This document shows, piece by piece, positions 1 through 64,000 of a stretch of 64,000 bases of DNA. The number at the start of each line of letters is the position of its first letter. Position 1 is the stretch's first letter. A program made the translations under genes and the position numbers. Origin of the DNA: Actinomycetota bacterium. GTDB taxonomy: Bacteria; Actinomycetota; Acidimicrobiia; Acidimicrobiales; Ilumatobacteraceae. The notes below the pieces were generated by a model. It saw nothing but the letters and a program-made list of their open reading frames with translations. It had not been told where the DNA came from and ran no database searches. The DNA is taken from contig JAYUWK010000133.1 in NCBI GenBank assembly GCA_043753895.1, positions 2,644 through 66,643 on the forward strand, written 5' to 3'.

Positions 1-2757
1 GACATCAACCTCACCACCGCACTCGGCCTCGTCGCGCTGGCGTCGGTTGCTGCGCTGGCGTTGCAGGTTCCGATTGCGCAATACGCCGATCGGTCCCGCC
101 GCGTACCCCTGGCGATCACCGGCGCGCTGGTGTGGGGTCTGTTCAGCGGCATGACGGGTCTTGCTATGGGTGTGGTTGTGCTCACCATCGCCCGCTCCGG
201 ATCGGCCATCGGCAAGGCCGTGGTGGACCCCACGCACAACTCGCTGCTTGCCGATTACTACCCCATCGAGACGCGCAGCCGGGTGTATAGCGCGCATCGC
301 GCGGCCAACGCGGTCGGATCATTCGTGGGTCCGTTGTCGGCAGGACTGCTCGCGTATTACTTCGGTTGGCGCACCCCGTTCTTCGTGTTCATGGTGCCCA
401 CAGTCATCTTCGCGATCATGGCGTTAAAGCTCCGTGAGCCGATTCGCGGTCGTTGGGAGCGAGCGGCAACCGGTGCGTCCGAGGATGTGATCAATACCGA
501 GGAAATCCCGGCCTCGTTCGCCGAGAGTTGGCGCACGGTGCAAAAGGTGCAGAGCCTGCGCCGCATCTGGTGGTCGTTGCCGTTCCTCGCCACAGCGCTG
601 ATTGGTTTCGTCACGCTTGCGTCGGTGTTGTACGACCGCGAGTTCGGGCTGGGCGAGCGCGGTCGTGGCTTTGCGGCTGCGGTTGCGGAACCGTTCCAGT
701 TGGTGGGCATCGTGCTGGGCGCGCGCTTCGTGACCCGGCATTACATGAACAACATGAAGGGCCTCATTCGCTTCCTGTCGTGGATCGCGATCGGCACCTC
801 GGTGGCGCTCATCGGGTTCGCGTTGGCCCCGAACATTGGCACCGCCATTGCGATGAACTGTGTGATCTCGGCAGCGCTGGCCACACTCGGACCGGGCATT
901 CTGGTGGCTTTCTCGTTGGCGATCCCGCCTCGCGCACGCGCCACTGGCTTCAGCGTTGCGTCGCTGTGGGTCATTCCCGGGTTGTTGGCGTTGCCCATCA
1001 TTGGTTGGGTTGCCGACAAATGGAACGTGCGTGTCGGCATGCTGGTGATGGTGCCGTTGTTCATCATCGGCAGCCTGATCCTGCGCAGCATCGCTGACGT
1101 CATCGATGCAGATATCGCTCAGGTGTGGCGTGCAACGGCTGCGCGGTCCGAGGCCCTGTTTCAACGACGCGCGGGCGAGGCGGATCTCCTGCTGGTACGC
1201 AGTGTCGACGCGGGCTACGGCGGTCGCCAGGTGCTGTTCGGTGTCGACATCGATGTGAAAGAGGGCGAGATCGTCGCGCTGCTCGGCACCAACGGCGCCG
1301 GCAAGTCCACACTGCTCAAGGCGATCAGCGGCGTCGTCGAGGCCGACCGCGGCGCTGTGGTGCTCGACGGTCGCGACATCACCCATGCTCCGCCGAACGA
1401 GATCGCCGTACTCGGCATCTCACAGATGCCGGGGGGCGCCGGGGTATTCGGATCGTTGTCGGTTCGCGAGAACCTGCAATTGGCCGGCTGGACGCAGCAT
1501 CGTCAGCACGACCAGGTGAAGACCAGTACCGACGAGGTGCTCGAGATGTTTCCGGTCTTGCGGTCGCGAATCGAGGACGCCGCAGCCGATCTCAGCGGCG
1601 GGCAGCAGCAGATGCTCGCGCTCGGCATGGCCTTCATCGCCAAGCCCCGTGTGCTGCTCATCGACGAACTCTCGTTGGGCCTGGCGCCCGTGATCGTGGG
1701 TCAGTTGCTGGCTATTGTTCAGCGCCTCGCCGCCACTGGGGTTGCGATCATCATGGTCGAGCAGAGCGTGAACGTGGCACTGTCGGTGGCCGAGCGCGCG
1801 TATTTCATGGAACGCGGCACAGTTCGCTTCAGCGGGCCCACCGCAGAACTGTTGGCGCGGCCCGACTTGTTGCGGTCGGTGTTTCTTTCACATGCAAGTA
1901 TCGGCGAACCCGTGGAGCACGAAGCCATTTCCGTCGACGCGAATGAACCCCCAGCGCTTGCAGTGGAGGGCCTGTCGCGAACCTTTGGCGGCATTCGTGC
2001 TGTCAATGACGTCAGCTTCTCGGTCGCCTCGCGTGAGATCGTGGGTATAATCGGGCCGAATGGTGCCGGCAAGACCACGCTGTTCGACCTGATCTCCGGC
2101 TTCACACCGTCTGACACCGGGCGCGTGCACCTCGCCGGTCGCGATCTGACGGCGGCTTCGCCGGCCGAACGGGCCGCTGCGGGCCTGGGTCGCAGCTTCC
2201 AAGACGCGAGGCTCTTCCCGGAGCTCACGGTTGCCGAGACCCTCGCTGTGGCCACCGAGCGCTTCGTCGGGAGTCGGGGCATGCTCGCTGCGGCGCTGCG
2301 GCTGCCGCAGACCTTCGACTCCGAGCAACAGGTGGCGCAGCGCGTCGATGAGCTGCTCGAGCTGATGGGCCTGACGCAGTATCGCAACTCGTTCGTCCGC
2401 GAGCTCTCCACAGGTACTCGTCGCGTAGTCGATCTGGCCTGTCAAGTGGCCCACCGACCCACCGTGATCTTGCTCGACGAGCCGTCGTCGGGCATCGCCC
2501 AACGCGAGGTCGAGGCGCTGGCGCCGCTGCTCATCCGGCTGCGTAACGACATGGGTGCAAGTCTGATCGTGATCGAGCACGACATGCCGCTGATCAGTTC
2601 GATCTCTGATCGTCTGATTGCGCTCGATCAGGGTGCCGTTGTCACATCCGGCCTGCCCGCCGATGTCCTCGAGGATCCACAGGTAGTCGAGAGCTATCTC
2701 GGCACATCGGCCGTCGCATTTTCACGATCCGGTTCAGAAACCGCAACAAGGGGGTAA
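1..2757 (+). CDS. Fusion protein with an MFS-type polytopic membrane domain followed by two ABC ATPase domains (LivF-like, then LivG-like); the 5' end runs off the window
   Basis: The frame is open from nt 1, with no stop upstream of the TTG at 61. The first ~380 aa are repeated hydrophobic helices with MFS-like loops (DYYPIETRSRVYS, GWRTPFF). ATPase 1 has Walker A GTNGAGKST, signature LSGGQQQ and LLIDELSLGLAP. ATPase 2 has GPNGAGKTT, LSTGTRR, ILLDEPSSG and a C-terminal ESYLG. Confidence 0.8.
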   Translation, partial: DINLTTALGLVALASVAALALQVPIAQYADRSRRVPLAITGALVWGLFSGMTGLAMGVVVLTIARSGSAIGKAVVDPTHNSLLADYYPIETRSRVYSAHRAANAVGSFVGPLSAGLLAYYFGWRTPFFVFMVPTVIFAIMALKLREPIRGRWERAATGASEDVINTEEIPASFAESWRTVQKVQSLRRIWWSLPFLATALIGFVTLASVLYDREFGLGERGRGFAAAVAEPFQLVGIVLGARFVTRHYMNNMKGLIRFLSWIAIGTSVALIGFALAPNIGTAIAMNCVISAALATLGPGILVAFSLAIPPRARATGFSVASLWVIPGLLALPIIGWVADKWNVRVGMLVMVPLFIIGSLILRSIADVIDADIAQVWRATAARSEALFQRRAGEADLLLVRSVDAGYGGRQVLFGVDIDVKEGEIVALLGTNGAGKSTLLKAISGVVEADRGAVVLDGRDITHAPPNEIAVLGISQMPGGAGVFGSLSVRENLQLAGWTQHRQHDQVKTSTDEVLEMFPVLRSRIEDAAADLSGGQQQMLALGMAFIAKPRVLLIDELSLGLAPVIVGQLLAIVQRLAATGVAIIMVEQSVNVALSVAERAYFMERGTVRFSGPTAELLARPDLLRSVFLSHASIGEPVEHEAISVDANEPPALAVEGLSRTFGGIRAVNDVSFSVASREIVGIIGPNGAGKTTLFDLISGFTPSDTGRVHLAGRDLTAASPAERAAAGLGRSFQDARLFPELTVAETLAVATERFVGSRGMLAAALRLPQTFDSEQQVAQRVDELLELMGLTQYRNSFVRELSTGTRRVVDLACQVAHRPTVILLDEPSSGIAQREVEALAPLLIRLRNDMGASLIVIEHDMPLISSISDRLIALDQGAVVTSGLPADVLEDPQVVESYLGTSAVAFSRSGSETATRG

Positions 2758-2760
2758 GCA

Positions 2761-4524
2761 ATGCAACCAGCAAGTGCAGGCGAAAGTGGCGGCGACAAGA
2801 AGTCGACCGCGATGAAACGGTACGGGCCGATCGTGGCCATTCTCGCTGTGGTGGCGATTGGCGTCGGAGCACTGGTGGCCTCGGGCGGCGATGACAAGAA
2901 GACGGTCGATTCCACTCCGTCATCCGCGCCGGGCACAAATGCCGCGCCGGGCTCGACGCCCGATACATCCGTATCGTCGGACCCTACGCCGCCCGCCGCG
3001 ATCACGTTTCCGCTCAGCTTCTCGCAGGCCAAGAAACAGGGCGTTACCGTCGATTGGGGTAAGCGATGCGACACTACGGTCGGCCGAGTCGCTGTTCCCG
3101 ATTTCTTCGCGGCCGAGTGCTACGCCCCGTTCACCGGCGACAACGGTGGTATCACGGCGACAGGTGTGACCAAGGACGAGATCACGATCGTGTACTACCA
3201 AGGCATCGCGAGTGACCCGATCATCAGCTATATCACCGATGCCGTGAAGGTGAACGACACCAAAGCCCAGCAGGCCGAGACGATGCAGAGCATTGTCGAC
3301 TACTACCAGACCTACTACGAGACGTACGGCCGAAAGGTGAAGGTCATCCCGTTCGAGGGATCGGGCATCGCCAACGACGAGACCGCCGCGCGAGCTGATG
3401 CCGTGCGCATCGCCAAGGACATCAAGCCGTTCATGGTGTGGGGCGGGCCGGCACTCACGAGCGCGTTCGCCGATGAACTGGCGGCGAACAAGGTGATGTG
3501 CCTCGGGTGTACGCCAGGGCAGCCGCCCGACTGGTATGTGAAGCGCGACCCGTACGTGTGGGGTATTGGCAGCAGCGCAGAGCAATCCCAAGTACACGTG
3601 CTCGAAATGATCAAGAAGCAACTCATCGGCAAGAACGCAACGCACGCCGGCGACGAGTTCGTGAACACGCCGCGCAAGTTCGGGTCGCTGTTCATCGAGA
3701 GCAGCGCCACCTCGAAGATTCTCAACGATGGGCTTCAGAAAGGTACGGCCGACGCGGGCGCACCGTTCGCCGAGACGGTGTCGTACGTCTTGGATCCGGG
3801 CACGATCCAACAGACCGCTTCGCAAGCCATCGCCAAGTTCAAGGCGGCGGGCGTGACCACCGTCGTGTTCGACGGCGACCCCGTTGCACCCCGTGAGTTC
3901 ACCAAGGAAGCCACCGCACAGGGATACTTCCCTGAATGGGTCATCGGCGTGTCCGCACTCGTGGATCTCAATGCGTTCGCTCGTACGTACGACCAGGCCC
4001 AGTGGAAGCACGCCTTCGGCTATACGTCGCTCGCCGCACGCGTCACGCCCGAGATCAGCGGTGCGTACGCGCAGTACAAGTGGTTCAACGGCAAAGAGCC
4101 ACCGGCCAAGGACACCGTCGGGCTCATCCAGCCTCTTCCCGCGGTGTTCTACGCGGTGCTGCAAGGTGTCGGGCCGAACCTGACCGAGCAATCATGGAAG
4201 GCCGCGCTGTTTGCGGGGAGTCAGACGCGCTCGGCGATCACGCAACCGTCGCTGTCGTGGGGCGACAAGGGCATCTGGCCGCAGCCCGACTATCTGGGCA
4301 TCGACGATGCCACGATGGTCTGGTGGGATCCCTCGGCTACCGGACCCGACGAGATCCGCAAGCAGGGTCAGGGCATGTATCAGTTCGTCGATGGTGGCAA
4401 GCGCTACATGCCCGGCAAGTGGCCATCGACGGACAAGTTCTTCGACCCGTCCGGAGCCGTGTCGATGTACGCCGTCCCGCCGGCCGGCGAGGCGCCGCCC
4501 ACGTATCCGAGCCCGGCTGGCTGA
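2761..4524 (+). CDS. ABC transporter substrate-binding protein (Leu/Ile/Val-binding-like), membrane-anchored
   Basis: The ATG lies 4 nt after the upstream stop and is preceded by AAGGGGG. There is an N-terminal TM helix (IVAILAVVAIGVGALVA) and a Ser/Pro/Thr linker, then a large periplasmic-binding-type domain. Its position next to LivF/LivG-like ATPases supports the call. Confidence 0.65.
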   Translation: MQPASAGESGGDKKSTAMKRYGPIVAILAVVAIGVGALVASGGDDKKTVDSTPSSAPGTNAAPGSTPDTSVSSDPTPPAAITFPLSFSQAKKQGVTVDWGKRCDTTVGRVAVPDFFAAECYAPFTGDNGGITATGVTKDEITIVYYQGIASDPIISYITDAVKVNDTKAQQAETMQSIVDYYQTYYETYGRKVKVIPFEGSGIANDETAARADAVRIAKDIKPFMVWGGPALTSAFADELAANKVMCLGCTPGQPPDWYVKRDPYVWGIGSSAEQSQVHVLEMIKKQLIGKNATHAGDEFVNTPRKFGSLFIESSATSKILNDGLQKGTADAGAPFAETVSYVLDPGTIQQTASQAIAKFKAAGVTTVVFDGDPVAPREFTKEATAQGYFPEWVIGVSALVDLNAFARTYDQAQWKHAFGYTSLAARVTPEISGAYAQYKWFNGKEPPAKDTVGLIQPLPAVFYAVLQGVGPNLTEQSWKAALFAGSQTRSAITQPSLSWGDKGIWPQPDYLGIDDATMVWWDPSATGPDEIRKQGQGMYQFVDGGKRYMPGKWPSTDKFFDPSGAVSMYAVPPAGEAPPTYPSPAG

Positions 4525-4544
4525 CGCTCAGTCAGTCCGAAATC

Positions 4545-5207
4545 TCATTCGGGAAGCCGCCAGTCGATGGGTTGGCGGCTTCTCGCGCACAATGCGTCGT
4601 TCGTGCGGCTGAACGGCTTGCTGCCGAGGAATCCGTTGTGCGCCGACAACGGCGAGGGATGTGCGGACTCGATGACCGCGTGGCGCGCCGTGTCGATGAG
4701 CGCCTTCTTCTTGCGCGCATACGCGCCCCAGAGGATGAACACCACGGGATCGGTCTTGTCGTTGACCACGCGGATCACCTGATCGGTGAAGGTCTCCCAA
4801 CCCCTGCCCTGATGGCTGCCCGCCTGCCCGGCGCGCACCGTGAGGGTTGCGTTCAACAACAGCACGCCTTGAGTGGCCCAATGAACGAGGTTGCCGTGTC
4901 GAGGTGCCTCGATGCCGAGGTCGCTGCGGAGTTCCTTGTAGATGTTTGCCAACGACGGAGGAATCGCTACTGCGCGCTGGACCGAGAAGCACAGCCCGTG
5001 GGCTTGGCGCGGGCCGTGGTAGGGATCTTGGCCAAGGATCATCACGCGAGTGTCGGCGTACGACGTGAGGTGGATCGCAGCGAACACGTCTGCTGCCGGT
5101 GGGTACACCAGGTGCTGCTCGCGCTCATCGTGCACGAACCGCTGGAGATCGTGCCAGTAGGGCTTGGCAAACTCGTCGCGCAGGTGGGGGTTCCAATCCG
5201 TGGGCAT
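4545..5207 (-). CDS. ung: Uracil-DNA glycosylase, family 1
   Basis: The 220-aa reading from MPTDWNPHL carries the canonical motifs GQDPYHGPRQAHGLCFSV and HPSPLSA. The longer track ORF (to 5693) adds a Pro/Ser/Thr/Arg-rich N-terminus that is the antisense reading of the neighbouring repeat gene. Confidence 0.9.
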   Translation of the reverse strand: MPTDWNPHLRDEFAKPYWHDLQRFVHDEREQHLVYPPAADVFAAIHLTSYADTRVMILGQDPYHGPRQAHGLCFSVQRAVAIPPSLANIYKELRSDLGIEAPRHGNLVHWATQGVLLLNATLTVRAGQAGSHQGRGWETFTDQVIRVVNDKTDPVVFILWGAYARKKKALIDTARHAVIESAHPSPLSAHNGFLGSKPFSRTNDALCARSRQPIDWRLPE

Positions 5208-5307
5208 CGTTGCATGTGTTATCACGCGTGTCGTGACGCGACGCGGCAGGGCCCGGCTCGAAGGCCGGGTCCTGCAGTGGGGGGTGTTGGTGACGGAACG
5301 GGGTTGA

Positions 5308-5838
5308 TCAGCCGTCGCTACCGTGGCCGCTGCTGCCGCCGTGGCTCGAACCGCCGTCCTCGCTGCCGCTGTGATCCGAGGTGCTGGGCGCCGACTTGTC
5401 GTGGCCGCTGCTGTCGCCAGCGCTGTCGGCGCTATCGCCTGTATCCGAAGCGGAATCGTCGGAATCGTCCGTTTCGTCGGCCGCGTCGGTGGGCTCGGCC
5501 GCTTCGGTGGGCTCGGCCGCTTCGGTGGGCTCGGTTGCGTCCGCCGCGTTGGTGGACTCGGCCGCGTTGGTGGACTCGGTGGGCTCGGTTGCGTCCGCCG
5601 CGTTGGTGGACTCGGTGGGCTCGGTTGCGTCCGCCGCGTTGGTGGACTCGGTTGCGTCCGCCGCGTTGGCGGACTCGGTTGCGTCGGTCGCATCGCTGGC
5701 GTCGGCCGCGGGGCTCTGCACCCGAGGGCGAGAGTCGGCTCCTCCCGCGGAAGCGAGACCGGCGACTCCGAGCACGGTGGCGGCGCTGAGCGCGATTCCG
5801 ATCATCAAACGGCGGTGGGCTTTCGCTGTGAGCTGCAT
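5308..5838 (-). CDS. Secreted acidic low-complexity repeat protein
   Basis: The ATG at 5838 is preceded by GGAGA. It has a signal-like N-terminus (RRLMIGIALSAATVLGVAGLASAGG). The body is Asp/Glu/Thr/Ala repeats (ATEPTESTNAAD units) followed by a Ser/Gly/His/Asp tail. Confidence 0.6.
   Translation of the reverse strand: MQLTAKAHRRLMIGIALSAATVLGVAGLASAGGADSRPRVQSPAADASDATDATESANAADATESTNAADATEPTESTNAADATEPTESTNAAESTNAADATEPTEAAEPTEAAEPTDAADETDDSDDSASDTGDSADSAGDSSGHDKSAPSTSDHSGSEDGGSSHGGSSGHGSDG
5487..5690. repeat. Imperfect in-frame tandem repeat (18-nt and 36-nt units) inside the acidic repeat gene
   Basis: The 36-nt unit ggtgggctcggttgcgtccgccgcgttggtggactc starts at 5524, 5578 and 5614. 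It is flanked by 18-nt and 27-nt partial units. Confidence 0.85.
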
Positions 5839-5992
5839 GTCATCTCCTTGGGGTGAGTGGGTGTACGAACAAGACACGTCACGCTATCCCGAAAGGTTTG
5901 GTCTGCTGAAGAAAATGTAGTGACCACCACCAGCAATCACCATCACGGTCCAGTCGTGCAGGGGTTTCCCACAGACCTCCGCCGAAACAGGG

Positions 5993-6424
5993 TTAGATCA
6001 GCTCGATTTCGACGTGATTGGCATGAGCAGCAAGAGTCTTCACGTCGGCACGATCGCCGGTGAGCACAGTGCCGCCCGGTTCGGCAAGCGCGACCACGAG
6101 CGCGTCGACCGCTGATCCGGCTCGCGCTCTTCGGCGGAGTTCGGCTGCGCGGCGAGCGACGGCTGGGGTGACCTCGGCCTGGACGATGCACGTCTTCAGG
6201 AATCGGTTCGCGTTGGCGTCACGTGCCGGGTCACCGTGGAGGGATTCGATCAGCACCATCGTCGGTACGATCGGTGGCCAGAGCCCTGCCGTGCTCAAGG
6301 CTCTGATCAGCGAGAGCGCGTTGGCTGTTCGCGAGAAGAGCCGTGTGAGTCCACCGCTGTCAAGGACCAGCACGTCAGCCAGCCTGACCCAGACCACGCT
6401 CGCGAATCCGGCGGGCGATGGCAT
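5993..6424 (-). CDS. vapC: PIN-domain toxin (VapC-like)
   Basis: The size, the LVLDSGG...ALVVALAE...VLTGDRADV pattern of PIN acidic residues, and the overlap with the upstream small antitoxin gene support the call. The start is uncertain: ATG at 6424 or GTG at 6397. Confidence 0.7.
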   Translation of the reverse strand: MPSPAGFASVVWVRLADVLVLDSGGLTRLFSRTANALSLIRALSTAGLWPPIVPTMVLIESLHGDPARDANANRFLKTCIVQAEVTPAVARRAAELRRRARAGSAVDALVVALAEPGGTVLTGDRADVKTLAAHANHVEIELI

Positions 6425-6623
6425 CGGCGTGGGTCAGCAGTCGGCCGGTTGGCTCACCGACTTCGGCGGTGAGTTCATCGAGATACTCGGTCGTCGCGTC
6501 GAGCGCGTCCTGCCGCTCGAGCTCGGCCCGCAGCGCGATCTGCAGCAGCTCGGATGCGGGCAGTCCGCGTCGCTTCAACTCATCGTGGAGATCGTCCGGA
6601 AGGTACACCTGAAGACCTGGCAT
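6375..6623 (-). CDS. vapB: Antitoxin of the VapBC pair (ribbon-helix-helix-like)
   Basis: The 82-aa reading starts at MPGLQVYLPDDLHDELKRRGLPASELLQIAL, a typical RHH antitoxin N-terminus. Its stop overlaps the start region of the PIN gene. Confidence 0.7.
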   Translation of the reverse strand: MPGLQVYLPDDLHDELKRRGLPASELLQIALRAELERQDALDATTEYLDELTAEVGEPTGRLLTHADAIARRIRERGLGQAG

Positions 6624-6660
6624 ACGCCTGAGTATACGCCTACTGCAGGAGGCTTGGGGG

Positions 6661-7386
6661 TCAGCCGCCGCCGCCGCTGTAGTTCTCGGACGCGTCGACC
6701 AGCATGTGGCCATCTGAGCCGATTGTCACCTCGATGCGTGAGTATCCGTTGCTCGTGTCGAAGCGAACACGAATGCGGGTCGCCTCGTTGTTTTCGACCT
6801 GCGACGTGTAGCCCGAGTTGGTCATCTGATCCAGCAAGGTGAGCACTCCGGCGCGCAGACGCACGGTGATGGTGCCACCCTTCGACACATCGGTCTTGGT
6901 CTCATCGATATCCGGGGGCTGGGCATATGTGGTGGTGGGCTCCGGTGAGTTGGTTATAGGCGGAACCACGACCGGCGCCGTGGTGGCCGCACCGCCGTTC
7001 TGGCCGGGCACGGTGGCGGCGGTGTTGGTAGGGCCGGTTGGCCTTGTGGTGGGGCTGACGACGTTGGTGCCCGTGGGCAGTGACGTCTGAGGAAGGCTCT
7101 CGGCAGAATCCGAAGTTCGGGTCTCGGCGCTCGTTTGCGTGACCAGCGAGTCGTCGCCGCTGCTGTCGGCTGGCGATAGGTGTGAGCCACCCCGATTGTT
7201 CAACATGATTCCAGCGAAGCCCAATGCGGCCACCACACCGAGTCCGCTCATGATTGCTGCAGAACGGCGCCGACGCGCCGCACGAACCCGATGCTGCAAA
7301 TGGGCGTAGGCAGCGTCGTCGTCGAGACCGCGGCCACCGAGTCGCTGGAGCTGGCTGCGTAGTTCGGAATCTTCGTAGTCATCCAT
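6661..7386 (-). CDS. Putative anti-sigma factor: single-pass membrane protein with a Thr/Pro-rich linker and an extracytoplasmic domain
   Basis: The ATG at 7386 is preceded by AAGGAGAC and overlaps the stop of the ECF sigma gene by 8 nt. There is one TM helix (IMSGLGVVAALGFAGIML). No zinc anti-sigma (HxxxCxxC) motif is seen. Confidence 0.5.
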   Translation of the reverse strand: MDDYEDSELRSQLQRLGGRGLDDDAAYAHLQHRVRAARRRRSAAIMSGLGVVAALGFAGIMLNNRGGSHLSPADSSGDDSLVTQTSAETRTSDSAESLPQTSLPTGTNVVSPTTRPTGPTNTAATVPGQNGGAATTAPVVVPPITNSPEPTTTYAQPPDIDETKTDVSKGGTITVRLRAGVLTLLDQMTNSGYTSQVENNEATRIRVRFDTSNGYSRIEVTIGSDGHMLVDASENYSGGGG

Positions 7387-7891
7387 GGGAGTCTCCTTCA
7401 CCCAATTGGCCACGCAACGTGGCGCGGCCTTGGTGCAGATGGAACTTGACCGCGCCCTGGGAAATCCCCAGCGTTGCGGCGGTTTCGGCGACGGACAGTC
7501 CGTCGACGTAGAACAGTGCAAGCGACAGTCGTTGCTGGCGAGGGAGTCCCTCGAGCATTGCGGCCACATCGTCGAGTGGCGGGGCCTGTGCGGTGCGCTC
7601 GGGTTCAGCCGCGAGGCGTTCGACGACGCGGCCCTTGCGCATGTCGGAACGGTGTTCGTCGCGCAGTTTGTTAATGGCAACACGGCGGATCCACCCGACG
7701 GGGTCGTCGTAGTTCATGATCGACCGCCACCGCAGATGCGCTTTCACAAAGGCGTGTTGCACCGCGTCCGCGGCAGCCTGTTCGTTACCGCAGGCCACCG
7801 TGAGGGCGCGCACAAGTCGCCCGTGGTGGGCGCGGAACAGCGATTCGAGGTCGTCGACAATGCGAGCGTCGTTCATCAGGGCAATCGTCAC
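7379..7891 (-). CDS. ECF (sigma-70 family, group 4) RNA polymerase sigma factor
   Basis: It has a region-2-like segment (AADAVQHAFVKAHLRW..DPVGWIRRVAINKLRDEHR). It also has a region-4 HTH (LSLALFYVDGLSVAETAATLGISQGAVKFHLHQGR). Confidence 0.85.
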   Translation of the reverse strand: MTIALMNDARIVDDLESLFRAHHGRLVRALTVACGNEQAAADAVQHAFVKAHLRWRSIMNYDDPVGWIRRVAINKLRDEHRSDMRKGRVVERLAAEPERTAQAPPLDDVAAMLEGLPRQQRLSLALFYVDGLSVAETAATLGISQGAVKFHLHQGRATLRGQLGEGDSHG

Positions 7892-7954
7892 CGCTCAGGA
7901 CACGCCCACCGGACGCGGAAGGTTTGGTTGACAGCCAACGTACAGTGCAAAGCA

Positions 7955-8956
7955 ATGCCGCTCCCTCGTTTGGCTTTGCTTGCCCGTGCAACTCTTGCCA
8001 CCTTGCCAACCCATCTCGAACCCGGCCCACCGTTGCCCGGCGGTGCCAGCCTCTGGGTGAAACGCGACGATCTCACCGGCCTCGGAGTGGGTGGCAACAA
8101 GGCCCGCAAACTCGAATTCCTGTGCGGCCAGGCACTGCACGATGGTGCCGATTGCCTCATCACGGTTGGCGCCGGCCAGTCGAATCACTGTCGGATGACC
8201 GCCGCAGCGGGTGCGCGCCTCGGGCTGGAAACACACCTGGTCCTGTCGGGCGACGCGCCGACGACGTTCGTCGGCAACCAAGCGCTCGCCCACCTGTTCG
8301 GCGCCCACCTGCACTTTACGGGCGTGCCTTCGTCGCACTGGGGGGCGCTCGAGATCGCCCGAGAGGCCCTCACCGAGGAACTCGCCGCCGACGGCCTTCG
8401 ACCGCACTCCATCCCCATCGGTGGGAGCACCTCGATAGGGGCGTTGGGCTATGTGGTCGCGTTCGTGGAGATCATGCAGCAATGCGACTGGTTGGGGTTC
8501 CTGCCCACATCCATCGTCTTCACCTCGTCGAGTGGTGGTACGCACGCGGGTTTGGTGGCGGGCAAGGCACTGTGGCGAACGCTGGGTCACGCGGTCCCTG
8601 ACGTGATTGCAATTGGGGTCGCCAAGGGTGTGGTGATGGGTCTGCCCGACGTTGCCGACCTCGCCAAAGAAACCCTCGCCCTGCTCGGTGAATCGGGGGT
8701 CGAGACAACCGACGTGGAGATCGACACGCGCTGGCTGGGCGACGACTATGCGATTCCGTCCGCCGCTGGAGACGATGCCATCCGTTGGGCGGCACGCCGC
8801 GGCGGGTGGGTACTCGACCGCACCTATTCCGGCAAGGGGTTTTCGGGCCTGTTGGGCAATGCCGCCGATGGTCGTTGGGGTGCCGGCGACAACGTGGTCT
8901 TCATCCACACCGGTGGGCTTCCTGCGGTGTTTGTGCCGGGCGGGCTCCCCGACTGA
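7955..8956 (+). CDS. PLP-dependent D-cysteine desulfhydrase / ACC deaminase family enzyme
   Basis: It has the signature WVKRDDLTGLGVGGNKARKLEFL, a later GGSTSIGALGY and a HTGG C-terminal motif. The start is taken at the ATG at 7955, in the frame of track ORF 7385..8956. Confidence 0.8.
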   Translation: MPLPRLALLARATLATLPTHLEPGPPLPGGASLWVKRDDLTGLGVGGNKARKLEFLCGQALHDGADCLITVGAGQSNHCRMTAAAGARLGLETHLVLSGDAPTTFVGNQALAHLFGAHLHFTGVPSSHWGALEIAREALTEELAADGLRPHSIPIGGSTSIGALGYVVAFVEIMQQCDWLGFLPTSIVFTSSSGGTHAGLVAGKALWRTLGHAVPDVIAIGVAKGVVMGLPDVADLAKETLALLGESGVETTDVEIDTRWLGDDYAIPSAAGDDAIRWAARRGGWVLDRTYSGKGFSGLLGNAADGRWGAGDNVVFIHTGGLPAVFVPGGLPD

Positions 8957-9038
8957 TCGGCACCACAGCCCACTGCACGGGCTCCAGTCGTGGTCAGCGA
9001 CTTCCCGTACATCGCAAAGCGCACTACCCTCACGTGCG

Positions 9039-9938
9039 ATGGATGTCGTGCTCGCAATCGATATCGGTGGCACGAAGATGGCCGCCGGGCTGATGACCAT
9101 GTCGGGCGAGCTCATCGATGTCGAACGTGTCGAGGTGGATCACGCCACGACCGCCGTCGGGGTCTTTGCTCAATTGGCCGAGATGGTCGAGTCGCAACTG
9201 GCGCGGGCCACGGGTCACCATCAGGCGCGGCCAGTGGTGGTCGGCGTTGGTTCTGCTGGTCCGCTCACCCAGAACTGCGAGACAGTGTCGCCGTTGAACA
9301 TCCGGGTCTGGCGCGATTTCCCGCTGCGCGAGCGCTTGCAGATCATCACCCAGCTGCCGGTGTATGGAGATCTCGACGCGAAGGCGTTGGCGCTGGCCGA
9401 GGGATGGGTCGGTGCGGCGCAGGGACGAAACAACTTCATGGCAATGGTGGTCTCCACCGGAGTCGGGGGCGGCATCGTGATCGATGGTCAGTTGCTCGAC
9501 GGCGCCACGGGCAACGCCGGCCACATCGGCCACGTGATCGTCGAACCGAACGGACGTCGATGTGCGTGCGGAGCGCGGGGGTGCCTCGAGGCCGAGGCGT
9601 CAGGCCCGGCGATCGAGGCCATCACGGGGCGCTCACCCACCGAGCCCACGTACGACATCATGGTGCGTACCGGCAAACTCGTCGGCCGCGGGGTTGCCTC
9701 GGTATGTAACGCACTCGACCTCGATCTCGTCGTGGTGGGCGGTTCCGTCGCACTCGGGTTCGGGGCAACGTTCTTCAACGCGGCTCAGGACAGCCTGTCC
9801 GAACACTGCCGGCTCAGCTTCAGTAAGGGTGTGCGCATCACGCCGGCGCGTTTGGGCGATCGCGGCCCGCTCATCGGCGCGGGTGCGGTGGGTCTGCGCG
9901 GTATGCATCGCGTCGCCCGACGCGCACCGTCGCGCTAG
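9039..9938 (+). CDS. ROK family sugar kinase/regulator-type protein (glucokinase-like)
   Basis: It has the N-terminal ATP-binding motif LAIDIGGTK. It also has the ROK zinc motif GHIGHVIVEPNGRRCACGARGCLEA. Confidence 0.85.
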   Translation: MDVVLAIDIGGTKMAAGLMTMSGELIDVERVEVDHATTAVGVFAQLAEMVESQLARATGHHQARPVVVGVGSAGPLTQNCETVSPLNIRVWRDFPLRERLQIITQLPVYGDLDAKALALAEGWVGAAQGRNNFMAMVVSTGVGGGIVIDGQLLDGATGNAGHIGHVIVEPNGRRCACGARGCLEAEASGPAIEAITGRSPTEPTYDIMVRTGKLVGRGVASVCNALDLDLVVVGGSVALGFGATFFNAAQDSLSEHCRLSFSKGVRITPARLGDRGPLIGAGAVGLRGMHRVARRAPSR

Positions 9939-9977
9939 GGGTGCGGTCGCCGTTGCCGCGGTGGCTACATTCTTCAG

Positions 9978-11534
9978 ATGGTTCAACTGCTGACGGAGTT
10001 CGACGACCGGTCCGATGACGCCGCGGTGATCGACGTCGATGGCGTCACCACCTGGGCACAGTTGAACGATCGCACCAACCGACTCGTGCACTCTTTGCGC
10101 AGCGCAGGGGTGCAGCCCGGAGATCGTGTCGCTTTGCTGGCGGGGAACCGACGTGAGATCGAAGAGGTCTATATCGCGTGCGCCAGCGCGGGCTGGCTGA
10201 CCGTACCGATCAACTGGCACTTCTCGCCCGACGAAGTTGCGTATGTGCTCGACGACAGCGGTGCCACTGCGCTCATCGTCGATGGTGAACTCGAAGACGT
10301 CGCGGCCGAGGCGCTCACTTTGTCGCCGACTGCCGCATCACGAGCTCGCCTCCTGATGACTGCTGCGCCCGGCGCGCCGTTCGTTTCCTACGAGCTCGCT
10401 CTGGCGTCGGCGAGGGGTGACGAACCTGACGAGCAGATGCACGGCGGCGTGATGTTTTACACATCGGGCACCACCGGGCGACCCAAGGGCGTGAAGAACA
10501 CCTCGTTCGCATTGGGTCTTCCGCCCGAGATTCTCAAGCTGAGTGCGGGCGCCATGGCCAGCGTGGGCATTCCGTCGCCGGGACGCACACTGCTGTGCGG
10601 CCCGCAGTATCACTCGGCGCAATGGGCGTTCTCGTTTCTTCCGCTCGTGGCCGGCACGACCGTGGTGATGCAGCGCAAATTCATCCCTGAGGAGACCCTC
10701 GAGCTCATCGATCGATACGCGATCACCAACGTGCACCTCGTGCCCACGCAGTTCGTACGCCTGCTTCGTGTCGATGGCGTGACCAAGCGCGACTTTCGGG
10801 GTGATTCATTGCAACTGGTATTGCACGGCGCAGCGCCGTGTGCACCATCGGTGAAGCGGGCGATGATCGACTGGTGGGGTTCGAAGGTGACCGAGTACTA
10901 CGGGGCTACCGAGGGAGGCGTGGTCACGATCATCTCTGCCGACGAGTGGCTCGTAAAGCCCGGTTCGGTTGGCCGGGCGATGCCGATCGTCGAGATCAAG
11001 ATCGTTGGCGATGACGACGTCGAGGCCGTAGCTGCACAGGAAGGCGTGATCCATGTGCGCAGCCTGCTCGGTAGCGATTTCGAGTACCTCAACGAACCCG
11101 CCAAGACGGCTGAGGCGCACCGTGAACCGGGCTTCTTCACGCTCGGCGACATCGGCTACGTCGACGCCGACGGCTACCTGTTCCTGAGCGATCGCAAGAT
11201 CGACATGATCATCTCCGGCGGCGTGAACATTTACCCAGCCGAGATCGAGGCGATCCTCATCACGCATCCCGCGATCATGGACGTTGCCGTGTTCGGCGTG
11301 CCCAACGACGAATTCGGCGAAGAGGTTCGCGCCGCAGTACAACTCACCCCGAACACGCGATACACGCCTGCTCTGGATCGCGATTTGAAGCAGATGGTCC
11401 GCGCCAAGATGGCCGGCTACAAAGTGCCCAAGAACATCGACGTAGTGGCCGAGATGCCGCGCAGCGAAGCGGGCAAATTGTTGAAGCGCCAATTGCGGGC
11501 TCCGTTCTGGGAAGGCAGCGGCCGCAAGATCTGA
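9978..11534 (+). CDS. AMP-dependent acyl-CoA synthetase/ligase
   Basis: It has the AMP-binding motif YTSGTTGRPKGV, a later YGATEGG, GDIGYVDADGYLFLSDRK, and the C-terminal K of the ANL (adenylate-forming) superfamily. Confidence 0.85.
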   Translation: MVQLLTEFDDRSDDAAVIDVDGVTTWAQLNDRTNRLVHSLRSAGVQPGDRVALLAGNRREIEEVYIACASAGWLTVPINWHFSPDEVAYVLDDSGATALIVDGELEDVAAEALTLSPTAASRARLLMTAAPGAPFVSYELALASARGDEPDEQMHGGVMFYTSGTTGRPKGVKNTSFALGLPPEILKLSAGAMASVGIPSPGRTLLCGPQYHSAQWAFSFLPLVAGTTVVMQRKFIPEETLELIDRYAITNVHLVPTQFVRLLRVDGVTKRDFRGDSLQLVLHGAAPCAPSVKRAMIDWWGSKVTEYYGATEGGVVTIISADEWLVKPGSVGRAMPIVEIKIVGDDDVEAVAAQEGVIHVRSLLGSDFEYLNEPAKTAEAHREPGFFTLGDIGYVDADGYLFLSDRKIDMIISGGVNIYPAEIEAILITHPAIMDVAVFGVPNDEFGEEVRAAVQLTPNTRYTPALDRDLKQMVRAKMAGYKVPKNIDVVAEMPRSEAGKLLKRQLRAPFWEGSGRKI

Positions 11535-11546
11535 CGGCGGCGCGGG

Positions 11547-12755
11547 TCAACCACCGAAGCCGCGATACACGCTCTCCAGCGGGCCGGTGCCCAAGAACCG
11601 GTGCCACAACGCGCCGAGCGTGATCGCGCACATCCAAAAGACCAAGCTGAACAGCAACGCCACATCCAGGCCGGTAGGGGTGACCCAGCCCCACCAGTAC
11701 ACGACTGCGTTGAAGACCAGCGCGTGACACACATAGATCGTGAGCGTCATCTGGCCGGCGTGCTGGAGCATACGCGTGCCCCACGCAGTGGGGTACGAAT
11801 CGGCCACCCACGAGATCACGCAGAACGCGACGACTGACGATCCGATTGCGCCGAACGTGTACAGAAGCCCACGGTCGAAGGGCCGCGTCGACAACAGCAG
11901 CGCCCATCGCGATGATCCAGTTCCGCTCGCTGCGCGCATCCCGAAATGACTGAGCAGGTAGGTGCCGGCAAGCAAGGCGGCTCCCACAGTGATCATGCGC
12001 CGCTTCGCGGTGGCATTCAGTGCAAGGAAGCGGCCGACTGCCATACCGACACAGAAGAAACACAACCAGGGAAACAGTGGGTGGGTGTACCCCGTGAAGG
12101 TGCGCAACAACAGGTTGCGCGGCGAGGTGACCTTGGGGTCGAGCCACGTCACGTCGTGACCGGTTCGAATGTGCTCGAAGTGGAACCACGAGATCGCCGC
12201 GCCCGCCAACGCGCTGATCGCGCCGATGGCAGCGATCCAGCGCAATCGCAACGTGAACAGCAGCGAGGCAACCATGAACAATGCGCCGTAATAGAACAGG
12301 ATGGTTCCCGGCCAGATCCACTCGAGTAGTAGTCCGCCGGAGTAGAGCAGCAGGCCGCGCCGGGCGAGTCGCCAGCGGTCATCGCGAATGCTCGCGGCGT
12401 CACCCGAGGCGCGGCTGCGGTTCGTCATCAGCGTCACACCCATACCGGCGACCATCACGAATGTGGCGGCGAACCGCGTGCTCAGCGGGCCTTGAGCTGG
12501 ATCGAAGATGCGCTCCCCGAGCGAGCGGTTGATGCCATCATCGCCGCGGTTCAGGAAGCCGTGATAATTCAGGATGACAACACCGACGAGGGCCAGCGCG
12601 CGGGTGACGTCGAGCCCCGGCAGGCGTGGCGCGCCGATGCGGTTCGTGGGCGGCGGCTCTGCATCGGAGTGGTGAGTCGTTACGACACCGTGATCGAGCG
12701 AGGGATCGACGCCGTGATCGACCGCACGGTCAGTCATTGATCCATTCCAGTTCAT
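11547..12755 (-). CDS. Polytopic membrane protein, DUF418/YeiB-like (acyltransferase-like fold)
   Basis: It has about 10 predicted helices and the N-terminal motif RLPGLDVTRALALVGVVILNYHGF, typical of this family. The start is uncertain (12755 or 12737). Confidence 0.5.
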   Translation of the reverse strand: MNWNGSMTDRAVDHGVDPSLDHGVVTTHHSDAEPPPTNRIGAPRLPGLDVTRALALVGVVILNYHGFLNRGDDGINRSLGERIFDPAQGPLSTRFAATFVMVAGMGVTLMTNRSRASGDAASIRDDRWRLARRGLLLYSGGLLLEWIWPGTILFYYGALFMVASLLFTLRLRWIAAIGAISALAGAAISWFHFEHIRTGHDVTWLDPKVTSPRNLLLRTFTGYTHPLFPWLCFFCVGMAVGRFLALNATAKRRMITVGAALLAGTYLLSHFGMRAASGTGSSRWALLLSTRPFDRGLLYTFGAIGSSVVAFCVISWVADSYPTAWGTRMLQHAGQMTLTIYVCHALVFNAVVYWWGWVTPTGLDVALLFSLVFWMCAITLGALWHRFLGTGPLESVYRGFGG

Positions 12756-13689
12756 CGGCGTTGGTGAGCGTCAGCGGGCACTGGACATCGACACCGTCGC
12801 CGACAACAGGGCAGGCATTGTCGGCGGGCACGAACAGCATCGAGGTATGCATATGCGATGGCTCGATCAGATGCAGCCGTTGACGTGCGAAGTGGAACGG
12901 GCTGCGACCATCGTGAAGGGGCCGAACACCGTGCGACGAACCAGCCGCGGCCAACACCACATGCCCCCTGCCCGGCACTGCCACACCTCGGTAGCCCACG
13001 GTGTCGCCGGCGTCGACTCGATACACGTCGAGCACCTGTGCGCTGAGCTGCACCGTCGACTTATCGCCCAGCCACAGGGCTGTGCCGCAACGGATGTTGA
13101 ACGAGCGATCGGGATGTTGTTCGATGAGACGCGCATATGCGTGTGCATCGAGGTGGCTCAGCGCGACCGGCAGTTTGGGGTCGAGGAGCGGGAGCCATCG
13201 CTCGACCTCGGCGACGTGATCGAGCGACGATCCCACCAATGGAAAGTGCAGCGCGTAGCCGGTAATGGCGCAGTCCGCGCCACGTGCAGTCGCAAGCAGA
13301 GCTTCGAGGCCGCGTAGTTCTACGCCATAGCGACGCATGCTGGATTGCAGCTTCACGACGACATGACGCTGCCACTGTCGGCTCGGCAGTGCTTGCACAT
13401 GATCGGCGCTACCAATGGTGAGGGTGACGTCCCGGGGGGCGGTGATTGGTAGCTCGCCCAGATGGGGCGTGAGTACCAATGCCGTGCGGTCGGGCGGCAC
13501 GTCGCCCGCCTCGAACACAGTGCCCACGGCGATCGTGTCTGCCAGCGCAGCAGCCATGGGCATCAGCGTCGCCCGGCTGAAGCCGTAGCCGTTGCCCTTG
13601 ACCACCGGAAGCAGGCCAGGGTGCAGTTCGGCGCACGCCTGAACGGCGTGTTGCCAGGCCTGTTGGCGAACACGGAGACGAAGACCCAT
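12730..13689 (-). CDS. Alanine racemase-like PLP enzyme (N-terminal TIM-barrel type)
   Basis: The motif PVVKGNGYGFS resembles the PLP-lysine motif (VKANAYGHG) of alanine racemases. The length of 319 aa is shorter than a canonical Alr. Confidence 0.5.
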   Translation of the reverse strand: MGLRLRVRQQAWQHAVQACAELHPGLLPVVKGNGYGFSRATLMPMAAALADTIAVGTVFEAGDVPPDRTALVLTPHLGELPITAPRDVTLTIGSADHVQALPSRQWQRHVVVKLQSSMRRYGVELRGLEALLATARGADCAITGYALHFPLVGSSLDHVAEVERWLPLLDPKLPVALSHLDAHAYARLIEQHPDRSFNIRCGTALWLGDKSTVQLSAQVLDVYRVDAGDTVGYRGVAVPGRGHVVLAAAGSSHGVRPLHDGRSPFHFARQRLHLIEPSHMHTSMLFVPADNACPVVGDGVDVQCPLTLTNADELEWIND

Positions 13690-13783
13690 AGGGACCAGAC
13701 GGTAGTGCCATCAACGCTGAGCGGGGGGTACATCGGCAATTCCCGAGTTGTCTGATCGGGTTTGTCGGTCTACGCTCGCAGCC

Positions 13784-14314
13784 ATGCGCACACTGTTCCG
13801 TTTCCCGAATCCGGTCAACGAAGTCTCGGCCCGGCTGGTCGCTGGTGGCGTGGTCGTGCAGGGCGTCGCATTTCTCGTCTTTCGGCAGTGGTGGTTGCTC
13901 GTTCCGCTTGCTTATGGCTTCGTCGCACGGGTGCTCACGGGTCCAACGTTGAGCCCTCTCGGCCAGTTCGTGACCCGCGCCGTCACCCCTCGCATCGGTG
14001 CCAACGGCCGGCTCGTCCCCGGACCGCCGAAGCGATTCGCGCAGGGCATCGGCGCAACGCTGTCGGCGGGTGCGGCTGTTGCGTGGGCGTTCGGTTCGCC
14101 CGGCACGACGATGATCCTCGTCGCGGGCATCACGTTCGCGGCGACCTTTGAGTCGGTGTTTTCGTTCTGCTTCGGTTGCGTGATCTTCAATCGGCTGATC
14201 CGTTGGGGAGTCATCCCACCCGAGGTCTGCGAGTCATGCAACGACATCTCGAGCCGATGGGCCAACGCTGCGCCAATGTATGCGGATCAGGAGTCAGTGA
14301 CTTCGACCCGATAA
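13784..14314 (+). CDS. DUF4395-family membrane protein
   Basis: It has FPNPVNEVSARLVAGGVV at the N-terminus and a conserved FCFGC...CESCND Cys-rich C-terminus. The ATG at 13784 is preferred to the TTG at 13748. Confidence 0.55.
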   Translation: MRTLFRFPNPVNEVSARLVAGGVVVQGVAFLVFRQWWLLVPLAYGFVARVLTGPTLSPLGQFVTRAVTPRIGANGRLVPGPPKRFAQGIGATLSAGAAVAWAFGSPGTTMILVAGITFAATFESVFSFCFGCVIFNRLIRWGVIPPEVCESCNDISSRWANAAPMYADQESVTSTR

Positions 14315-15750
14315 TGCGGCGCGTGGCGCGATGGGTTGACGCGAGCGGCAGCATGGGGCCACGAGGTCAGGTCCGGTCGTAGCGCGTCGAGAGAACGTGC
14401 TGCGATGCAGCCCTGCCAGAGCCCAGCGCCGTAGGCGATGTCGTCGAGGGCTCGAATCGCGACGTAGCGGACCGGATCGATGGGTGGGCGCTTGGTCAGC
14501 CAATCGATGGCTGCCGGGGCAGTGAACGCAACGAGCGCGACTCGACGAGCACGCTTCGAGAGCACGGCAGCCATGAGCGTGAGCGGCCACCAAGCACGCG
14601 AGAGACCCGTCGCAAGTGACCGGCCGGCGAAGATGTGACCGAGCGCCGCAAGCCGTATGGCCTCGCGCCCGCCGTCGGGGATCGTACGCAACTTGCGTGC
14701 GAGGAGTGCGGTGGTGACGGCAGCGACCGCCCCACCTACGACCGGCCAACCCGCGGCGACGGCGAGCCACGACGCAACGCTCCAAGCGCTGACCCGCACC
14801 GGAGCGAGCGCGCCCTGATGACGTTGTGCAAGCGGCGCCGCCGAGGTGCCGTAGCTGCATCGCTGCCGTGTCCACTGGATCCACGAAGTACGCGGTTGAT
14901 GACGCACCGTCACGGCCGGCTCGAAACGAATCTGCCAACCGGCTTGATCGAGACGCCAGACGAGATCCACGTCCTCGCCGACGCGCATCGCGGAATCGAA
15001 GCCGTCGACCGCCCGTAGGGCATCGACACGACACACCATCAGCGCTGCCGGCACGTAGCTCACGCGCGTGCCGGCACGTACCCGCGCTGGCTCATCACCG
15101 AGGTCAAGCGGAGAACGCGCAACCTCGTATCGAGCAAGCAACGACGAGCCCGGTGCGCTTGCGACGCGTGGTGCGACGAGCGCAACACGCGTATCGGCGA
15201 AGTGGTCGAGCAACGGTGCCAACCAGTCGGGTCCCAACTCCATATCGGTGTCCACGAAGGCGACGAGTGGAGTCTTCGCCAGCGCAAGGCCGATGGCGCG
15301 CGCGACACCGGGGCCACCGTTGACACTGGCCCGTACGACGGTGGCTCCGTCAACGTCGGCGATTGGCGTGGTACTTGCATCGTCAACAATCAGAACCGCG
15401 TCAATCGCAGCACCGCCGTGGGCCCGGCACTGTTGTACGAGTCGGCGCTGTGCGTCGGTGGATGTGTTGTAGGCCGGAATGACCACGGTTACCGTGCCTG
15501 CCGTTGACGCATCGGACGTGATCGTGCCATCGAAGGTGGGGTGCAGTACCCCGGCATCGACCAGTCGATCGAGCAGGCGGCTCACCGGCGGTGACATCTC
15601 GATCGCCTGCCCCGACTCGATGTTGTCGAGCAGGCCGGCGCCCGCTCCGGTGAGACGGAACAGCTTCAGGGGTGATCCGCCGACGAGGACGGTTCCGCTG
15701 CCGACGCGTCGGACCGAAGCATCGATGACGTAGCGGCGCGACTGGTTCAT
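14287..15750 (-). CDS. mftF: Mycofactocin-system glycosyltransferase (GT2 with a C-terminal membrane domain)
   Basis: It has the N-terminal RRVGSGTVLVGGSPLKLFRLTGAG element, a GT2 core (VTVVIPAYN...IVDDAS...VAFVDTD) and C-terminal TM helices. It is coupled to the mftE-like gene by an ATGA start/stop overlap. Confidence 0.7.
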   Translation of the reverse strand: MNQSRRYVIDASVRRVGSGTVLVGGSPLKLFRLTGAGAGLLDNIESGQAIEMSPPVSRLLDRLVDAGVLHPTFDGTITSDASTAGTVTVVIPAYNTSTDAQRRLVQQCRAHGGAAIDAVLIVDDASTTPIADVDGATVVRASVNGGPGVARAIGLALAKTPLVAFVDTDMELGPDWLAPLLDHFADTRVALVAPRVASAPGSSLLARYEVARSPLDLGDEPARVRAGTRVSYVPAALMVCRVDALRAVDGFDSAMRVGEDVDLVWRLDQAGWQIRFEPAVTVRHQPRTSWIQWTRQRCSYGTSAAPLAQRHQGALAPVRVSAWSVASWLAVAAGWPVVGGAVAAVTTALLARKLRTIPDGGREAIRLAALGHIFAGRSLATGLSRAWWPLTLMAAVLSKRARRVALVAFTAPAAIDWLTKRPPIDPVRYVAIRALDDIAYGAGLWQGCIAARSLDALRPDLTSWPHAAARVNPSRHAPHYRVEVTDS

Positions 15751-16454
15751 CGAGCCCATGCATCGAAGCAACGAATGAGGTCCTGCGCCAACTGACGAAG
15801 CAACAGGGCACCCTCGTCGGCAGTGGCTCCCGTGGGGTCGCCGAGTACGCCGCTGGGACTCACCGCCGCAACACCTCCGGAGCGCAGTGCGGGCAGTATT
15901 TCGGGAAGGGGATCGATGCGGCCAGGCGAGGCCTCATCGAGATGAACCATCTCGGGAGCAATGGCGAGCATCAACGACGTTTCGGTTCGTCCCGCGTGCG
16001 CATCGCCATCGTCGATGCGAGGCCACCATGGCAGCACGTGTCGTCCTTCGCGATTGAGTATCTCCGTCGCAGCATTCACTGCTGCCAGGTTGCCGCCATG
16101 GCCATTCACGAACACGATGCCTGCGGCCCAGTCGGCCGAGCGCACCAGTTCGATCAGAACCATCTCGAGCGCCGCGGTGCCGATGGACAACGTGCCGGCG
16201 AAACCCTTGTGCTCTCCGCTCGCCGTGATTCCGAGCGGCGGGGCGATCAGCACACGTGGTCGGGCTGTCGCCAATGCGGTCGCGACGGCGTTGGCGATGC
16301 GTGTATCGGTGTCGAGGGGCAGATGCGGGCCATGTTGTTCGCACGATCCGATCGGCAGGGCAAGCACCGTCGGTAGCTGGGACCTCTCGGCGAGATCGGT
16401 CCATGTGGCGTCCGCCAGCAAGCCGGAGTTGATCGGTCGGGCGGACTGGCTCAT
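15747..16454 (-). CDS. mftE: Creatininase-family peptidase, mycofactocin MftE-like
   Basis: It has LPIGSCEQHGPHLPLDTDTRIA, a later VNGHGGN and HAGRTETS (creatininase-fold metal ligands). It sits directly upstream of the MftF-like glycosyltransferase. Confidence 0.7.
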   Translation of the reverse strand: MSQSARPINSGLLADATWTDLAERSQLPTVLALPIGSCEQHGPHLPLDTDTRIANAVATALATARPRVLIAPPLGITASGEHKGFAGTLSIGTAALEMVLIELVRSADWAAGIVFVNGHGGNLAAVNAATEILNREGRHVLPWWPRIDDGDAHAGRTETSLMLAIAPEMVHLDEASPGRIDPLPEILPALRSGGVAAVSPSGVLGDPTGATADEGALLLRQLAQDLIRCFDAWAR

Positions 16455-16536
16455 CGCAACGTGACGCTAACGGAATCGCCCACGGACTCAGCACGGCGCG
16501 CCACGGTGGGGCGCTGCTGGGTCAGGCGCTGTCGGG

Positions 16537-18150
16537 TCAGGCGTCTCCGATGCAGAACTCGTATCCCTCGCGGGTACCGACGTAGATGCGACCCTTCCAG
16601 ATTGCCATTGACGACTCGACATTGTCGCCGATGTCGATCCGCCACTTCATCGGTGGCGCGATGGCGGTGTTGGAAATGTCCCATGCGCGGATCACTCCCT
16701 GCGCGTCGGCGAAGAGGAGCGTGTCGTCCACCACCGATGGTGAGCCGAGATTGCCCCAGGCTGTGTCGAGTGTCCAGCGAATGCCGCCGGTGGTTCGATC
16801 GAGCGCGTAGATCTTGCCCGGCTTGGTGGGCCAGATCACGATGTCGTTGTAGATCGCGGGTGTCGACCACGTGCCGCTGTCGACACCGTTGTTCACGTCG
16901 ATCGCCCACACAACGGGATCATCGGGATTCGAGGGGTCGAGCTTGAGGAGCTGACCCACCGTTCGACTACGTGCGGTGTCGCGATCCACCTCCGCACCCA
17001 CGTAGAGGAACCCCTTCTCATCGGTGACGATGGTGGCGTCGCTGTCGTCGCCTGTCCAGTAGCGGAACACACGCGTCACCTGCCCTACACCGGTACGTAG
17101 ACTCGACAGGTCCCAACCCTGTACGAGCCCGCCGCTGTTGTTAAGGTAGGCGATGTCGCTGCTCATTGCCACGCTGCTCTCGAGGCTGACCCGCTTGGGA
17201 TCCTTGCCCCCGAGGTCGCGAATCAGTTGGTCTTCCCAACCCTGCACTCTGGCCACCATGCTCGGCTGCACGGTGACGGTGCCATCGGGCGCATAGGCGC
17301 GGTTGATCTTCGCGACATGGATCCAGCTGTTCTCGCCACCCTCGATGAGATAGTCGTTGAGCACGAGCGCGGCGGCATCCCAATCGTCGTTGTGCATACG
17401 ATCGGCAGTGTGGCCTTGGATGCTCCAGAGTTCCTTTGCCTCAGAGCCGTCGAAGGAGATGATGCGGAACTTGTTGTCGCGCGATCCTTCGTACAGCAGG
17501 GGATAGCCGTCGGGATCGATCGTGACGTTGCCCTTGGCCAGATCGCCGGTGACAAACGGTGGAATGATGTCGTTGCCGGTGGCCGCATCGACGAAGTAGA
17601 TCTTGTAGTCGTAGGCGCCAAAGACCACCCACGTTCGGCCGCCGCGTTCGAACACGGCTGGCTGACCGGTCCAGCCGGTGCCGCACCATTTCCGCGTGAC
17701 GCCGTATTCGCTGCTCGTTCCGCACATCGGCTTGCCGGCTTGCGGGTACTGCCACAGCACTTTCGGGTTGCTGGGTATGGGTCCGGTGCCGTCGAACGAA
17801 CGGGTGGGATTGCCGCGAAACGTGAGCATTCCCTGCACCGCTGTGCCCCACGGTTGGTGGAAGCTGTTGGGGTCGACGAGCACATCGGTTCGGGGAACAA
17901 ACCGCGTTGTGGTGGTGGGCGCGATGGAGGCGGCGTTACCCGTGGTGTTGCTCGCAGCGTCATTGCTGGCAGCGTTGTTCGCCTGGGAGCCGGCAGAGTT
18001 GTTCGCCCCGGACGCGCTCCCGCTCGGCATGGTCGCGGCGAGCACCGCGCCTCCGCGCATGGCGTCACGCAGCGTCTGATCGAGCCGGTTGCCCATCGAC
18101 GACAGCAGTGTTGCGGCAGCGCCCACGAGGACCCCGAATCGTGACCACAT
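16537..18150 (-). CDS. Secreted PQQ-like/BamB-like beta-propeller repeat protein
   Basis: It has an N-terminal hydrophobic signal/anchor and an Asn/Ala/Ser linker. Repeated propeller blades follow (YKIYFVDAATGNDI, GKIYALDRTTGGIRWTL, GVIRAWDIS). Confidence 0.65.
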   Translation of the reverse strand: MWSRFGVLVGAAATLLSSMGNRLDQTLRDAMRGGAVLAATMPSGSASGANNSAGSQANNAASNDAASNTTGNAASIAPTTTTRFVPRTDVLVDPNSFHQPWGTAVQGMLTFRGNPTRSFDGTGPIPSNPKVLWQYPQAGKPMCGTSSEYGVTRKWCGTGWTGQPAVFERGGRTWVVFGAYDYKIYFVDAATGNDIIPPFVTGDLAKGNVTIDPDGYPLLYEGSRDNKFRIISFDGSEAKELWSIQGHTADRMHNDDWDAAALVLNDYLIEGGENSWIHVAKINRAYAPDGTVTVQPSMVARVQGWEDQLIRDLGGKDPKRVSLESSVAMSSDIAYLNNSGGLVQGWDLSSLRTGVGQVTRVFRYWTGDDSDATIVTDEKGFLYVGAEVDRDTARSRTVGQLLKLDPSNPDDPVVWAIDVNNGVDSGTWSTPAIYNDIVIWPTKPGKIYALDRTTGGIRWTLDTAWGNLGSPSVVDDTLLFADAQGVIRAWDISNTAIAPPMKWRIDIGDNVESSMAIWKGRIYVGTREGYEFCIGDA

Positions 18151-18159
18151 ACGGCCAAG

Positions 18160-19020
18160 TTAGTGGGTGAGATATCCCCACTCGCGGAGGGCCGCGAGCA
18201 CTCGCTCGGCCGCGTCGGACGGCTCGAGAACAACGGTTTCGCCGTGACCTGCGGATGTGTTCGCCTCGGTGATGGCCCGCACCCGGTCGAGTGCTGTCGT
18301 TCCAGCGGGGGCGGTGAGTGCACGCGGGCGGGGACGATACGGGCGAGCCAGGGAGACCACACTTTCCGGAGCGATCGGTGCAACGCCCGGCAGTATCTCG
18401 ATGTGTTTCGTGCCGAGCAGCGACCGAAGCGATCCACGGCGCAGACGCGCCGTGGATCCTTCCACGGAGGCAACGATGGGGCTGAGCATCGCCAGTCGTT
18501 CGCGGCGGCCTCCGTCGAGCCGACGCAGGGCAGTGGTGTCTGCTGGTGAGCGGAGTTCGATGGCGATCAGACCGAGGGCTTGCGCGAAACCGAGTTCGTG
18601 GGCCAAGAACGCTGGCACAGAACCCGTGCCGCGATCGGGTGAGTAGTCGCCACACAGCACCACGGAGGCATGAGCAACGAGCGGGGCGATGCACGCTGCC
18701 ACAACGCGACTGGCGGTACCGAAGGGCATGTCGACCCGGATCGCGCGATCGGCGCCGGCCACCAGCGCGTCGTTGAGAATGGCATCGGCAGCCAACGGGC
18801 CGACGGTGATGGCAACGACCTCGGAGTGTGCTTCAGAACCCGCGCCCGGTCGTGCGCCTGATCCGTTGCGAGACCAGGCATCGCGGCACCGCAACGCCCA
18901 CTCGAGTGCCGCCTGATCGGCGGCAGAGACCCCGGCGAATCGCGCATCGGGCGAACTCGGCGCGCCGTACTCGTCGAACTCGGGTCGATGATCGACCCAC
19001 TTCAGACACACCGCAATCAT
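18160..19020 (-). CDS. etfB: Electron transfer flavoprotein beta subunit (FixA/EtfB-like)
   Basis: The reading starts at MIAVCLKWVDHRPEF. It has the ETF-beta pattern (ITVGP...ALVAGADRAIRV...VLCGDYSPDRGTGSVPAFLAHELG). Its ATG overlaps the fixX stop (ATGA). Confidence 0.8.
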   Translation of the reverse strand: MIAVCLKWVDHRPEFDEYGAPSSPDARFAGVSAADQAALEWALRCRDAWSRNGSGARPGAGSEAHSEVVAITVGPLAADAILNDALVAGADRAIRVDMPFGTASRVVAACIAPLVAHASVVLCGDYSPDRGTGSVPAFLAHELGFAQALGLIAIELRSPADTTALRRLDGGRRERLAMLSPIVASVEGSTARLRRGSLRSLLGTKHIEILPGVAPIAPESVVSLARPYRPRPRALTAPAGTTALDRVRAITEANTSAGHGETVVLEPSDAAERVLAALREWGYLTH

Positions 19021-19340
19021 GTGCGCTTGAAGACCACTCCGTGGCCTCCCTCGGGATAGTTCCACGTGATGGCACCTTCGCGATTGCAGACCAGGTAACA
19101 CGTGCCGCATTCGAAGCACTGCTCGTAGTTGAACAGGATGCCGCCGTCGCTGGTGGGCACGAACAGCTTTGCCGGACATGCCACCACGCACTCGCGGGTG
19201 CTGCAGTCGGCGCAGACCGTGTCGTCGACCACGATGTGCGCCTGATGGTGCACATCGAATACCGCAGTGGCAATGCGATCCTCGAACGAGATCGTCGGCC
19301 AGGTGGGATCGGGATTGATGCGTTGTGCCGGGCTGGTCAT
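19017..19340 (-). CDS. fixX: Ferredoxin-like protein FixX
   Basis: It is 107 aa with Cys clusters CADCSTRECVVACP and CFECGTCYLVC. It overlaps both neighbours by 4 nt. Confidence 0.8.
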   Translation of the reverse strand: MTSPAQRINPDPTWPTISFEDRIATAVFDVHHQAHIVVDDTVCADCSTRECVVACPAKLFVPTSDGGILFNYEQCFECGTCYLVCNREGAITWNYPEGGHGVVFKRT

Positions 19341-20641
19341 CCGAAGCTCCTGAATCCGGCCCACGTATCGCGCGCCATGTCGATCCAGCGCATGCCGGCA
19401 CGTTTGCGTTCCTGTTTGAGAATGTGGCGCACACCGGGTTTTGGATCGGGATTGTCGACACGGAACATGCGCTCGGCTATCGCGTTGGCCATTTCCGGGT
19501 ACCCGTGTTGCACGCGATCCGACAGCACCAACGCAGGGGCTCGCCGCAACTTCTTGTGGTCCTTGAGTACGAACGTGGCCTCGAGCCGGCGACGGTAACC
19601 GCGCAACCCGTCGACAGACGTGTCGCCGCGATCGATGGCCTCGATGGCTGTCTGTCCGGCATACATGCCGCTGGCCATCGCGAAGTTGACACCCTCGAGC
19701 CAGATACCCGCGGCGAGGCACAACGCGGCCGCATCGCCGGCAAGGAGCAGCCCGTTGCCCGCAAGCGTGGGGATCATCTTGTAGCCGGCTTCGGGAATGA
19801 GGTGTGCGGAGTACTCCTTCAACTCGGCACCCTCGACCAGTGGGGCAACGGCCGAGTGCAGCTTCATCGCCGCAAGGAGTTCCTCGGGTCGGCGTTTCTG
19901 AGCGGCGAGCTTGGGTAGTTTGAGCACGAGCCCGATCGCGATGGTGTCGAGGTTGGTGTAGATGAACCCACCGCCGTTCACGTTGCCCGTACAGCCGACA
20001 ATTTCGATGTCGACACCCTCGTTGCCGCGCACGCCGAAGCGCTCGTCGATCACATGCTTGGGGAGCGCGAGCGTCTCTTTCACGCCGAGCGTGTAGTTGG
20101 CCGCGTTGACCTCGCCGTAGAGGCCCTCCTGCTTGGCGAGGAAGCTGTTCACGCCGTCACACGCGATGACGATAGGGGCGCTGAGATCGCCCTCGGGTCG
20201 GTCGGTGCTCACGCCGCTCACATGCCCCTTGGCGTCGTGCAGCAGCGATGTGACCGTGGTGCTGCAGATGAGCTCGGCGCCTGCTTGCACGGCCTGACCG
20301 GCGAGCCAGTTGTCGAAGTCGGGACGATATGCGGTGGCGCCGTTGTAGGGCGGGTGGCCCCACGCCTCGGTACGGAAGTCGATGTTCAACGCCTGCGTAT
20401 CGGTCATGATCATTGTCGATCGACGCGTGATCCAGCGTTGTATCGGTGCCTCGAGCCACCACTCGGGAATGATCTGATCGAGGATGCGTGGATAGATCAC
20501 CCCGCCGTACATGTTCTTGCTGCCTGGAAACGGACCGCGCTCGATGAGGGCCACGCGCTTGCCCGATCGTGCCAGGGTGAGCGCGGCGATGGAACCGGCG
20601 GGACCGGCGCCCACCACGATTGCGTCGAAGTCGTCAGCCAT
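19337..20641 (-). CDS. fixC: FAD-dependent ETF:quinone oxidoreductase-like protein FixC
   Basis: It has the N-terminal dinucleotide fold FDAIVVGAGPAGSIAALTLARSGKRVALIERG. Its length and position between etfA and fixX fit the call. Confidence 0.8.
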   Translation of the reverse strand: MADDFDAIVVGAGPAGSIAALTLARSGKRVALIERGPFPGSKNMYGGVIYPRILDQIIPEWWLEAPIQRWITRRSTMIMTDTQALNIDFRTEAWGHPPYNGATAYRPDFDNWLAGQAVQAGAELICSTTVTSLLHDAKGHVSGVSTDRPEGDLSAPIVIACDGVNSFLAKQEGLYGEVNAANYTLGVKETLALPKHVIDERFGVRGNEGVDIEIVGCTGNVNGGGFIYTNLDTIAIGLVLKLPKLAAQKRRPEELLAAMKLHSAVAPLVEGAELKEYSAHLIPEAGYKMIPTLAGNGLLLAGDAAALCLAAGIWLEGVNFAMASGMYAGQTAIEAIDRGDTSVDGLRGYRRRLEATFVLKDHKKLRRAPALVLSDRVQHGYPEMANAIAERMFRVDNPDPKPGVRHILKQERKRAGMRWIDMARDTWAGFRSFG

Positions 20642-21551
20642 GATCTTCCAATCGTTGCAGAAGTTTGCTGACGACAGCGTTGGCGTCGCTCACGATGGCG
20701 AGGTCGGCGAGTTGCATCATCGGACAGTGTGGATCAGTGTTGACACTGACGATGTGATCCGGCTGGCCAAGACCGCTGGTGTGTTGCACTGCGCCGCTGA
20801 TACCGAACGCGATGTAGAGCTGCGGATCGACCACCACACCGGTGGTGCCGATCTGGCGCTCGTGACCGACCCAGCCGCGATCGGTGATGACGCGCGTGGC
20901 ACCCATCGATGCGTCGAGCAACGCCGCCACCGTCGCGAGTTCGGCAAACGCAGCTTGCGTGGTGAGGCCGGCACCGCCGCCGAGGATGCGCGGGGATTCG
21001 GCGAGGTCCATGGTCGCGACGTCGGGTGGGAGGACCTCGATGACGCTGGCGTCTCGGGGTGCGCCTACTTGCGGCTCGAATTCGACGATCGTGACATTGA
21101 TTTTGCGGGTGTCTGTTGGTGCAGTTGGGTCCACTCCGCGAACGCCGGGTTGCAGTGTGGCGACGAACGAAGCCGCTGGCACGATCTCGTTGATCACCAG
21201 GCCGCCGTTACGGGCGAGTTCGATGCGGTGCGGCCTGACCGAGATGGCTCCGGCCCACAGATCGCGCTGCAGTGCGGCGGCGATGCGCGGCGCCAGGTCT
21301 CGGCCGTCGGGCGAGGCGGGCAGCACCACGTGCGCTTCGTGAGCGAGTTGCGCAGCAAGGAGCGTGGACCACGCGCCCGGCGCATAGTCGCCGGCTTCGA
21401 TGGTGATGATCATCGAAGCGGTGCCATCGACCTCGCCGGCCGCTATGGCGACACTCGATCCGATGAGTAGCACGCGGCCATCGCACTCGGCAACCGTTTC
21501 GAGGCCGCCTGCAGGCAGGGCTCCTTCTCTGACGGGTACAACGGCAAGCAT
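20634..21551 (-). CDS. etfA: Electron transfer flavoprotein alpha subunit (FixB/EtfA-like)
   Basis: It has the C-terminal FAD-binding region (GATRVITDRGWVGHERQIGTTGVVVDPQLYIAFGISGAVQHTSG). Confidence 0.8.
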   Translation of the reverse strand: MLAVVPVREGALPAGGLETVAECDGRVLLIGSSVAIAAGEVDGTASMIITIEAGDYAPGAWSTLLAAQLAHEAHVVLPASPDGRDLAPRIAAALQRDLWAGAISVRPHRIELARNGGLVINEIVPAASFVATLQPGVRGVDPTAPTDTRKINVTIVEFEPQVGAPRDASVIEVLPPDVATMDLAESPRILGGGAGLTTQAAFAELATVAALLDASMGATRVITDRGWVGHERQIGTTGVVVDPQLYIAFGISGAVQHTSGLGQPDHIVSVNTDPHCPMMQLADLAIVSDANAVVSKLLQRLEDHG

Positions 21552-21689
21552 CAGTTGCAGGCTACGAGGCCGCGGGGCGCGAGCGGAAGTGGGACGGTGT
21601 GTCGATTCGTGAATGCTGTACGCATGGTTACGGCGCGCTGAGCATTCACGAAGCAGGCGAGGGCGCGAGCGGAGGTGGAACGTGCGCTG

Positions 21690-22160
21690 TCAGCGGTGTG
21701 CGCCCGGCTTGCGGCCGAGCAACTTGGCGGGCTTGTTCGGCCCGCCGCTGCGCTTCTTACGCACTTCCTTGCGCACGACGAACCGCAACGCCGTCCAGGT
21801 GTCGTCGATGGCGCAGACTTTGTTGTCGACCCAACCCGTGGGTAGCACGACTTCCCGCACGACATCGTCGGTGATGTCGGTGGCAACTCCACTCGCCTTC
21901 TTCGGCCAGCAGATCCAGATGGCGCCATCGGGAACCACGGCGGCCGCAAGACTCGGCCAATTGGTGACTAAGCCAGATCGGCGGGCGTGGAACGCCATCA
22001 CGATGTCGAGCGGAGGTCGCAGCCGGTTCGCCCACTCGACCGCGAGCGGGATCTCGCCGAGCGTGTGGCGGAAGTCGGCAGGCGGATTGACGGTGCAGAG
22101 GCGCGTACCTTCGACGATGCCCAGTTTCTGAACGAGTGGAATGTCGATGTAATCAGGCAT
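21690..22160 (-). CDS. DUF3052-like small cytoplasmic protein
   Basis: It has KLGIVEGTRL near the N-terminus, IWICWPKKASGVATDITDD, and a basic C-terminal tail. The call rests on remembered family architecture only. Confidence 0.45.
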   Translation of the reverse strand: MPDYIDIPLVQKLGIVEGTRLCTVNPPADFRHTLGEIPLAVEWANRLRPPLDIVMAFHARRSGLVTNWPSLAAAVVPDGAIWICWPKKASGVATDITDDVVREVVLPTGWVDNKVCAIDDTWTALRFVVRKEVRKKRSGGPNKPAKLLGRKPGAHR

Positions 22161-22171
22161 GACAATGGTCC

Positions 22172-22558
22172 TCAGGCGCGACCCATGATGCGGTCGACGA
22201 CAATCTCGATGGCCACCCGATCGACTCGCTCTCCGGGCTGGCGGTACCGGTTAGCGTACCCTGCGACGGCGGCGGCCACGCTCGACGCATCGGTGGCGAG
22301 ACGGACCTGGCCTTCGAGGGTGAGCCATCGGCCTCCATCGACCTGCGACACAGCAGCCCGGCCGCCTCGCGCGGCGTTGCGGGCCTTGATCGATGGCGCG
22401 AACGTGATGACCCGCACGAGACGATCGGCAGGGGAGTAGCTGAAACCCACCGGAACGACATGAGGACTGCCGTCGGCACGCAGTGTGGTGAGCGTGGCGA
22501 GGTGGCGCTCGGTGAGAAACGTAAGTACCTCGTCAGAGAGGTTGGCAGGATCGATCAT
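22172..22558 (-). CDS. PPOX-class (pyridoxamine 5'-phosphate oxidase-like, probably F420-dependent) split-barrel protein
   Basis: It has FLTERHLATLTTLRADGSPHVVPVGF, a typical PPOX split-barrel N-terminus. The ATG at 22558 overlaps the stop of the upstream permease gene by 1 nt. Confidence 0.6.
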   Translation of the reverse strand: MIDPANLSDEVLTFLTERHLATLTTLRADGSPHVVPVGFSYSPADRLVRVITFAPSIKARNAARGGRAAVSQVDGGRWLTLEGQVRLATDASSVAAAVAGYANRYRQPGERVDRVAIEIVVDRIMGRA

Positions 22559-25104
22559 CAGTCGGTTCCGATGGCTTTCAAGAGGTCGAGCTTGGTTGCG
22601 CGCCACGCGGGGATGACCGCGGCCAAGACTCCGACGACGAATGCAGTCACGACGATGACCACGATGGCCGTAGTGGGTATGGCGTACTTCGAGAGGCCTG
22701 AGTCTCGCAGAGCGACGATCACGATGTAGCCGAGCACGAGACCGAGCACCACCCCGACGATTGCTCCGTAGAGCGATGTCAGCACACTCTCCCAGCGCAC
22801 CGTGGTGCGCACCTGCGACCGGGTCATACCGACCGCGCGTAACAGGCCGATCTCGCGTCGACGCTCGTACACGGCGAGCAGCATCGTGAGCACGATGCCG
22901 AACACGGCAATGATCACCGAGAGCGCGAGCAGGCCGTAGATGAAGAACAGGCTGCGATCGATGATGTCGCTGCGACCGTCGATGAATTGTGATCGATTCT
23001 GCAATGTGCCGATGCCGTAGGTCTTGATCGATGCGTCCACCGCGACGCGGAACTTTTTGTCGGACACGCCCGGCGCCTTGGTCATGAACACGAAGCCGGC
23101 GAGGTTGCTCACCGAGGTGCCCTTGAGAAGGTCGCGGTGCACCACTCGCGCCTGCGCAAGGTCGCTCGACGCATAGATGCCCTGCACGGTGACGGTCACA
23201 TCAGTTTGGCCCACACGTAAACCAACCGTGGACCCGACGTCGAGCTTGGCCCGCTTGGCTTCGCCGGAACTGACCAGAATGCCCTTCGGCGTGAGCGACG
23301 CGAACGAGCCCTGCAGGAACTTGTAATCGAGAATGCCGATGGCTGTTTCTGGGTTCACGGTGGTTGCGAAGAACCCTTTTTGCGTGTCGCTGTACTGCAA
23401 CCGCGCAAAGCCCAAACCAGTCGCTGCACCGACCTCGGGCAGCGTGTTGAGTTCGTCGACAAAGCTCTGGCTGAAGCTCAGCGAGCCGCCGTTAGACGAA
23501 TTGATCACGTACTCGCCCAGGAACTGCTGGCCGATGGTGTCGCGTAGTTGTTGCTTGATCGACGCTGCGAACACGCTGGCGCCCGTGACCAACGCGACGC
23601 CGATGAGCACCGGTGCGGCGGTGCGCGCGGTGCGGCGCGGGTTGCGCTGCACGTTCGCCCGACTCATGCCGCCGGTGATACCACGGAAGCGTTCGACCGG
23701 CGCTCCCAACACGCGGGCGATGGGGTTGGCCATCGTGGGGCCGAGCAGCAGGATGCCCACGAAGATGGCGACCACGGCGACCCCAAGCAGAATGCCTGCC
23801 GCACCGACGATCACGGCGATGATCGCGGCCACGCCGAGTGCGATGAATCCGAACGCCGCGAGCACACGGGTTCGGTTGCTGCGCACCTGCTCGAACGCCG
23901 ATTCGCTCATCGCTGCGACGGGGGGCACGCGTGCCGCCGAGAACGCGGGTACCGCTGCCGCGACCAGTGTGGTGATGATGCCGGCGATCACGGTGACCAC
24001 GACCGTGCCCGCGGTGATGACCAATCCGCGCGACGGCACGCCCAACCCCGCACCATTCAGCGCAACCTGAATCCCGATGGCGAGACCGGCACCGGCAACG
24101 AGACCGAGCGCCGAGCCGAGCACTCCGATGACGGAGGCCTCGGTGAGCATCATCCATGTGACCTGTCGGCGACTTGCGCCGATGGCGCGCAGCAGGGCGT
24201 TTTCGCGTCGCCGTTGCGCGGCAGTGATCGAGAATACGTTGTAGATCACGAAGCAGCCCACGCCCAACGCGATGAAGGAAAAGATGGACAGGAAGATCGT
24301 GAAGAAGCCGAGGCCCTTCTGAATTTCGGTCTGGCTCTGTGCGGTGATCTCTGCACCGGTGAGGGCCTGCATCTGATTGAGTCCGGGAGCGGCGCTCATG
24401 GCTGCCTGCACGCGCCGTGCCAGCTCGGTGTCGGTGACGGTGCTATCGCCGCGGATGAGTACGGCATCGATGAAACCGGGCTTGGCCACGAACTCCATTG
24501 CGGTATCAGTGTCGAACAGCGCCCACGTGGCGTCGCCGGGCGTGGCCACGGTGTTGTAGCGGGCGATACCGACGAGGGTGAACGTGCGCGACCCAGCCTC
24601 GGCGTTGATCTTCACTGTGTCGCCGAGTACGTAACCGCCATCAGACGCGGTCTGGTCGTCGAGCACTACCTCGCCGCCTCCGCTGGGTGAGCGACCACTC
24701 GTAAGCTTCCATACCGAGAGATCACCGGAGTTCAGGGTGCCGCCCGAGGTGGATCGGGTGGTGCGCTCGATTGGCTTACCGTTCTTGCCGATGACCACGG
24801 CGTCGCCTTGCACCAAGGCCTGCGCGTCGCTGACGCCCCGCACAGCTGCCGCGACCGCGACCGCATCGATAGGTACCTTGTCGCGCACCTCGAAACCGAA
24901 TGCGGTTTCGACCGTGTTGCTGGACTGCACATAGGCGTCGACTTTCTCGAACGACTTCGCAAAGATCGCGTCGAACGTGCCCTCGAGCGTGTCGCGAAAC
25001 ATGAAGGTGCCCGACAAGAACGCGGTGCTGACGATGATCGCCAGTGCGGTGAGCACGATGCGCCCAAAGCGGGCGGTCACGTTTTTGAAGGCGAGGCGCA
25101 GCAT
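22558..25104 (-). CDS. ABC transporter permease, FtsX/MacB type with two FtsX domains (paralogue 1)
   Basis: It is 848 aa. The N-terminus MLRLAFKNVTARFGRIVLTALAIIVS is typical of the family. Two 4-helix FtsX modules follow, each after a large extracytoplasmic domain. Confidence 0.85.
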   Translation of the reverse strand: MLRLAFKNVTARFGRIVLTALAIIVSTAFLSGTFMFRDTLEGTFDAIFAKSFEKVDAYVQSSNTVETAFGFEVRDKVPIDAVAVAAAVRGVSDAQALVQGDAVVIGKNGKPIERTTRSTSGGTLNSGDLSVWKLTSGRSPSGGGEVVLDDQTASDGGYVLGDTVKINAEAGSRTFTLVGIARYNTVATPGDATWALFDTDTAMEFVAKPGFIDAVLIRGDSTVTDTELARRVQAAMSAAPGLNQMQALTGAEITAQSQTEIQKGLGFFTIFLSIFSFIALGVGCFVIYNVFSITAAQRRRENALLRAIGASRRQVTWMMLTEASVIGVLGSALGLVAGAGLAIGIQVALNGAGLGVPSRGLVITAGTVVVTVIAGIITTLVAAAVPAFSAARVPPVAAMSESAFEQVRSNRTRVLAAFGFIALGVAAIIAVIVGAAGILLGVAVVAIFVGILLLGPTMANPIARVLGAPVERFRGITGGMSRANVQRNPRRTARTAAPVLIGVALVTGASVFAASIKQQLRDTIGQQFLGEYVINSSNGGSLSFSQSFVDELNTLPEVGAATGLGFARLQYSDTQKGFFATTVNPETAIGILDYKFLQGSFASLTPKGILVSSGEAKRAKLDVGSTVGLRVGQTDVTVTVQGIYASSDLAQARVVHRDLLKGTSVSNLAGFVFMTKAPGVSDKKFRVAVDASIKTYGIGTLQNRSQFIDGRSDIIDRSLFFIYGLLALSVIIAVFGIVLTMLLAVYERRREIGLLRAVGMTRSQVRTTVRWESVLTSLYGAIVGVVLGLVLGYIVIVALRDSGLSKYAIPTTAIVVIVVTAFVVGVLAAVIPAWRATKLDLLKAIGTD

Positions 25105-25143
25105 TGCGATGGGCCTAACGCTGCCTGTGATGACGGGTGGTGG

Positions 25144-27687
25144 TCATGTGGTGGCGATGGCCTGCAGGATGTCGGATTTTGAGGCACGACGTGCCGGCCA
25201 CCAGGCCGCGACGATTGCGAAGACCACGGCAGCGACGGCGAAGATTCCGATCGAGACGTACGACACGCTGAAGATCGTGAGGCCCTGATCGCCGAGCGCG
25301 CGGACCACGATCCAGCCGAGCGCGAGTCCGAGCAGCGTGCCCATGATCGCGCCGAGTACGGCGGTCACGATGGCCTCCCAACGAACACTGTCGCGCACCT
25401 GTTTGCGGGTCATACCGATGGCACGCATCAAGCCGAGCTCGCGCCGACGTTCGTACACGGCGAGCAGCAGGGTGAGCACGATGCCGAGCACCGCGATGAA
25501 TACGGCCATGCCCAACAGTGCATAGATGAAATTGAGAATCGGTGTGACCTGTTCAACCTGAGCGTCGATGAAAGCGGTGCGGGTTTGCACCTTGGCTGTG
25601 GGGTACTTGTCGGTGACGGTCTTCACGGCCGTGGTGGCGTCGGCGTCGGAAACGCCCGGCTTTGTCTGCGCGAAGATCTGGATGTCGAACAGGGTTGCGC
25701 CACGTCCGTCGAACAGGGAACGGTCGACGATCACGTTCCCGAAAGCTTTCGACTCGTAGACACCGGCCACTGTCAACGTGGCGGTGGATTGATCGAGGAA
25801 GGACACCGCAAGTTGGCTGCCTACTCGCAAGCCGTCGCGGTCGGCTTTGCCCTTGGAGACCAGGACCGTCGTGTTGTTCAGCCCTGACCAGCCGCCGTCG
25901 ACGAACGTGAAGTTGAACAACTTGGCCGCATGCGTGGCGTCGAGGGTGAAGACGCCGGTGGCCTTGGGCGTGCCGTCTTTGACGACCTTGATTTGGGCGA
26001 TTCCCAAGCCGGCAGCGTCGCTGATCTCGGGGAGCTTGTTGAGGTCGTCGGTGAGCGTGGTGGGCAGCCCGCCGAAGCCCTGACCGTCGCTGGTGCTCAC
26101 CGCAAAGTTTCCGGTGAACTGCTTGCCGATGGTCTCGCGGATGGAACTCTGTAAGGAGGAGCCGATCGTGGAGACGCCGATGAGGAACGCGAGGCCGATA
26201 CCGAGTGCCGCGGCGGTGAGCGAGGTGCGCTCGGGGCTACGTGCGGCATTACGAACGGCGATCTCGCCGGTGACGCCCTTGATCGCGCGCAGCGGGCGCG
26301 TCAGAGCGGTAGTGACCGGCCCAACGGTGACAGGACCGAGCGCAATCGCTGTAATGAAGAGCGACGGGACGCCGAGTACCAGCCAAATGGCGGCACGGTT
26401 GAGGCCGAGAACGACCCCAACTACCGAGAATGCGACGAAAACAGCACCGATGACGATGCGTCGGAGCGACAGACCGGAGCGATCGATGCTGACATCGCGC
26501 ATCGCGGCAAGCGGTGAGACTCGCCCGGCACGAATGGCGGGGAGTGTGGCGCAGAGCACCGTCACGACGAGTCCCACGATGAGCGTGATCACGAACGAGC
26601 GCGAGTTGACGGTGAGCGCTGTGTCGGACGGCCCGCTACCGAGCTTCTTGAGGATCCCGAGAATGGTCGTTGCGAGCACGACGCCTCCGCCGAACCCGAG
26701 CAGGCTGCCGACGACACCCACGACGCCCGCCTCGACGAACAACGACCGCACCACTTGGCCACGGTTGGCGCCGATGGCGCGCATGAGCGCGCTCTCCTGC
26801 TGGCGTTGGGCTGCAGTGATACGGAACACGTTGTAGATCACGAAACAACCAACGAGCAATGCGATCGCGGCGAAGATGGTGAGCACTTTGCTGAACAGGT
26901 TGAAGAACTTGGCGACCGAGTTCTGCGTCTCTTTGGTGATCTCAGCGCCGGTGAGCACCTGCACCGATTGACCCGTGAGCGCCTTTTGGATCGTGGCCTT
27001 CAACTGCGTGTCGGTGAGAGAACCATCGCCGCGCACGATGACAGAGTCGATCTTGCCGGCTTCGCCGATCACGAAGTCCTGAGCTGTCGCGAGGTCGAAC
27101 AACGCCCATGTGGCCGAGCCGGATGTGTCGGATCCTGCGAAGGTGACGATGCCGACCACGGTGAACGGTCGAGCACCGGCTTTGGCCGTGACGGTGACCG
27201 AGTCGCCGAGCGAGATTTTGCCTTCCTTGGCCGATCGTTTGTCGATGACGACTTCGGTCGAGCCTGCTGCCGGACGACCCTCGGCCAGCTTCCATGGCGA
27301 GCTCTTCGCGCCGGTGAACACGCCGCCGTACTTGGGTGGGCCGTCGATGCCGATGGGCTTGCCGGACGCGGTGGAAATGCGGGCGAAGCTCTGTACATCG
27401 CCTCGTGCTTCTGTGACTCCGGGAATTGCGGCGACCTCGGCGATCACCGAATCCAGAAGGCGCCCGCGGGTGTCGGCTCCGAAGTCGCCCTCGATCACGT
27501 TGGAGGAACGCACGAACGCATCGGTCTGCGCGTAAGCAGTGGCGAAGAGACGATTGATGCTCGCGTTGATGGTGTCGCTGAATACGAACACGCCGCTCAG
27601 GAACGCGCAGCTGGCAATGACTGCGAGCGAGGTGAGCAGCAGCCGGCCCTTTCGGGCCAGCACGTTCTTTAGTGAGATTCGGAACAT
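25144..27687 (-). CDS. ABC transporter permease, FtsX/MacB type with two FtsX domains (paralogue 2)
   Basis: It is 847 aa and collinear with the downstream paralogue (MFRISLKNVLARKGRLLLTSLAVIAS...). Its start is 2 nt from the stop of the ATPase gene. Confidence 0.85.
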   Translation of the reverse strand: MFRISLKNVLARKGRLLLTSLAVIASCAFLSGVFVFSDTINASINRLFATAYAQTDAFVRSSNVIEGDFGADTRGRLLDSVIAEVAAIPGVTEARGDVQSFARISTASGKPIGIDGPPKYGGVFTGAKSSPWKLAEGRPAAGSTEVVIDKRSAKEGKISLGDSVTVTAKAGARPFTVVGIVTFAGSDTSGSATWALFDLATAQDFVIGEAGKIDSVIVRGDGSLTDTQLKATIQKALTGQSVQVLTGAEITKETQNSVAKFFNLFSKVLTIFAAIALLVGCFVIYNVFRITAAQRQQESALMRAIGANRGQVVRSLFVEAGVVGVVGSLLGFGGGVVLATTILGILKKLGSGPSDTALTVNSRSFVITLIVGLVVTVLCATLPAIRAGRVSPLAAMRDVSIDRSGLSLRRIVIGAVFVAFSVVGVVLGLNRAAIWLVLGVPSLFITAIALGPVTVGPVTTALTRPLRAIKGVTGEIAVRNAARSPERTSLTAAALGIGLAFLIGVSTIGSSLQSSIRETIGKQFTGNFAVSTSDGQGFGGLPTTLTDDLNKLPEISDAAGLGIAQIKVVKDGTPKATGVFTLDATHAAKLFNFTFVDGGWSGLNNTTVLVSKGKADRDGLRVGSQLAVSFLDQSTATLTVAGVYESKAFGNVIVDRSLFDGRGATLFDIQIFAQTKPGVSDADATTAVKTVTDKYPTAKVQTRTAFIDAQVEQVTPILNFIYALLGMAVFIAVLGIVLTLLLAVYERRRELGLMRAIGMTRKQVRDSVRWEAIVTAVLGAIMGTLLGLALGWIVVRALGDQGLTIFSVSYVSIGIFAVAAVVFAIVAAWWPARRASKSDILQAIATT

Positions 27688-27688
27688 G

Positions 27689-28432
27689 TCATTCCCCGAA
27701 GCGCTTCATACGATCGAGTACGCGGTCCGCTGTGGGATCCTGCATCTCGTCGACGATGCGGCCATCGGCCAGGAAGATGACGCGATCGGCGTAGCTCGCG
27801 GCAACCGGATCGTGGGTGACCATCACGATGGTTTGTCCCAATTCGTTCACGGCGAGGCGCATGAACGACAAAATCTCAGCACCGGTGCGGCTGTCGAGGT
27901 TGCCCGTGGGCTCGTCGGCGAAGATGATGGTGGGCCGGCTGGCAAGCGCGCGGGCCACGGCAACACGCTGCTGCTGGCCGCCCGACAACTCGCTCGGCCG
28001 GTGGGTGAGACGGTCGCGCAGACCAACGGTGTCAATGACCCGGTTGATCCAGGCTTCATCACCCTTGGAGTTGCCGAGCAGCAACGGGAGGCGGATGTTC
28101 TCTTCGGCCGAGAGCGTGGGGATGAGGTTGTAGGCCTGAAAGATGAAGCCGACCTTCTCGCGGCGCAACTCGGTGAGTTCTTTGTCCTTGAGCGTGGCGA
28201 GGTAAGTGTCGCCGATGTACACGGCGCCCGATGTGAGGCCGTCGAGACCGGCAAGGGTGTGCATGAGGGTGGACTTGCCCGAACCGGAGGGGCCCATGAT
28301 GGCGGTGAATCTGCCGGCTTCGAACGCGACGGTCACGCCGTCGAGGGCTCGTACTTCGCTATCGCCTGAGCCGTAGAACTTGGTGGCATCGACGGCTCCG
28401 GCTGCAGCGGTGGCGGTGGGGGCTTCAGTCAT
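27689..28432 (-). CDS. ABC transporter ATP-binding protein (MacB/LolD-type)
   Basis: It has Walker A GPSGSGKST, signature LSGGQQQRVAVARAL, Walker B IIFADEPTGNLD and an H-loop VTHD. The start is at ATG 28432 (MTEAP) or ATG 28459. Confidence 0.9.
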   Translation of the reverse strand: MTEAPTATAAAGAVDATKFYGSGDSEVRALDGVTVAFEAGRFTAIMGPSGSGKSTLMHTLAGLDGLTSGAVYIGDTYLATLKDKELTELRREKVGFIFQAYNLIPTLSAEENIRLPLLLGNSKGDEAWINRVIDTVGLRDRLTHRPSELSGGQQQRVAVARALASRPTIIFADEPTGNLDSRTGAEILSFMRLAVNELGQTIVMVTHDPVAASYADRVIFLADGRIVDEMQDPTADRVLDRMKRFGE

Positions 28433-28812
28433 CCCGTAGTTGTATCGGAAAATCGGCAATTACCGATCCAGAACAGGGTGGATTCGTTACCTGGACCGGT
28501 GGGTAGGCGTCTCGTCTCAGCCGCCGGACAGGGCCTCGATGTACTGCACGATCAGTGCCACCTCAGCCGGAGTAAGCGACTTCGTCGCTGCCTTGGCGCT
28601 GCGTGGCCGTCAGACTGACGGTTGAGGCGTCGCCAGAGTCGGGTGCACACGACGCGAGCACGGCACCAGCCAACAAGGCAGTGACCACGGACGCGAAGAC
28701 GATACGTCGCTGTACCACGGCGGCAAACTATCGCAGCGGTGCAGGGTGCGCGGAGACGCGGGATTGAAACCCGTGGCTCGCGCCGGGGTGCCGATGCCGT
28801 ACGATCTGCCCA

Positions 28813-31800
28813 GTGAGTTCGTGCCCGTCCTGTGCAAACCCGGTTGCCGCCGGCTCCCGTTTCTGCCCGACGTGCGGGTTTGCGCTAGCGGCCGCATCGA
28901 TCGAGGAACGCCGTGTCGTGACGGTGCTGTTTGCCGATCTGGTCGGGTTCACGGCATTGGCCGAACATCTCGATCCCGAACACGTGAAGCGCCTCGTGGA
29001 CTCGTGCTTCGAACGATTGGTCGAGGACATCACCACCTTCGGGGGCACGGTCGACAAGTTCGTCGGCGACGGCATCGTTGCGCTCTTCGGCGTGCCCGTT
29101 GCACACGAGGACGACGCCGAGCGGGCGGTGCGCGCAGGTCTGCGCATGCAGGAGTCACTCGCATCCTTCGCTGCAGCGCGCATGTTGCAAGGCAATGCCA
29201 CCGCGCTGCAGATGCGCGTCGGCATCAACACCGGCGTCGCCCTCGTGGGCACCGTTGCCGGCACCGATCACACGGCGATGGGCGATGTCGTCAACACGGC
29301 ATCGCGGTTGCAGTCGCTTGCGCCGCCGGGCGGCGTGCTCGTCGGGGAGTCCACGCACGGGCTTACCGTGTCGAGCATCACCTACGAATCGCAGGGAGAG
29401 CTCGAGGCCAGAGGTCGCGATGCGGCGATCGCTGCGTGGTTGGCCAAGGGTGCGATCTCCCAACCGGGCGCACGCCGCCGGCGCCGTGATGTCGCCATCA
29501 TGGGTCGCTCCACCGAGCTGGCCCTCACGGTCGCATCGGTCGATTTTGCGATTGCGAACTCGCAGGCCGCACTCGTGGCGGTCGATGGCGCAGGTGGCGT
29601 CGGCAAGAGCCGTCTGGTCGATGAGTTACTCGAGGCGGCGCGCTCGAAACACTCGGTAATCGTCATCGAGGGATCCGCTGTTCCGTACGGTGAATCGAAC
29701 GTGTGGTGGCCACTTGCGAGCGCGCTGTTCGATCGTCTCGAACTGGACGCAGCGTCATCGCCCGAGACGGTTCGCGAGATCGCTAGCGGCCTGGGTCGTG
29801 AACTTTTTGCCGATGCCGACGCCGCCACGGTGACGGGTCTTACCGATGCGTTTCAACATCTACTCGGTTATCCCTCGAAACTCGACGATGTTGATCCCGT
29901 CACTGCCCGCGACGCTGTGAACCGCGCCGTGGCCTCGGTCTTCGAACGCCGGCTGCGCACCGGCCCGGTGTTGTTGTCGATCACCGACATCCATTGGGCC
30001 GATCCCGTGGTGCTGTCGTTGTGCGAACACCTCCTTGTTGCACTGGCGCGACGGCCCTTTGTGCTCGTCACCACCAACCGCCCCGACCCAGAGCTGGCGT
30101 GGCCGCCGTTGTCCACCCGCGCCGCAGTGGTGCGTCTGCCGCTCGAGCCGCTCGGCCCCATCTCGGCGGCGCAGCTATGTCGGGCGATCATCGGCCCCGA
30201 TGCCGACGAGGCCACCATCACCACCATCTACGAACGGTCCGGCGGTAACCCCCTGTTCCTCGAGGAACTCGCCGTGCTGGTTGCCGAAGGTGGCGACGTT
30301 CGCGCTCTGCCCGACTCGTTGCGTGCCGTCATCGCAGCGCGTCTCGATCAGCTCCCACCAGATCAGCGAGCGGTCATCGACAACGCTGCGGTACTCGGAC
30401 CCTCGGGCGTCATCAACAGCCTCGAACGCTTCGCCCGCGAACTCGGTCAACGGCTCGATCCCCTTGTGCTCGACGGCCTGCTCGATGGTGGCCTGCTCGA
30501 GATCGAAGGGCGACGCTGGGCGTTCAAGTCGGACTCGGTTCGCGAGGTCGCGTATCAGACGCTCACCAAGGCCGTGCGCGCAGCACGCCACATGGGTATC
30601 GCCAGCTCGATGCAGGGTCGCCACTACAGCCCCGACGACGTGGCGCACCATTTGGCCGCCGCTGCAGAACTGGTCACCGAACTCGGCCCGCTCGCCGGTG
30701 TCCCTGCCGACATCGTCGATCAAGCCACCACCGCGCTGGAGGCCGCGACCGAACGCCAAGTCGAGCAAGGCAACCTTCGCCAGATCGTGCGGTACTCCAC
30801 GCGCACGATCGACCTCGTCGAAGCCGCCGGCCTCACTGACGCATCGCGGGAGATCCGGGCCCGCCAGCGCCTGCATCGTATCGTCGCCCTGGTCGATCTG
30901 CGCCAGCTCGATCGGGCACGATCGGAGACCGATTCGGTCCTTGGCGAAGCGCTCACCGACCACGATCAGCAGACCGAAGCGCGTGCCCGTCGCGCATTGG
31001 GTCTCATCAGCCAGGTGGCTGGAGACCTTCCCGCGGCGCGTCGTCAACTCGGCGAGTCCATCGACCTCTTTCGCGAGATCGGCGATCATCAACAGCTTGC
31101 CGACACTTTGCGCGCCCGAGGCTTTCTCGAGTTGTTCGGCGGTTCGCTCGCCGATGCAGAGTGGCTGTTCGGCGAAGCAGAGGGCCTCTATGTCGATCTC
31201 GGCGACCGGCGCGGGCTCGGCTACATCGAACAGCACCGCGCCTGGATGGCCTTTCTCGGCGGCAACATGCAGGTCGCCGAAGAACATCTGTATCGCGCTG
31301 CGACGACGCTCACCGAACTCGGCGATCGCGCAGGCGTCGGGTGGGCGTACGGGCTACTCGCCTTCGTGCACTTCTACAATCGTCGCTTCACCGAGGCCGA
31401 AGAACTCGCCAATGTGGTGCGCGCCGAAGCCCGTGAACGTGGCGATGAATGGGCCGAGAGCATGATGCTGTCATTGCTTGCCTCGATGCGCCTGTGGACC
31501 GGCCACATTGACGCGGCGGCCGCACTGGCCGAGCAGGCGAGGGCGCGCTTCAAGAAGCTGGGCGATGGCTTCGGGTTGGCGCAGGCGCTTGCGGTGCTGG
31601 GTCGTACGCAAGTCGCGCTCGGCGATCCGAGCGTGGCTCGCACGAGTGAGGCGTTGATTGCACAGGCCGATCAGTACGGCGAGTCGGCCTTTCCGTTCCT
31701 CGCCGCAGCCGGTATAGCAATGCACGGCGGCGACGCCAAGAGCACGGTCACCTACGCCAACGAAGCCATTGATCGTATGCAGAAGGTGCAGGCCGATCCC

Positions 31801-32271
31801 GGCGAGTCGTGGGTCATCCGCGCCGCCGGTCTGGCCCAGATCGGCGATTACGACGAGGCGCGCACGGCGCTCGCACACGTGACCAACGACGTCGAATCGC
31901 ATCCGTTCTTTCAATCGGTACGCGCCCTCGTCGCTGTGCTGCAGGGATCGACAGACGAAGCCATCGAAGCCGCGAAAGCGGTCACTGATGCTGTCGGTCA
32001 CACCTATCTCGATGGTGTCATTGCGAGCGTCGCGGCCGGAGCCTCAGCAGCGTCCACCGGCAACGAGATGGCGGCGCGCGGTTGGCTCGAGCGCGCCGTC
32101 TCGATGGCCGCGCTCACCCAGGACACGGTCGCGACGGCGTTGGCGCTGTGTGCATATGCACATGTGCTCGGATCGGCGCATCCCCTCGGTGCCGGCGATG
32201 CAGCTGCGCTCGGAATCGGATGGCGTTCCGTGGTCGAGGCGCTGCCCTCGGTTCGGGAGCCGGCGGCATGA
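28813..32271 (+). CDS. Multidomain signalling protein: zinc ribbon, class III adenylate/guanylate cyclase, AAA/STAND ATPase and TPR-like repeats
   Basis: It has a GTG start, then CPSCANPVAAGSRFCPTCG. The cyclase core is VTVLFADLVGFT...GGTVDKFVGDGIVALFG...INTG. A P-loop GAGGVGKSRL follows, then a long helical repeat region. Confidence 0.85.
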   Translation: MSSCPSCANPVAAGSRFCPTCGFALAAASIEERRVVTVLFADLVGFTALAEHLDPEHVKRLVDSCFERLVEDITTFGGTVDKFVGDGIVALFGVPVAHEDDAERAVRAGLRMQESLASFAAARMLQGNATALQMRVGINTGVALVGTVAGTDHTAMGDVVNTASRLQSLAPPGGVLVGESTHGLTVSSITYESQGELEARGRDAAIAAWLAKGAISQPGARRRRRDVAIMGRSTELALTVASVDFAIANSQAALVAVDGAGGVGKSRLVDELLEAARSKHSVIVIEGSAVPYGESNVWWPLASALFDRLELDAASSPETVREIASGLGRELFADADAATVTGLTDAFQHLLGYPSKLDDVDPVTARDAVNRAVASVFERRLRTGPVLLSITDIHWADPVVLSLCEHLLVALARRPFVLVTTNRPDPELAWPPLSTRAAVVRLPLEPLGPISAAQLCRAIIGPDADEATITTIYERSGGNPLFLEELAVLVAEGGDVRALPDSLRAVIAARLDQLPPDQRAVIDNAAVLGPSGVINSLERFARELGQRLDPLVLDGLLDGGLLEIEGRRWAFKSDSVREVAYQTLTKAVRAARHMGIASSMQGRHYSPDDVAHHLAAAAELVTELGPLAGVPADIVDQATTALEAATERQVEQGNLRQIVRYSTRTIDLVEAAGLTDASREIRARQRLHRIVALVDLRQLDRARSETDSVLGEALTDHDQQTEARARRALGLISQVAGDLPAARRQLGESIDLFREIGDHQQLADTLRARGFLELFGGSLADAEWLFGEAEGLYVDLGDRRGLGYIEQHRAWMAFLGGNMQVAEEHLYRAATTLTELGDRAGVGWAYGLLAFVHFYNRRFTEAEELANVVRAEARERGDEWAESMMLSLLASMRLWTGHIDAAAALAEQARARFKKLGDGFGLAQALAVLGRTQVALGDPSVARTSEALIAQADQYGESAFPFLAAAGIAMHGGDAKSTVTYANEAIDRMQKVQADPGESWVIRAAGLAQIGDYDEARTALAHVTNDVESHPFFQSVRALVAVLQGSTDEAIEAAKAVTDAVGHTYLDGVIASVAAGASAASTGNEMAARGWLERAVSMAALTQDTVATALALCAYAHVLGSAHPLGAGDAAALGIGWRSVVEALPSVREPAA

Positions 32272-32654
32272 CGCGGGTACAGCCGACCTCGGCACGCTTG
32301 ATTGACCTGCGCCCACCGCTCGCCGCTCGAATCGACGACCTGTCGCGCAACGCTGCGGCCGCTGCACCGGGTCGCACCGGTGAGCTGGCGCGGGTTCGCG
32401 TGCGTCAGTTGCTCGGGGTCGGAGACGAGACCTTGCCCACCGATCTCGATCCCGCTGAACTCGCGGCGATGGCGGTCGTCGAACAATTCGTCATTGATGT
32501 ACACGGCCTCGACGATGCCACCTTCGCCGCACTCTGCGCGTACTACACGCCGGCCGAGCAGATGGGTCTGTTGTTCCATCTCGCGCTACTCGATGGGTTC
32601 ACTCGCCTACAGATCGTTGCTGGCGAGTCAATCGAAGAACAGGGACACCACTGA
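32268..32654 (+). CDS. CMD/AhpD-like helical domain protein lacking a CxxC motif
   Basis: The ATG overlaps the cyclase stop (ATGA). The C-terminal half (DDATFAALCAYYTPAEQMGLLFHLALLDGFTRL) looks like the helical CMD fold. Confidence 0.45.
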   Translation: MTRVQPTSARLIDLRPPLAARIDDLSRNAAAAAPGRTGELARVRVRQLLGVGDETLPTDLDPAELAAMAVVEQFVIDVHGLDDATFAALCAYYTPAEQMGLLFHLALLDGFTRLQIVAGESIEEQGHH

Positions 32655-33178
32655 TGGCTACCACGCCACGAATGCCGTCTGCCTTCGATGAGGAGACGCC
32701 GAGTTATGGCGGCATGTTGTCGCACCAGCCCGAACTCGTCGGCGCGTACGGCGTGCTCTATTCCGAGTTCTGGAGTCGCGGTGTTGTCGATCAGCCCACC
32801 AAGGAAGTGATCCGGCTGCGCAATGCGCGCATCACCGACTGCGGGTATTGACGCAATGTGCGCTTCGCGGTCGCGAGGCAGGAGGGACTCACCGAGGAAC
32901 TCGCCAACATGGTCGACGACAACTTCGAATCGAGTGAGCTCGAGCCTCGACACAAAGCGGCAGTGGTGTTCGCTGATGCTTACCTCGGCACCAACGGACC
33001 TCCCACCGGCGACGCACGGTCGTTCATCTCGGCGCACTTCGACGGTGATGAGATCGCCGAGATGGGTATCGGCATGGCCCTCTTCCATGGCTTCAGCAAG
33101 CTCCTCATTGCCGTTGGTGCCGAGCCAGAGGAGATGGACGTCACGATCTTGCGCACGCCGGGTTCGCCGCGCCCCTGA
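32654..33178 (+). CDS. Carboxymuconolactone decarboxylase (CMD)/AhpD-like protein with an in-frame TGA at 32849..32851, read as selenocysteine (C-G-Y-U motif)
   Basis: Track ORFs 32654..32851 and 32858..33178 are in the same frame and separated only by TGA-CGC-AAT. The joined reading is ...EVIRLRNARITDCGY[TGA]RNVRFAVARQEGLTEEL..., a full-length CMD domain. A hairpin starts 11 nt after the TGA. Confidence 0.6.
32862..32879 (+). promoter_or_regulatory. SECIS-like hairpin downstream of the TGA at 32849
   Basis: The hairpin is G-CUUCGC [GGUC] GCGAGG-C: 7 bp including one G-U pair, with apical loop GGUC. Confidence 0.5.
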
Positions 33179-33190
33179 CCGGACCCACCG

Positions 33191-33691
33191 ATGAGCACCG
33201 CACAGCCCGGACCCTGTTATGCGACCGGCCTGATCGTCGGCCGATTCAATCCACCGCACCTGGGTCATTCGTTCATGATCGAGTGGGCGGCACAACGCGC
33301 CGAGCGCCTCGTGGTGTTCGTGAATACGCGCGATGGCGAGTTGGTGCCCGGCGAGCTCCGCGCTGCATGGCTCGCCGATCTGCACTCGCACGTGACGGTG
33401 GTGGAGTTGCGTCATGACCTCGACAACGACTTTGCCGACGAGGAACTCTGGGCCAAGTGGATGGCGCTGTTCCGGTCGCGATGGCCGCACGAAATCGGGC
33501 CACATGCGGTGTTCAGTAGCGATCCCTACGTCAGCGAGCTCGCCGAGCGATTCGGCGCCGAACCCGTGGTGGTGGATGCGGATCGCACGGCTGTGCCCAT
33601 CAGCGCGACCCAGATACGCGAAGCGCCAGCCGACCACCTCGATCGGCTGGCGCCTGCAGTACGAGAGTGGGTTGAGTCGAACCTGTGCTGA
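33191..33691 (+). CDS. Nucleotidyltransferase of the cytidylyl/adenylyltransferase superfamily (NadR/NMN adenylyltransferase-like)
   Basis: It has the HxGH-type motif GLIVGRFNPPHLGHSFMI and a later ISATQIR (ISSTxxR-like) motif. Confidence 0.65.
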   Translation: MSTAQPGPCYATGLIVGRFNPPHLGHSFMIEWAAQRAERLVVFVNTRDGELVPGELRAAWLADLHSHVTVVELRHDLDNDFADEELWAKWMALFRSRWPHEIGPHAVFSSDPYVSELAERFGAEPVVVDADRTAVPISATQIREAPADHLDRLAPAVREWVESNLC

Positions 33692-33725
33692 GTGCCGTTG
33701 CGGGCATCGTTCAGCACCGTTGTGA

Positions 33726-34361
33726 TTACTTGCCGGGCTGGTGCAGCACGCGCAGGTAGGGCTTCACGGTAGTCCAGCCCTGCGGGAACAACTGCTTTGC
33801 CTCATCGTCGCTGACCGACCCGCCGATGATCACGTCGTCACCATCGGTCCAGTTGGCTGGCGTGGCGACTTTGTACTTGGCGGTGAGTTGCAGGCTGTCG
33901 ATGACCCGCAGGATCTCTTCGAAGTTGCGACCGGTAGAGGCCGGGTAGGTGATCTGCAGCTTGACCTTCTTGTCCGGCCCGATGACGAACACGGAGCGAA
34001 CCGTCATGGTGTCGCTGGCATTGGGGTGGATCATGTCGTACAGGTTGGCAACGGTCTTGTCGGTGTCGCCGATCATCGGAAAGTTCACGGGAGTGCCTTG
34101 AGTCTCGCCGATGTCGCTCTCCCACTTGAGGTGGCTCTCGACGGAATCGACCGACAGGCCGATGACCTTCACGTTGCGCTTATCGAACTCGGGCTTGATC
34201 TTGGCCACGTAGCCGAGCTCGGTGGTGCATACCGGCGTGAAGTCCTTGGGATGGCTGAACAGCACGCCCCAGCTGTCGCCGAGCCAGTCGTGGAAGTTGA
34301 TGTCGCCCTGCGTGGTGGCGGCGTTGAAGTTGGGTGCGGTATCGCCAAGACGAACGGTCAT
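33726..34361 (-). CDS. Peroxiredoxin, 1-Cys (Prx6-like) type
   Basis: The ATG at 34361 is preceded by AAGGAG. It has the motif WGVLFSHPKDFTPVCTTE, and its 211-aa length is typical for 1-Cys Prx. Confidence 0.9.
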   Translation of the reverse strand: MTVRLGDTAPNFNAATTQGDINFHDWLGDSWGVLFSHPKDFTPVCTTELGYVAKIKPEFDKRNVKVIGLSVDSVESHLKWESDIGETQGTPVNFPMIGDTDKTVANLYDMIHPNASDTMTVRSVFVIGPDKKVKLQITYPASTGRNFEEILRVIDSLQLTAKYKVATPANWTDGDDVIIGGSVSDDEAKQLFPQGWTTVKPYLRVLHQPGK

Positions 34362-34377
34362 GGTGGTTACTCCTTGT

Positions 34378-34409
34378 GAGATGGCATAGATGGGAGAGAT
34401 GGCATAGAT
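34378..34409 (-). promoter_or_regulatory. Two perfect 14-bp direct repeats just upstream of the peroxiredoxin RBS (candidate operator)
   Basis: gagatggcatagat occurs at 34378..34391 and again at 34396..34409, an 18-bp period. The repeats are AT-rich relative to their surroundings. Confidence 0.4.
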
Positions 34410-34555
34410 AGTTCTTGCTCGCACAGTATGCACCGATTCCCGATCAATCCACTCAAGAATTGGTCGGGCGGTGTTGACGCCGCGGATAGAGTGCTCTACG
34501 AGTCGGCTGACGATCGCGGGGAAGCGATCGTCCCTCGGGGCACTGGAGCAAGGCG

Positions 34556-35485
34556 ATGAGCATCAGACCGCACATCTACGAGATCTACATCAAAGCCACG
34601 CCGCAGCAGGTGTGGCAGGCGATCACCGATCCCGAATACACGAGCCGCTACTTCTACGGCACCCGCCTCGAGACCGATGGCGGCGTCGGCGACGGCTACC
34701 GCTATGTGGGAGACGATGGCGCCCCGGCGATCGAGGGCCTGATCGAAGCCACCGAGGTCGCCAAGCGCCTCGTGATGACCTTCCGGTTCGTGTACGAAAC
34801 AAGCCTGGCCGAAGAGCCGCCGAGCCGTGTGGAGTGGGTACTCACCCCGGCAGGCGAACTCACTCGGGTCACGCTGCGTCACGGCGACCTGTTGAAGAGC
34901 CCGCGCACGTGGGAGCACGTGCGCATGGGCTGGGTGGCCATTGTCGATGGCCTCAAGACGCTGCTCGAAACCGGCGAGAGCATGGGCGACATCGACGACC
35001 CCGAGGCAGCGAAACCTGCGGAGGATCCCGAAGGCGAGTGGCACCGTTCGCAGGGCGTCACGGCGAACAACGGCACGTGGGAGTGGCTGCGCAAGCCCGA
35101 CGCCGAACGCACTGCCGACGACGAAGAGGCAATGACCCTGTCGGCGTACGCGGCCGCGTATCACTGGGCGCGTGCTGCACGACGCGTCCCCGAAAATGTG
35201 GCTCGTGCCGAATGGTTGATTTCACGGGTGTGGGCAGTGCGCGGCAACGGCGCGCTGGCGTTGCACCACGGCGATCGCTGCATGGCTGCGTGCTCAGCCG
35301 CGAACTTGGCCGACTTCGATCTGGCCTACGCGCACGAGGCTCGCGCCCGCGCGTTGGCATGCTTGGGTCGCACGGACGAAGCGGTTGCAGAACGCGCGCT
35401 CGCTGCTGCAGTGCCGATCGCCGACGCCGAGGACCGCCACATCGTCGTTGCCGACCTCGCCGCTGAGCTGTGGTTCGGAGTGTGA
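34556..35485 (+). CDS. SRPBCC (AHSA1/START-like) domain protein with a helical C-terminal extension
   Basis: The N-terminus IYEIYIKATPQQVWQAITDPEYTSRYFYG is typical of SRPBCC family proteins. The C-terminal ~150 aa are Ala-rich and helical. Confidence 0.6.
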   Translation: MSIRPHIYEIYIKATPQQVWQAITDPEYTSRYFYGTRLETDGGVGDGYRYVGDDGAPAIEGLIEATEVAKRLVMTFRFVYETSLAEEPPSRVEWVLTPAGELTRVTLRHGDLLKSPRTWEHVRMGWVAIVDGLKTLLETGESMGDIDDPEAAKPAEDPEGEWHRSQGVTANNGTWEWLRKPDAERTADDEEAMTLSAYAAAYHWARAARRVPENVARAEWLISRVWAVRGNGALALHHGDRCMAACSAANLADFDLAYAHEARARALACLGRTDEAVAERALAAAVPIADAEDRHIVVADLAAELWFGV

Positions 35486-36000
35486 ACCGGCCGATCACGA
35501 TCGTTGGTATCTGTGGCAGCCTGCAGGCCGGTTCGTCGAACCTCGCACTGTTGCACGACGCCGCAGCGCTGATGCCGATCCATGTCGACTTCACCTTCTT
35601 CGAGGGCCTCGGTGACATTCCTCACTTCAATCCCGATCACGAGGCCACTGGCGCGCCGGGTCAGGTGATCCAGCTTCGGGAAATGTTGCAAGCCGCTGAC
35701 GGAGTGATCATCGCCTCGCCGGAGTACGGCTTCTCGTTGCCGGGTTCGTTGAAGAACGCCATTGACTGGATCATCGGCACGGGCGAGCTGGCGGGCATGC
35801 CGGTTGCGGTCACGGCCTCAGTTGCCAGTGCCGGGCGCGGCCGACGCGGGCTGCAGGCGTTGCTCGTGCCCCTCGGTGCGGTGGGCGCCGTGGTGGTGGG
35901 GGGCGAGACGATCGTGCGCGGACCGGCCGCAGCCGATGCACTTGGCCGGCTCGTGGCAGCGCTCATCGCAGCGGTCGATGAACGGGCATTGGTCGAGTGA
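35482..36000 (+). CDS. NAD(P)H-dependent FMN reductase family protein
   Basis: It has ITIVGICGSLQAGSSN and IIASPEYGFSLPGSLKNAIDW. The GTG at 35482 overlaps the upstream stop (GTGA); an alternative GTG lies at 35470. Confidence 0.8.
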   Translation: MNRPITIVGICGSLQAGSSNLALLHDAAALMPIHVDFTFFEGLGDIPHFNPDHEATGAPGQVIQLREMLQAADGVIIASPEYGFSLPGSLKNAIDWIIGTGELAGMPVAVTASVASAGRGRRGLQALLVPLGAVGAVVVGGETIVRGPAAADALGRLVAALIAAVDERALVE

Positions 36001-36046
36001 ATCGCTGACCGAGTCAGCCCTTGACGTCGTGTCCTAGAGTCTGCCC

Positions 36047-36385
36047 ATGAGCGTTGTGGTCACCCTTGCCGATCTTCCCGTCGCGATCGATGTGCAGATC
36101 GGATGGTGTTATCTCCTCACCGTGTCCGACGACGCCGAGGCCCGCGTCGTTGCCATCGCCCCGGTCTGGGATCATACGGGTACCTACCTCCACGCAGAGG
36201 TGGGGCGACGTACGGCCGCCAACGTGGCCTTGCATCCGAAGGTCTCACTCGTGTGGCCGCCGGCCGCAGCCGATGGATACAGCCTCATCGCCGATGGCGT
36301 CGCTGCCGTCGATGGCACCATTGTTCGGTTCGAGCCGATGAGTGCGGTACTCCACCGCCCAGCGGTGCAGGCACCACAGTCGTGA
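36047..36385 (+). CDS. Small hypothetical protein, possibly PPOX-like split barrel
   Basis: It is 112 aa and its stop overlaps the next gene's GTG. There is only a weak family resemblance. Confidence 0.35.
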   Translation: MSVVVTLADLPVAIDVQIGWCYLLTVSDDAEARVVAIAPVWDHTGTYLHAEVGRRTAANVALHPKVSLVWPPAAADGYSLIADGVAAVDGTIVRFEPMSAVLHRPAVQAPQS

Positions 36386-37032
36386 ACGACGAACAACTCT
36401 CGGCCGCCCTGGCCGACGAGCGTCTCGCCTTGGCCGACCTGCTCGAATCGCTGTCGTCCGAGCAACTGCGAGTCTGGTCGTTGTGCGCCGATTGGCGTGT
36501 ACACGACCTTGCCGCCCATCTCACGGCGCTGTTCAACGTCTCGATGCCATCGTTGCTGATGCGGGTCGTGAGAAATGGATTCTCTGTCACCAAGTCGTCG
36601 AAACAGATCACTGCCGAGTTGGCCGCGCGGCCCATCGCCGAGATCGCTCAGCAGCTACGCGACAACGCGTCGAATCGGAAGCACCCTCCCACGCTGGCAA
36701 TGGCGCCGCTGGCCGAAGTCATCGTGCACGGCGAGGACATCCGCCGTCCGCTCGGCATCACGCGCGAGATCCCCTTCGAGCGTGTCTCGGCAGTAATGGA
36801 TTTCATCACGGGAGGCCGCGCAATCGGCTTCCTGCCGGCATCACGAATTCGCGGACTGCGGTTCACTGCCACCGATGGCGACGGTATTTGGGGCAGCGGT
36901 CAGATCGTGCATGGCCCTGCGCTGAGCCTGCTGATGGGCGCGATGGGTCGACGGGTTGCGTTCGCCGACCTGGGCGGCTCGGTCGAGGTGTTGTCCACTC
37001 GGCTGCAGGGCAAAGTGAAGCGCATCGAGTAG
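36382..37032 (+). CDS. DinB-fold, mycothiol-dependent maleylpyruvate isomerase-family (TIGR03083-like) protein
   Basis: The N-terminus LADERLALADLLESLSSEQLRVWSLCADWRVHDLAAHL is typical of this actinobacterial family. It has a GTGA overlap with the upstream gene. Confidence 0.65.
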   Translation: MNDEQLSAALADERLALADLLESLSSEQLRVWSLCADWRVHDLAAHLTALFNVSMPSLLMRVVRNGFSVTKSSKQITAELAARPIAEIAQQLRDNASNRKHPPTLAMAPLAEVIVHGEDIRRPLGITREIPFERVSAVMDFITGGRAIGFLPASRIRGLRFTATDGDGIWGSGQIVHGPALSLLMGAMGRRVAFADLGGSVEVLSTRLQGKVKRIE

Positions 37033-37062
37033 TCAGCGCAACCGCACCACCGCGAGGTCAGC

Positions 37063-37542
37063 TCAGAGGTACTGCTCCAATTGGGAGGCAATTTCGTCCG
37101 GGGTGACCATGGGGCTGAACCGGGCCACTACGGCACCTGAGCGATCGATCAGGAACTTCTCGAAGTTCCATGTGATGCTGTTCGTTTCAGCCACTCCGGG
37201 CTGTTCGGTCCGGAGCCATTGATAGAGCTCGCAGGCACCGTCGCCATTCACCTCGATCTTGGAAAAGATCGGGAAATTGGCGTCGTATTTCGATGTGGCG
37301 AACTCGAGGATCTCTGCGTCGGTTCCGGGCTCTTGTGCGCCGAATTGATTACACGGGAACGCAAGCACCGTGAAGCCGCGAGCGGCGAAGTCCTGCTGGA
37401 GCGTACGCAGACCTGCGTACTGAGGCGTGAGGCCTCAAGCGCTCGCAACGTTGACGATGAGAACCACCTGATCGCGGAACCGGTCGAGTGCAACCGGATC
37501 ACCACCGATCGAGGTCATGGCGAGGTCATACAGATGTGACAT
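37063..37542 (-). CDS. Glutathione peroxidase with an in-frame TGA at 37435..37437 at the peroxidatic position, read as selenocysteine
   Basis: Track ORF 37063..37368 and the tail of ORF 37435..37980 share a frame. The joined reading is [35 protein letters not shown][TGA][37 protein letters not shown]...WNFEKFLI. This is the complete GPx fold with the TGA where Cys/Sec sits in NVASxCGxT. Confidence 0.7.
37403..37420 (-). promoter_or_regulatory. SECIS-like hairpin downstream of the GPx TGA
   Basis: On the minus strand it reads GUACGCA [GGUC] UGCGUAC, a perfect 7-bp stem with a GGUC loop, starting 14 nt after the UGA. Confidence 0.6.
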
Positions 37543-37567
37543 GGGCACCAAGGTAGTACGTGTGGCC

Positions 37568-38536
37568 TCAGCGTGTCGGCCCGATCGCACATTCGAACGT
37601 GATCGAACGGCTATGGGGGACGAACCCGATCGCGCCGTACAGCCGGTGAGCGCCCGTCGGGCTGTCGCTGTCGACGTCGAGCGCAGCGTGAGTGAGGCCG
37701 ATCTCGCGATACCGGTGCAACGCGGTGAGGATGAGCGCACTCGCGATACCCCTCCCGCGCCACTCATCGAGTGTGCCGACTTTGTCGATGTATCCCTGGG
37801 CGTACCCGAGCACGGCGTCGTCGGCTTCGTAGCGGTAGCTGAGCAGCATCGCGACGATCGTGTTGTTGCAGTCCACCGCAACGAACGACAGATCGGTGCG
37901 CGCGCCGAAGCCCTCGGTGGTCTGTCGCCAGACCTCGTCGCTTGCCGGCGTGGAACCCCAATGGCTTGCAAACGATGCATTCTTCACGTCCTTGATCTCA
38001 CTCGAGCGCTCTGTGGGCCAGGCAATGATGCTGATATCAGCAATGTTCGGAATGGGGCCGATCTCTGCGAGAGCGATCACGAGTTCGTCGAAGTATCGGA
38101 CCGGGCTGAGGCCGCACCTCGCCATCAGTCGGTGTGCATCAGCGACCCCCTCAAGCGCTTGGGTGCGGATGAACTTGGGCAGTGTGTTGGTGCCAGAGTT
38201 CAACATGGCGTCTGCTCGAGCCATGCCCCATGCCATCAGCTCGCGCCCAATGTTGCGACCGCGGTACTTGGGGTGCACCGTGCCGAACACATAGCAACGT
38301 TCCTGGACGACCTCCGACGGCAGGTACTGAGCCCATGCGGCACCGACCAGCGTGGCGTTCACGAATGCGCCACGCGTGTCGGTGGCGGGGTCCAGCGCGG
38401 GCGGGCTGAGCTCCTCACGAACTTCGTCGACATCCATCACCATCTGCAGGCCGTCGAAGTCGTTGCCAGTGTTGATCAGCGCACAGACGGCCTGCATGTC
38501 GTCGGGCTCGAGTGGGCGGAACAGGGTGTTGTCCAT
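37568..38536 (-). CDS. Tandem-GNAT N-acetyltransferase (MshD-like two-domain architecture)
   Basis: It has two acetyl-CoA-binding motifs (YRGRNIGRELMAWG and WRGRGIASALILTAL) in a 322-aa protein. Confidence 0.65.
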   Translation of the reverse strand: MDNTLFRPLEPDDMQAVCALINTGNDFDGLQMVMDVDEVREELSPPALDPATDTRGAFVNATLVGAAWAQYLPSEVVQERCYVFGTVHPKYRGRNIGRELMAWGMARADAMLNSGTNTLPKFIRTQALEGVADAHRLMARCGLSPVRYFDELVIALAEIGPIPNIADISIIAWPTERSSEIKDVKNASFASHWGSTPASDEVWRQTTEGFGARTDLSFVAVDCNNTIVAMLLSYRYEADDAVLGYAQGYIDKVGTLDEWRGRGIASALILTALHRYREIGLTHAALDVDSDSPTGAHRLYGAIGFVPHSRSITFECAIGPTR

Positions 38537-38539
38537 GCG

Positions 38540-39661
38540 TCAGGCTGGCACTGTGTTGCGTGACCATCTGGCGATGCTGGCGCGCACGCCTCGTCGAAAC
38601 GGGTCCTCGACCAATCGGTAGGAGACCACTGTCGCGGCTGCTGTCAATGTCAGCTGCGCTGCGGTCAGCCACCACCTGTCGAGCCCGCTGCTCTCACGCG
38701 TGACGAGCGCAATAATCGGCCAGTGCCACAAGTACAGGCTGTAACACCGCGTGCCGAGCCAGCGCAGCGGTGCCCAAGCGAGCACGCCTGCGGCCCCGCC
38801 GCCGCGAACTGCCGCAGCGACGATAGCCGTCGTTGCAAGCCCGGTCGCGAACATTCCGCCGTCTGCGATGAAGCGCGAAGCCTCGTCATCAAGCGTGAGC
38901 GACAGCACTGCGATGGCCCCCAGACTCGTCGCGGCAATGAAGTTGAGCACCGAGCGCGCCCATTCGCTCGACCACAGAGCCGGTCGCGCGGCGAGGAGGA
39001 TGGCAAGCGCGCTGCCGGCGAGCAGCTCGGCCCCGCGGACCCCGGTGTTGTAGTAGACGTCGGTGGTGCTGCCCCAATCGAGGCGTGTGATTGCCAGCCC
39101 ATAGATTGCGCCGAGACCGGCCAGCCCGCACGCGACCATCCCGACAGTTCGAAGGGGGCGGCGCGCAAATCTGAGCGTGACCACGGTGATGATCGGCCAC
39201 AACACGTAAAACTGCTCCTCGACAGAAAGGCTCCACAAATGCTGGAAGGGTGACACTCTTCCGGAGAACTCAGACCAGTAGTCGACGGAGTGGGCGAGTT
39301 GCCACCAGTTATTCGAGTAGAGCAACGACGACATGACGGCGCCGCGATCAGACGCTTCCCAGGTGCCGCCGGCGACCAAGAGTGCTACCACGACGAGCAA
39401 CATCACGTAGTGCGCTGGCAAGAGGCGCCGGCCGCGCCGCACCCAGAACCGACCCAGACCGACCCGCCCGCCGGTACTGATCCGTTCGTTGAGGATCAGT
39501 CGGGTCATCAAGAAGCCCGAAAGCGGGAAGAACACACTCATACCCACCCAGCCGCCCGGCATCTGATGCGGGCGCAGGTGAAGCCACACCACCAACGCGA
39601 CGGCGATGCCGCGGATGCCATCGAGGGCCGGTACTTGAGCGCTGCGCGGCGGGGTATACAT
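38540..39661 (-). CDS. Acyltransferase-3 (AT3, OafA/YrhL-like) integral membrane acyltransferase without its own SGNH domain
   Basis: The reading starts at MYTPPRSAQVPALDGIRGIAVALVVWLHL, the AT3 N-terminal motif. About 10 helices follow, and the protein ends after the membrane domain. Confidence 0.75.
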   Translation of the reverse strand: MYTPPRSAQVPALDGIRGIAVALVVWLHLRPHQMPGGWVGMSVFFPLSGFLMTRLILNERISTGGRVGLGRFWVRRGRRLLPAHYVMLLVVVALLVAGGTWEASDRGAVMSSLLYSNNWWQLAHSVDYWSEFSGRVSPFQHLWSLSVEEQFYVLWPIITVVTLRFARRPLRTVGMVACGLAGLGAIYGLAITRLDWGSTTDVYYNTGVRGAELLAGSALAILLAARPALWSSEWARSVLNFIAATSLGAIAVLSLTLDDEASRFIADGGMFATGLATTAIVAAAVRGGGAAGVLAWAPLRWLGTRCYSLYLWHWPIIALVTRESSGLDRWWLTAAQLTLTAAATVVSYRLVEDPFRRGVRASIARWSRNTVPA

Positions 39662-39684
39662 CGTCGTCGCGGCTGCTGTTTGGC

Positions 39685-42141
39685 TCACGGCCTGATGTCC
39701 CACACATTCGCGAGGTGGGCCATCACAGTCTGGGTCAGCAGCGAGTAGAGGGGTGCTTTGTAATGCACGCCATCTGGCTGGAATTGATCGAGGTATTGCA
39801 GGGCCACATCCTGCCAATCGAGCACCGAGATGTTCGGCCGATCGCGTACAACGCGCAACAAGGCTTGGTTGTAGGCGGTGGACGCGTCGAGCGACCACGC
39901 CGTGGTGGCGCTGACGAGTACCGGAGTGATCCAAACGGTGGGCTCCTCACCGATTGCGTCCGCGATCAAGCGAATCCGCACAGACGGATCGACGCCATCG
40001 CGGTGTGTCTCCATCGCGTCCTCGGAGCTCAGCGCGATGACCCAGCACACAGATTTGTTCGGCAGCACCAACCGAAAGTCTTTTATGACCTGCAGGGCCG
40101 ACGTGCCTCCATTGGCAGCGCTCGTTGCTCCTCGGCCATTCGCGAAGTCCAAATACGCCACCGCGCCAGTTGCCGCATATAAGTCGCGGAAGGCCGAAAA
40201 CGTCATTCCGAGGTTGCTGTCGCCGAGGTGCACGATGGTGTCGCAGACCGGTCGCGCCGGCGCCACGGTGGTCGTCGGTGCGGCTGGTGTCGAGGCTGCA
40301 GCCGGCGACCCGGCTGCTGAGGAAAGGTAGTAGGCGAGGCCCGACGGGATGATGTTGTCGGTGGGCTCCACCGCTGTCGTGGGCCCCATCGCCGCCGTGT
40401 GCACCTTTGCGTCCGCCTCCAGGGTTGGATGCCCAACGGCCACTGCCGTGATCACTGCTTGCTCGGGCTGGCCTTGGCCGAGCTGTACCATCACTACGCC
40501 GAGCGACAGGGTGATCAGGGCCACGGGCACCGTCACGGAAGGTCGTAACCAACGGACAAGTCGCTGGCGCAACCTCGCCGGCCCCTTGCTCGACCACCAC
40601 TGGATCGCGATCGCGGCAGCGACGGCGATCACAAGCGGATCGATCATGTGGCGAAAGCGTTCTTGTTCGCCGAGTTCACCGGTCACACCAACGGCAAAGG
40701 TCCACGCGGTGGTGAAACCCGTGAGGGCGATGATTGTTGAGCGCGTCAGGTTGGTGGTGCGGGACCGAAGGATCAGCCAAAGGTGCCGAGCGCCGCCCAC
40801 CAAGACGACGACTGTGGCAATAATGACGAGTATCGACACTGGGCTCTCGTGCGGGCTGTACCAACCCGAGCGAGCCTTCCAGGACGCGGGCATGGGCGGG
40901 TGGGCGACGGCGACGAACAGAATGTTGCTCACCGTGTCGATCGCTTCCACGACCGGGGAGCTGACTCGACCGCTGTCGGAGGGAACGCAGAACCAATTGT
41001 TCACGGCCCAGAGCCGCGCCGTGAACCAAGCGCCGGGCCGGGCCCGAATGAGTGCGAGCGCGTCGCTGCCGGCACGATCGAAGACAGGGAGATAGCACTC
41101 GTAGTTGAAGTTCGGCGTCGGCGATGGCGATGGAACGACTGAGGTGGGGGCCGGATAACGCATCCGTTGGGTGAGTACGGCATCGGTGTGGGAGGCCGCG
41201 CACGGGGGCATGACTGGCTCATAGCCGGCGTAGTCCGAGAATGGTCCAACGACGGCCACACCACTGATCGTGCCGGCCTCGTGCAACTTAGCGATGTCCT
41301 GAGGAGCAACCGCAGGCCCGACGGATCGCAGTAAGTTCATTCCAGTCCACGACGACAGTGATGACTCACCGAAGAGAACCTGATTCTTCGCTGACCAGCC
41401 TCCGATCACGAGCAGCGGAATGCCGATGGCCGCCACCATGGTACGACGCGAAATTGTTCCACGGCGGGTCCACAACGCCACGGCGAGGACGACGGCCAGC
41501 CAGAGCGGGTGATACAGACTGCGGGTCATCGCGATGACCGTCGCCACGACGGATCCAGCGAGCACCATCCGCGATCGATCGGGCCGCCGGGCAAGGAGGC
41601 AGACCATGAGCGCCAGAAGTGCAGCAACAGGAAGTTCGTACAGTTCGTCAAACCCGTGCATCAGCATGGCCCGGTTGGCCGAGCAAATGAGCGCGATCAC
41701 AACGGCCGTGCGGCGATTCATGCCAAGCGTGACGAGCAGGGTGGCGATACAACCTGCCAGGACCATGCCGCTGATGAGCATGAATAGTTGTATGGACTGG
41801 GCGAGATTCAGCGGGCTCCAACGGCCGAGTGAACCCACGAGCAGATTCCACCCAGGAGGTTGGATGTGCAGATACCAGACGCTACGAAGCGGATGAGCGA
41901 TGAGCGCTGGCAGCGGCGCCAGCTGCCAGAGAGACTCTCCCGAGGCGTTGAAGGTCTGGCCGGTGAAGGCGGCAATGCAGTAAATGGTCGCCCACAGTGC
42001 GGCGCTCGCACCGGCGGGCGAACGAAGCGCTGACTTCAGCCGTGAGCTCAGCGCAGAGGGGATGCCGGGAGGCGTGCTCTCGGTCTGGCCGAGTCTGTAG
42101 GAATGAGGTGGCGCGTCCCCAGCGAGGCGCTCGTTGTACAT
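39685..42141 (-). CDS. Large membrane protein: GT-C-like polytopic N-terminal domain fused to a C-terminal SGNH/GDSL-type hydrolase domain
   Basis: The N-terminal helices carry an HIQPPGWNLL loop, reminiscent of GT-C/PMT-type glycosyltransferases. The C-terminal domain has IVHLGDSN (block I) and FQPDGVHY (block V). Confidence 0.55.
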   Translation of the reverse strand: MYNERLAGDAPPHSYRLGQTESTPPGIPSALSSRLKSALRSPAGASAALWATIYCIAAFTGQTFNASGESLWQLAPLPALIAHPLRSVWYLHIQPPGWNLLVGSLGRWSPLNLAQSIQLFMLISGMVLAGCIATLLVTLGMNRRTAVVIALICSANRAMLMHGFDELYELPVAALLALMVCLLARRPDRSRMVLAGSVVATVIAMTRSLYHPLWLAVVLAVALWTRRGTISRRTMVAAIGIPLLVIGGWSAKNQVLFGESSLSSWTGMNLLRSVGPAVAPQDIAKLHEAGTISGVAVVGPFSDYAGYEPVMPPCAASHTDAVLTQRMRYPAPTSVVPSPSPTPNFNYECYLPVFDRAGSDALALIRARPGAWFTARLWAVNNWFCVPSDSGRVSSPVVEAIDTVSNILFVAVAHPPMPASWKARSGWYSPHESPVSILVIIATVVVLVGGARHLWLILRSRTTNLTRSTIIALTGFTTAWTFAVGVTGELGEQERFRHMIDPLVIAVAAAIAIQWWSSKGPARLRQRLVRWLRPSVTVPVALITLSLGVVMVQLGQGQPEQAVITAVAVGHPTLEADAKVHTAAMGPTTAVEPTDNIIPSGLAYYLSSAAGSPAAASTPAAPTTTVAPARPVCDTIVHLGDSNLGMTFSAFRDLYAATGAVAYLDFANGRGATSAANGGTSALQVIKDFRLVLPNKSVCWVIALSSEDAMETHRDGVDPSVRIRLIADAIGEEPTVWITPVLVSATTAWSLDASTAYNQALLRVVRDRPNISVLDWQDVALQYLDQFQPDGVHYKAPLYSLLTQTVMAHLANVWDIRP

Positions 42142-42350
42142 AGAGTTTAGCCCATCGTTCTATTTCGCTCCACAGCACGCGCGCACGGAGCGTTGCGCCG
42201 TGCCCGTCGCACAAAGCACCGTACTTGACCGACAGGCGACATGCCGTGCGTGAGGTGATTGACGGCGTGACGGGGGCGACGCGTGAACTGGCATATCATC
42301 TGCCACTAGTTTGTGTGCGTCAATCCGCACAGCAAAGGGACCCCGTCACC

Positions 42351-42986
42351 ATGTCGAGCGAAGCCACCCCACGTCTCATCTGCGACATGCGCGACGTGCG
42401 CTACGGCGAAGTGTTGGCCGTCTACCTCCGCGACAGTGGTCTCGAGGCCGAGGTGTACGGCACACAGATGCTGAATGACTGCCCGCAGGAATTGTGGGAC
42501 ACACTCGATGCCCCGACCATCGCTGCCGAGATGGGTGCCGTGATAGTCAAGCTCAACGGGCCGCGTTACTGGATGCTTGATGGTCTCGGCCAGAAGGTAG
42601 CTGTCGTGGATCCGGTCTTGCGTGACTTCAACGGGCTGATGATGCGCCGTATCGCGGTGGTGAACCTCGGCGACAGCCCGGCCGTCCAGCCATACGTGGA
42701 CCGATACGTGAACCGTGGCGCGGTGTTCTTTTTCGATGCCGGTTCGCCGGTGTACGAACTCGCCAATGCCGACGGTCTGGCGTACGTGATGCAGGCCTAC
42801 TGCGTCGCTGTCGATCCATCGCTGAACCAGGACAATCTCGCCGCGCTCGGCGACCGTCTTGCGCTGCCCGAGGGCTGGACGTTTCGCACGCGGATCCTCG
42901 ACGAGGAACTGGTGGTGGACACCAGCGCCACCATCGCCACCGTGCTTCAAGACGAACTCGAGAACACCTATACCCTTCCGTCGTGA
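42351..42986 (+). CDS. Hypothetical cytoplasmic protein
   Basis: It is a 211-aa ORF from the ATG at 42351 with ordinary codon usage. I recognised no motif. Confidence 0.4.
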   Translation: MSSEATPRLICDMRDVRYGEVLAVYLRDSGLEAEVYGTQMLNDCPQELWDTLDAPTIAAEMGAVIVKLNGPRYWMLDGLGQKVAVVDPVLRDFNGLMMRRIAVVNLGDSPAVQPYVDRYVNRGAVFFFDAGSPVYELANADGLAYVMQAYCVAVDPSLNQDNLAALGDRLALPEGWTFRTRILDEELVVDTSATIATVLQDELENTYTLPS

Positions 42987-43097
42987 TCAGCGTGAGCCGG
43001 CCACCGGTGCTGTCGTAGGGACGAACGACCCTGTTCGGCGCTACCGCGCGGCGCGACAATCGCACGATGGAGTCCTGAACCGAAGGTTGGTAGCCGA

Positions 43098-44600
43098 ATG
43101 AGTCAGACCGCAACGCTTGGCCAAGACGGCGCTGTGCGCACCGAGCACTTCGACGTGATCATCGTCGGTGCCGGCATTTCCGGTGTTGGTGGCGCGTATC
43201 ACCTGTCGCAACAGTGTCCCGAGAAGTCCTTCGTGGTGCTCGAGGGACTCGAGAGTTTCGGCGGTACCTGGCAGATGCACCGCTATCCCGGCATTCGTTC
43301 CGACAGCGATCTCTACACCTTCGGATACCGCTTCAAGCCATGGACCGGCGCGCCGATCGCGACGGCTGAGGAAATCCTGAAGTACATGGGCGAGGCCATC
43401 ACCGAGAACCACCTCGCGCCGCACATCCGTTATCAGCACCGCATCACGAGCGCGAGTTGGAGCAGCGCGACGAACCTCTGGACGCTCGAGGCAACACGCA
43501 GCGACACGGGCGAATCACTGCGGTTCACCACCAACTTCTTGTGGATGTGTCAGGGCTACTACCGCCACTCGCAGGGTTACACGCCGGAATGGGCTGGCAT
43601 GGATCGCTACTCCGGCACCATCGTGCACCCGCAGACGTGGCCCAAGGATCTGGACTACGCAGGCAAGCAGGTCATTGTCATCGGGTCGGGCGCGACTACC
43701 GCCACGCTCGTGCCGGCCATCACCGGCGAATGTGCGCACGTGACCGTGCTGCAACGGTCGCCCACCTATTTCTGGACAGGACGGAACGCGAACGAACTGG
43801 CGGACACGCTGCGCGAGATCGACATCGACGAAACGTGGATCCACGAAATCGTGCGCAAGAAGATCCTGCACGATCAACAGGTGGTCACGCAGCTGTCGTT
43901 CGACGAGCCCGAGCTCGTGAAGCACGAGTTGATCGAAGTTGTGCGCACGTTCCTGGGTCCCGACTACGACGTGGAGAAGCACTTCACCCCGCACTATCGC
44001 CCGTGGCGCCAGCGCCTTGCCTTCGTGCCCGACGGTGATCTGTTCCAAGGGATCGCCTCGGGGGAGGCATCGATGGTGACTGACGAAATCGACACCTTCA
44101 CCGAGAAAGGCATCCTGTTGAAGTCCGGCCAAGAGCTAGAAGCCGACATCATCGTGACCGCCACGGGCTTCAACCTTAGCGTGCTCGGTGACATCGCCTT
44201 CACCATCGATGACAAACCGCTGGTGTTCAGTGACACCGTCACCTACCGCGGGATGATGTTCACCGGTATCCCCAACATGCTTTGGGTGTTCGGCTATTTC
44301 CGTGCGAGTTGGACGCTACGTGCCGACCTGATCAGCGACTTCGTGTGTCGACTGCTGCAGCACATGGACGAGCTCGGGGCGCGTCGGGTCACTCCATCGC
44401 TGCGCGCCATCGATGCCGGCGATCCTGTGCTCGACTGGATGGATCCGGAGAACTTCAATCCGGGGTACCTCATGCGCAGTATGCATCTGCTCCCCAAGCG
44501 ACTGGACAAACCCGAGTGGCAGCACAGCCAGGATTACTGGGTCGAGAAAGACAGCATGCCCGCGGCCGACCTCGACGATGGGTGTCTTGTCTACGAGTGA
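43098..44600 (+). CDS. Flavin-dependent (Baeyer-Villiger/FMO-type) monooxygenase
   Basis: It has the FAD fold DVIIVGAGISGVG and FGGTWQMHRYPGIRSDS. It also has a second dinucleotide fold VIVIGSGATTAT and a fingerprint-like YSGTIVHPQTWP. Confidence 0.8.
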   Translation: MSQTATLGQDGAVRTEHFDVIIVGAGISGVGGAYHLSQQCPEKSFVVLEGLESFGGTWQMHRYPGIRSDSDLYTFGYRFKPWTGAPIATAEEILKYMGEAITENHLAPHIRYQHRITSASWSSATNLWTLEATRSDTGESLRFTTNFLWMCQGYYRHSQGYTPEWAGMDRYSGTIVHPQTWPKDLDYAGKQVIVIGSGATTATLVPAITGECAHVTVLQRSPTYFWTGRNANELADTLREIDIDETWIHEIVRKKILHDQQVVTQLSFDEPELVKHELIEVVRTFLGPDYDVEKHFTPHYRPWRQRLAFVPDGDLFQGIASGEASMVTDEIDTFTEKGILLKSGQELEADIIVTATGFNLSVLGDIAFTIDDKPLVFSDTVTYRGMMFTGIPNMLWVFGYFRASWTLRADLISDFVCRLLQHMDELGARRVTPSLRAIDAGDPVLDWMDPENFNPGYLMRSMHLLPKRLDKPEWQHSQDYWVEKDSMPAADLDDGCLVYE

Positions 44601-45439
44601 TACTGCTCGATCAGCGATGCGTATGCATCGAGTGTCTGCAGGGCAGCGGCCTCAGACGTCGGTGGTAGGCCGAGCACACACCGGGTGAAACCCAGTTCGG
44701 CGTAGGCGTCGATGGTCTTGGCGTCACCGGGGCAACCGAACACACCCAGTTCGAAGTCGTCGGGATTTCGTCCGGCATCCTCGAGCGCCAGACGGAGTTG
44801 GGGGAGCTTCTCGCTGATGTCGCGGCGACCGTGAATGGGCATCCAACCATCGCAGTATTCGGCGAGGTGGCGAAACGTGATGGGGCCGCCAGCGCCGCCC
44901 ATCAGCACCGGCGGATGCGGCTTCTGTACGGGCTTGGGCCAACTCCACGATTCGCTGAAGTTCACGAACGTGCCCGTGTACGAGGCTTCGTCTTTGGTCC
45001 AGAGTTCCTTCATCGCCAACACGGTTTCGCGCGCCGCACTGCGGCGCGTGCGCGGGTTCACGCCGTGGTGTTCCATCTCCTCCTCGTTCCAGCCCACGCC
45101 GATGCCGAACAGGAACCGACCGTTGGACACGAGATCGAGCGAGGCAACGGTCTTGGCGAGCGTGATCGGGTGATGCTGGGCCACCAACGACACGCCGGTA
45201 CCGACCAACAGCCGCGTGGTGACTGCGGCTGCAGTGGTGAGCGCGACATAGGGGTCGAGGGTGCGACGGTATTCGTCGGGCAATGGTGCCCCGCCCGGCC
45301 ACGGGCTGCGGCGATTTGTGGGGATGTGTGTGTGTTCGGTGACCCACAGCGATTCGAAGTCGCGGTCTTGCATCTCGCGGGCGAGACGGCCGATGCCGAT
45401 CGACAAGTCGGTGGGAAAGATCAGGGCTCCGATACGCAT
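44591..45439 (-). CDS. LLM-class (luciferase-like) F420-dependent oxidoreductase
   Basis: The reading starts at MRIGALIFPTD. It has SLWVTEHTHIP and SNGRFLFGIGVGWNEEE. It overlaps the monooxygenase gene convergently by 10 nt. Confidence 0.75.
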   Translation of the reverse strand: MRIGALIFPTDLSIGIGRLAREMQDRDFESLWVTEHTHIPTNRRSPWPGGAPLPDEYRRTLDPYVALTTAAAVTTRLLVGTGVSLVAQHHPITLAKTVASLDLVSNGRFLFGIGVGWNEEEMEHHGVNPRTRRSAARETVLAMKELWTKDEASYTGTFVNFSESWSWPKPVQKPHPPVLMGGAGGPITFRHLAEYCDGWMPIHGRRDISEKLPQLRLALEDAGRNPDDFELGVFGCPGDAKTIDAYAELGFTRCVLGLPPTSEAAALQTLDAYASLIEQYHS

Positions 45440-45552
45440 GGCGCGAACAATACGCCCGGGTGACGCCTCGGCGCGCCGAAGTGGCGCTCCAGAGGCCACT
45501 CATGGCCCCGTACAGCGCTACTTTGCGAATCGAACTTCGCCAGTCGAACGGG

Positions 45553-46872
45553 TCAGGGGCCGGTGAAGAGCGAGCCGCGCGAGCGTTGGTCGACGGTGCT
45601 GCCGGCCTTGCGCTCGGCCTCGCGATTCTTCACCTCGGCGCGGCCCACGACCTGGTGGTGCACCTCGTCGGGGCCATCGGCGAGACGAAGTGTGCGCTGA
45701 CTGTGCCACATCTCGGCGAGCGGGAACCACTGCGAGATGCCCGCGGCGCCGTGCATCTGGATCGCTTCGTCGATGATGTCGCAACACTTTTCGGGGACCA
45801 TGGCCTTCACGGCGCTTACCCACACGCGCGCCTCCGCGTTGCCGAGCGTGTCCATCGCTTTCGCGGCGCGCAGCACCATGAGACGCATCGCCTCGACCTC
45901 GATACGAGCACGGGAGACGAGTTCCATGTTCTTGCCGAGGTTGATCAGCTTCTTACCGAAGCCCTCACGGCTGAGGCCGCGATCGACCATCATCTCGATG
46001 GCCCGCTCGGCGGCTCCGATGGAGCGCATGCAGTGATGGATACGGCCGGGCCCGAGGCGCACCTGGGAGATCTCGAAACCGCGACCCTCGCCCCACAGCA
46101 CGTTGTTCTTCGGTACGCGAACGTCGTTGAAGCGGATGTGCATGTGCCCGTGCGGCGCATCGTCGGCGCCGAACACCTGCATCGGCTCGACGATCTCGAC
46201 ACCGGGAGTGTCCATCGGCACGAGGATCTGTGACTGCTGCTTGTAGGTGTCGGCGTCAGGGTTGGTGCGCACCATCGTGATCATGATCTTGCAGCGCGGA
46301 TCGCCGGCGCCGGAGATGTAGAACTTGGAGCCATTGATGACCCATTCGTCGCCGTCGAGCACGGCACTCGTCTGGATCTGCTTGGCGTCGCTGCTCATCA
46401 CTCCGGGTTCGGTCATTGCATACGCCGAACGAATCTCGCCACGTAGCAGCGGCTCGAGCCACTGCTTCTTCTGTTCGGGGGTGCCGACGCGTTCGATGAC
46501 TTCCATGTTGCCGGTGTCGGGCGCCGAACAATTTAGGCACTCTGACGCCAGGCGGTTCTTGCCGAGTTCGTTGGCGATGTACGCGTAGTCGAGGTTGCTG
46601 AGGCCGTGCCCGGTCTCGGCGTTGGGCAAGAAGAAGTTCCACAGGCCGAGTTCGCGTGCTTTGGCCTTGGCGGTATCGAGCAGTTCCAGTTGCCCGGGTG
46701 CCCAGCTCCATCGGTCGGAGCGGTTGGCGCCGAGCCGGTAGAACTCCTCGGTGATTGGATCGACCACGTCGCGAATGAATGCAACCACAGCGTCGTAGAG
46801 CGGACGAACCCCTTCGGACATCCTCAGGTCGAGGTCGTCCATGTTGGCCATCTTGAGTGCGCCACCAACCAT
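45553..46872 (-). CDS. Acyl-CoA dehydrogenase (ACAD10/11-like FadE type)
   Basis: The ATG at 46872 is preceded by GGAGA. It has AYAMTEPGVMSSDA, GDEWVINGSKFYISGAGDP and a C-terminal helical domain. Confidence 0.8.
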   Translation of the reverse strand: MVGGALKMANMDDLDLRMSEGVRPLYDAVVAFIRDVVDPITEEFYRLGANRSDRWSWAPGQLELLDTAKAKARELGLWNFFLPNAETGHGLSNLDYAYIANELGKNRLASECLNCSAPDTGNMEVIERVGTPEQKKQWLEPLLRGEIRSAYAMTEPGVMSSDAKQIQTSAVLDGDEWVINGSKFYISGAGDPRCKIMITMVRTNPDADTYKQQSQILVPMDTPGVEIVEPMQVFGADDAPHGHMHIRFNDVRVPKNNVLWGEGRGFEISQVRLGPGRIHHCMRSIGAAERAIEMMVDRGLSREGFGKKLINLGKNMELVSRARIEVEAMRLMVLRAAKAMDTLGNAEARVWVSAVKAMVPEKCCDIIDEAIQMHGAAGISQWFPLAEMWHSQRTLRLADGPDEVHHQVVGRAEVKNREAERKAGSTVDQRSRGSLFTGP

Positions 46873-46904
46873 GTCTGTTCTCCATTCGCGATCGTTCGAT
46901 GAAC

Positions 46905-48277
46905 TCACACCGACCGTAATCGGGATGACCCCCGGGTGCCGCACTGCGCATAGCGATGCGACGTACTCAGGCCTCGTGAGTTGGTTCTGTCGTTGAGTTT
47001 CCAGGGGCGCGACGGTCGAGGCTCCTGGGCCGTGACTTGTGTGGTCACCTCGGCCGTCTCCATGTTCAGATGGCCCCGCTGGGTCGAGAACCAGCGCACA
47101 TATCGATTCGTGAGCGGCGACGCAGTGATGCCGTGCGCGAAGACGCTGAGCAGCGCGGTGAACGTGGCGACCTGCACGATGCGTGGCGTACCGTGCAGTC
47201 CCGATTCCTCGACAATGGTGAGCATGAACACGATTGTGGCAAGACCGCGTGGCCCGAACCATCCGGCGAATGCCATCGTGGGGCGCGCCGCGCCACTGCC
47301 GACGAGCGCGATGGCTACAGGAAGGATGCGCACGACGGTGAGGCTGAGTACGGCGTACAACACGGTTGCGAGATCGAGATGTGGAATGGCGTCAGCGATC
47401 ACGAGGGCACCGAACACGAAGAAGGTGCACGCGCTGAGCACCTGACCCACTTCTTCCGAAAAGGCTGTGTTCTCGTGGGCGTGTCGGCCCACGATGCGGC
47501 CATAGAGCAACCCGGCGACGAAGCACGCGATGAAACCGCTGCCGCCGAGCTTGTCAGTTGCCACGTACGCCAGCGCCGCAGATGCCGGCGGCACGACCTG
47601 TTGCCAGTGTTGCTCCATCCAGCCGCGCCGTGTCGCGTGCACGAGAATGGCCCCGCTGATCAAAGCAACGACAACGCCTACGACCGTGGCGATGCCCACC
47701 TCTTTGACGAGATCAATGACGATCTGGCCATCGAAGCTCGGCCGCTGCTCAAGCTCGGCCATCGCCAAGTCGGCGAACAACAGCGGCACGCAGATGCCGT
47801 CGTTCAGCCCACTCTCTACGTTCAGTCCTTGGCGGATGGGTGAGGGCAACCGCTGATCAGACACGACTGCTTGGCCGAGCGCAGCGTCGGTGGGCGCCAG
47901 CAGTACCGCCAAGATCAGTGCCTCGAACACCCCGAGTCCCGAAAACAACGGCACGCGACGACTGTGCCGAGGATGATGGTCAGGGGCAGGCCAAGAGCGA
48001 GAAGGCGCACTGGCACCGATGATTCGCGGACGAGCGCGCGTGTGTCGAGATCGGCTGCGTCGGTGAACAGCACGAGCGCGAGCGTGGCCTCGGCCAACAG
48101 GCGAATGCCAACTGGAGTGAGGCCGGTGCGTAACGCATCGAGCCCGTTGGTGCCGAGCACGTAGCCCAAGACAACGGAGACCATCGCCGCGGTGACGACG
48201 GTGCCCTTGAGCCGACGCGAGAACGCCGCGTATCCGATGAGGATTGCCGCAGTGAGTGCAATTGTCCAGCCGCCCAT
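46905..48277 (-). pseudogene. Cation:proton antiporter (CPA1, Na+/H+ exchanger-like) split by a frameshift near 47925..47955
   Basis: The N-terminal 120-aa ORF (48277..47915) and the 349-aa ORF (47954..46905) are consecutive parts of one antiporter (..LPLTIILGTVVA | VPLFSGLGVFEALILAVLLAPTDAA..) in different frames. Confidence 0.6.
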
Positions 48278-48303
48278 GAGTCAGCTGCCGACGATCCAGG
48301 CCG

Positions 48304-49850
48304 TCAGGCTCGTGCTAGCAGTCCGAGCTCGCGGGCACGAGTGACAGCCTCGCAGCGCGATGTCACGAACAGCTTGCGGTAGATGTTGCGCAGGTGTGAC
48401 TTCACAGTGTTCAACGATACGTATAATTCGTCGGCCAACTCGGGATTCGAGAGGCGGGTGGGCAGGAGCCGCAGCAACTGCATCTCGCGCTCGCTCAGTA
48501 TCTCCGGTGTGCCGCGTAGCGCCGGCGTGGTCTTACCGCGCTGGGACAGCGTGATCACATGCGCCAACTCGGCAGACGGAGCGCTGCGTTGCACGGCCTC
48601 GTAGAGCGGGAGCAGGTCGCGCTGCAGGGCAAACGTCATGCGGTAACCGGCGGCCAGCCCGGTGGACAACGCCCGCTCGACGTGTTGGCGTGCGACGGCC
48701 AAGTCGCCGAGCTGCACTGGATGGTCGCCTCGACCTGCAGTGACCGCGCCAGTATCTCGGGTCCGGGAACGAGCGCGCCCCACATCGCATGGCCTTCGCG
48801 GTAGTCCGTCGATGATCGCGACCTGCAGCGGCGCCCCGTTTTGTCGCCAGAGCCCGACGGCGTGCGCGGCGCGACGCGCGCCGTCCACTACGTCGCCTGT
48901 TTCGATGTGTACCTCGGCGAGTATGCCGTCAGCGGCAGCCATGAGCAGCGTGGGGCATGCCGGCGTCTCCACGATGCTGTCGATCATGTGGCTGGCCTCG
49001 TCGAAACATTCGCCGAGACGCAGCACTCGGGCCAGGGTCAGCCGGGCGCGGAGCCCGATCTCATTCGATGGTATCCGGCCGACCAACTCGCCAACACGTG
49101 CAGCGAACGCCCGAGCACCGGCAAGGCCGCCTTGAATGGCTGCGAGCATGCACCGTATGAGCAGTGCCCGCGCGCGGGTGTCGATCTCGTGTGCCTCGAG
49201 CATTCGTTCGAGACGGTCGAGCAGATCGAGGACGGACTCGCCGAGGCCGGCGAATGCGAGTGCCTCGATGTAACCCATCGTGCGGTCGGTATCGGCCAAA
49301 ACGAACGAGTCGGAAATCGTCGCGATCGCCAAGCGTATGAGCGCCACTTGGCCGTTGCTGAAGAGCGTGAAGTGATTGGCCAGCACCATCTCGACCGTGC
49401 GCTGTTCGTCGGCGGCGAGGAGCGCGTGCTCGAGCGCATCGGCGGGTCGCTGCTCGGCGTCGTACTAATCAGCGGCGCGTCGGTGCAGGGCGCGGAAGGC
49501 ATCGATGCGTACCGCTGGCCCTCGCCCTGGTCACCGCCCGCATGGCGTAGGGCGTGCAGCACCTCATCGCGCAACGCCAGCCGAACCTTAGCCACACTGT
49601 CGATCAACGCCCGCCAGAAGAGCGCCGGCTCGTTCTCGCTCGGGCTCAACGAGAGCCACACCCACGACTGCGGTGGGCGTTGTTCGAGCCACTAGCGAAC
49701 CAAGGTGGTCTTGCCCGATCCCGGTGGTGCGGAGACGAGCGTGATCTTCGCTCCCGTGCCCGGGCCGAGCCGGTGAGAGAGGTGTGGACGCGGTGCATGA
49801 CCCGTGGGTAACGCCCGGGATCGAAGTCGTGTTGCGACAACCGTCGACAC
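48304..49850 (-). pseudogene. Decayed LuxR-family (LAL/MalT-like) regulator with two in-frame TAG codons, a frameshift and a shortened NTPase domain
   Basis: It has a Walker A GAKITLVSAPPGSGKTTLVR followed by TAG (49692..49694). A frame change occurs near 49500..49530, then RIDAFRALHRRAAD-TAG-YDAEQ (49465..49467). The C-terminal LuxR HTH is intact ([43 protein letters not shown]). Confidence 0.6.
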
Positions 49851-49939
49851 GGTCACGCTCGTGTACTTTGGGTTACAGGCAAACTATACGTGGGTCTCGA
49901 AAATCCCCGCAATCGCTGGCAGCGACGGCTCCGCTTCGC

Positions 49940-50143
49940 TCAGTCGACCAACCGGGTGATGTCGATCAGATCGAGGCCGAGGTCGCTGATCACGGCGAGC
50001 ACTCCGTGGAGTTCGGCCTGATCGCGAACATGGCCACGAAGTGTCGATGCATCGACGACCGCCATGGGCGAAAGGGCGGCGACGAGACGCGGGCCGACGC
50101 CCGGGGCGATGTGAATCTCGTACATGCCTCCATGGTCGGTCAT
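49940..50143 (-). CDS. Small hypothetical protein
   Basis: It is 61-67 aa. MYEIHIAPGVGPRL...DQAELHGVLAVISDLGLDLIDITRL resembles a small actinobacterial family with a C-terminal LHG..R.RDLGL motif, recalled from memory only. Confidence 0.35.
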   Translation of the reverse strand: MTDHGGMYEIHIAPGVGPRLVAALSPMAVVDASTLRGHVRDQAELHGVLAVISDLGLDLIDITRLVD

Positions 50144-50365
50144 CTGTGCATCTCATCGCAGTTCTTCGAATCGGGCATCACCCCGTCAGGGTGGTCTTCG
50201 AGTGAGCGAACCGCGAGCCAAGAGCGATCGTGAGTGGCAGTAGTTCTGCGCCCTGCAGGGCACGTGCACACTGCCAGATCGACCAAGCCGGCGACTTCGT
50301 CGAATCCGCGGGCAGGAACGCAGCTCGGGGGTTTCAGCGGCCTTGGTTGCGGGTATGAGTGATGC

Positions 50366-51820
50366 GTGAGTCGTCGGATCGCAAATCGCTATCTGATCGG
50401 CGAACAGATTGGTGCCGGTGCAACCTCGCGCGTGCACCTCGCGCTTGACGAACGCCTTGATCGACGAGTCGCGGTTAAAATGCTCGACGCGAAGATGGTG
50501 GAATCGGCTGATCCAGCGGCGCGAATGCGCTTTCTGCGCGAGGGACCGACCTCGGCGTCGTTCAGCCATCCCAATGCAGTCACGGTGTTCGATGCGGGTG
50601 AGGACGACGGCGTTCTCTACATCGTCATGGAATTGGTCGATGGACCGTCGCTCGCGGCGCGACTTGCCAGTGACGGCCCGTTACCTATCGACGAAGCGGT
50701 TCGCATCGCCCGCCAGGTGTTGGCGGCGCTCGCCGCCGCGCATACTGCCGGCATCGTTCACCGCGATGTGAAGCCGGCCAACGTACTGTTGGGGGCTGAC
50801 GGTGTGGCCAAACTTGCCGACTTTGGTATCGCCAAGCGATTTGATGAACTCGACGATTCGATCACGCGCACTGGCACCGTGATCGGTACTCCTCGATACC
50901 TGGCTCCTGAGCAGGCCCTCGGTTCGCCGGTGACTCCTGCGAGCGATGTGTATTCGATGGGGTTACTGCTGTTCGAGATGCTCGGTGGACGTACGCCCTT
51001 TCGCGGTGATTCGCCTATTTCCGTTGTCATGGCCCAGCAGTCGCACGTCGCGCCCGATGTGCGCACTCTGCGCGCCGACATCCCGCCGCAGTTGGCTTCC
51101 ACAGTGGCGCGTGCGCTTGAACGCGATCCGTCAGCGCGATTCGCCAGCGCCGCAGAGATGGCCACCGGCCTCGATGCCGGCTGGTTGCCGCCAAGCGGCG
51201 CTCCGCCGGAGTCGGGAATCGAGACGCAGGTGATTCAGGCTGCGGACGCTGCGGCCGTTGGTGTGCGGTCAGGCGAGACCCAGTTCATGCCGGTGGTGAC
51301 TCCGCCAGCAGTTCCCGCCCTAGCGATCGCAGCAACGCCTGTGGTGCGCACGCGGAGGCACCACTTCTCCTACAAGGCGGCCGTCGTCATTGTGCTGCTG
51401 CTCGTCGCCGTCGGTTATGCGCTGGCAGGGCCGAGGCTCGGACACCCCAGTTCACCGGTCGCCGTCGACGGCGCGGCGCCCACCACCCCCGCTGCCCTGG
51501 CCGCCGCGTCGCCCGCCCCCGCGTCGATCGCCGTGCCGTTGGTGAGCGAGGTCATCGCCGGATTCCCGGTGACCACCGATCTCGGCGTGTTTCTACAGCA
51601 GCTTCAGCGTGATCCGGCCGCGGTGGGAAAGTCAGGCGGAGCGCTCGCCGACGAACTCGCCCAGGTGCTTGCTGAGCGTTCGTCACGCAAACAGCGCGAC
51701 CGGGCCAATGAGCTTCGTAAGCATCTGGTCCAGTGGGTGAACGCTGGCGATCTGAACCCGGCCATTGCCGCGGCGCTCGACCCGCTGCTTGCGCCGCTCG
51801 CCGACGCGGCGGTGAAGTAG
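50366..51820 (+). CDS. Ser/Thr protein kinase (PknB-like) with a TM helix and an extracytoplasmic Ala/Pro-rich C-terminal region
   Basis: It has a GTG start and Hanks motifs: GAGATSRVHLA...VAVKML, HRDVKPANVLL, DFGIA and GTPRYLAPEQ. The TM helix is AAVVIVLLLVAVGYALAG. Confidence 0.9.
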   Translation: MSRRIANRYLIGEQIGAGATSRVHLALDERLDRRVAVKMLDAKMVESADPAARMRFLREGPTSASFSHPNAVTVFDAGEDDGVLYIVMELVDGPSLAARLASDGPLPIDEAVRIARQVLAALAAAHTAGIVHRDVKPANVLLGADGVAKLADFGIAKRFDELDDSITRTGTVIGTPRYLAPEQALGSPVTPASDVYSMGLLLFEMLGGRTPFRGDSPISVVMAQQSHVAPDVRTLRADIPPQLASTVARALERDPSARFASAAEMATGLDAGWLPPSGAPPESGIETQVIQAADAAAVGVRSGETQFMPVVTPPAVPALAIAATPVVRTRRHHFSYKAAVVIVLLLVAVGYALAGPRLGHPSSPVAVDGAAPTTPAALAAASPAPASIAVPLVSEVIAGFPVTTDLGVFLQQLQRDPAAVGKSGGALADELAQVLAERSSRKQRDRANELRKHLVQWVNAGDLNPAIAAALDPLLAPLADAAVK

Positions 51821-51861
51821 GTGCGGCGTTGAAGTAGGCGCGGCGGTGAGATAAACGCGCG

Positions 51862-53571
51862 TCAGGCGCCGAGGATCTCTGCACGCAACTCGCGTTTGAG
51901 GAACTTGCCATTGGCGTTGCGCGGAATCGGGTCGTTGCGGAACCAGATCTGCGCGGGGATCTTGTATTTGGCGAGGCTGGCCGAAAGGAATTCGCGAAGC
52001 TCGTCGTCGGTGAGCTCGTGCCCCGGCTTGAGCACGATGACAGCGGCGACGTCTTCGCCGAGCCGATCGTCGGGCACGCCGAATACGGCCGCTTCGGCGA
52101 TGGCATCGTGGTGGTAGATAGCACTTTCGACCTCGCTGCAGTACACGTTCTCGCCGCCGCGCAGCACCATGTCCTTGGCACGGTCGACCAGGAAGACGAA
52201 GCCATCTTCGTCGATGCGCGCGATGTCGCCGGTGTTCAGCCATCCATCGCGAATCGCGTCGGCGGTGGCCTCTGGTCTGTTGAGGTAGCCCTTGATGACC
52301 ACTGCGCCGCGCACGCACAACACGCCGATCGCATTGGGATCGGCCGCGATGTCGTTGCCGTCTTCGTCGACGAGTTTGGTCTCCAACGTGGGGACGGCGG
52401 GACCGCACGATGACGGCTTGTTCACGAACCAGCGACCCGCGTTGGCCGTGATGATGCCGTGCGTTTCGGTCATGCCGTATCCGGTAGAGGGCGCACTCGA
52501 CGACACGGCACCCGCGATCTTGTTCACCAGGTCGGGCTGCAACGCCGCGCCGCCACCGCCGAGGCCCTGCAGCGACGATGTGTCGCGCGTGGCCCAATCG
52601 GGATGCATCAGCAACTCGCGACTCATTGTCGGTACTCCCGAGAAGTTGGTGACCTGCTCGCGCTCGATGAGCTCGAGCGCGCGACCCGGATCCCATTTGC
52701 GGGTGAGCACGATCTTCGCGCCAGACAGCGTGGCCGGATGCAGCAGGCAGTTGCAGGCAGTCACGTGGAACAGCGGCGTGGGCGCCATGAACACTGGAGG
52801 GCGGGGAGCGGTAGGCGCCTTCGGCGGAAGGTCACCTGCATCCACGGCCTTCTGCTCGCCGGCCGCCGCAATGGTGGTCATCGCCATCAGGTTGAGGATG
52901 TTGGCCACGGAGCCGCGATGGGTGAGCTGAGCGCCCTTGGGGAAGCCGGTGGTGCCCGAGGTGTAGAAGATGGTTGCGTCGTCGTCGGGGTCGATGTCGC
53001 ACTCGGGGAGTGAGCCCGGATCGTCGCCGGCCATGACATCGGCCCAGTGCACACCGGTCTCGGGAATGGTGTGGTCGCTGCGAACGGAGATCACGTGCAT
53101 GGGACGCTGGGCCGGCATGTGCTCTAGGCGTTGCAGGCGTTCGTCGTCGGCGATGAGGACCCGTGGTTCGCTGTCGTTGAGGGCGTATTCCATCTCCGGT
53201 GGGGTCCACCACGCATTCATGCCGACCACGGCCGCGCCGACGCTGATCGTGGCCCAGTAGGCAACGACCCACTCTGGATAGTTACGCATCGCAATTGCGA
53301 CCCGGGAATGACGAGTGACGCCGTGGGAGATGAGGTGATGGGCGAGCTTGCGGACCTGTGCGTGGACCTCGGCGTAGGTGTAGCGCTCGTCTTCGTAGAC
53401 GATGTAGTCCTTGTCGGCGTGGCCTGTCGTTGACTCCCAAAGCAGGCGCATGTGCGGTGGCATGTTGGCGAAGGTTCGGATCGAGGTTCCGCGTACGTCG
53501 ATGTTGGTGGTGGCGAATGGCGCGCCGGGCGCGGTGAGTTCGGCCCGGGCGGCGAGGTAGTGGTGAATCAC
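51862..53571 (-). CDS. AMP-dependent acyl-CoA synthetase/ligase
   Basis: It has YTSGTTGFPKGA, GYGMTET and GDIARIDEDGFVFLVDRAKD. The frame stays open upstream into the DUF389 remnant. The first in-frame start inside the ligase N-terminus is GTG 53571, so the start is uncertain. Confidence 0.75.
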   Translation of the reverse strand: MIHHYLAARAELTAPGAPFATTNIDVRGTSIRTFANMPPHMRLLWESTTGHADKDYIVYEDERYTYAEVHAQVRKLAHHLISHGVTRHSRVAIAMRNYPEWVVAYWATISVGAAVVGMNAWWTPPEMEYALNDSEPRVLIADDERLQRLEHMPAQRPMHVISVRSDHTIPETGVHWADVMAGDDPGSLPECDIDPDDDATIFYTSGTTGFPKGAQLTHRGSVANILNLMAMTTIAAAGEQKAVDAGDLPPKAPTAPRPPVFMAPTPLFHVTACNCLLHPATLSGAKIVLTRKWDPGRALELIEREQVTNFSGVPTMSRELLMHPDWATRDTSSLQGLGGGGAALQPDLVNKIAGAVSSSAPSTGYGMTETHGIITANAGRWFVNKPSSCGPAVPTLETKLVDEDGNDIAADPNAIGVLCVRGAVVIKGYLNRPEATADAIRDGWLNTGDIARIDEDGFVFLVDRAKDMVLRGGENVYCSEVESAIYHHDAIAEAAVFGVPDDRLGEDVAAVIVLKPGHELTDDELREFLSASLAKYKIPAQIWFRNDPIPRNANGKFLKRELRAEILGA

Positions 53572-54469
53572 ACTTCTGATTGTTGTCGCGACAGCGGTGG
53601 GTTCGGCAATCGGAGAGGTTCCAGGCAGCGATGCTGCGGTGCCGTCCAGCGCAACCACGGTCTTGGGTATGAACTCGATCACGACATTGCTCGGATCCAC
53701 TCCGCCGGTCTTCAGTGCTGTGGCGAGACCTGTCGTATCCGGCAGCGGCGGCGGGCCGATCACGCGCACAGTGATCTTGGTGTTATCGGTGTTCACATCG
53801 AGGAAGTCCCACCCGACTCCACGCGCCCACGTATCGGTGATGCGGCGCACATTGCGCTCGCGAGTGCTGTTCTGGGCGATCTTGGCCGTCGAGATGGTCA
53901 GCGGCACCGCGATCGCGACGAGCAGCGCAACGACGACGACGACAGCGTTGCGTCGGTTGACCGGGCGGTGTTTGCCGTTCGAGGTGGGCTCGACCATCCG
54001 GTGCACCTTGTAGAGCCCCATCACGATGATGCCTGTGGTGAGGATCGCTGCGACGTTGGTGCCGAACAACAGCAGCGCGCCGACCGATTGCTTGAACTCG
54101 CCGGCCTCTGCAGTGAGACCCACGACTGCGAGCGGCGACGACGTCGTTGGCGACCATGAGGCCGATGAGAAAGCCGACGCCGATCGCAGCAGCCGCCCCG
54201 CTTGCGACCAGCGCGATCGAGCGCAACAGGTTGGTCCTGTCGCCGAGCACGACGGCGAGCATGGTGCCCAGGATCGGTGTCATGAGCGGAGCCACGATCA
54301 TGGCTCCGATGACGGTGGCCGTGGAATCGCCGCCGACGCCGGCCGATGCGATGATCGACTCAAGGGTCAGCAGGATCCATAACCGGCTCAGCCGTCGGCC
54401 GAGGTCGGGGCCGTCGAAGAACACCGAGTTACGCATGTGGTCCAGGTCGTTGAGCGCCAAGTTCGGCAT
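53572..54469 (-). pseudogene. DUF389-family membrane protein disrupted by an internal deletion/frameshift near 54120..54150
   Basis: The N-part (from ATG 54469) reads ..SIIASAGVGGDSTATVIGAMIVAPLMTPILG..GFLIGLMVANDVV. The C-part, in another frame, reads SPLAVVGLTAEAGEFKQSVGALLLFGTNVAAIL... About 55 aa expected between them are missing. Confidence 0.5.
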
Positions 54470-54666
54470 CGTTGTCACTGTCCCCGTTCTGGTGATGGGG
54501 TCCCTGACGATAGTCATTCCGCGATGAGTGGGGTTCCCCCGATTCGGGTGATCTGCGAGTCGGACGCGGCGCTCGGTGACGACGTCGCGCTTGCACGGCC
54601 AGCGTTTTGCAGGCAGTCTGCACGGGGTGAAGGATTTCGATGAGACCGAGATGAGGATGACGGACC

Positions 54667-55608
54667 ATGGCTGAGCATCGACCGTTGCGGTGGGGTGTGC
54701 TGGGCGCCAGCAGTCGCATTTTCGAACGGAGTCTGCGCCCAGCCTTCGACGCGTGCGGACAACAGATCGTGGCGGTTGCGAGCCGAGACGGTGTCTCATT
54801 CCAGCCATACATCGAGCTGCTCGCTCGTGACGATGTTGATGCGGTCTACAACCCGCTCCCCAATCATCTGCACGCTGAGTGGAGCCACCGCGCGCTGGAC
54901 GCCGGGAAGCACGTGTTGTGCGAGAAGCCGCTCACGCTCGACCCTGCAGACTCCGCATCGCTCTTCGATCACGCCGAGGCTGCCGACGTGGTGCTGCTCG
55001 AGGCCTATGTCTGGCCGCATCACCCTCGGGCGCAGCGCCTGCTCAATCTGGTGCTCGCTGGCGAGGTGGGTGAACCGCTCTGGGGGAGTGCTCGTTTCAG
55101 TTGGCCGATGGATCTTGCCGGTGGCGACCATCGCCTCGACGAACGCGGCGCAGGCGCACTGTTCGATGTTGGTATCTACTGCATTGCGCCCTTCATGTTG
55201 ATGGCGCAGCGGTCACCCGTTGTCGTGGCAGCGAATGCCGTGCGCAATGACGTGGGGGTCGACCTCTCGATGAGCGGATGGATCGATTGGGGAGCCGGCT
55301 TTGGCACCGCGTTCGCTGTGTCGTTCGATGCGCCCCCCGTTCGGGACATGACGCTCACCTGTAGCGACGCCGCGGTGATAGTGCCCGGCTGGCACACCCC
55401 CGGATCCTTGGACGCGAGCGAGTTGCAGATCATTCGCCGCGACGGCTCGGTCGAAGAGATCACCTGTGCAGGAGGCGATGCCTACGCCGGTATGGTGCAA
55501 CACTTTGCCGACGTCGTCGACGGTCGCACCTCAGCGATCTTCGGGCGTGCCGAGAGCATGCGTCTCGCCCATGTCCTGCACGATCTCCGGCTCGCCAGCG
55601 CTCGCTGA
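54667..55608 (+). CDS. Gfo/Idh/MocA family NAD(P)-dependent oxidoreductase
   Basis: It has LRWGVLGASSRIFERS, NPLPNHLH and GKHVLCEKPL. Confidence 0.8.
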   Translation: MAEHRPLRWGVLGASSRIFERSLRPAFDACGQQIVAVASRDGVSFQPYIELLARDDVDAVYNPLPNHLHAEWSHRALDAGKHVLCEKPLTLDPADSASLFDHAEAADVVLLEAYVWPHHPRAQRLLNLVLAGEVGEPLWGSARFSWPMDLAGGDHRLDERGAGALFDVGIYCIAPFMLMAQRSPVVVAANAVRNDVGVDLSMSGWIDWGAGFGTAFAVSFDAPPVRDMTLTCSDAAVIVPGWHTPGSLDASELQIIRRDGSVEEITCAGGDAYAGMVQHFADVVDGRTSAIFGRAESMRLAHVLHDLRLASAR

Positions 55609-55663
55609 GGCCACCAATCGCCTGCAGCCCTGAGAAATGCAGGCCCCGAGTCGAAGGACAATC

Positions 55664-56437
55664 GTGACCACCAACTACGCAACGTACCCATCACTCGTCG
55701 AGCGAGGCGTCTTCATCACCGGCGGCGCCGCAGGTATCGGCAGCGCCATGGTCGAGCAGTTCGCCAGGCAAGGGAGCAAGGTGGCCTTCGTCGATCTCGA
55801 CGTCGATGGCGCGAACGTCACTATCGAGCGCTGCCAGGCTGCCGGGGTCGTCCACGTGCCGGTCTTCTTTCAGCTTGATCTCTTGGATATCGCTGCATTG
55901 CAACGTGCCTGCGCAGCCGCGATCGAGATGCTCGGGGGGATCAGCGTGCTCGTGAACAACGCAGCCAGCGATGACCGTCACGACTGGCGCAACGTGACCC
56001 CCGAGTATTTCGACAACCGCATCAACACCAACCTGCGCCACTACTTCTTCGCGATCCAGGCACTCGCTCCTTCGATGATTGCTGCGGGGCATGGGTCGAT
56101 TGTCAACATCGGATCGAGCAGCTACCTGATGCAGGAGGACATGTTCCCCGGATACGCGATTGCCAAGTCGGCCGTCGAGGGCATCACGCGAACGATGGCG
56201 CGAACCTTTGGTCCGCATGGCGTTCGCGTCAATACCGTCATGCCGGGTTGGGTGCCCACCGAACGACAGCTGACGCAATGGTGGACTCCCGACGGGGAGG
56301 CGGCCACGATGCGCGATCAGGCGATCAAGCGACGCATCACCCCCGACGAGTTCGCGCAGATGGTGCTCTTCCTCGCAGCCGACGATGGCGCTGCCTGCAC
56401 CGCCCAGCAGTTTCTCGTCGACGGCGGTCGCTTCTGA
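55664..56437 (+). CDS. Short-chain dehydrogenase/reductase (SDR)
   Basis: It has GVFITGGAAGIGSAM and NNAA, plus a catalytic-region YAIAKSAV. The GTG at 55664 is preceded by GAAGGA; an alternative ATG lies at 55637. Confidence 0.8.
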   Translation: MTTNYATYPSLVERGVFITGGAAGIGSAMVEQFARQGSKVAFVDLDVDGANVTIERCQAAGVVHVPVFFQLDLLDIAALQRACAAAIEMLGGISVLVNNAASDDRHDWRNVTPEYFDNRINTNLRHYFFAIQALAPSMIAAGHGSIVNIGSSSYLMQEDMFPGYAIAKSAVEGITRTMARTFGPHGVRVNTVMPGWVPTERQLTQWWTPDGEAATMRDQAIKRRITPDEFAQMVLFLAADDGAACTAQQFLVDGGRF

Positions 56438-56498
56438 GCGGTGGCGCCGTTGGTTCGGCGCCTGCACCTGCGCCGCATTCCCCGTTAATCCGCCTTGG

Positions 56499-56516
56499 TA
56501 TATCGAATACGATATA
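56499..56516 (+). promoter_or_regulatory. AT-rich perfect inverted repeat (7-4-7) immediately upstream of the XRE-family gene; candidate operator
   Basis: tatatcg-aata-cgatata lies 9 nt before the ATG at 56525 in an otherwise GC-rich context. Confidence 0.4.
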
Positions 56517-56524
56517 GTTATCGG

Positions 56525-57049
56525 ATGGACACGGCGGGGGTGGTGAGGGAGTTCAGAGGCCGACACGGCCTCTCTCAGACGACCCTCAGCAAACTGACGG
56601 GTATTCCGCAACCGGTGCTGTCGATGTATGAGCACGGCCGCCGCAGCCCCAGTATCGAGACGCTGGACCGCATCCTCGCAGTGGGTTCGGAGATGGTAGG
56701 AGTGTCACCCCGGCCATCTCGGCAGGACGACCGTTCGGTGTCGAAGACGATCGAGATTCACCGCATCGTTCTGGAGAGGTTTCTCGAGAGTCCCGACCAG
56801 GTGCTGGAACTCGGTCGCACTCGGTTGCGCGTTCTCGAACGATCGCTGAGCAAGCGGAGCTCGCCGTACCTCGCGACGTGGCGACGCCTGCTTGACGGGC
56901 CGCGTTCCGACATCGTCCGGCTTTTGCTGTCGACCGACGAGGACGACATCGAGCTGCTCAAGATGTCGCCGTTCACCACGCTGTTGAGCGATCAAGAGCG
57001 CCTCGAGGTGACTAGTCGTTCGAAGCTGCGGCGCGCTGGATCTCGATGA
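56525..57049 (+). CDS. XRE-family helix-turn-helix protein with a C-terminal helical domain (antitoxin-like)
   Basis: It has the HTH FRGRHGLSQTTLSKLTGIPQPVLSMYEHGRRSPSIETLDRIL. It sits directly upstream of a nucleotidyltransferase-like gene. Confidence 0.7.
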   Translation: MDTAGVVREFRGRHGLSQTTLSKLTGIPQPVLSMYEHGRRSPSIETLDRILAVGSEMVGVSPRPSRQDDRSVSKTIEIHRIVLERFLESPDQVLELGRTRLRVLERSLSKRSSPYLATWRRLLDGPRSDIVRLLLSTDEDDIELLKMSPFTTLLSDQERLEVTSRSKLRRAGSR

Positions 57050-57068
57050 ACAGGAGGGCCTGCATCGG

Positions 57069-57746
57069 ATGATTCGCGCTGTCGCCGCAATGCTCGGCGA
57101 GGAAACCGTGGTGATCATCGGCAGCCAGTCGATCCTCGCCTCGTTCCGCGAGTTCATACTTCCCGATGACGCAACGATGTCGGCCGAAGCGGACACCGTT
57201 CCCTTCGACGATGACGACGAGGCAAAGGCCGACAAGGTCGACGGCGTGCTCGGTGAAGCAAGCCACTTCTCCGAGAAGTACGGCATCTACGCTGCTGGTG
57301 TTTCGCCCTGGACCGCCCGTCTTCCGGCGGGCTGGGACGCTCGTCTGGTGCGGATCGAGGATCCCGAGGGTGGCGCTGTCGGCCTGTGCCTGCATCCCGA
57401 GGACCTGTGTGTAGCAAAAGTTCTGGCCGGCCGAGCAAAGGACATCCGATTCCTCGCTGCCGTGTTTCGGTCGGGCCTCGTGGACCCTGCCGCCGTATCT
57501 CGAAAGCTCACGACTGTCGCGCTTCGGCGGAGTGACGCGGAGGCCGTTCGACGAGCCCGAGCCTTTCTCGATGGTGTTCCACGCCTTGCCAAGTACGCCA
57601 AGGGACCACCACCGGCGACGCACGACATCTCGCGCGTCAGCGACAAGCTCGCGCGAATGCGGGACGCCTCCGTGTTGTGCGGCCGAACGAATAGCGATGG
57701 AACGCTCTGCCGGAACGACCGTCGTGAATGCGGAGATCATCGGTGA
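57069..57746 (+). CDS. Nucleotidyltransferase-like (DUF6036-type) protein with a C-terminal Cys/His-rich tail (toxin-like partner)
   Basis: It has VVIIGSQSILASF..., MSAEADTVPFDDDD, and DLCVAKVLAGRAKDIRF, which matches the KL.A.R.KD motif of this family. The tail is CGRTNSDGTLCRNDRRECGDH. Confidence 0.5.
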   Translation: MIRAVAAMLGEETVVIIGSQSILASFREFILPDDATMSAEADTVPFDDDDEAKADKVDGVLGEASHFSEKYGIYAAGVSPWTARLPAGWDARLVRIEDPEGGAVGLCLHPEDLCVAKVLAGRAKDIRFLAAVFRSGLVDPAAVSRKLTTVALRRSDAEAVRRARAFLDGVPRLAKYAKGPPPATHDISRVSDKLARMRDASVLCGRTNSDGTLCRNDRRECGDHR

Positions 57747-57805
57747 CTCTTGAGCGGTGGCCCCGTTGGTTTGACATCGTCGGCGAGTGACTCAATACTG
57801 GCTTG

Positions 57806-58801
57806 ATGTCCCTGACCGCGATCCGGCCCGACCTCGTGGCCGCGCAGGCCGAAGCGTGGCGCCGAGTCACGATGCCCGGTGCGTCGTTGACCGGTGCCGA
57901 ACGGGCGGCGATCGCACAGTTGGCATTGGCCGCGCTCGACGATCCCGAACCACTTGCACCGTGGGTGTTGCCCTCGCAGGCCGGACGCGAGATCCCCGTG
58001 TGTGCAGCAGTGTTGTCAGCGGACGTTCGCGATGCGGTGTATCGAATCGCACGTCATGCAGCGACCCTGACCGAGGGTTGGTACGACACGCTCATTGCGA
58101 GCGGCATCGACCCGTTCGCCTACGTAGAGATGGTTGGCGTGATCGCGGCGGTCGTTGCGGTCGACGGGTTCTTCCGCGCGTCGGGTCTCGAGCGACCACC
58201 ATTGCCGAACACCGTTGATGGAGCACCGCACGGCCAACATCCGCAGGTGGAACCTGCCACGTTGAACTGGGTGCCGGTTGCTGTGCCCGCCGATGCAGTC
58301 GCTGCGGTCGTGCAGGGTCTCAGTGCCTCGCCCGAGGAGATGGATACGGTTCGCCTCCTCGCTGCGGCTCAATACATCCCCTTCGATTCGATGGGCGAAC
58401 TCGGTTGGAGCCGGGGCACCCTCAGCCGTGGCGAGATGGAACTCGTCGCCGCGCGCCTGTCTCGGGCGCGCGAGTGTTTCTATTGAACGACGTCTCACGA
58501 GATGATGCTCCGTGCGAGCATCCCCGCTGATGAATCCGACACCCGTCGGGCAGTGTTGGAAGATTTCGTCGCCGCAGTGGTCGGCCACGATCCAGCCAGT
58601 GCCGATGCCGCTCGGGCAATGGTCGTGGACCAACTCGGTCCCGATTGGTTGATCGACGCATCAGCCGTGGTGGCCAACTTCGAGATGATGACCCGACTGG
58701 CAGATGGCACCGGCGCACGTCTGCGCCCAGCGCAGATGGAAGCCACGGTCGCGCTGCGAGAGCAGTTGGGTGTCGACGCGTTCCCATCCGCCCGTCGGTG
58801 A
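57806..58801 (+). CDS. CMD/AhpD-like protein with an in-frame TGA at 58484..58486, read as selenocysteine (C-F-Y-U-x3-H motif)
   Basis: Track ORFs 57803..58486 and 58502..58801 are in the same frame. The joined reading is ...LVAARLSRARECFY[TGA]TTSHEMMLRAS..., which reproduces the AhpD-core CxxCxxxH pattern with the second Cys replaced by TGA. A hairpin starts 17 nt after the TGA. Confidence 0.6.
58504..58522 (+). promoter_or_regulatory. SECIS-like hairpin downstream of the TGA at 58484
   Basis: GAUGCUC [CGUGC] GAGCAUC is a perfect 7-bp stem with a 5-nt loop containing G-U. Confidence 0.5.
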
Positions 58802-58821
58802 AACGCGAGGCTCGCGGCGGG

Positions 58822-60492
58822 TCAGCCGCCGGCGGGCGCCGGCAACTCGGCGACGTTGAGCCACCGTGCGCCGGTGGCGCGCCGAACCACAAAGGTGGTG
58901 GAGAACGGTGACGACACGCGCGATTGCAGGTGCCCTGCCGCGTCGTATGTCTCTTTCGCAACCGTGCCCCGTGACACTAGGCCCAAGCTCAAGCCATCTT
59001 GCTTGCCGAAGGGGATCAACAGGGTCACGTGAACGTTGTCGATCTGGTAGTGCTCGCTGACGGTCGTGCCGGTGAGTTGGGCCTCGCGCAGCCGAGCTTG
59101 CATGGCATCGAGGCGGTCGCCGTGGTCGACGGCGGTGAGGATCGTCGCGTCTTTGCGCAGCAGGGCCTGGTTCTCGAGCTCGAGGTTCTCGGCCAAGGTG
59201 AGCACGATCTGTTGCGCACCTGCACCGGAGATCTCGTGGTTCCAGTCGAGCACTCCCTGATCGATGGAGAACGTTGGGAACGTTGCCGGGTTGACGTCGT
59301 GTGGCACACGCCCGAGGACGGCTTCGGTGTCTGCGGCGAGGGCCCCGCGCGACGGAGCGCTGAGTGCCAGGATGCCGACGCCAAAAGCGGCAATCACGAC
59401 GCCGACTACAGCGACGCGGGCGGCGGCGCCCAGCACGCCTCTTTCGCCATCGCGACCGCTCACCAACGACATCACGAACGGTGCGACGTGGTCACCATCG
59501 CTGCCCGGCTCGGGAACCAAACGGTCCAGGATCGGACGGAACGCGCAGACCAGTACGAGCCCACCGAGGAGGGCGACCTTCGTGCCGAACTCTGTGGTCT
59601 GAGGCGCCATCAGCGCCACGGAGACAATCGCAACGAGCAGGCCGAACGCCAATCGCCCGACCCGACCCGAGGGAACAGTCTTCGGGTCGGTGATCATGAA
59701 GAAAAGGAAGATCAGGATCTCCGGTGAGGTGATGATCACCTTCCAGTAGTCGTAGCCACACACGGGTGTGAACGCCCAACGCGCGGTGATGCAGTGACCG
59801 GAACTGGCGAGAACACCGAGTCCGATCGCGAGCGCCACCCAGAACGTCGCCGCTGAGGCAAGAAGACGCAGGCGACCGGTGATCAGCGATCCGCCAACCA
59901 GGATGACGACGTAGGCCGGGATCATCCATCCGTTGAGCGGCGACCACCAGAAATCGAGCGGCTCGACGCGCGTGCTGCCGAGCAGCAAGAACGCAAGCAC
60001 GAGTCCGAGGTTCGATGGATTGAAAAGATGCGATCCCCGGTATTGGATCGTGTACTTGGTGAGCAGCGAGAACGCGGCAATGCCGGCGAAGACGTACCAC
60101 GCATGGAATGTCCAGTGGTCGTTCGGGGTGCCGGGCACGCGCAAGATGAGCGCGATGCCGCTCCCTGTCAGCATTGCGCTGGCTGGCCACACGAACGACT
60201 TGGTCTCGCGAAAGCTGATGGCCACGCCGATGATCGCGGTGGTCAAGATTGCAGCCAGGATCTGTGGGACGCTCACTCGGAAGTGGAGCCCGACCTGTCC
60301 GAGCACGTGAATGGTGATGACGACCGAAGCAACATGTAGTCGTGGATCGCGGATCTTCGGCAAGATCACCGGGTAACTGCGCGCTCCGAGCTTGAGCGTG
60401 CGTCGCTTCGCGGCCGCCGCAACGGAAGCGACGTCGTTGCCCGTCGGCAACCCACGACCGGGCATCGTGAGCACCGTGGATGCTCGTTGCAT
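58822..60492 (-). CDS. Polytopic membrane protein with NqrB/RnfD-like motifs and a C-terminal extracytoplasmic domain
   Basis: HLFNPSNLGLVLAFLLL and ILIFLFFMITDPKTVPSG resemble RnfD/NqrB signatures. The start is uncertain (ATG at 60492, 60513 or 60621). Confidence 0.45.
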   Translation of the reverse strand: MQRASTVLTMPGRGLPTGNDVASVAAAAKRRTLKLGARSYPVILPKIRDPRLHVASVVITIHVLGQVGLHFRVSVPQILAAILTTAIIGVAISFRETKSFVWPASAMLTGSGIALILRVPGTPNDHWTFHAWYVFAGIAAFSLLTKYTIQYRGSHLFNPSNLGLVLAFLLLGSTRVEPLDFWWSPLNGWMIPAYVVILVGGSLITGRLRLLASAATFWVALAIGLGVLASSGHCITARWAFTPVCGYDYWKVIITSPEILIFLFFMITDPKTVPSGRVGRLAFGLLVAIVSVALMAPQTTEFGTKVALLGGLVLVCAFRPILDRLVPEPGSDGDHVAPFVMSLVSGRDGERGVLGAAARVAVVGVVIAAFGVGILALSAPSRGALAADTEAVLGRVPHDVNPATFPTFSIDQGVLDWNHEISGAGAQQIVLTLAENLELENQALLRKDATILTAVDHGDRLDAMQARLREAQLTGTTVSEHYQIDNVHVTLLIPFGKQDGLSLGLVSRGTVAKETYDAAGHLQSRVSSPFSTTFVVRRATGARWLNVAELPAPAGG

Positions 60493-60577
60493 AGTGACGA
60501 CTTGCTCCCCCATCGACGGTAAGACTAGTGCAGGACTCCCAATCCGATGTGGGCGAGATCGACCAATCGATAATGAG

Positions 60578-62251
60578 TCAAGAATTGCTCGTCGGCGACC
60601 ATACTGCGGGCACTCCGGCACCGCGCGCGAGCGTGACGAACTGGTCGGCCTGCACCGTCATCCACGGGCCCATTTCGCCGTCAGGCCATTGCACGCGAAC
60701 CTGAGCCTGTGTGCCCGTGCCGAGACCGGTGTGCAACCAGCCGAGTTCGCCGCTGGCATGTCCACCGCCAACGGTGATCTCACGGGAAATGGTGCGGTTG
60801 CCGATCTTGATCTCGAGCCTGGCCCCGATCGCATCCACGTTCGGCGCCGCCTGATGCAACGCAATCGACAGCCAGTGCCCCATCGCCACCGAGTGTTGGG
60901 CATCACCGCTGCCGGCGTTGCGCCACAGTTGGATGTTCTGATCGCGGTCCACGACGGCAAGGTCGAGCAGGCCATCCATGTTGAAGTCCACGACCGCCGC
61001 ACCGCGCGACTTGGCGTAGCGCACGATCCCTGCGGCCTGCGCGCCCTCTGCGAATGTGCCATCGGCCTTGCCGATGAGGAGGTTGCTGGGGTCACGCGAA
61101 GATGTGTCGACTTGCGCATCGACGTTGCCTTTGGTGACGAACAGATCGATGAAGCCGTCGTTGTTGACATCTCCGAACTCAGGGTGCCATGCGGTGGAGG
61201 GCAGCACGTCGCCGCCGACGAAGGGCCGTTGGGCGGTGACCCCACGTTCCAGCGCGATATCGCGATAGGTGGGGTGGGATACGCCGGCATCCAGAGTCTG
61301 CAGCTTGTTGTCTCCCTGACTGGTGAGGAATACCTCGGGGAGACCATCGCCAGTGACGTCCTGACTGGCGATGCCCATGCCCCAGACCAGCAGTGGGCGC
61401 CAGCCATCGGCGTCGGTGTAGAGGCGCGGCGCGGCGTCGGGTGTCATCTGCCAGAGCTGCTCCTGGCCGTCGGAGTAGTAGTTGCGGTCGTTCGAGACCC
61501 GAAGATCGCGATGACCGTTGTGGCCCCAATCGCTGAACAGCATCGACAACGAGCAGTACCCCGGCGCAAGCACCGTCGGTGCGGCGTATTCGTTGCCATT
61601 CGCGAGAGGACGCACGAGCCGACTGGTGTCGCAGTCGTAGGTGTCAGGCACGAGGTAGTTCCCGAACGCAAGGGTCGGCAACGTGTTGGTGCCTTCCCAT
61701 GTGGCGCTGAAACCAACGGTCCATTCCTTGCCACCATCGATCGCGAAGCGCGCGTTCGCCGCCTCGAAGCGGCAGTCGCCCAATCCGTGCAACACCACGT
61801 TCCCGCCACGCCGCAGCACGACCAGATCGCTGATGCCATCACTGTCGATGTCGAGGGGATACGCCCCGGTGACCGCGGTGAGATCGGTCACCGGCGACAC
61901 GACTCGCTCGAAGCGCAACGCGCCACCGACGGTGCTGAGGTTGCGGTAGAGCGCTGCGGATTGTGCGCCGCCCGCGAGAAACACGTCGGGTCGACCGTCG
62001 CCGTTGCAGTCGAAGGTGCCCACGCCGCCGCCGACGAAGTAGTCGGAACCTCCGGTGTAGGCATGGTCGATTCCCGACGTCGGCGCGTCGTCGACAAAGT
62101 GGGGCACGTTCTTTACGTCCGCGCCAGTGGAGCCGGCGCTCGAGCATGCGGTGATCGCACCGGACACCGCCACGATCGCGGCAACGCCGAAGTGGAAACG
62201 GCCGCGAGGGGTCACCAAGGGATTTAACCACACCACGAAAGATCGGTGCAT
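60578..62251 (-). CDS. CRTAC1-family lipoprotein: FG-GAP/VCBS repeats plus a C-terminal ASPIC/UnbV domain
   Basis: It has a lipobox-like AITACSS and repeated DxDGDG-type loops (CNGDGRPDVFL, DIDSDGISDLVV, DVTGDGLPEVFL, DVNNDGFIDLFV, DFNMDGLLDLAV). The UnbV-like end is GARLEIKIGNRTISREITVGGGHASG. Confidence 0.75.
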   Translation of the reverse strand: MHRSFVVWLNPLVTPRGRFHFGVAAIVAVSGAITACSSAGSTGADVKNVPHFVDDAPTSGIDHAYTGGSDYFVGGGVGTFDCNGDGRPDVFLAGGAQSAALYRNLSTVGGALRFERVVSPVTDLTAVTGAYPLDIDSDGISDLVVLRRGGNVVLHGLGDCRFEAANARFAIDGGKEWTVGFSATWEGTNTLPTLAFGNYLVPDTYDCDTSRLVRPLANGNEYAAPTVLAPGYCSLSMLFSDWGHNGHRDLRVSNDRNYYSDGQEQLWQMTPDAAPRLYTDADGWRPLLVWGMGIASQDVTGDGLPEVFLTSQGDNKLQTLDAGVSHPTYRDIALERGVTAQRPFVGGDVLPSTAWHPEFGDVNNDGFIDLFVTKGNVDAQVDTSSRDPSNLLIGKADGTFAEGAQAAGIVRYAKSRGAAVVDFNMDGLLDLAVVDRDQNIQLWRNAGSGDAQHSVAMGHWLSIALHQAAPNVDAIGARLEIKIGNRTISREITVGGGHASGELGWLHTGLGTGTQAQVRVQWPDGEMGPWMTVQADQFVTLARGAGVPAVWSPTSNS

Positions 62252-62369
62252 TCGTGCCGGTCACGGTGCTGCAGGGATTCTCAACGGACCCACGTTGGGG
62301 TGTTAACCTCGCGTGACGGGTGCCTTGCTATGAGGTTTCCGAAATATGGAGAGATGGGGAGGTAGTTAT

Positions 62370-63464
62370 ATGCATACTCGACGTTGGGTAGCATTCGTAG
62401 CGGCCACACTTGTAGTGGCCTCGTGTAGCAGCAGTAGCAGCACCAAGACCACAACCGCTGGTACCACCGGTGGCACGACAGGTGCGTCGGCAGGCGGCTG
62501 CACGGTTGGTGTTTCTTGGAACAACTACCAAGAAGAGCGCTGGGCCAAGTGGGACGAGCCGGCCATCAAGGCAGCCATCGAAGCTGGCGGCGGCAAGTAC
62601 ATCTCGAACGACGCCAAGTCGTCGGCCGAGACGCAGGCCAGCAACATGGAGAACCTCATCACCCAGGGTGCAAAGGTGCTCATTGTTCTCGCGCAAGACG
62701 GTACGGCCGTGAAGCCCGCCGTCGCCAGCGCCATCGCCGGTGGCGTGCCCGTCATCGCCTACGACCGCCTCATCGAGGATCCGAAGGCGCTGTACATTAC
62801 ATTCGACAACAAGGGTGTTGGCAAGATGCAGGCCGAGGCGGTATTCGCCAAGGTCCCCAAGGGCAACTACGTCATCATCAAGGGCAACAAGGCTGACGCC
62901 AACGCTGACTTCCTGCGCTCCGGCATGGAAGAAGTCATCGGTGCCGCAGTGAAGAGCGGCGACATCAAGATTGTCGGCGAGACCTACACCGACAACTGGG
63001 ATCCTGCCAAGGCCCAGACCGAGATGGAGCAGTTCCTCACCGCCAACAGCAACAAGGTTGACGCAGTGTTGGCAGAGAACGACGGCATGGCCGGCGGCGC
63101 GATCGCCGCGCTCGACGCTCAGACCCTCGCCGGCAAGGTGCCGGTGTCGGGTCAGGACGGCGAGCAGGCCGCGCTCAACCGCGTTGCGGTGGGCACGCAG
63201 ACTGTCGACGTCTGGAAGGACAGCCGTGCACTCGGTACCGCCGCTGGCACTGCAGCCCTCGCACTGTGCAAGGGCAAAGATGCCGCAGCAGTGCCCGGCG
63301 CCAAGCCGTTCACGACGCCTGGCGGTAACAGCCTGGCCACGATCTTGCTCACGCCGATCCCCATCACCCAGGCAAACCTGAACGTGGTGCTCGACGCGAA
63401 GTGGATCGACAAGGCAGCACTCTGCAAGGGTGCTGACGCCGCGAAGGTGAAGGCCTGCGCCTAA
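62370..63464 (+). CDS. Sugar ABC transporter substrate-binding lipoprotein (XylF/D-xylose-binding-like)
   Basis: The ATG at 62370 is preceded by GGGGAGG. It has the lipobox LVVASCSS, then TVGVSWNNYQEERW, PVIAYDRLI and NDGMAGGAIAAL. Confidence 0.8.
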   Translation: MHTRRWVAFVAATLVVASCSSSSSTKTTTAGTTGGTTGASAGGCTVGVSWNNYQEERWAKWDEPAIKAAIEAGGGKYISNDAKSSAETQASNMENLITQGAKVLIVLAQDGTAVKPAVASAIAGGVPVIAYDRLIEDPKALYITFDNKGVGKMQAEAVFAKVPKGNYVIIKGNKADANADFLRSGMEEVIGAAVKSGDIKIVGETYTDNWDPAKAQTEMEQFLTANSNKVDAVLAENDGMAGGAIAALDAQTLAGKVPVSGQDGEQAALNRVAVGTQTVDVWKDSRALGTAAGTAALALCKGKDAAAVPGAKPFTTPGGNSLATILLTPIPITQANLNVVLDAKWIDKAALCKGADAAKVKACA

Positions 63465-63490
63465 GCGCAAGCCTGCAATGCATTGCTTGG

Positions 63491-63523
63491 ATGCCCCCCG
63501 CTTGCACCGCAGGCGGGGGGCAT
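63491..63523 (+). terminator. Strong GC-rich hairpin after the binding-protein gene (intra-operon attenuator/terminator-like)
   Basis: atgccccccgc (63491..63501) pairs perfectly with gcggggggcat (63513..63523), giving an 11-bp stem and an 11-nt loop. No clear T-tract follows. Confidence 0.5.
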
Positions 63524-63593
63524 TCACTATCCCGGCACAGCAATACAGTTGCGACGCACGTCGCCTGAGAATTCGTATGAGTAGAGGATCCGG

Positions 63594-64000
63594 ATGACGC
63601 ACGCATCACCCGCCGTCGATAGCGCACAGCCCGACCGACCCAAGCGCTCGTGGCGCGAGTTTGTCACCTCCAGCGGGATCGACACTCGATTGCTCGGCAT
63701 GGTCGTGGCCATTGCGGTCATCTGGCTCGCCTTCAACTTCATGTCCGACGGCAAGTTCATCACCTCACGCAACCTGTGGAACCTATCGGTGCAGACCGTC
63801 TCGATCAGCATCATGGCAACCGGCATGGTGCTCATCATCGTCACCCGCAACATCGATCTCTCGGTCGGGTCACTGCTCGGTTTCATCGGCTACACGATGG
63901 CGTTGGTCCAGACCGATGGCAAGATCTCACTCTTCGGTCTGAACCTCTCGCTCGATGCGCTCAAAGTGCATCACTGGTACACGTGGATCGTCGCGCTTGC
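63594..64000 (+). CDS. Sugar ABC transporter permease (XylH-like); the 3' end runs off the window
   Basis: The frame is open from the ATG at 63594 to the window end, so it is absent from the ORF track. My own translation gives ...RNLWNLSVQTVSISIMATGMVLIIVTRNIDLSVGSLLGFIGY..., typical of ribose/xylose-type permeases. Confidence 0.7.
   Translation, partial: MTHASPAVDSAQPDRPKRSWREFVTSSGIDTRLLGMVVAIAVIWLAFNFMSDGKFITSRNLWNLSVQTVSISIMATGMVLIIVTRNIDLSVGSLLGFIGYTMALVQTDGKISLFGLNLSLDALKVHHWYTWIVAL

Follow-up and report, generated by a model that had tools for sequence, protein, structure and literature searches.

AhpD-like selenoproteins with a CxxU motif and bacterial SECIS elements are already known (PMC1088965, PMC2398784, PMC13188914). 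They are described in metagenome surveys of the Sargasso Sea (2005) and of the GOS data (2008), where 'AhpD-like 1' corresponds to COG2128 and 'AhpD-like 2' to PF02627, and the model TIGR01926 is assigned to 'AhpD-like protein' (PMC13188914). In the GOS data 'AhpD-like 1' is the fourth most abundant selenoprotein family, with 299 sequences (PMC2398784), a figure at odds with the first-pass annotation, which had described such proteins rightly as reported in bacteria and usually mis-annotated, and wrongly as rare, at least for the environment. In the AhpD-fold protein PA0269 the proton relay is formed by Glu36-Cys48-Tyr50-Cys51-His55, and its His is reported to be invariant among six structures compared (PMC3141380). 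All genomes of Actinomarina, a genus of the Acidimicrobiia, have Sec machinery (bioRxiv 10.64898/2026.04.03.716425), and Sec use in this lineage has been reported only just now, for these marine organisms. The gene described here belongs to a known kind of bacterial selenoprotein, the AhpD-like CxxU type, which has been known since 2005.

The gene is located in a 64 kb stretch of DNA, referred to here as the window (Table 1). A single frame holds two ORFs, 32654..32851 and 32858..33178, with only TGA-CGC-AAT (32849-32857) between them, and the joined reading, ...RLRNARITDCGY-U-RNVRFAVARQEGL..., has 174 codons. The arrangement of the two ORFs and the normal length of the joined AhpD/CMD-fold protein are as the first-pass annotation had given them. 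The locus very probably encodes, as one gene, an AhpD-fold thiol/selenol oxidoreductase, with the UGA at codon 66 decoded as Sec. TGA is the ordinary stop codon in the window, where it ends 40 of the 49 predicted genes, so genome-wide reassignment of TGA is ruled out. If this TGA were a real stop, the locus would consist of two small genes or of a pseudogene broken by a nonsense codon. Gene callers do split it: a Logan contig carries it as genes of 65 and 89 aa. Of the 150 representatives that score best in the database, many are C-terminal fragments of 103-108 residues that start with V/MRFAVAR. Both sides of the TGA are nevertheless kept in frame, with dN/dS values of 0.06-0.24 upstream and 0.10-0.13 downstream, and both halves of the split gene are under purifying selection.

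Table 1. Positions in the window of the Sec gene, its parts and the genes around it
Feature	Position	Strand	Basis or remark
Adenylate-cyclase/AAA/TPR regulator-type gene (context)	28813..32271	+	Pfam Guanylate_cyc, AAA_16, TPR_12; stop overlaps partner start
Partner gene, 128-residue degenerate AhpD-fold paralogue without CxxC	32268..32654	+	hhalign
Sec gene, predicted 174-residue AhpD/CMD-fold selenoprotein	32654..33178	+	ATG 32654, Sec codon 66, true stop TGA 33176-33178
E51	32804-32806	+	Glu 12 residues ahead of C63
Redox motif C63-G-Y-U66	32840..32851	+	homologue alignment and PDB alignment
In-frame UGA, read as selenocysteine U66	32849..32851	+	Cys/TGA alignment column
R70	32861-32863	+	four residues past U66
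bSECIS-like hairpin	32862..32879	+	stem 32862-32868/32873-32879, loop GGUC 32869-32872
1-Cys peroxiredoxin (Prx), single Cys	33726..34361	-	Pfam AhpC-TSA and 1-cysPrx_C; convergent with the Sec gene
GPx, TGA-for-Cys gene with 7-bp hairpin	hairpin 37420..37403	-	GGUC loop
AhpD_rel_CFYUT (seleno)protein, TGA-for-Cys	57803..58801		NCBIfam NF041238

The two halves form one CMD/AhpD domain. The Pfam CMD model PF02627 (gathering score 23) matches the joined protein, with U written as C, across the TGA at residues 36-82 with 26.6 bits; of the two fragments taken separately, the N-terminal one reaches 11.8 bits and the C-terminal one is not matched. A PDB profile match to PA0269/AhpD also spans both halves (E 2e-15). 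The AF2 model of the 174-residue protein has a pLDDT of 86.9 and a pTM of 0.83, shows the all-helical AhpD fold, and its best-ranked 37 Foldseek matches in the PDB are all AhpD/CMD folds. Neither fragment is a complete fold and the domain needs both, which also speaks against a real stop. Among the curated models, only Pfam PF02627 recognises the product of the Sec gene; no NCBIfam model of the AhpD type or of an AhpD-type (seleno)protein does. TIGR00778 (ahpD_dom) gives 22.4 bits, below its curated cutoff of 27.8, and TIGR01926 (peroxidase-related enzyme) gives 24.3 bits against a cutoff of 81.8, with relatives scoring 22-38 bits. The (seleno)protein models NF053654 (YciW-related), NF041047 (GSU3128) and NF041238 (CFYUT) give 30.2, 25.5 and 11.5 bits against cutoffs of 310, 110 and 175, respectively.

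The locus was compared with 80 related genome loci, which together with the window make 81 sequences. The close relative JANYCT01 is 88% identical. The column of the redox Cys has TGA in 54 sequences and TGC or TGT in 27, and the TGA forms are nested among the Cys forms in the tree. As the first-pass annotation had proposed, TGA stands where the CxxC motif has its second Cys: in full-length homologues its column coincides with the second Cys of TDCGYCRNVRF and, in the PDB profile alignment, with Cys51 of PA0269 (NGCAYCVNMH). A real stop would hardly be kept, as this TGA is, in 54 independent assemblies of about 40-90% protein identity.

The hairpin downstream of the UGA has the arms 5' GCUUCGC and 3' GCGAGGC, which form seven pairs including one G-U, and it falls within codons R70-Q76. 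The spacer between the UGA and the hairpin is 10 nt when counted to G32862 and 11 nt when counted to C32863, the latter being the distance given by the first-pass annotation for a hairpin with a GGUC loop. All seven pairs form in 43 of the 44 TGA sequences outside the marine clade and in none of the 27 Cys sequences; over 35 distinct TGA sequences 99.6% of the cells are paired, against 53% in the Cys forms, a control that is at chance level. Compensatory exchanges replace G-C by A-U in 14 sequences and C-G by U-A in one, a synonymous compensatory pair is present in L009, and a coupled amino-acid change across the stem turns FAVAR into FTVVE/K (GCG/GCG to ACG/GUG). At codons +4 to +9 the entropy of third positions is 0-0.5 bit in Sec forms only; in these forms synonymous variation is suppressed precisely along the stem. 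Every one of the 54 TGA copies has G-U as the second and third nucleotides of the loop. In the marine clade a separate conserved hairpin stands at a shifted position; its CGUGA loop is invariant and its pairs covary. The hairpin is conserved and covaries in orthologues that carry the TGA and is absent from those with Cys, and this association, together with the conserved TGA, the kept frame and the single domain, leaves the reading of the TGA as a real stop extremely improbable.

Single-sequence folding energy is unremarkable for GC-rich DNA when compared with shuffled sequences (z = 0.14), so stability was dropped as evidence and covariation was used. An Rfam search of the whole window gave no match, which is expected and uninformative because Rfam, to our knowledge, lacks a general model for bacterial SECIS elements. 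On the alignments, the comparative evidence is decisive for the predicted hairpin. In SECIS elements of the E. coli type, the G-U dinucleotide of the loop is recognised by SelB. By the established bacterial mechanism, the 7-bp GGUC hairpin would form 10 nt downstream as the ribosome nears the UGA and act as an fdhF-type bacterial SECIS, and SelB-GTP with Sec-tRNA(Sec) would be expected to bind the loop and bring Sec to the A site.

Seven-bp hairpins with a GGUC tetraloop occur only three times in the window, both strands taken together, and two of the three stand right after redox-Cys TGAs. One of these belongs to the GPx gene, where the first-pass annotation had noted the same loop 4 kb away. 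The census of GGUC hairpins also led to the CFYUT gene, whose protein scores 259.7 bits with NF041238 against a cutoff of 175. Both the GPx and the CFYUT genes have 7-bp hairpins with xGUx loops after the TGA. A scan of the window for TGA-interrupted ORFs with hairpins returned mostly off-frame noise, and its length filters missed these two genes. Three predicted Sec genes in 64 kb (AhpD-like, GPx and CFYUT) point to a substantial use of selenium in peroxide defence in this lineage.

Genes of the Sec machinery were searched for in the same DNA. ARAGORN found no tRNA in the 64 kb window, hence no selC within it, and neither the window nor the flanking DNA retrieved for close relatives contained selA, selB, selD or tRNA-Sec. 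In tblastn searches of the window and the 80 loci with E. coli SelA, SelB and SelD (approximate query sequences), only generic GTPase matches appeared, in four Cys-type loci. Downstream structures can generally promote stop-codon read-through. The absence of Sec machinery from the window would suit a real stop and would also suit a UGA read without Sec, for example when the hairpin promotes decoding by a near-cognate tRNA for Trp or Cys, or through a local recoding unrelated to SelB. This second explanation is nevertheless very unlikely. All 54 copies keep the loop G-U of the SelB type, as do the GPx and CFYUT genes of the window, the latter encoding a member of a curated (seleno)protein family, and L039 has a tRNA-Sec (Rfam RF01852, 65.6 bits) 6.4 kb from its TGA orthologue. 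The recoded site is also exactly the redox position at which known CxxU AhpD-like selenoproteins have Sec (PMC1088965, PMC2398784).

Active site of the predicted selenoprotein—The residues E51, C63, Tyr, U66 and R70 form the pattern E-x11-C-x-Y-U-x3-R. E51, the counterpart of the proton-relay Glu, lies in a KE pair conserved across all full-length homologues, and the redox pair is C63-G-Y-U66 here and C-x-x-C in the Cys forms. The His that AhpD proteins have four residues after the second Cys is absent, and Arg70 is in its place. The first-pass annotation had reported this Arg as an oddity of the protein; the residue is indeed there, but it is found at U+4 in at least 90% of the family, in Sec and Cys forms alike, so it is a trait of the whole subfamily and is not linked to Sec. 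Judging from the alignment, Arg70 would substitute for the proton-relay His and may have a catalytic role.

The Sec gene is preceded by a partner gene that the first-pass annotation had not mentioned. The ATG of the Sec gene starts on the last base of the partner's stop codon (TGA 32652-32654, giving TGATG), and the two genes are translationally coupled; the ATG of the partner at 32268 in turn overlaps the stop of the gene upstream. The partner is related to the catalytic family (hhalign probability 99.1%, E 1e-18) and is found directly upstream of the catalytic gene in about 55 loci. The partner protein was also matched on a 6.2 kb Logan contig, and a contig search with the 106-aa C-terminal ORF gave no match. 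In-frame fusions of partner and catalytic gene occur in L040, L049, L062, L066 and L080 (Cys forms) and in L076 (Sec form), and in the marine clade the partner domain is fused C-terminally. The model of one natural fusion, P0033, has a pLDDT of 93.2 and a pTM of 0.92, and its best whole-chain PDB match is Sestrin2 (TMq 0.54-0.62). The Sec protein most likely forms a heterodimer with the partner product, a two-lobed unit like that of the natural fusions.

In about 20 loci the regulator-type gene is the immediate upstream neighbour of the partner. On the other side, the Prx gene is matched by the NCBIfam peroxiredoxin model NF009668 with 217 bits against a cutoff of 211, and it adjoins the pair of partner and Sec gene in about 35 TGA-type loci. 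The Sec protein may transfer reducing equivalents in peroxide defence, plausibly by re-reduction of the adjoining 1-Cys Prx or by a weak direct reduction of hydroperoxides, and this Prx is its candidate substrate, as gene order suggests. It is, however, a serious possibility that the selenoprotein is not a Prx reductase and acts instead in direct hydroperoxide reduction, on another protein disulfide or in a Bmp8-like reduction, the synteny with Prx being a coincidence. Consistent with this, the Prx gene is convergent and not co-transcribed, its synteny is limited to the TGA-type clade of Acidimicrobiia, with none in Cys-form or marine loci, and could reflect inherited gene order, and the CMD fold serves other thiol chemistries, with the debrominase Bmp8 among the Foldseek matches. 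The replacement of the relay His (PMC3141380) by Arg fits as well. Prx still adjoins the pair, however, down to about 52% identity and also in loci that lack the cytidylyltransferase-like gene between them (L026, L029, L038). The neighbour is a true 1-Cys Prx, with one Cys in its sequence, which needs an external reductant, and the pairing of AhpD with AhpC is the paradigm for the fold (PMC3141380). A more specific proposal is put forward tentatively and is rather unlikely as a whole: that 32268..32654 and 32654..33178 encode an obligate heterodimeric 'split sestrin-like' selenoenzyme of freshwater and soil Acidimicrobiia, with a catalytic E...C-x-Y-U...R subunit and a degenerate scaffold paralogue, which would be the dedicated reductant of the 1-Cys Prx. 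If true, the pair would be a peroxide-defence module outside every curated family model.

A dedicated model would mend the annotation of this family in many Acidimicrobiia MAGs, as 54 of the 81 sequences examined carry the TGA. The family offers a clean natural case of a SECIS that forces an amino-acid co-substitution (Ala/Ala to Thr/Val), and it also shows SECIS turnover between clades. The partner subunit and the change from His to Arg in the relay provide testable hypotheses on the function of AhpD-fold enzymes.

The predicted hairpin resembles the fdhF-type SECIS of E. coli in being a stem-loop within the coding region with a GGUC apical loop. It differs in lacking the bulged U in the upper stem and in being 1 nt nearer to the UGA, the loop G-U being 22-23 nt from the U of the UGA, compared with G23 and U24 in fdhF; binding of SelB is predicted here. 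With the AhpD-like and CMD-like CxxU selenoproteins of the surveys, the protein shares the fold, Sec at the second position of CxxC, abundant Cys homologues, a SECIS hairpin directly past the UGA with a G in a small apical loop, and routine mis-annotation, while it differs from them by the Arg in place of the relay His and by the separate partner subunit. The CFYUT family (NF041238) also has CxxU, and the CxxC columns are in register with the C-terminal part of the CFYUT protein; the CFYUT protein of the window, however, is one chain of 332 residues, whereas the present locus has two genes. Identity with that family was rejected (hhalign probability 22.6%).

The closest solved structure is PA0269/AhpD of P. 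aeruginosa (PDB 2ijc, 2o4d, 7xw1; Foldseek TM 0.65/0.79), which likewise has a Glu 12 residues ahead of the first Cys of a C-x-Y-C motif. PA0269 has Cys and not Sec, has His55 where Arg70 is found here, and is the product of one gene that lacks a partner paralogue. AhpD of M. tuberculosis (E118, C130-S-H-C133, H137), with AhpC as the peroxiredoxin that it reduces, has the same fold, is a CxxC oxidoreductase that re-reduces a Prx and has the Prx gene nearby. Its structure matches only distantly (Foldseek E > 1), it has no Sec and has His instead of Arg, and the topology of its chain differs (PMC3141380); the Prx near the present gene is, unlike in the M. tuberculosis setting, of the 1-Cys type and on the opposite strand. 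Sestrin2 of eukaryotes is built from two AhpD-like halves. Its likeness is limited to the two-lobed architecture of the P0033 fusion, with an rmsd of about 10 Å and 11-15% identity, and implies no leucine-sensing role.

The gene at 32654..33178 very probably encodes a selenocysteine (Sec)-containing AhpD-fold protein and carries a functional SECIS, as read from sequence. The ORFs 32654..32851 and 32858..33178 are in the same frame with only TGA-CGC-AAT between them, and their joined reading, which includes ...RLRNARITDCGY-U-RNVRFAVARQEGL..., has 174 codons, in agreement with the first-pass annotation. With U read as Cys, the joined protein matches the Pfam CMD model PF02627 across the TGA (residues 36-82, 26.6 bits, gathering score 23); the N-terminal fragment alone reaches 11.8 bits and the C-terminal fragment alone gives no score against this model, and both fragments make up one domain. 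The subfamily profile matches PA0269 of P. aeruginosa (2ijc, 2o4d, 7xw1) with an E-value of 2e-15 at profile positions 22-151, which cover both fragments. Its tdCgyCrnvRF segment is aligned with NGCAYCVNMH of PA0269, which places the TGA at the second Cys of the CxxC motif, as had been proposed. AlphaFold2 predicts the joined protein with confidence (pLDDT 86.9, pTM 0.83), and the 37 top-ranked PDB matches that Foldseek gives for this model all have the AhpD/CMD fold, with TM-scores of about 0.65 (query-normalised) and 0.77-0.79 (target-normalised). Values of dN/dS against six relatives are 0.06-0.24 upstream of the TGA and 0.10-0.13 downstream; on these estimates purifying selection is similar on both sides.

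A protein search with the gene product gives two classes of matches, full-length homologues of about 170 aa, which have TDCGYCRNVRF, and entries of about 103-108 aa, which all start with V/MRFAVARQ directly past the TGA column, the signature of gene callers halting at TGA. At the DNA level, in the window and 80 loci from a scan with one genome per species, this column is TGA in 54 sequences and TGC/TGT in 27, so Cys and Sec alternate among orthologues. TGA forms come from Acidimicrobiia-type MAGs of freshwater, soil and sea, and Cys forms from Binatia, Myxococcota, Litorivivens, streptomycete relatives and other Acidimicrobiia. One big clade of a neighbour-joining tree has TGA only, and four TGA forms (L051, L053, L054 and L076) are nested inside Cys forms.

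The predicted hairpin is present past the TGA, as is the GPx hairpin with the identical GGUC loop. Its single-sequence folding energy is unremarkable (z = 0.14), so the case for it rests on comparison, by which the hairpin is selected as RNA. Standard pairs occupy 99.6% of stem cells in TGA sequences (35 distinct non-marine sequences) against 53% in Cys sequences, which is no different from shuffles. All seven stem pairs are intact in 43 of 44 TGA sequences (six of seven in the remaining one) and in none of the 27 Cys sequences; none of the slid stem registers compared approaches the native pairing. Third-position entropy at codons +4 to +9 is 0.00-0.52 bit in TGA forms against 0.39-1.77 bit in Cys forms, and mostly about 0.9-1.9 bits in the flanking codons of Sec forms. 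Fourteen sequences have A-U for G-C at one stem pair, and a single sequence has U-A for C-G at another. The G-C to A-U switch couples Ala72 to Thr (GCG to ACG) with Ala74 to Val (GCG to GUG), by which FAVAR/K becomes FTVVE/K, and Ala74 is 96% conserved among Cys forms; in L009 both changes behind the stem switch are synonymous (TTC/GCG to TTT/GCA). Of the loops, 41 read GGUC and three AGUU. Ten marine Acidimicrobiia loci (L046, L047, L050, L052, L057, L061, L063, L064, L067 and L068) lack this hairpin. Their alternative hairpin sits 7 nt further downstream; its loop is CGUGA throughout, three of its pairs covary, and 90% of its cells are paired. The first hairpin occurs in the four nested TGA forms and is missing from L056 and L074, the Cys sisters of these forms, so the hairpin tracks the TGA and not phylogeny. 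Loop positions 2-3 are G-U in every hairpin copy and match G23/U24, the determinant within the fdhF SECIS of E. coli. The family is an unusually clear case of amino-acid covariation driven by a SECIS, and of a SECIS replaced between clades.

Indirect support that this organism decodes Sec is good. No tRNA genes and no SelA, SelB or SelD are found in the 64-kb window. Reassignment of the TGA codon is ruled out, since TGA is the ordinary stop of 40 of the 49 predicted genes. The window carries two more TGA-for-Cys genes. The GPx has Sec at the catalytic position and a 7-bp hairpin (z = -2.4), and the related locus L002 keeps its TGA with one mismatch in the stem. The CFYUT protein, discovered by tracing the third GGUC hairpin of the window, passes with U as Cys the curated NCBIfam model NF041238, 'AhpD_rel_CFYUT alkylhydroperoxidase-related (seleno)protein' (259.7 bits, cutoff 175, model positions 1-356 of 357), and 17 nt past the TGA its gene has a hairpin whose 7-bp stem is perfect and whose loop is CGUGC. 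Only three 7-bp/GGUC hairpins occur on both window strands, two of them after redox-Cys TGAs; the third, which no TGA precedes, is inside the CFYUT gene, in its N-terminal half, and probably arose by chance. In L039, a tRNA-Sec gene (16528..16623, anticodon TCA, Rfam RF01852 65.6 bits, gathering score 47) is 6.4 kb downstream of the TGA orthologue; it adjoins Tad/type II secretion-like genes. All 84 complete genomes of Actinomarina, a member of Acidimicrobiia, have selA, selB, selC and selD (preprint, 2026, 10.64898/2026.04.03.716425).

Features of the window around and beyond the Sec gene
Feature	Position	Strand	Remarks
Mycofactocin genes	14287..16454; 20634..21551	-	MftF glycosyltransferase (405 bits vs 280), MftE peptidyl-dipeptidase (290 vs 172), mycofactocin-associated EtfA (378 vs 240; adjoined by FixC-like flavoprotein gene)
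Two FtsX-type ABC permease genes	22558..27687	-	about 848 aa, adjacent, same frame; TGA 25144-25146 between
ABC ATPase gene	27689..28459		beside FtsX pair
Zinc-ribbon/adenylate cyclase/AAA_16/TPR regulator-type protein	28813..32271	+	1152 residues
Partner ORF	32268..32654	+	128 aa; stop TGA overlaps Sec gene ATG (TGATG)
Sec gene	32654..33178	+	TGA 32849-32851 (U66)
Sec gene hairpin	32862-32868/32873-32879	+	7-bp stem; loop GGUC 32869-32872; 10 nt past TGA
NMN-adenylyltransferase-like gene	33191..33691	+	
1-Cys peroxiredoxin (Prx)	33726..34361	-	single Cys; convergent to Sec gene
AHSA1-domain protein	34556..35485	+	
NADPH-dependent FMN reductase	35470..36000	+	
PNPOx-like protein	36047..36385	+	
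MDMPI_N protein	36391..37032	+	
Sec-GPx	37542..37063	-	TGA 37437..37435; hairpin 37420..37403; VASA-U-GLTPQY; Pfam GSHPx E 3e-40
CFYUT selenoprotein candidate	57803..58801	+	332 residues; TGA 58484-58486; hairpin 58504-58522; ...ARE-C-F-Y-U-T...
Third 7-bp/GGUC hairpin	58143..58160	+	

The partner ORF directly 5' of the Sec gene was missed by the first-pass annotation. It has no match in Pfam, and a profile of its orthologues matches the catalytic family with 99.1% probability (E 1e-18, 144 columns), the region equivalent to CxxC being partly deleted. About 55 loci, of both Sec and Cys types, have the partner directly 5' of the catalytic gene, and the two are fused in frame in L040, L049, L062, L066 and L080 (Cys) and in L076 (Sec). 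In the marine clade, proteins of about 295 aa have the catalytic Sec domain N-terminal and the partner domain C-terminal, the reverse of the other fusions. The best-scoring relatives in a 50%-identity library are two-domain fusions of 327-357 aa. The model of one natural fusion, P0033, has a pLDDT of 93.2 and a pTM of 0.92, which implies a fixed arrangement of the two lobes, and human Sestrin2, which consists of two AhpD-like halves, gives its best whole-chain PDB matches (TMq 0.54-0.62, rmsd about 10 Å). We infer that the partner and the Sec protein of the window form a heterodimer.

The start codon of the partner overlaps the stop of the cyclase/AAA/TPR gene (ATGA), and in about 20 related loci that gene immediately precedes the partner; this overlap and linkage suggest co-transcription with the Sec pair. 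About 35 TGA-type loci have the Prx as a neighbour of the pair, among them L026, L029 and L038, which lack the adenylyltransferase-like gene; it neighbours the pair in none of the Cys-type or marine loci of the set. By analogy with AhpD-AhpC, the Sec protein would most likely re-reduce this 1-Cys Prx. The synteny with the Prx could be inherited gene order, and somewhat less than an even chance is given to another substrate for the Sec protein. Elsewhere in the window are mycofactocin genes and two FtsX-type genes; both FtsX-type genes have a start codon of their own, which suggests tandem duplication and not read-through.

The first report of AhpD-like CxxU selenoproteins, in 2005, described 27 sequences from the Sargasso Sea with predicted bacterial SECIS elements (PMC1088965). 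In the GOS data, 'AhpD-like 1' (COG2128), with 299 sequences, is the fourth most abundant selenoprotein family, which contradicts the rarity that had been supposed, and 'AhpD-like 2' (PF02627), with 70 sequences, is commoner in non-marine samples (PMC2398784). Several AhpD-fold selenoprotein families are given in a 2026 review (PMC13188914). In light of these reports the window gene is a real selenoprotein gene, neither categorically new nor rare. No curated selenoprotein model recognises its subfamily, whose members are cut in two at the TGA by the public gene calls examined; the conserved partner subunit and the His-to-Arg variant of the active site are worth recording.

None of the NCBIfam AhpD-type (seleno)protein models is passed by the Sec protein, which fails TIGR01926 (24.3 bits against 81.8) and TIGR00778 (22.4 against 27.8), the latter probably because Arg replaces His. 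PA0269 has the proton relay Glu36-Cys48-Tyr50-Cys51-His55, and that of M. tuberculosis AhpD is Glu118-Cys130-His132-Cys133-His137; both relay Cys and the His are reported not to vary among the six solved members that were compared (PMC3141380). The equivalent positions of the Sec protein are E51, C63, Y65, U66 and R70. The Arg four residues after U, which had been noticed as an oddity of the Sec protein, is thus present, but it is found in at least 90% of the subfamily, Cys forms included, and is a subfamily trait rather than a consequence of Sec. The Sec protein resembles PA0269 in the Glu spacing and the Tyr, differs from both PA0269 and M. tuberculosis AhpD in having Arg for His and Sec for the second Cys, and shares Sec at the second Cys with all published CxxU AhpD-like selenoproteins.

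Follow-up and report, generated by a model that had tools for sequence, protein, structure and literature searches.

A bacterial SECIS element, by criteria of the bSECISearch type, is a stem-loop that lies inside the coding sequence and whose apical loop is found roughly 16-37 nt past the UGA, and the G and the U of this loop are contacted by SelB in E. coli and Moorella. Both glutathione peroxidases (GPx) and AhpD-like CxxU proteins have been described as families of prokaryotic selenoproteins (PMC2398784; PMC13188914). Actinobacteria were ranked among the top three phyla for selenoprotein family richness (Zhang et al., 2006; PMC1794560), and all 84 complete genomes of Actinomarina, a member of the Acidimicrobiia, were reported in a 2026 preprint to contain selA, selC and selD together with a divergent selB (10.64898/2026.04.03.716425). 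The view expressed in an earlier note on this DNA, i.e., that the use of selenocysteine (Sec) is uncommon in high-GC Gram-positive-type genomes, is contradicted by this family richness of the Actinobacteria (PMC1794560) and by the Sec genes of Actinomarina (10.64898/2026.04.03.716425). Actinomarina, in which Sec machinery is reported throughout, belongs to a different order of the Acidimicrobiia (10.64898/2026.04.03.716425).

In the 64-kb stretch of DNA that was analysed, referred to as the window and of actinobacterial, probably acidimicrobiial origin, three genes, designated A, B and C, contain an in-frame TGA followed by a hairpin with a perfect 7-bp stem and a GGUC (A and B) or CGUGC (C) loop; all three sites and their hairpins are present as the earlier note had described them (Table 1). 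With a probability of about 90%, these are genuine bacterial selenoprotein genes in which the in-frame UGA is decoded as Sec, an assessment based on sequence comparison. The analysis shows where the UGA codons lie, that homologues with Cys exist, that the hairpins are conserved and covary, which families the proteins belong to and that TGA otherwise serves as an ordinary stop codon. Since the three genes belong to selenoprotein families already known, and the mechanism is not new, the outcome is a correction of annotation and not a new kind of biology.

Table 1. Positions in the window of the three candidate selenoprotein genes, their predicted Sec codons and their SECIS-like hairpins.
Feature	Position	Strand	Remarks
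Gene A, 174-residue CMD/AhpD-like protein, CxxU motif	32654..33178	+	ATG 32654, stop 33176-33178; Pfam CMD
Gene A, predicted Sec codon UGA, ITDCGY-U-RNVRF	32849..32851	+	TGA in relatives, Cys codon in others
Gene A, SECIS-like hairpin GCUUCGC-GGUC-GCGAGGC	32862..32879	+	Conserved with TGA; covariation
Gene B, 159-residue glutathione peroxidase, predicted peroxidatic U, Cys in FPCNQF	37063..37542	-	ATG 37542, stop 37065-37063; Pfam GSHPx
Gene B, predicted Sec codon UGA, NVASA-U-GLTPQY	37435..37437	-	TGA conserved across lineages
Gene B, SECIS-like hairpin GUACGCA-GGUC-UGCGUAC	37403..37420	-	14 nt after UGA; conservation, fold energy
Gene C, ~332-residue AhpD-related protein, ECFY-U-TTSH	57803..58801	+	Start TTG 57803 or ATG 57806, stop 58799-58801; NF041238
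Gene C, predicted Sec codon UGA, RECFY-U-TTSH	58484..58486	+	TGA in metagenomic relatives
Gene C, SECIS-like hairpin GAUGCUC-CGUGC-GAGCAUC	58504..58522 (conserved core 58506-58520)	+	17 nt after UGA

In each gene, the UGA occupies a position that is held by Cys in homologues, and the sequence downstream of it is in frame, coding and conserved, with profile matches that run across the UGA. The proposal that the TGAs lie at redox-active Cys sites was borne out by comparison of gene A with its DCGYC forms, of gene B with yeast HYR1 (3cmi) and of gene C with AhpD-like proteins, where the TGA corresponds to the second Cys of CxxC. Comparison with relatives, which the earlier note had put forward as a check, also revealed Cys homologues, and TGA and hairpin are kept together across dozens of relatives. 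The genetic code is not reassigned, as TGA terminates 31 of the 36 genes in the window, A, B and C included.

Gene A matches Pfam CMD (PF02627) marginally, at 26.6 bits with a cutoff of 23. Its full-length homologues carry DCGYC, and the region past the TGA is conserved in Sec and Cys forms alike. In a genome scan, the aligned codon was TGA in 27 relatives and TGC or TGT in 47, and a hairpin with at least six of the seven pairs was found in 26 of the 27 Sec forms as opposed to one of the 47 Cys forms (Fisher p about 1e-17, uncorrected for phylogeny). When the 27 hairpin sequences were aligned, 96.8% of the cells were paired, and at one pair a compensatory change from GC to AU had occurred in seven sequences, at the cost of two substitutions in the protein (FAVA to FTVV). 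In the Sec forms, synonymous variation is absent from the hairpin codons (CGC in 25/25, TTC in 25/25 and GTC in 23/25); the codons flanking the hairpin, and the Cys forms, vary freely. The loop is GGUC in 25 of the 27 Sec forms and AGUU in one more. At the protein level, this segment reads FAVA or FTVV in Sec forms versus FAGA, FEGA and similar sequences in Cys forms, and the putative SECIS appears visibly to dictate the protein sequence. Within the 80 loci of the genome scan, the Sec forms were confined to uncultured metagenome-assembled genomes (MAGs), mostly of freshwater Acidimicrobiia. A Sec form of the family in Halieaceae has another hairpin, whose 8-bp stem carries a GUG loop. Gene A is part of a conserved antioxidant island together with the Sec-GPx gene and genes for a 1-Cys peroxiredoxin, an FMN reductase and an MDMPI/DinB-like protein. 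A 128-aa open reading frame upstream of it (32268-32654), which by eye had seemed CMD-like, has no Pfam match and no similarity to gene A.

Gene B is a member of the glutathione peroxidases. It matches Pfam GSHPx (PF00255) with E = 2.8e-40 and 136.7 bits (cutoff 27), including the peroxidatic motif NVAS-x-[UC]-G-x-T in the form NVASA-U-GLT, and its full length can be aligned with that of yeast HYR1 (3cmi; E = 6.6e-44), the U standing opposite the Cys of NVASKCGFT. The TGA is kept in syntenic MAG loci and in divergent genes of Acidimicrobiales and Myxococcota, and TGA and hairpin are retained together at protein identities from 66% to 86%, also in a Myxococcota MAG. Across the distinct lineages examined, the hairpin shows only one wobble change and one mismatch, and the loop is GGUC in all Sec forms of GPx examined. 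The syntenic MAGs include GCA_025360105.1 and GCA_031367435.1, and the lineage of gene B is Acidimicrobiia-like. In one close relative, on an 801-nt contig, the codon is TGT (Cys) and the hairpin is intact, probably because Sec was recently replaced by Cys and the hairpin persisted as a relic. Thus, a hairpin by itself does not prove present use of Sec in a given copy.

Gene C matches the NCBIfam model NF041238 with 259.7 bits (cutoff 175) over positions 1-356 of the 357 in the profile. When its CxxC region is aligned to AhpD-like chains from the PDB, the U falls opposite the second Cys, and of 80 metagenomic relatives, with identities of 36-83%, 78 have the TGA. The inner 5 bp of the stem are paired in all 62 distinct metagenomic sequences with wobble changes only, double compensatory changes being absent from these 62, and the outer 2 bp are lineage-specific. 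The loop of the relatives is CGUGC or AGUUG, in which the G (alignment column 32) is invariant and the U (column 33) nearly so.

The claim that the three hairpins share one design can be upheld in part. All three have a stem rich in G+C and a loop whose second and third nucleotides are GU, but the GGUC tetraloop is limited to A and B, and C has a pentaloop on a conserved core of 5 bp. The spacings of 11, 14 and 17 nt, taken earlier as steps of one codon, shift with the limits chosen for each stem and are not meaningful; the hairpin of gene A starts 10 nt past the UGA with the 7-bp stem and 11 nt past it without the outer G-C pair. The apical loops start 17 (A), 21 (B) and 24 nt (C) past the UGA, within the bSECISearch-type range, and each of them contains the conserved G as part of GU. 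Maintenance of the structure by selection is indicated by co-occurrence and covariation for A, by invariance across phyla for B and by pairing with wobble changes for C. Both strands of the window were also scanned in any frame for TGAs followed by this design, i.e., a stem of 7 bp or more and a loop of 4-5 nt with GU at positions 2-3, starting 15-26 nt downstream. Nine of the 1766 TGA trinucleotides matched, and those in frame inside a gene were the three candidates alone; no other site in the window had the design and was also in frame within a supported gene. This explicit scan took the place of a covariance model, for which three hairpins of 18-19 nt, each from an unrelated coding context, are too poor in information. 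Screens for more in-frame TGAs based on GC3 were undiscriminating at 64% G+C, where antisense frames score high as well, and missed genes B and C. Fold energy relative to shuffled sequences was significant for B (z = -3.2) and not for A (z = 0.12) and C (z = -0.66). As the genuine SECIS of E. coli fdhF, included as a control, reached only z = -1.6, fold energy is a weak test here, and since it discriminated neither A nor C it was not used as evidence. Overall, the hairpins are supported by comparison with relatives and not by fold energy. A scan of the window at Rfam gathering thresholds gave no match; bacterial SECIS elements are poorly covered in Rfam (10.64898/2026.04.03.716425).

In decoding, the stem-loop in the coding region just 3' of the UGA, a bacterial SECIS, would bring SelB.GTP.Sec-tRNA(Sec) to the ribosome, and the UGA of each gene would be read as Sec; the apical loop, with its GU, would be the part recognized by SelB. 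The products would be thiol/selenol enzymes of peroxide defence. That of gene B would be a 2-Cys-type GPx with a peroxidatic Sec and, in FPCNQF, a resolving Cys, and those of genes A and C would be AhpD-fold CxxU proteins with Sec in place of the second Cys of CxxC. We infer the SelB dependence, the incorporation of selenium at the UGA and the enzymology of the three products from these sequence relationships. Genes for tRNA-Sec, SelA, SelB and SelD were not found in the 64-kb window, nor was Sec machinery detected in 1.8 Mb of related loci by tblastn, in which SelA, SelB and SelD of E. coli served as probes only, or by ARAGORN on 176 sequences. The sole tblastn matches were weak ones to the GTPase domain, located beside Cys-form loci.

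The absence of Sec machinery from the window and the related loci searched is what one would expect if the UGA were read through without Sec, with Trp, Cys or Gly being inserted by a suppressor tRNA, by hairpin-stimulated near-cognate decoding or under an altered code. Some JGI gene calls indeed give W at the Sec site of GPx. However, this W is most simply a gene-caller effect, Trp as the peroxidatic residue would inactivate the enzyme, and the use of TGA as a stop in 31 of 36 window genes speaks against reassignment. Moreover, the sites of recoding coincide exactly with catalytic Cys/Sec positions in known Sec families (PMC13188914), and the apex of the GPx hairpin is the SelB-binding apex of E. 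coli fdhF, which makes such read-through very improbable. The chance that the TGAs are real stops, arising in pseudogenes, as nonsense alleles or from sequencing errors, with hairpins that are incidental, is slighter still and close to nil. A single base change converts TGC into TGA, gene callers produce two fragments per gene, and for hairpins A and C the fold energy is not significant, all of which would suit true stops. Yet, 27 relatives of gene A, about 78 of gene C and the distinct GPx lineages examined have the same TGA, in independent assemblies and metagenomes. The downstream parts are in frame, conserved at the protein level and match Cys homologues, the hairpin nucleotides are constrained beyond coding needs, and gene C matches a curated selenoprotein family (NF041238). 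Termination at these codons may be regarded as effectively refuted by this conservation.

A different matter is whether Sec is inserted with the help of one common element as drawn, or whether the functional SECIS is gene-specific or lies beyond the drawn stems. The latter is unlikely, but carries some weight, given the inner 5 bp that alone are conserved in gene C with its CGUGC or AGUUG pentaloop, the 8-bp stem and GUG loop of the Halieaceae form of the gene A family, and the differing distances from UGA to loop. On the other side stand the features that all three hairpins share, namely a G+C-rich stem, GU as the second and third loop nucleotides and a distance near the 18 nt of E. coli fdhF, as well as the exact GGUC tetraloop common to A and B. 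In any case, this possibility refines the explanation of the three genes as selenoprotein genes and does not replace it.

As anticipated, gene callers fragment these genes. Gene A is split in related contigs into parts of 65 and 89 or 106 aa and gene B into 35 and 102 aa, split calls were seen wherever examined, and among the best 120 homologues of gene B about 80 are fragments of 100-126 aa that start past the Sec site. In this genome and many related MAGs, these antioxidant enzymes appear in the annotation as two short fragments each or under the label 'hypothetical', and inferences on metabolism and stress response in widespread freshwater and groundwater Actinomycetota therefore miss them. 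In re-annotation, a UGA followed by a hairpin of this kind should be taken as Sec. If the reading is correct, a peroxide defence that relies on selenium would tie these bacteria to the availability of this element, and, should it hold for gene A, this gene together with gene C would indicate that abundant Acidimicrobiia of lakes and groundwater have a sizeable selenoproteome that is systematically split or missed in MAG annotations. The genes also provide evolutionary examples, i.e., a SECIS that constrains the protein (gene A), a near-invariant SECIS across phyla (GPx) and a likely recent Sec-to-Cys switch with a relic hairpin.

Compared with the experimentally defined SECIS of E. coli fdhF, in which SelB binds the apical minihelix, all three elements have the same location inside the coding sequence directly past the UGA. 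The apical GCAGGUCUGC of fdhF (10 nt, GCA-GGUC-UGC) is identical in the hairpin of gene B, its GGUC tetraloop is also found in gene A, and its loop starts 18 nt past the UGA versus 17, 21 and 24 nt in A, B and C. In contrast to fdhF, the stems here are perfect, without a bulged U and without a conserved extended lower helix, and that of gene C carries a pentaloop. With respect to the proteins, gene C is a member of the alkylhydroperoxidase-related (seleno)proteins AhpD_rel_CFYUT (NF041238), has the CFYUT motif and differs from them in nothing of substance. Gene B shares the GSHPx domain and the peroxidatic U followed by GxT with Sec-containing GPx, such as the bacterial GPX-like UxxT proteins, e.g., of Treponema denticola, and eukaryotic GPX4 (PMC1794560; PMC13188914). 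Unlike these, it has also retained the FPCNQF Cys, for which yeast HYR1 has an aligned counterpart, and this suggests a resolving mechanism of the thioredoxin type rather than with glutathione. Gene A shares the CMD fold signature and CxxU, with CxxC in Cys homologues, with the AhpD-like CxxU selenoproteins of the TIGR01926/PF02627 type (AhpD-like 1/2 of the Sargasso/GOS surveys) (PMC2398784; PMC13188914), but it has Arg instead of His four residues past the U. In addition, none of the specific (seleno)protein models of NCBIfam is matched above its cutoff (NF053654, 30.2 versus 310; NF041047, 25.5 versus 110; TIGR01926, 24.3 versus 81.8 bits). By these scores and the Arg, gene A looks like a representative of an unmodelled subfamily, and at roughly even odds it may define an AhpD-like CxxU selenoprotein subfamily of its own, DCGY-U-RNVRF[AT]V[AV], outside the curated models.

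A scan of the window for a TGA followed by a hairpin, combined with translation across the TGA, recovered three redox genes with an in-frame UGA as candidate selenocysteine (Sec) codon, denoted U in the motifs. These are the same three sites that the earlier note had proposed, and its coordinates, motifs, stems and loops are correct for all of them (see the table). Its view that the SECIS-like hairpins share one design holds loosely, in that hairpins A and B are of the fdhF type, but hairpin C is a variant with a pentaloop and less of its stem conserved, and the codon steps read into the spacings of 11, 14 and 17 nt are an artefact of stem delimitation. The G+C content is 63-65% throughout the window, whose genes include ones typical of actinobacteria, such as that for a mycothiol-type protein with an MDMPI_N domain.

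Candidate selenoprotein genes and the hairpins that follow their UGA codons
Feature	Position in window	Strand	Motif or hairpin (stem-loop-stem)	Start after UGA (nt)
Gene A	32654-33178	+	RNARITDCGY-U-RNVRFAVARQ	
Gene B	37542-37063	-	VVLIVNVASA-U-GLTPQYAGLR	
Gene C	57803/57806-58801	+	SRARECFY-U-TTSHEMMLRAS	
Hairpin A	32862-32879	+	GCUUCGC-GGUC-GCGAGGC	10 (or 11)
Hairpin B	37420-37403	-	GUACGCA-GGUC-UGCGUAC	14
Hairpin C	58504-58522	+	GAUGCUC-CGUGC-GAGCAUC	17

Gene B encodes a glutathione peroxidase (GPx; Pfam GSHPx, E = 2.8e-40), and genes A and C both contain a CMD (AhpD-fold) domain according to Pfam. Gene C is a member of a curated NCBI selenoprotein family, NF041238, against which it scores 259.7 bits (cutoff 175) and the name of which contains the same CFYUT motif; gene A matches the specific NCBIfam selenoprotein models weakly, under every cutoff. 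When compared with structures in the PDB, the U of gene B aligns with the NVASKCGFT Cys of yeast HYR1, the peroxidatic residue of that enzyme, and the Cys of FPCNQF, the resolving one in HYR1, is retained. In gene C, the U stands in the context CxxUxxxH and aligns with the second Cys of CxxC in AhpD-like structures.

The most informative comparison is that of gene A. The relatives that a protein search returned are of two types: full-length proteins of ~170 residues with DCGYC and fragments of ~106 residues that start two codons past the TGA position. In several MAGs and metagenomes, contig look-ups revealed syntenic loci at which gene A is called as two pieces of 65 and 106 residues and the GPx gene as pieces of 35 and 102. 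Scanning a single genome for each species yielded 80 loci; the codon at the site was TGA in 27 (Sec forms) and TGC or TGT in 47 (Cys forms). The TGA forms, the closest of which shows 88% identity, are mostly MAGs from lakes and similar habitats labeled as Actinomycetes, Acidimicrobiaceae, Ilumatobacteraceae or Acidimicrobiia. At least six of the seven pairs of hairpin A can form in 26 of the 27 TGA forms vs. one of the 47 Cys forms (Fisher p ~1e-17, uncorrected for shared ancestry). Among the 27 distinct Sec-form sequences, 96.8% of the hairpin cells are paired; one G-C pair is replaced by A-U in seven of them at the price of two substitutions in the protein (FAVA to FTVV), and two further pairs switch between U-A and U-G. 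Synonymous variation is absent from the hairpin codons of the Sec forms (CGC in 25/25, TTC in 25/25, GTC in 23/25), whereas the codons beside the hairpin vary freely and the hairpin codons themselves are variable in the Cys forms. Together, the co-occurrence with TGA, the pairing, the compensatory change and the frozen codons are the hallmark of an RNA element that functions in connection with the UGA. In the gene A family, TGA also occupies the site in a gammaproteobacterial member from a Halieaceae MAG (L093:10157-10207); there it is followed by a different hairpin, with a GUG loop on an 8-bp stem (CUUCGCCG/CGGCGAAG), which may be an independent SECIS solution.

For gene C, a metagenome scan yielded 80 relatives from soil, freshwater and marine samples (36-83% identity), and 78 of them have TGA within an E/Q-C-x-x-U motif. 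The inner five pairs of hairpin C (U-G-C-U-C with G-A-G-C-A/G) are paired in all 62 distinct sequences, with changes to wobble pairs only; the other two pairs of the 7-bp stem, the outer ones, occur only in the lineage of the window. The loop is CGUGC, or AGUUG when the peptide RA is replaced by SW, and its second position is invariably G and its third nearly always U. No double compensatory change was seen among the 62 distinct sequences, and the support for gene C therefore consists of invariance and pairing, not covariation.

The TGA of gene B and its hairpin CAGUACGCAGGUCUGCGUACG are shared by syntenic MAGs, Acidimicrobiales contigs (66-75% protein identity) and one Myxococcota MAG; among the relatives examined, the hairpin differs by one wobble change and one A.C mismatch, and flanking synonymous sites differ. 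About 80 of the best 120 GPx protein matches are fragments of 100-126 residues that start after the site, several of them named Acidimicrobiales and including the window's own fragment (P0033). The W at the Sec position (NVASAWGLT) in the full-length JGI homologues P0156, P0159 and P0035 presumably reflects a gene caller reading TGA as Trp, a further route to mis-annotation of these selenoproteins. The closest Cys form, on an 801-nt ENA contig (L180:49-519, P0048), is ~81% identical in nucleotide sequence across its first 330 nt and has TGT at the Sec site, with the entire hairpin intact plus ~40 identical flanking bases; either Sec was recently exchanged for Cys, leaving the SECIS as a relic, or the base call is wrong. 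The Sec-GPx of the Myxococcota MAG (GCA_047639255.1, L181:1390-1863) belongs to another phylum, and its identical hairpin suggests either that gene and SECIS were transferred horizontally together or that conservation is extreme.

Could such hairpins follow TGA by chance? Relative to dinucleotide shuffles, hairpins A (z = 0.12) and C (z = -0.66) fold no better and hairpin B does (z = -3.2), but the genuine SECIS of E. coli fdhF reaches only z = -1.6 in the same test. Fold energy is unhelpful here, and counting is more useful. The design, for which we required at least 7 bp in the stem and, beginning 15-26 nt downstream, a loop of 4-5 nt with GU as its second and third bases, was found after nine of the 1766 TGA trinucleotides of the window, and only the three candidates are in frame within a supported gene. 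A reassigned genetic code is excluded, since TGA is the ordinary stop of 31 of the 36 supported ORFs, including genes A, B and C themselves. Another G+C-rich hairpin (CGGCGG-GUCAG-CCGCCG, 58815-58831), 13 nt past the true stop of gene C and between two convergent genes, is followed by a non-coding frame and so resembles a terminator more than a SECIS.

Genes A and B are part of an island (28813-37542) that is conserved in related MAGs (L008, L009, L012-L015). Its order is an adenylate cyclase-AAA-TPR protein, a 128-aa ORF without family, gene A, a cytidylyltransferase-like protein, a 1-Cys peroxiredoxin (-), AHSA1, an FMN reductase, a 112-aa ORF, an MDMPI_N protein and the Sec-GPx (-). Elsewhere, a Na+/H+ exchanger gene (46905-48277, -) is apparently split by a frameshift, with a membrane-like N-terminal part in ORF 48277..47915 and the remainder (Pfam Na_H_Exchanger profile positions 98-374) in another frame, ORF 47954..46905; the gene is either a pseudogene or broken by an error in the assembly. 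One open frame at 61-2754 (+), cut by the window start, encodes an MFS_1 transporter domain with two ABC_tran ATPase domains behind it, an unusual fusion, if real.

The window contains no tRNA, selA, selB or selD, and Sec machinery was not found in 1.8 Mb of related loci. Indirect support comes from Actinomarina, of another Acidimicrobiia order, in which all 84 complete genomes reportedly carry selA, selC, selD and a divergent selB (2026 preprint, 10.64898/2026.04.03.716425), and from the listing of Actinobacteria in 2006 as one of the phyla with many families of selenoproteins (PMC1794560). The Sargasso/GOS surveys already listed GPx and AhpD-like CxxU proteins as selenoprotein families of prokaryotes, and a 2026 review does so again (PMC2398784, PMC13188914). 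Nothing on selenoproteins in non-marine Acidimicrobiia was found in the literature consulted. Modestly new are this lineage as a selenoprotein carrier, gene A, which lacks any specific model, and a conserved island with two selenoprotein genes 4.6 kb apart.

The mechanism, as predicted from sequence, is the textbook bacterial one. In the E. coli K-12 genome record, fdhF reads UGA CAC GGC CCA UCG GUU GCA GGU CUG CAC C. The apex of its SECIS, GCA-GGUC-UGC, is identical to that of hairpin B, and hairpin A has the same GGUC tetraloop; the distance from UGA to the loop is 18 nt in fdhF and 17, 21 and 24 nt in genes A, B and C, respectively. In E. coli and Moorella, SelB contacts the G and U of the SECIS loop, which fits the one feature that is common to all three hairpins and their variants.

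Follow-up and report, generated by a model that had tools for sequence, protein, structure and literature searches.

A glutathione peroxidase gene with a predicted selenocysteine codon and a conserved SECIS-like hairpin in Ilumatobacteraceae-like Acidimicrobiia

Bacterial glutathione peroxidases of the Sec type

Bacterial glutathione peroxidases (GPx) with selenocysteine (Sec) in a UxxT motif constitute an already described family of predicted selenoproteins (PMC1088965, PMC2398784, PMC1794560, PMC13188914). Genes of this type have been predicted since 2005 (Zhang et al. 2005, PMC1088965), and the known examples comprise the GPx of Treponema denticola (WP_010957027.1) as well as marine sequences of the Sargasso Sea and GOS; further sources are Zhang et al. 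2006 (PMC1794560), Zhang et al. 2008 (PMC2398784) and Peng et al. 2016 (PMC5029168). None of the bacterial Sec-GPx has been verified experimentally, and in a review from 2026 its status is given as "predicted with high confidence" (PMC13188914).

The gene reported here is located in a 64-kb stretch of DNA, in the following termed the window, which was analysed over its whole length. It shares with the UxxT family the PF00255 fold, a UGA at the peroxidatic residue of U-x-x-T, a predicted SECIS of the bacterial type directly downstream whose apical loop is small and contains G, numerous Cys homologues and a distribution in aquatic and marine lineages. A comparison by published descriptions revealed no categorical difference. 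The gene is a further case in an established predicted family, and the current understanding of Sec decoding is unchanged. The marine Gammaproteobacteria and Acidimicrobiia identified here are typical taxa of ocean surveys, and the published UxxT sequences may therefore belong to the same clade. Neither an invariance of the SECIS nucleotides among phyla nor a 10-nt identity with fdhF is mentioned in the family papers.

The locus is also relevant for genome annotation. In public annotation, this gene and dozens of related ones appear as fragments of 101–124 aa without the catalytic residue, some of which are named "glutathione peroxidase". Reading the UGA as Sec would restore a full-length antioxidant enzyme, and the locus would gain a second, AhpD-like candidate selenoprotein. 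This adds to the evidence for a role of selenium in the peroxide defence of Ilumatobacteraceae-like Acidimicrobiia and marine Gammaproteobacteria.

The GPx gene and its predicted product

The GPx gene on the minus strand of the window (37063..37542) is complete, as documented by its sequence, its translation and alignments with Pfam and PDB. The earlier note had described two minus-strand ORF pieces in one frame that are separated by a single TGA and result in a GPx of 159 residues if this codon is read through. Both observations were confirmed. The TGA is located at 37437..37435, where the ORF 37435..37980 (minus strand) closes, and beyond it the same frame stays open until 37065..37063, the position of the gene's own terminator, a TGA as well. 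The coding region amounts to 159 sense codons with UGA-36 counted in, and the 35 codons upstream of the UGA form an N-terminal piece (37438..37542, minus strand) that is omitted by the public gene calls. The read-through protein matches the Pfam profile GSHPx (PF00255) over its full length (positions 1–108 of 108; E=2.8e-40, 136.7 bits, cut-off 27), and 41 GPx sequences from PDB match at E<1e-10.

The in-frame UGA (37435..37437, minus strand), the putative Sec codon, occupies the position of the peroxidatic residue U36 in a UxxT motif (U-G-L-T). Its proposed location at the catalytic Cys was substantiated by the PDB alignment, in which U36 coincides with Cys36, the peroxidatic residue of yeast Hyr1/Gpx3 (3cmi, NVASKCGFT), and its column corresponds to the active-site Sec/Cys of GPX4-type structures. 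The catalytic tetrad further comprises a conserved Gln in FG-x-QEP and a conserved Trp-Asn in WNF; these are present as well, with "fgaqepg" and "wnfekf" aligned to the two motifs. The best structural-sequence matches are 3cmi, 2obi and 2v1m, i.e. the monomeric GPx4 type and the yeast Gpx3/Hyr1 type (E=1e-37 to 1e-44). The protein is colinear with these chains for about 155 residues and has the motifs NVAS-x-[C/U]-G-x-T, FPCNQFG-x-QEP and WNFEKF in common with them.

At 159 aa the protein is too short to include the oligomerisation loop found in tetrameric GPx1-type enzymes, and the product is probably a small, monomeric peroxidase of the GPx4/Gpx3-like type. The resolving Cys82 of yeast Gpx3 is replaced by Ala82, so that the intramolecular disulfide and the thioredoxin cycle of the Gpx3 type are not obviously available to the enzyme. 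Given the actinobacterial host and the mycothiol-family genes in the neighbourhood, the physiological reductant may be other than glutathione.

The hairpin downstream of UGA-36

The perfect 7-bp stem with a GGUC loop that had been noticed 14 nt past the TGA was recovered at 37420..37403. This predicted SECIS hairpin (37403..37420, minus strand), which is based on the fold and on comparative data, covers the codons Y42-A43-G44-L45-R46-T47 and consists of the 5' arm GUACGCA (37420..37414), the loop GGUC (37413..37410) and the 3' arm UGCGUAC (37409..37403). The 10-mer GCAGGTCTGC within it starts 18 nt downstream of the TGA. A stable stem-loop with a small G-containing apical loop just past the TGA, as postulated for bacterial selenoprotein genes in PMC1088965, is hence present. 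The folding energy of the 61-nt hairpin region is by itself not exceptional for such GC-rich DNA (z=-1.25; 22 of 200 shuffles are as stable), and the 10-mer recurs by chance; the significance of the element derives from comparative data and not from thermodynamics. The second copy of GCAGGTCTGC at 29134 (plus strand) is such a chance match; it encodes A-G-L-R within an uninterrupted adenylate-cyclase/AAA/TPR ORF and has no upstream TGA. Rfam, which offers no usable model of the bacterial SECIS, returned nothing relevant either for the whole window at the gathering threshold or for 37300..37520 in a permissive scan.

The earlier note had equated the 10-mer with the apical part of the SECIS of E. 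coli fdhF, and GCAGGTCTGC was indeed found once in fdhF of strain K-12. The apical 10 nt of the fdhF element at UGA-140, GCAGGUCUGC, are identical with those of the GPx hairpin and comprise a 3-bp closing stem (GCA/UGC) and the GGUC tetraloop. The G and the U of this loop are the contacts of SelB in E. coli. Both elements are located inside the coding region close behind the UGA, although the host gene family of fdhF is unrelated to GPx. The likeness does not extend further. The GPx stem is a perfect 7-bp helix, whereas fdhF has a bulged U; the distance from the UGA to the 10-mer is 15 nt in fdhF but 18 nt in the GPx gene; and the extended lower helix next to the UGA, a feature of the fdhF type, is unsupported by the alignment of 56 GPx sequences. 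The designation as an fdhF-like SECIS accordingly stands for the apical part only, to which the missing bulge and the 3-nt difference in spacing confine the resemblance.

Conservation of the TGA codon and the hairpin

A TGA in the catalytic column is present in 60 loci that represent 56 distinct sequences, and the N-terminal piece is intact in all 60 of them. The carriers range over Acidimicrobiia, Gammaproteobacteria and Myxococcota, all with the same hairpin, and many of them are marine or estuarine MAGs of the two former groups. The Acidimicrobiia include Ilumatobacter nonamiensis and Salinilacustrithrix flava, two cultured organisms that make the bacterial Sec-GPx testable; the Gammaproteobacteria are represented by Pseudomonadales, OM182 and Azotimanducaceae, and the Myxococcota by Myxococcales/Kofleriaceae. 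The Cys-type counterparts comprise 29 loci with TGC or TGT in the TGA column, and L093, L095 and L096 in addition. The alignment of Cys- and Sec-type genes proposed in the earlier note accordingly exhibits C or U at this position. Zhang et al. (PMC1088965) demand that the TGA is found in at least two different sequences and stands opposite Cys in at least two homologues; the number of Cys-type loci and the 56 distinct sequences are both well above these minima. Their origin from independent assemblies excludes a sequencing error.

The most conspicuous signal is the conservation of synonymous sites. In TGA-type genes the codons +5 to +10 (QYAGLR) are near-invariant (CAG 55/55, TAC 54, GCA 46, GGT 50, CTG 50, CGT 49), and all synonymous codons are in use at Gly+1, Thr+3, Ala-3 and Leu+12, which are equally conserved as residues. 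On the codon alignment, from which pS and pN/pS were computed, the six codons of the hairpin have a pS of 0.097 in the TGA type versus 0.912 in the Cys type. Judged by these values, the synonymous sites of the hairpin are constrained at the RNA level, and this holds for TGA-type genes only. In the N-terminal piece pN/pS amounts to 0.53 in the TGA type and 0.56 in the Cys type, and the C-terminal piece has 0.35 and 0.37, respectively. These ratios are indicative of a purifying selection on both sides of the TGA that equals that of Cys-type genes. The degenerating relatives that the earlier note had considered, with the same TGA, an unconserved hairpin and a decaying gene, were not encountered; the hairpin is retained, and further stops or frameshifts are absent.

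In the hairpin alignment 98.5% of the cells are paired. One stem pair is compensated from G-C to A-U in four related sequences, which entails the replacements of Ala by Thr and Arg by Cys, and two further pairs vary by wobble (U-A/U-G). Owing to the strong conservation of the element, covariation is limited to this one double change, and one pair with both sides changed was also reached in 174 of 500 shuffles. The RNAalifold consensus of the 56 sequences predicts the apical helix alone. A small helix in the minimum free energy fold of the window (UGAGGC/GCCUCA) is not conserved, e.g. in L005.

Three Cys forms that are nested within the TGA clade show a graded decay of the hairpin. The element is intact in L093 (TGT), half decayed in L095 (TGC) and lost in L096 (TGT), where the codons have shifted to GCG and GGC. 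The series from TGA with hairpin via TGT with an intact and TGC with a half-decayed hairpin to Cys without hairpin represents a clean natural experiment. It documents the constraint that a SECIS in the coding region places on codons as well as on residues, and the decay of this element once Cys replaces Sec.

Decoding of UGA-36 and alternative readings

The synopsis of the conserved TGA, the frozen synonymous sites of the hairpin and the purifying selection on both halves upholds the central claim of the earlier note, namely a GPx of the Sec type whose peroxidatic residue is encoded by UGA. From the sequence data we assign a probability of roughly 0.92 to the reading that 37542..37063 on the minus strand encodes a GPx4/Gpx3-like peroxidase with Sec as its peroxidatic residue, and we infer that the residue inserted at UGA-36 is Sec. 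The mechanism is adopted from the established bacterial Sec pathway of Böck and colleagues. With the ribosome at UGA-36, a complex of SelB, GTP and Sec-tRNA(Sec) would bind the downstream hairpin via its GGUC loop and, competing with RF2, place Sec in the A site. Translation would run on to the true terminator, which is likewise a UGA but hairpin-free. The selenolate would then reduce hydroperoxides, and a thiol reductant would regenerate it.

The most serious competitor, albeit improbable, is the insertion of a standard amino acid, if UGA were reassigned throughout the genome, or read through by a near-cognate tRNA under the influence of the context and independently of a SECIS, as Trp, Cys, Gly or Arg, with a Cys-type or an inactive GPx as the outcome. 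The JGI pipeline gave W at this position in one homologue (P0002), but the corresponding DNA has a TGA (L094), which identifies the W as an artefact of the translation table. TGA is the normal terminator of the window, where it ends 25 of the 32 ORFs with Pfam support including the GPx gene itself; a genome-wide reassignment is thereby excluded, and any recoding at the GPx gene is local. With Trp, Gly or Arg in the peroxidatic column the enzyme would be inactive, which does not fit a gene under purifying selection. For Cys a one-base change to TGT or TGC would be sufficient, and where this change was made the hairpin decays. A further point in favour of a standard amino acid is that no Sec machinery was found in the window: tblastn with SelA, SelB and SelD of E. 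coli yielded no match for selA, selB and selD in the 64-kb window and in about 600 kb of related loci, a small part of each genome, and ARAGORN detected no tRNA-Sec in the window and 59 loci. Against this stands a carrier of the same element that has the machinery. Ilumatobacter nonamiensis YM16-303, whose locus (L065) contains the same TGA and hairpin as the GPx gene of the window, is listed as positive for SelD, SelA and SelB, with 10 selenoproteins (PMC5029168 Tables S1/S2). The Sec machinery is also present in Actinomarina, another representative of the Acidimicrobiia. The element itself combines the published features of a bacterial SECIS with the GGUC loop of fdhF, which likewise speaks for Sec.

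Two other explanations take the TGA as a stop. It is very improbable that the TGA terminates a 35-residue peptide and that a fragment of 101–123 aa is started separately, with the hairpin serving coupling or attenuation. Gene callers do place in-frame GTG, CTG or ATG starts past the TGA, but these internal starts and their codons are unconserved and are found at Leu or Met just past U-G or 22 codons further on. The C-terminal fragment could not act as a peroxidase, since the first beta-strand of the thioredoxin fold would be missing along with the peroxidatic residue, and the N-terminal piece is colinear with full-length GPx structures and evolves like the N-terminus of the Cys type. The least probable scenario, for which we see hardly any room, is a pseudogene with a nonsense mutation in the catalytic codon and an incidental hairpin. 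It would agree with the public annotation of a shortened gene with products of 101–124 aa (P0014, P0067, P0068) and with the unexceptional energy of the hairpin. However, the same TGA in 56 distinct sequences of three phyla without any other stop or frameshift, the selection pressure on both halves, equal to that on functional Cys-type genes, and the freezing of the hairpin's synonymous sites only alongside the TGA practically refute it, and a systematic assembly error shared across independent projects is implausible.

A second candidate selenoprotein and the gene neighbourhood

A structure-and-frame scan of the window was used to find further genes interrupted by TGA. It retrieved a CMD/AhpD-like candidate selenoprotein gene of about 174 residues on the plus strand (32654..33178), which is located about 4.2 kb from the GPx gene and has a UGA (32849..32851) in a C-G-Y-U motif (CxxU). 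A hairpin with the arms GCUUCGC and GCGAGGC (32862..32879, plus strand) follows 10 nt past this UGA, and its loop GGUC is that of the GPx hairpin. The frame is open on either side of the UGA. The TGA is kept in L001/2/4 and L006/7, in which the hairpin is identical and the neighbouring synonymous sites differ. The protein matches Pfam CMD (PF02627) with 26.6 bits (cut-off 23), and in 2o4d, 2ijc and 7xw1 the counterpart of its U is the second Cys of CAYC. The Sargasso Sea "AhpD-like protein" (PMC1088965) is of the same type, with a CMD domain, U instead of the second Cys of CxxC and a SECIS-like hairpin downstream. The nearest NCBIfam matches are "(seleno)protein" families, but the similarity to these curated models is weak and in all cases below the cut-off, and the TGA type was seen in three lineages only. 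The TGA and the GGUC hairpin of this gene support Sec decoding in the genome under study.

Two other matches of the scan, 58799 (plus strand) and 58094 (minus strand), were rejected; they are located in low-complexity contexts of Arg/Ser-rich peptides, exhibit weak 5-bp stems and have no homology support. A GC3-based scan of the window for TGA-interrupted genes retrieved gene junctions and antisense shadows only and missed both real candidates.

Between the two candidates lies a gene for a 1-Cys peroxiredoxin (33726..34433, minus strand; AhpC-TSA and 1-cysPrx_C) that is syntenic in L001-L007. It is followed on the plus strand by an NADPH-dependent FMN reductase (35470..36000; FMN_red E=4e-28), a small PNPOx-like ORF (36047..36385) and a protein of the DinB/mycothiol-dependent maleylpyruvate-isomerase family (36382..37032; TIGR03083 82 bits, cut-off 50). 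A neighbouring double-GNAT protein falls short of an assignment to mycothiol synthase MshD (41 bits versus a cut-off of 163).

A speculative joint reading, which we regard as rather unlikely in its entirety, is that of a mobile Sec-GPx with a portable SECIS and of a peroxide-defence island with two selenoproteins that is possibly linked to mycothiol. The 18-nt hairpin is nearly identical in its nucleotides among Acidimicrobiia, Gammaproteobacteria and Myxococcota, and together with the shared apical 10 nt of fdhF this suggests that it may be a near-universal ligand of SelB, with which the gene may be functional as soon as it enters any host that decodes Sec. In that case the natural selenoenzyme might be made directly in E. 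coli. In Ilumatobacteraceae-like bacteria the GPx shares a conserved island with the AhpD-like candidate selenoprotein, the 1-Cys peroxiredoxin, the FMN reductase and the DinB/mycothiol-family protein, which could jointly serve the defence against peroxides. The genes of the FMN reductase, the PNPOx-like ORF and the DinB protein (35470..37032, plus strand) converge on the GPx gene, and their order is the same in L001-L007.

A glutathione peroxidase gene with one in-frame TGA

The candidate Sec-type glutathione peroxidase (GPx) gene (37542..37063, minus strand) is a single 160-codon frame that leads from an ATG start through 35 sense codons, an in-frame TGA (UGA-36, 37437..37435) and 123 further sense codons to a terminal TGA. 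The 159-residue read-through product spans the Pfam family GSHPx end to end (E=2.8e-40 in a profile search), and the same-frame ORF together with this full-length match bears out the earlier note, which had described a GPx with a single internal TGA. The best PDB matches in sequence alignments are 3cmi, 2v1m and GPX4 entries. The protein resembles the GPx4/Gpx3-type peroxidases, being short and devoid of the oligomerisation loop, and it retains the catalytic Gln and Trp-Asn motifs. At the position of the yeast Gpx3 resolving Cys (C82) it has Ala, so that the reductant could be a partner protein or one of glutathione, mycothiol and thioredoxin.

In related genomes, GPx is immediately preceded by genes for an acyl-CoA dehydrogenase and a luciferase-like monooxygenase. 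About 7 kb (37568..44600) are inserted in the window between GPx and the genes adjoining it in relatives (cf. locus L001:7555-10309); this insert holds a double-GNAT protein, Acyl_transf_3, an 818-aa ORF without family, a 253-aa ORF and an FMO-like protein. The double-GNAT protein has a weak MshD-like match (41 bits, cut-off 163); 25 nt separate the end of its gene from the start of GPx, which has the same orientation.

The hairpin and its likeness to fdhF

The hairpin GUACGCA-GGUC-UGCGUAC (37420..37403, minus strand), a perfect 7-bp stem with a tetraloop, begins 14 nt after the TGA, as had been noticed earlier. The 10-mer GCAGGTCTGC, given in the earlier note as identical to the apical part of the SECIS (the hairpin that recodes UGA) of the E. 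coli formate dehydrogenase H gene fdhF, indeed occurs once in K-12 fdhF, 15 nt after UGA-140, compared with 18 nt after the TGA in the window GPx. The description as "fdhF-like" holds for these ten apical nucleotides but not beyond them: the bulged U of the E. coli element is absent from the perfect stem, the distance from UGA to loop start is 21 nt instead of 18 nt, and consensus folding of the TGA-type alignment with RNAalifold (75 columns) predicts the apical helix and nothing else, lending no support to an extended lower stem. The folding energy of the 61-nt hairpin region is unremarkable (z=-1.25; 22 of 200 shuffles fold equally well). A second copy of GCAGGTCTGC in the window (29134..29143, plus strand) forms a 5-bp GGUC-loop hairpin (GCGCA-GGUC-UGCGC) that encodes A-G-L-R; located inside an uninterrupted adenylate-cyclase/AAA_16/TPR ORF without an upstream TGA, it was judged a chance match and rejected as a SECIS. 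Given the ordinary energy and this chance copy, the case must rest on comparative evidence.

Conservation of the TGA across genomes

Many high-identity matches of the protein search cover just 64% or 77% of the GPx query. These records of 101-124 aa begin directly after the TGA column or 22 codons further on, a pattern typical of gene callers that stop at an in-frame TGA. In the DNA of three such lineages (loci L001-L008, 75-86% identical), this column always holds a TGA, preceded by a homologous N-terminal piece that is intact. A homologue scan with one genome per species added 80 loci, and the resulting 88 loci comprise 60 TGA-type genes (55 distinct sequences plus the window) versus 29 Cys-type genes with TGC or TGT; the column occupied by TGA in the former reads Cys in all of the latter, in agreement with the proposed position at the peroxidatic residue. 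TGA-type genes are found in Acidimicrobiia, including the cultured Ilumatobacter nonamiensis YM16-303 and Salinilacustrithrix flava, in Gammaproteobacteria (Pseudomonadales, OM182, Azotimanducaceae) and in Myxococcales/Kofleriaceae MAGs of the Myxococcota. The closest named relatives of the window, whose G+C content is 64%, are Acidimicrobiales and Ilumatobacteraceae MAGs, and its gene order is shared with the L001-L007 contigs.

Database records obscure the site in two ways. The apparently full-length JGI protein P0002 shows a Trp there, a translation artefact of the TGA present in its DNA (L094:103-582), and NCBI and other pipelines call C-terminal fragments of 101-124 aa without the catalytic residue (P0014, P0067, P0068 and others), some under the name "glutathione peroxidase". 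The tree placement of L046 (Myxococcales), L055 (Kofleriaceae) and L057 (Acidimicrobiia within a gammaproteobacterial subclade) cuts across phyla with SECIS nearly identical in nucleotides, which suggests horizontal transfer of gene and SECIS or contamination in MAG binning. One Ilumatobacteraceae MAG (L043) carries a tandem Cys/Sec paralogue pair, with a Cys-type GPx (3001-3465, TGC at 3106) directly followed by a Sec-type GPx (~3470-3940, TGA at 3573) with an intact hairpin.

RNA-level constraint on the hairpin

The hairpin codons are nearly invariant in nucleotides among the 55 distinct TGA-type sequences (CAG 55, TAC 54, GCA 46, GGT 50, CTG 50, CGT 49), whereas strictly conserved residues outside the hairpin (Gly+1, Thr+3, Ala-3 and Leu+12, numbered from the TGA) use all synonymous codons. 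With GCA, GGT and CGT, these positions depart from the GC-rich codons that such genomes would be expected to use. In a protein-guided codon alignment, the synonymous divergence of the six hairpin codons is 0.097 in TGA-type versus 0.912 in Cys-type genes, while outside them both classes are alike (about 0.62-0.71). This contrast is strong comparative evidence for the hairpin, and indicates that it is under selection at the RNA level only in genes with a TGA. Standard pairs occupy 98.5% of the alignment cells. Wobble variation affects two pairs, U-A/U-G in 18 sequences, in step with Thr or Ala at +11, and C-G/U-G in one; L033 keeps its stem via two G-U wobbles. Since the hairpin hardly varies, covariation is modest in absolute terms, and the number of double-change pairs, taken alone, does not stand out significantly from control shuffles. 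In L040, L058, L060 and L075 a stem pair has changed from G-C to A-U at the cost of Ala->Thr (+7) and Arg->Cys (+10), turning QYAGLR into QYTGLC; here the SECIS constraint overrides the protein sequence. A minority variant (GUACGC-CGGGUU-GCGUAC), whose stem has 6 bp and whose loop has 6 nt, occurs in the Gammaproteobacteria L037, L041, L044, L050 and L051 and may reflect a different SelB specificity in this subclade.

Translation of both halves and nested Cys forms

A dead gene, or one translated only downstream of the TGA, would be an alternative to recoding. Neither is expected to show what was found: ahead of the TGA (residues 6-35) pN/pS is 0.53 in TGA-type versus 0.56 in Cys-type genes, for residues 47-155 the values are 0.35 and 0.37, and all 60 TGA-type loci are free of stops over 30 codons on the 5' side of the TGA and 66 codons on the 3' side. 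These patterns argue that both halves are translated. In a rough neighbour-joining tree all TGA-type genes form a single clade, distinct from the classic BtuE-like genes of the Cys type (GFTPQY); a small number of Cys forms are nested within its acidimicrobial part. With a catalytic TGT, L093:49-519 has kept all 18 hairpin nucleotides; L095:127-612 (TGC) has lost the 3' arm (CGC AGG) and is half decayed; in L096 (10001-10471) and L097 (TGT) the hairpin has given way to GCG GGC ATC AAG, with GC-rich synonymous codons and altered amino acids. This graded decay indicates that the hairpin is kept only while UGA needs it. L096 has a new Cys in the block DFATCTY, near the resolving-Cys position of thioredoxin-dependent GPxs.

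A genome-wide reassignment of UGA is ruled out by the window itself, where TGA terminates 25 of the 32 Pfam-supported ORFs, the GPx gene included; recoding must hence be local and signal-dependent. The reading as a Sec-type GPx is supported, at the level of sequence, by the conserved TGA, the hairpin constraint, selection on both halves and the nested Cys forms.

Proposed selenocysteine decoding and a second candidate gene

The window and the fetched loci, small parts of each genome, contain neither a tRNA-Sec nor homologues of SelA, SelB and SelD. All three proteins have been reported for I. nonamiensis YM16-303, listed with 10 selenoproteins, and for I. coccineus, listed with 15 (Peng et al. 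2016, PMC5029168 Tables S1/S2), and the former (L065) has the same GPx TGA and hairpin as the window. The genes selA, selB, selC and selD are reported to be present in all complete genomes of Actinomarina (Acidimicrobiia; 2026 preprint). We infer Sec insertion, SelB binding and the chemistry of the window GPx by analogy with the E. coli pathway, in which case SelB-GTP-Sec-tRNA(Sec) would bind the apical loop and insert Sec when UGA-36 occupies the A site.

When the window was scanned for in-frame TGAs that are flanked by open frames and followed by a GGU-loop hairpin, the GPx site came up again, together with a CMD/AhpD-like candidate selenoprotein gene (32654..33178, plus strand; ~174 residues). 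Its TGA (32849..32851) is followed after 10 nt by the hairpin GCUUCGC-GGUC-GCGAGGC (32862..32879, plus strand), with 17 nt from UGA to loop start. The protein matches PF02627 (CMD; 26.6 bits, cut-off 23); in NCBIfam it comes closest to "(seleno)protein" families, without reaching the cut-off of any. The TGA aligns with the second Cys of CAYC in CMD-family proteins of known structure, so that the motif reads C-G-Y-U; bacterial selenoproteins of the AhpD-like CxxU type have been described as a family (PMC1088965). TGA and hairpin are conserved in L001, L002 and L004 (78% aa identity) and in L006 and L007 (70%), and public calls break the gene up into pieces of 45-65 aa and of 106 aa. The two genes are 4.2 kb apart, each with a UGA at an active-site Cys column and a GGUC-loop hairpin, which argues that the genome decodes Sec. 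The interval holds genes for a 1-Cys peroxiredoxin and an FMN reductase, a PNPOx-like ORF and a member of the DinB/mycothiol-dependent-isomerase family, and relatives keep this gene order.

Relation to known Sec-GPx and other genes of the window

Bacterial Sec-GPx is already known as a kind, and the window gene adds a member. UxxT Sec-GPx with a bacterial SECIS has been predicted computationally in Treponema denticola, and further sequences come from the Sargasso Sea (5; PMC1088965), GOS data (40) and 13 sequenced organisms (Peng et al. 2016, PMC5029168); the family is rated "predicted with high confidence" (2026 review, PMC13188914). As a sequence-based prediction, the window GPx has every sequence feature that these studies used for recognising such genes. 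The main value of the finding is annotation repair, and it provides a tidy illustration of codon constraint imposed by a SECIS and of its decay once Cys replaces Sec.

Two tandem MacB/FtsX-type permease genes (22558..27687, minus strand; each ~848 aa) share a frame with only a TGA and 39 nt between them and adjoin an ABC ATPase gene (27689..28459); this TGA was rejected as a recoding site and represents ordinary gene adjacency. An 898-aa ORF (61..2757, plus strand) with an MFS_1 domain (residues 1-302) and two ABC_tran ATPase domains is either an unusual fusion or two in-frame genes without an intervening stop, and may run off the window start.
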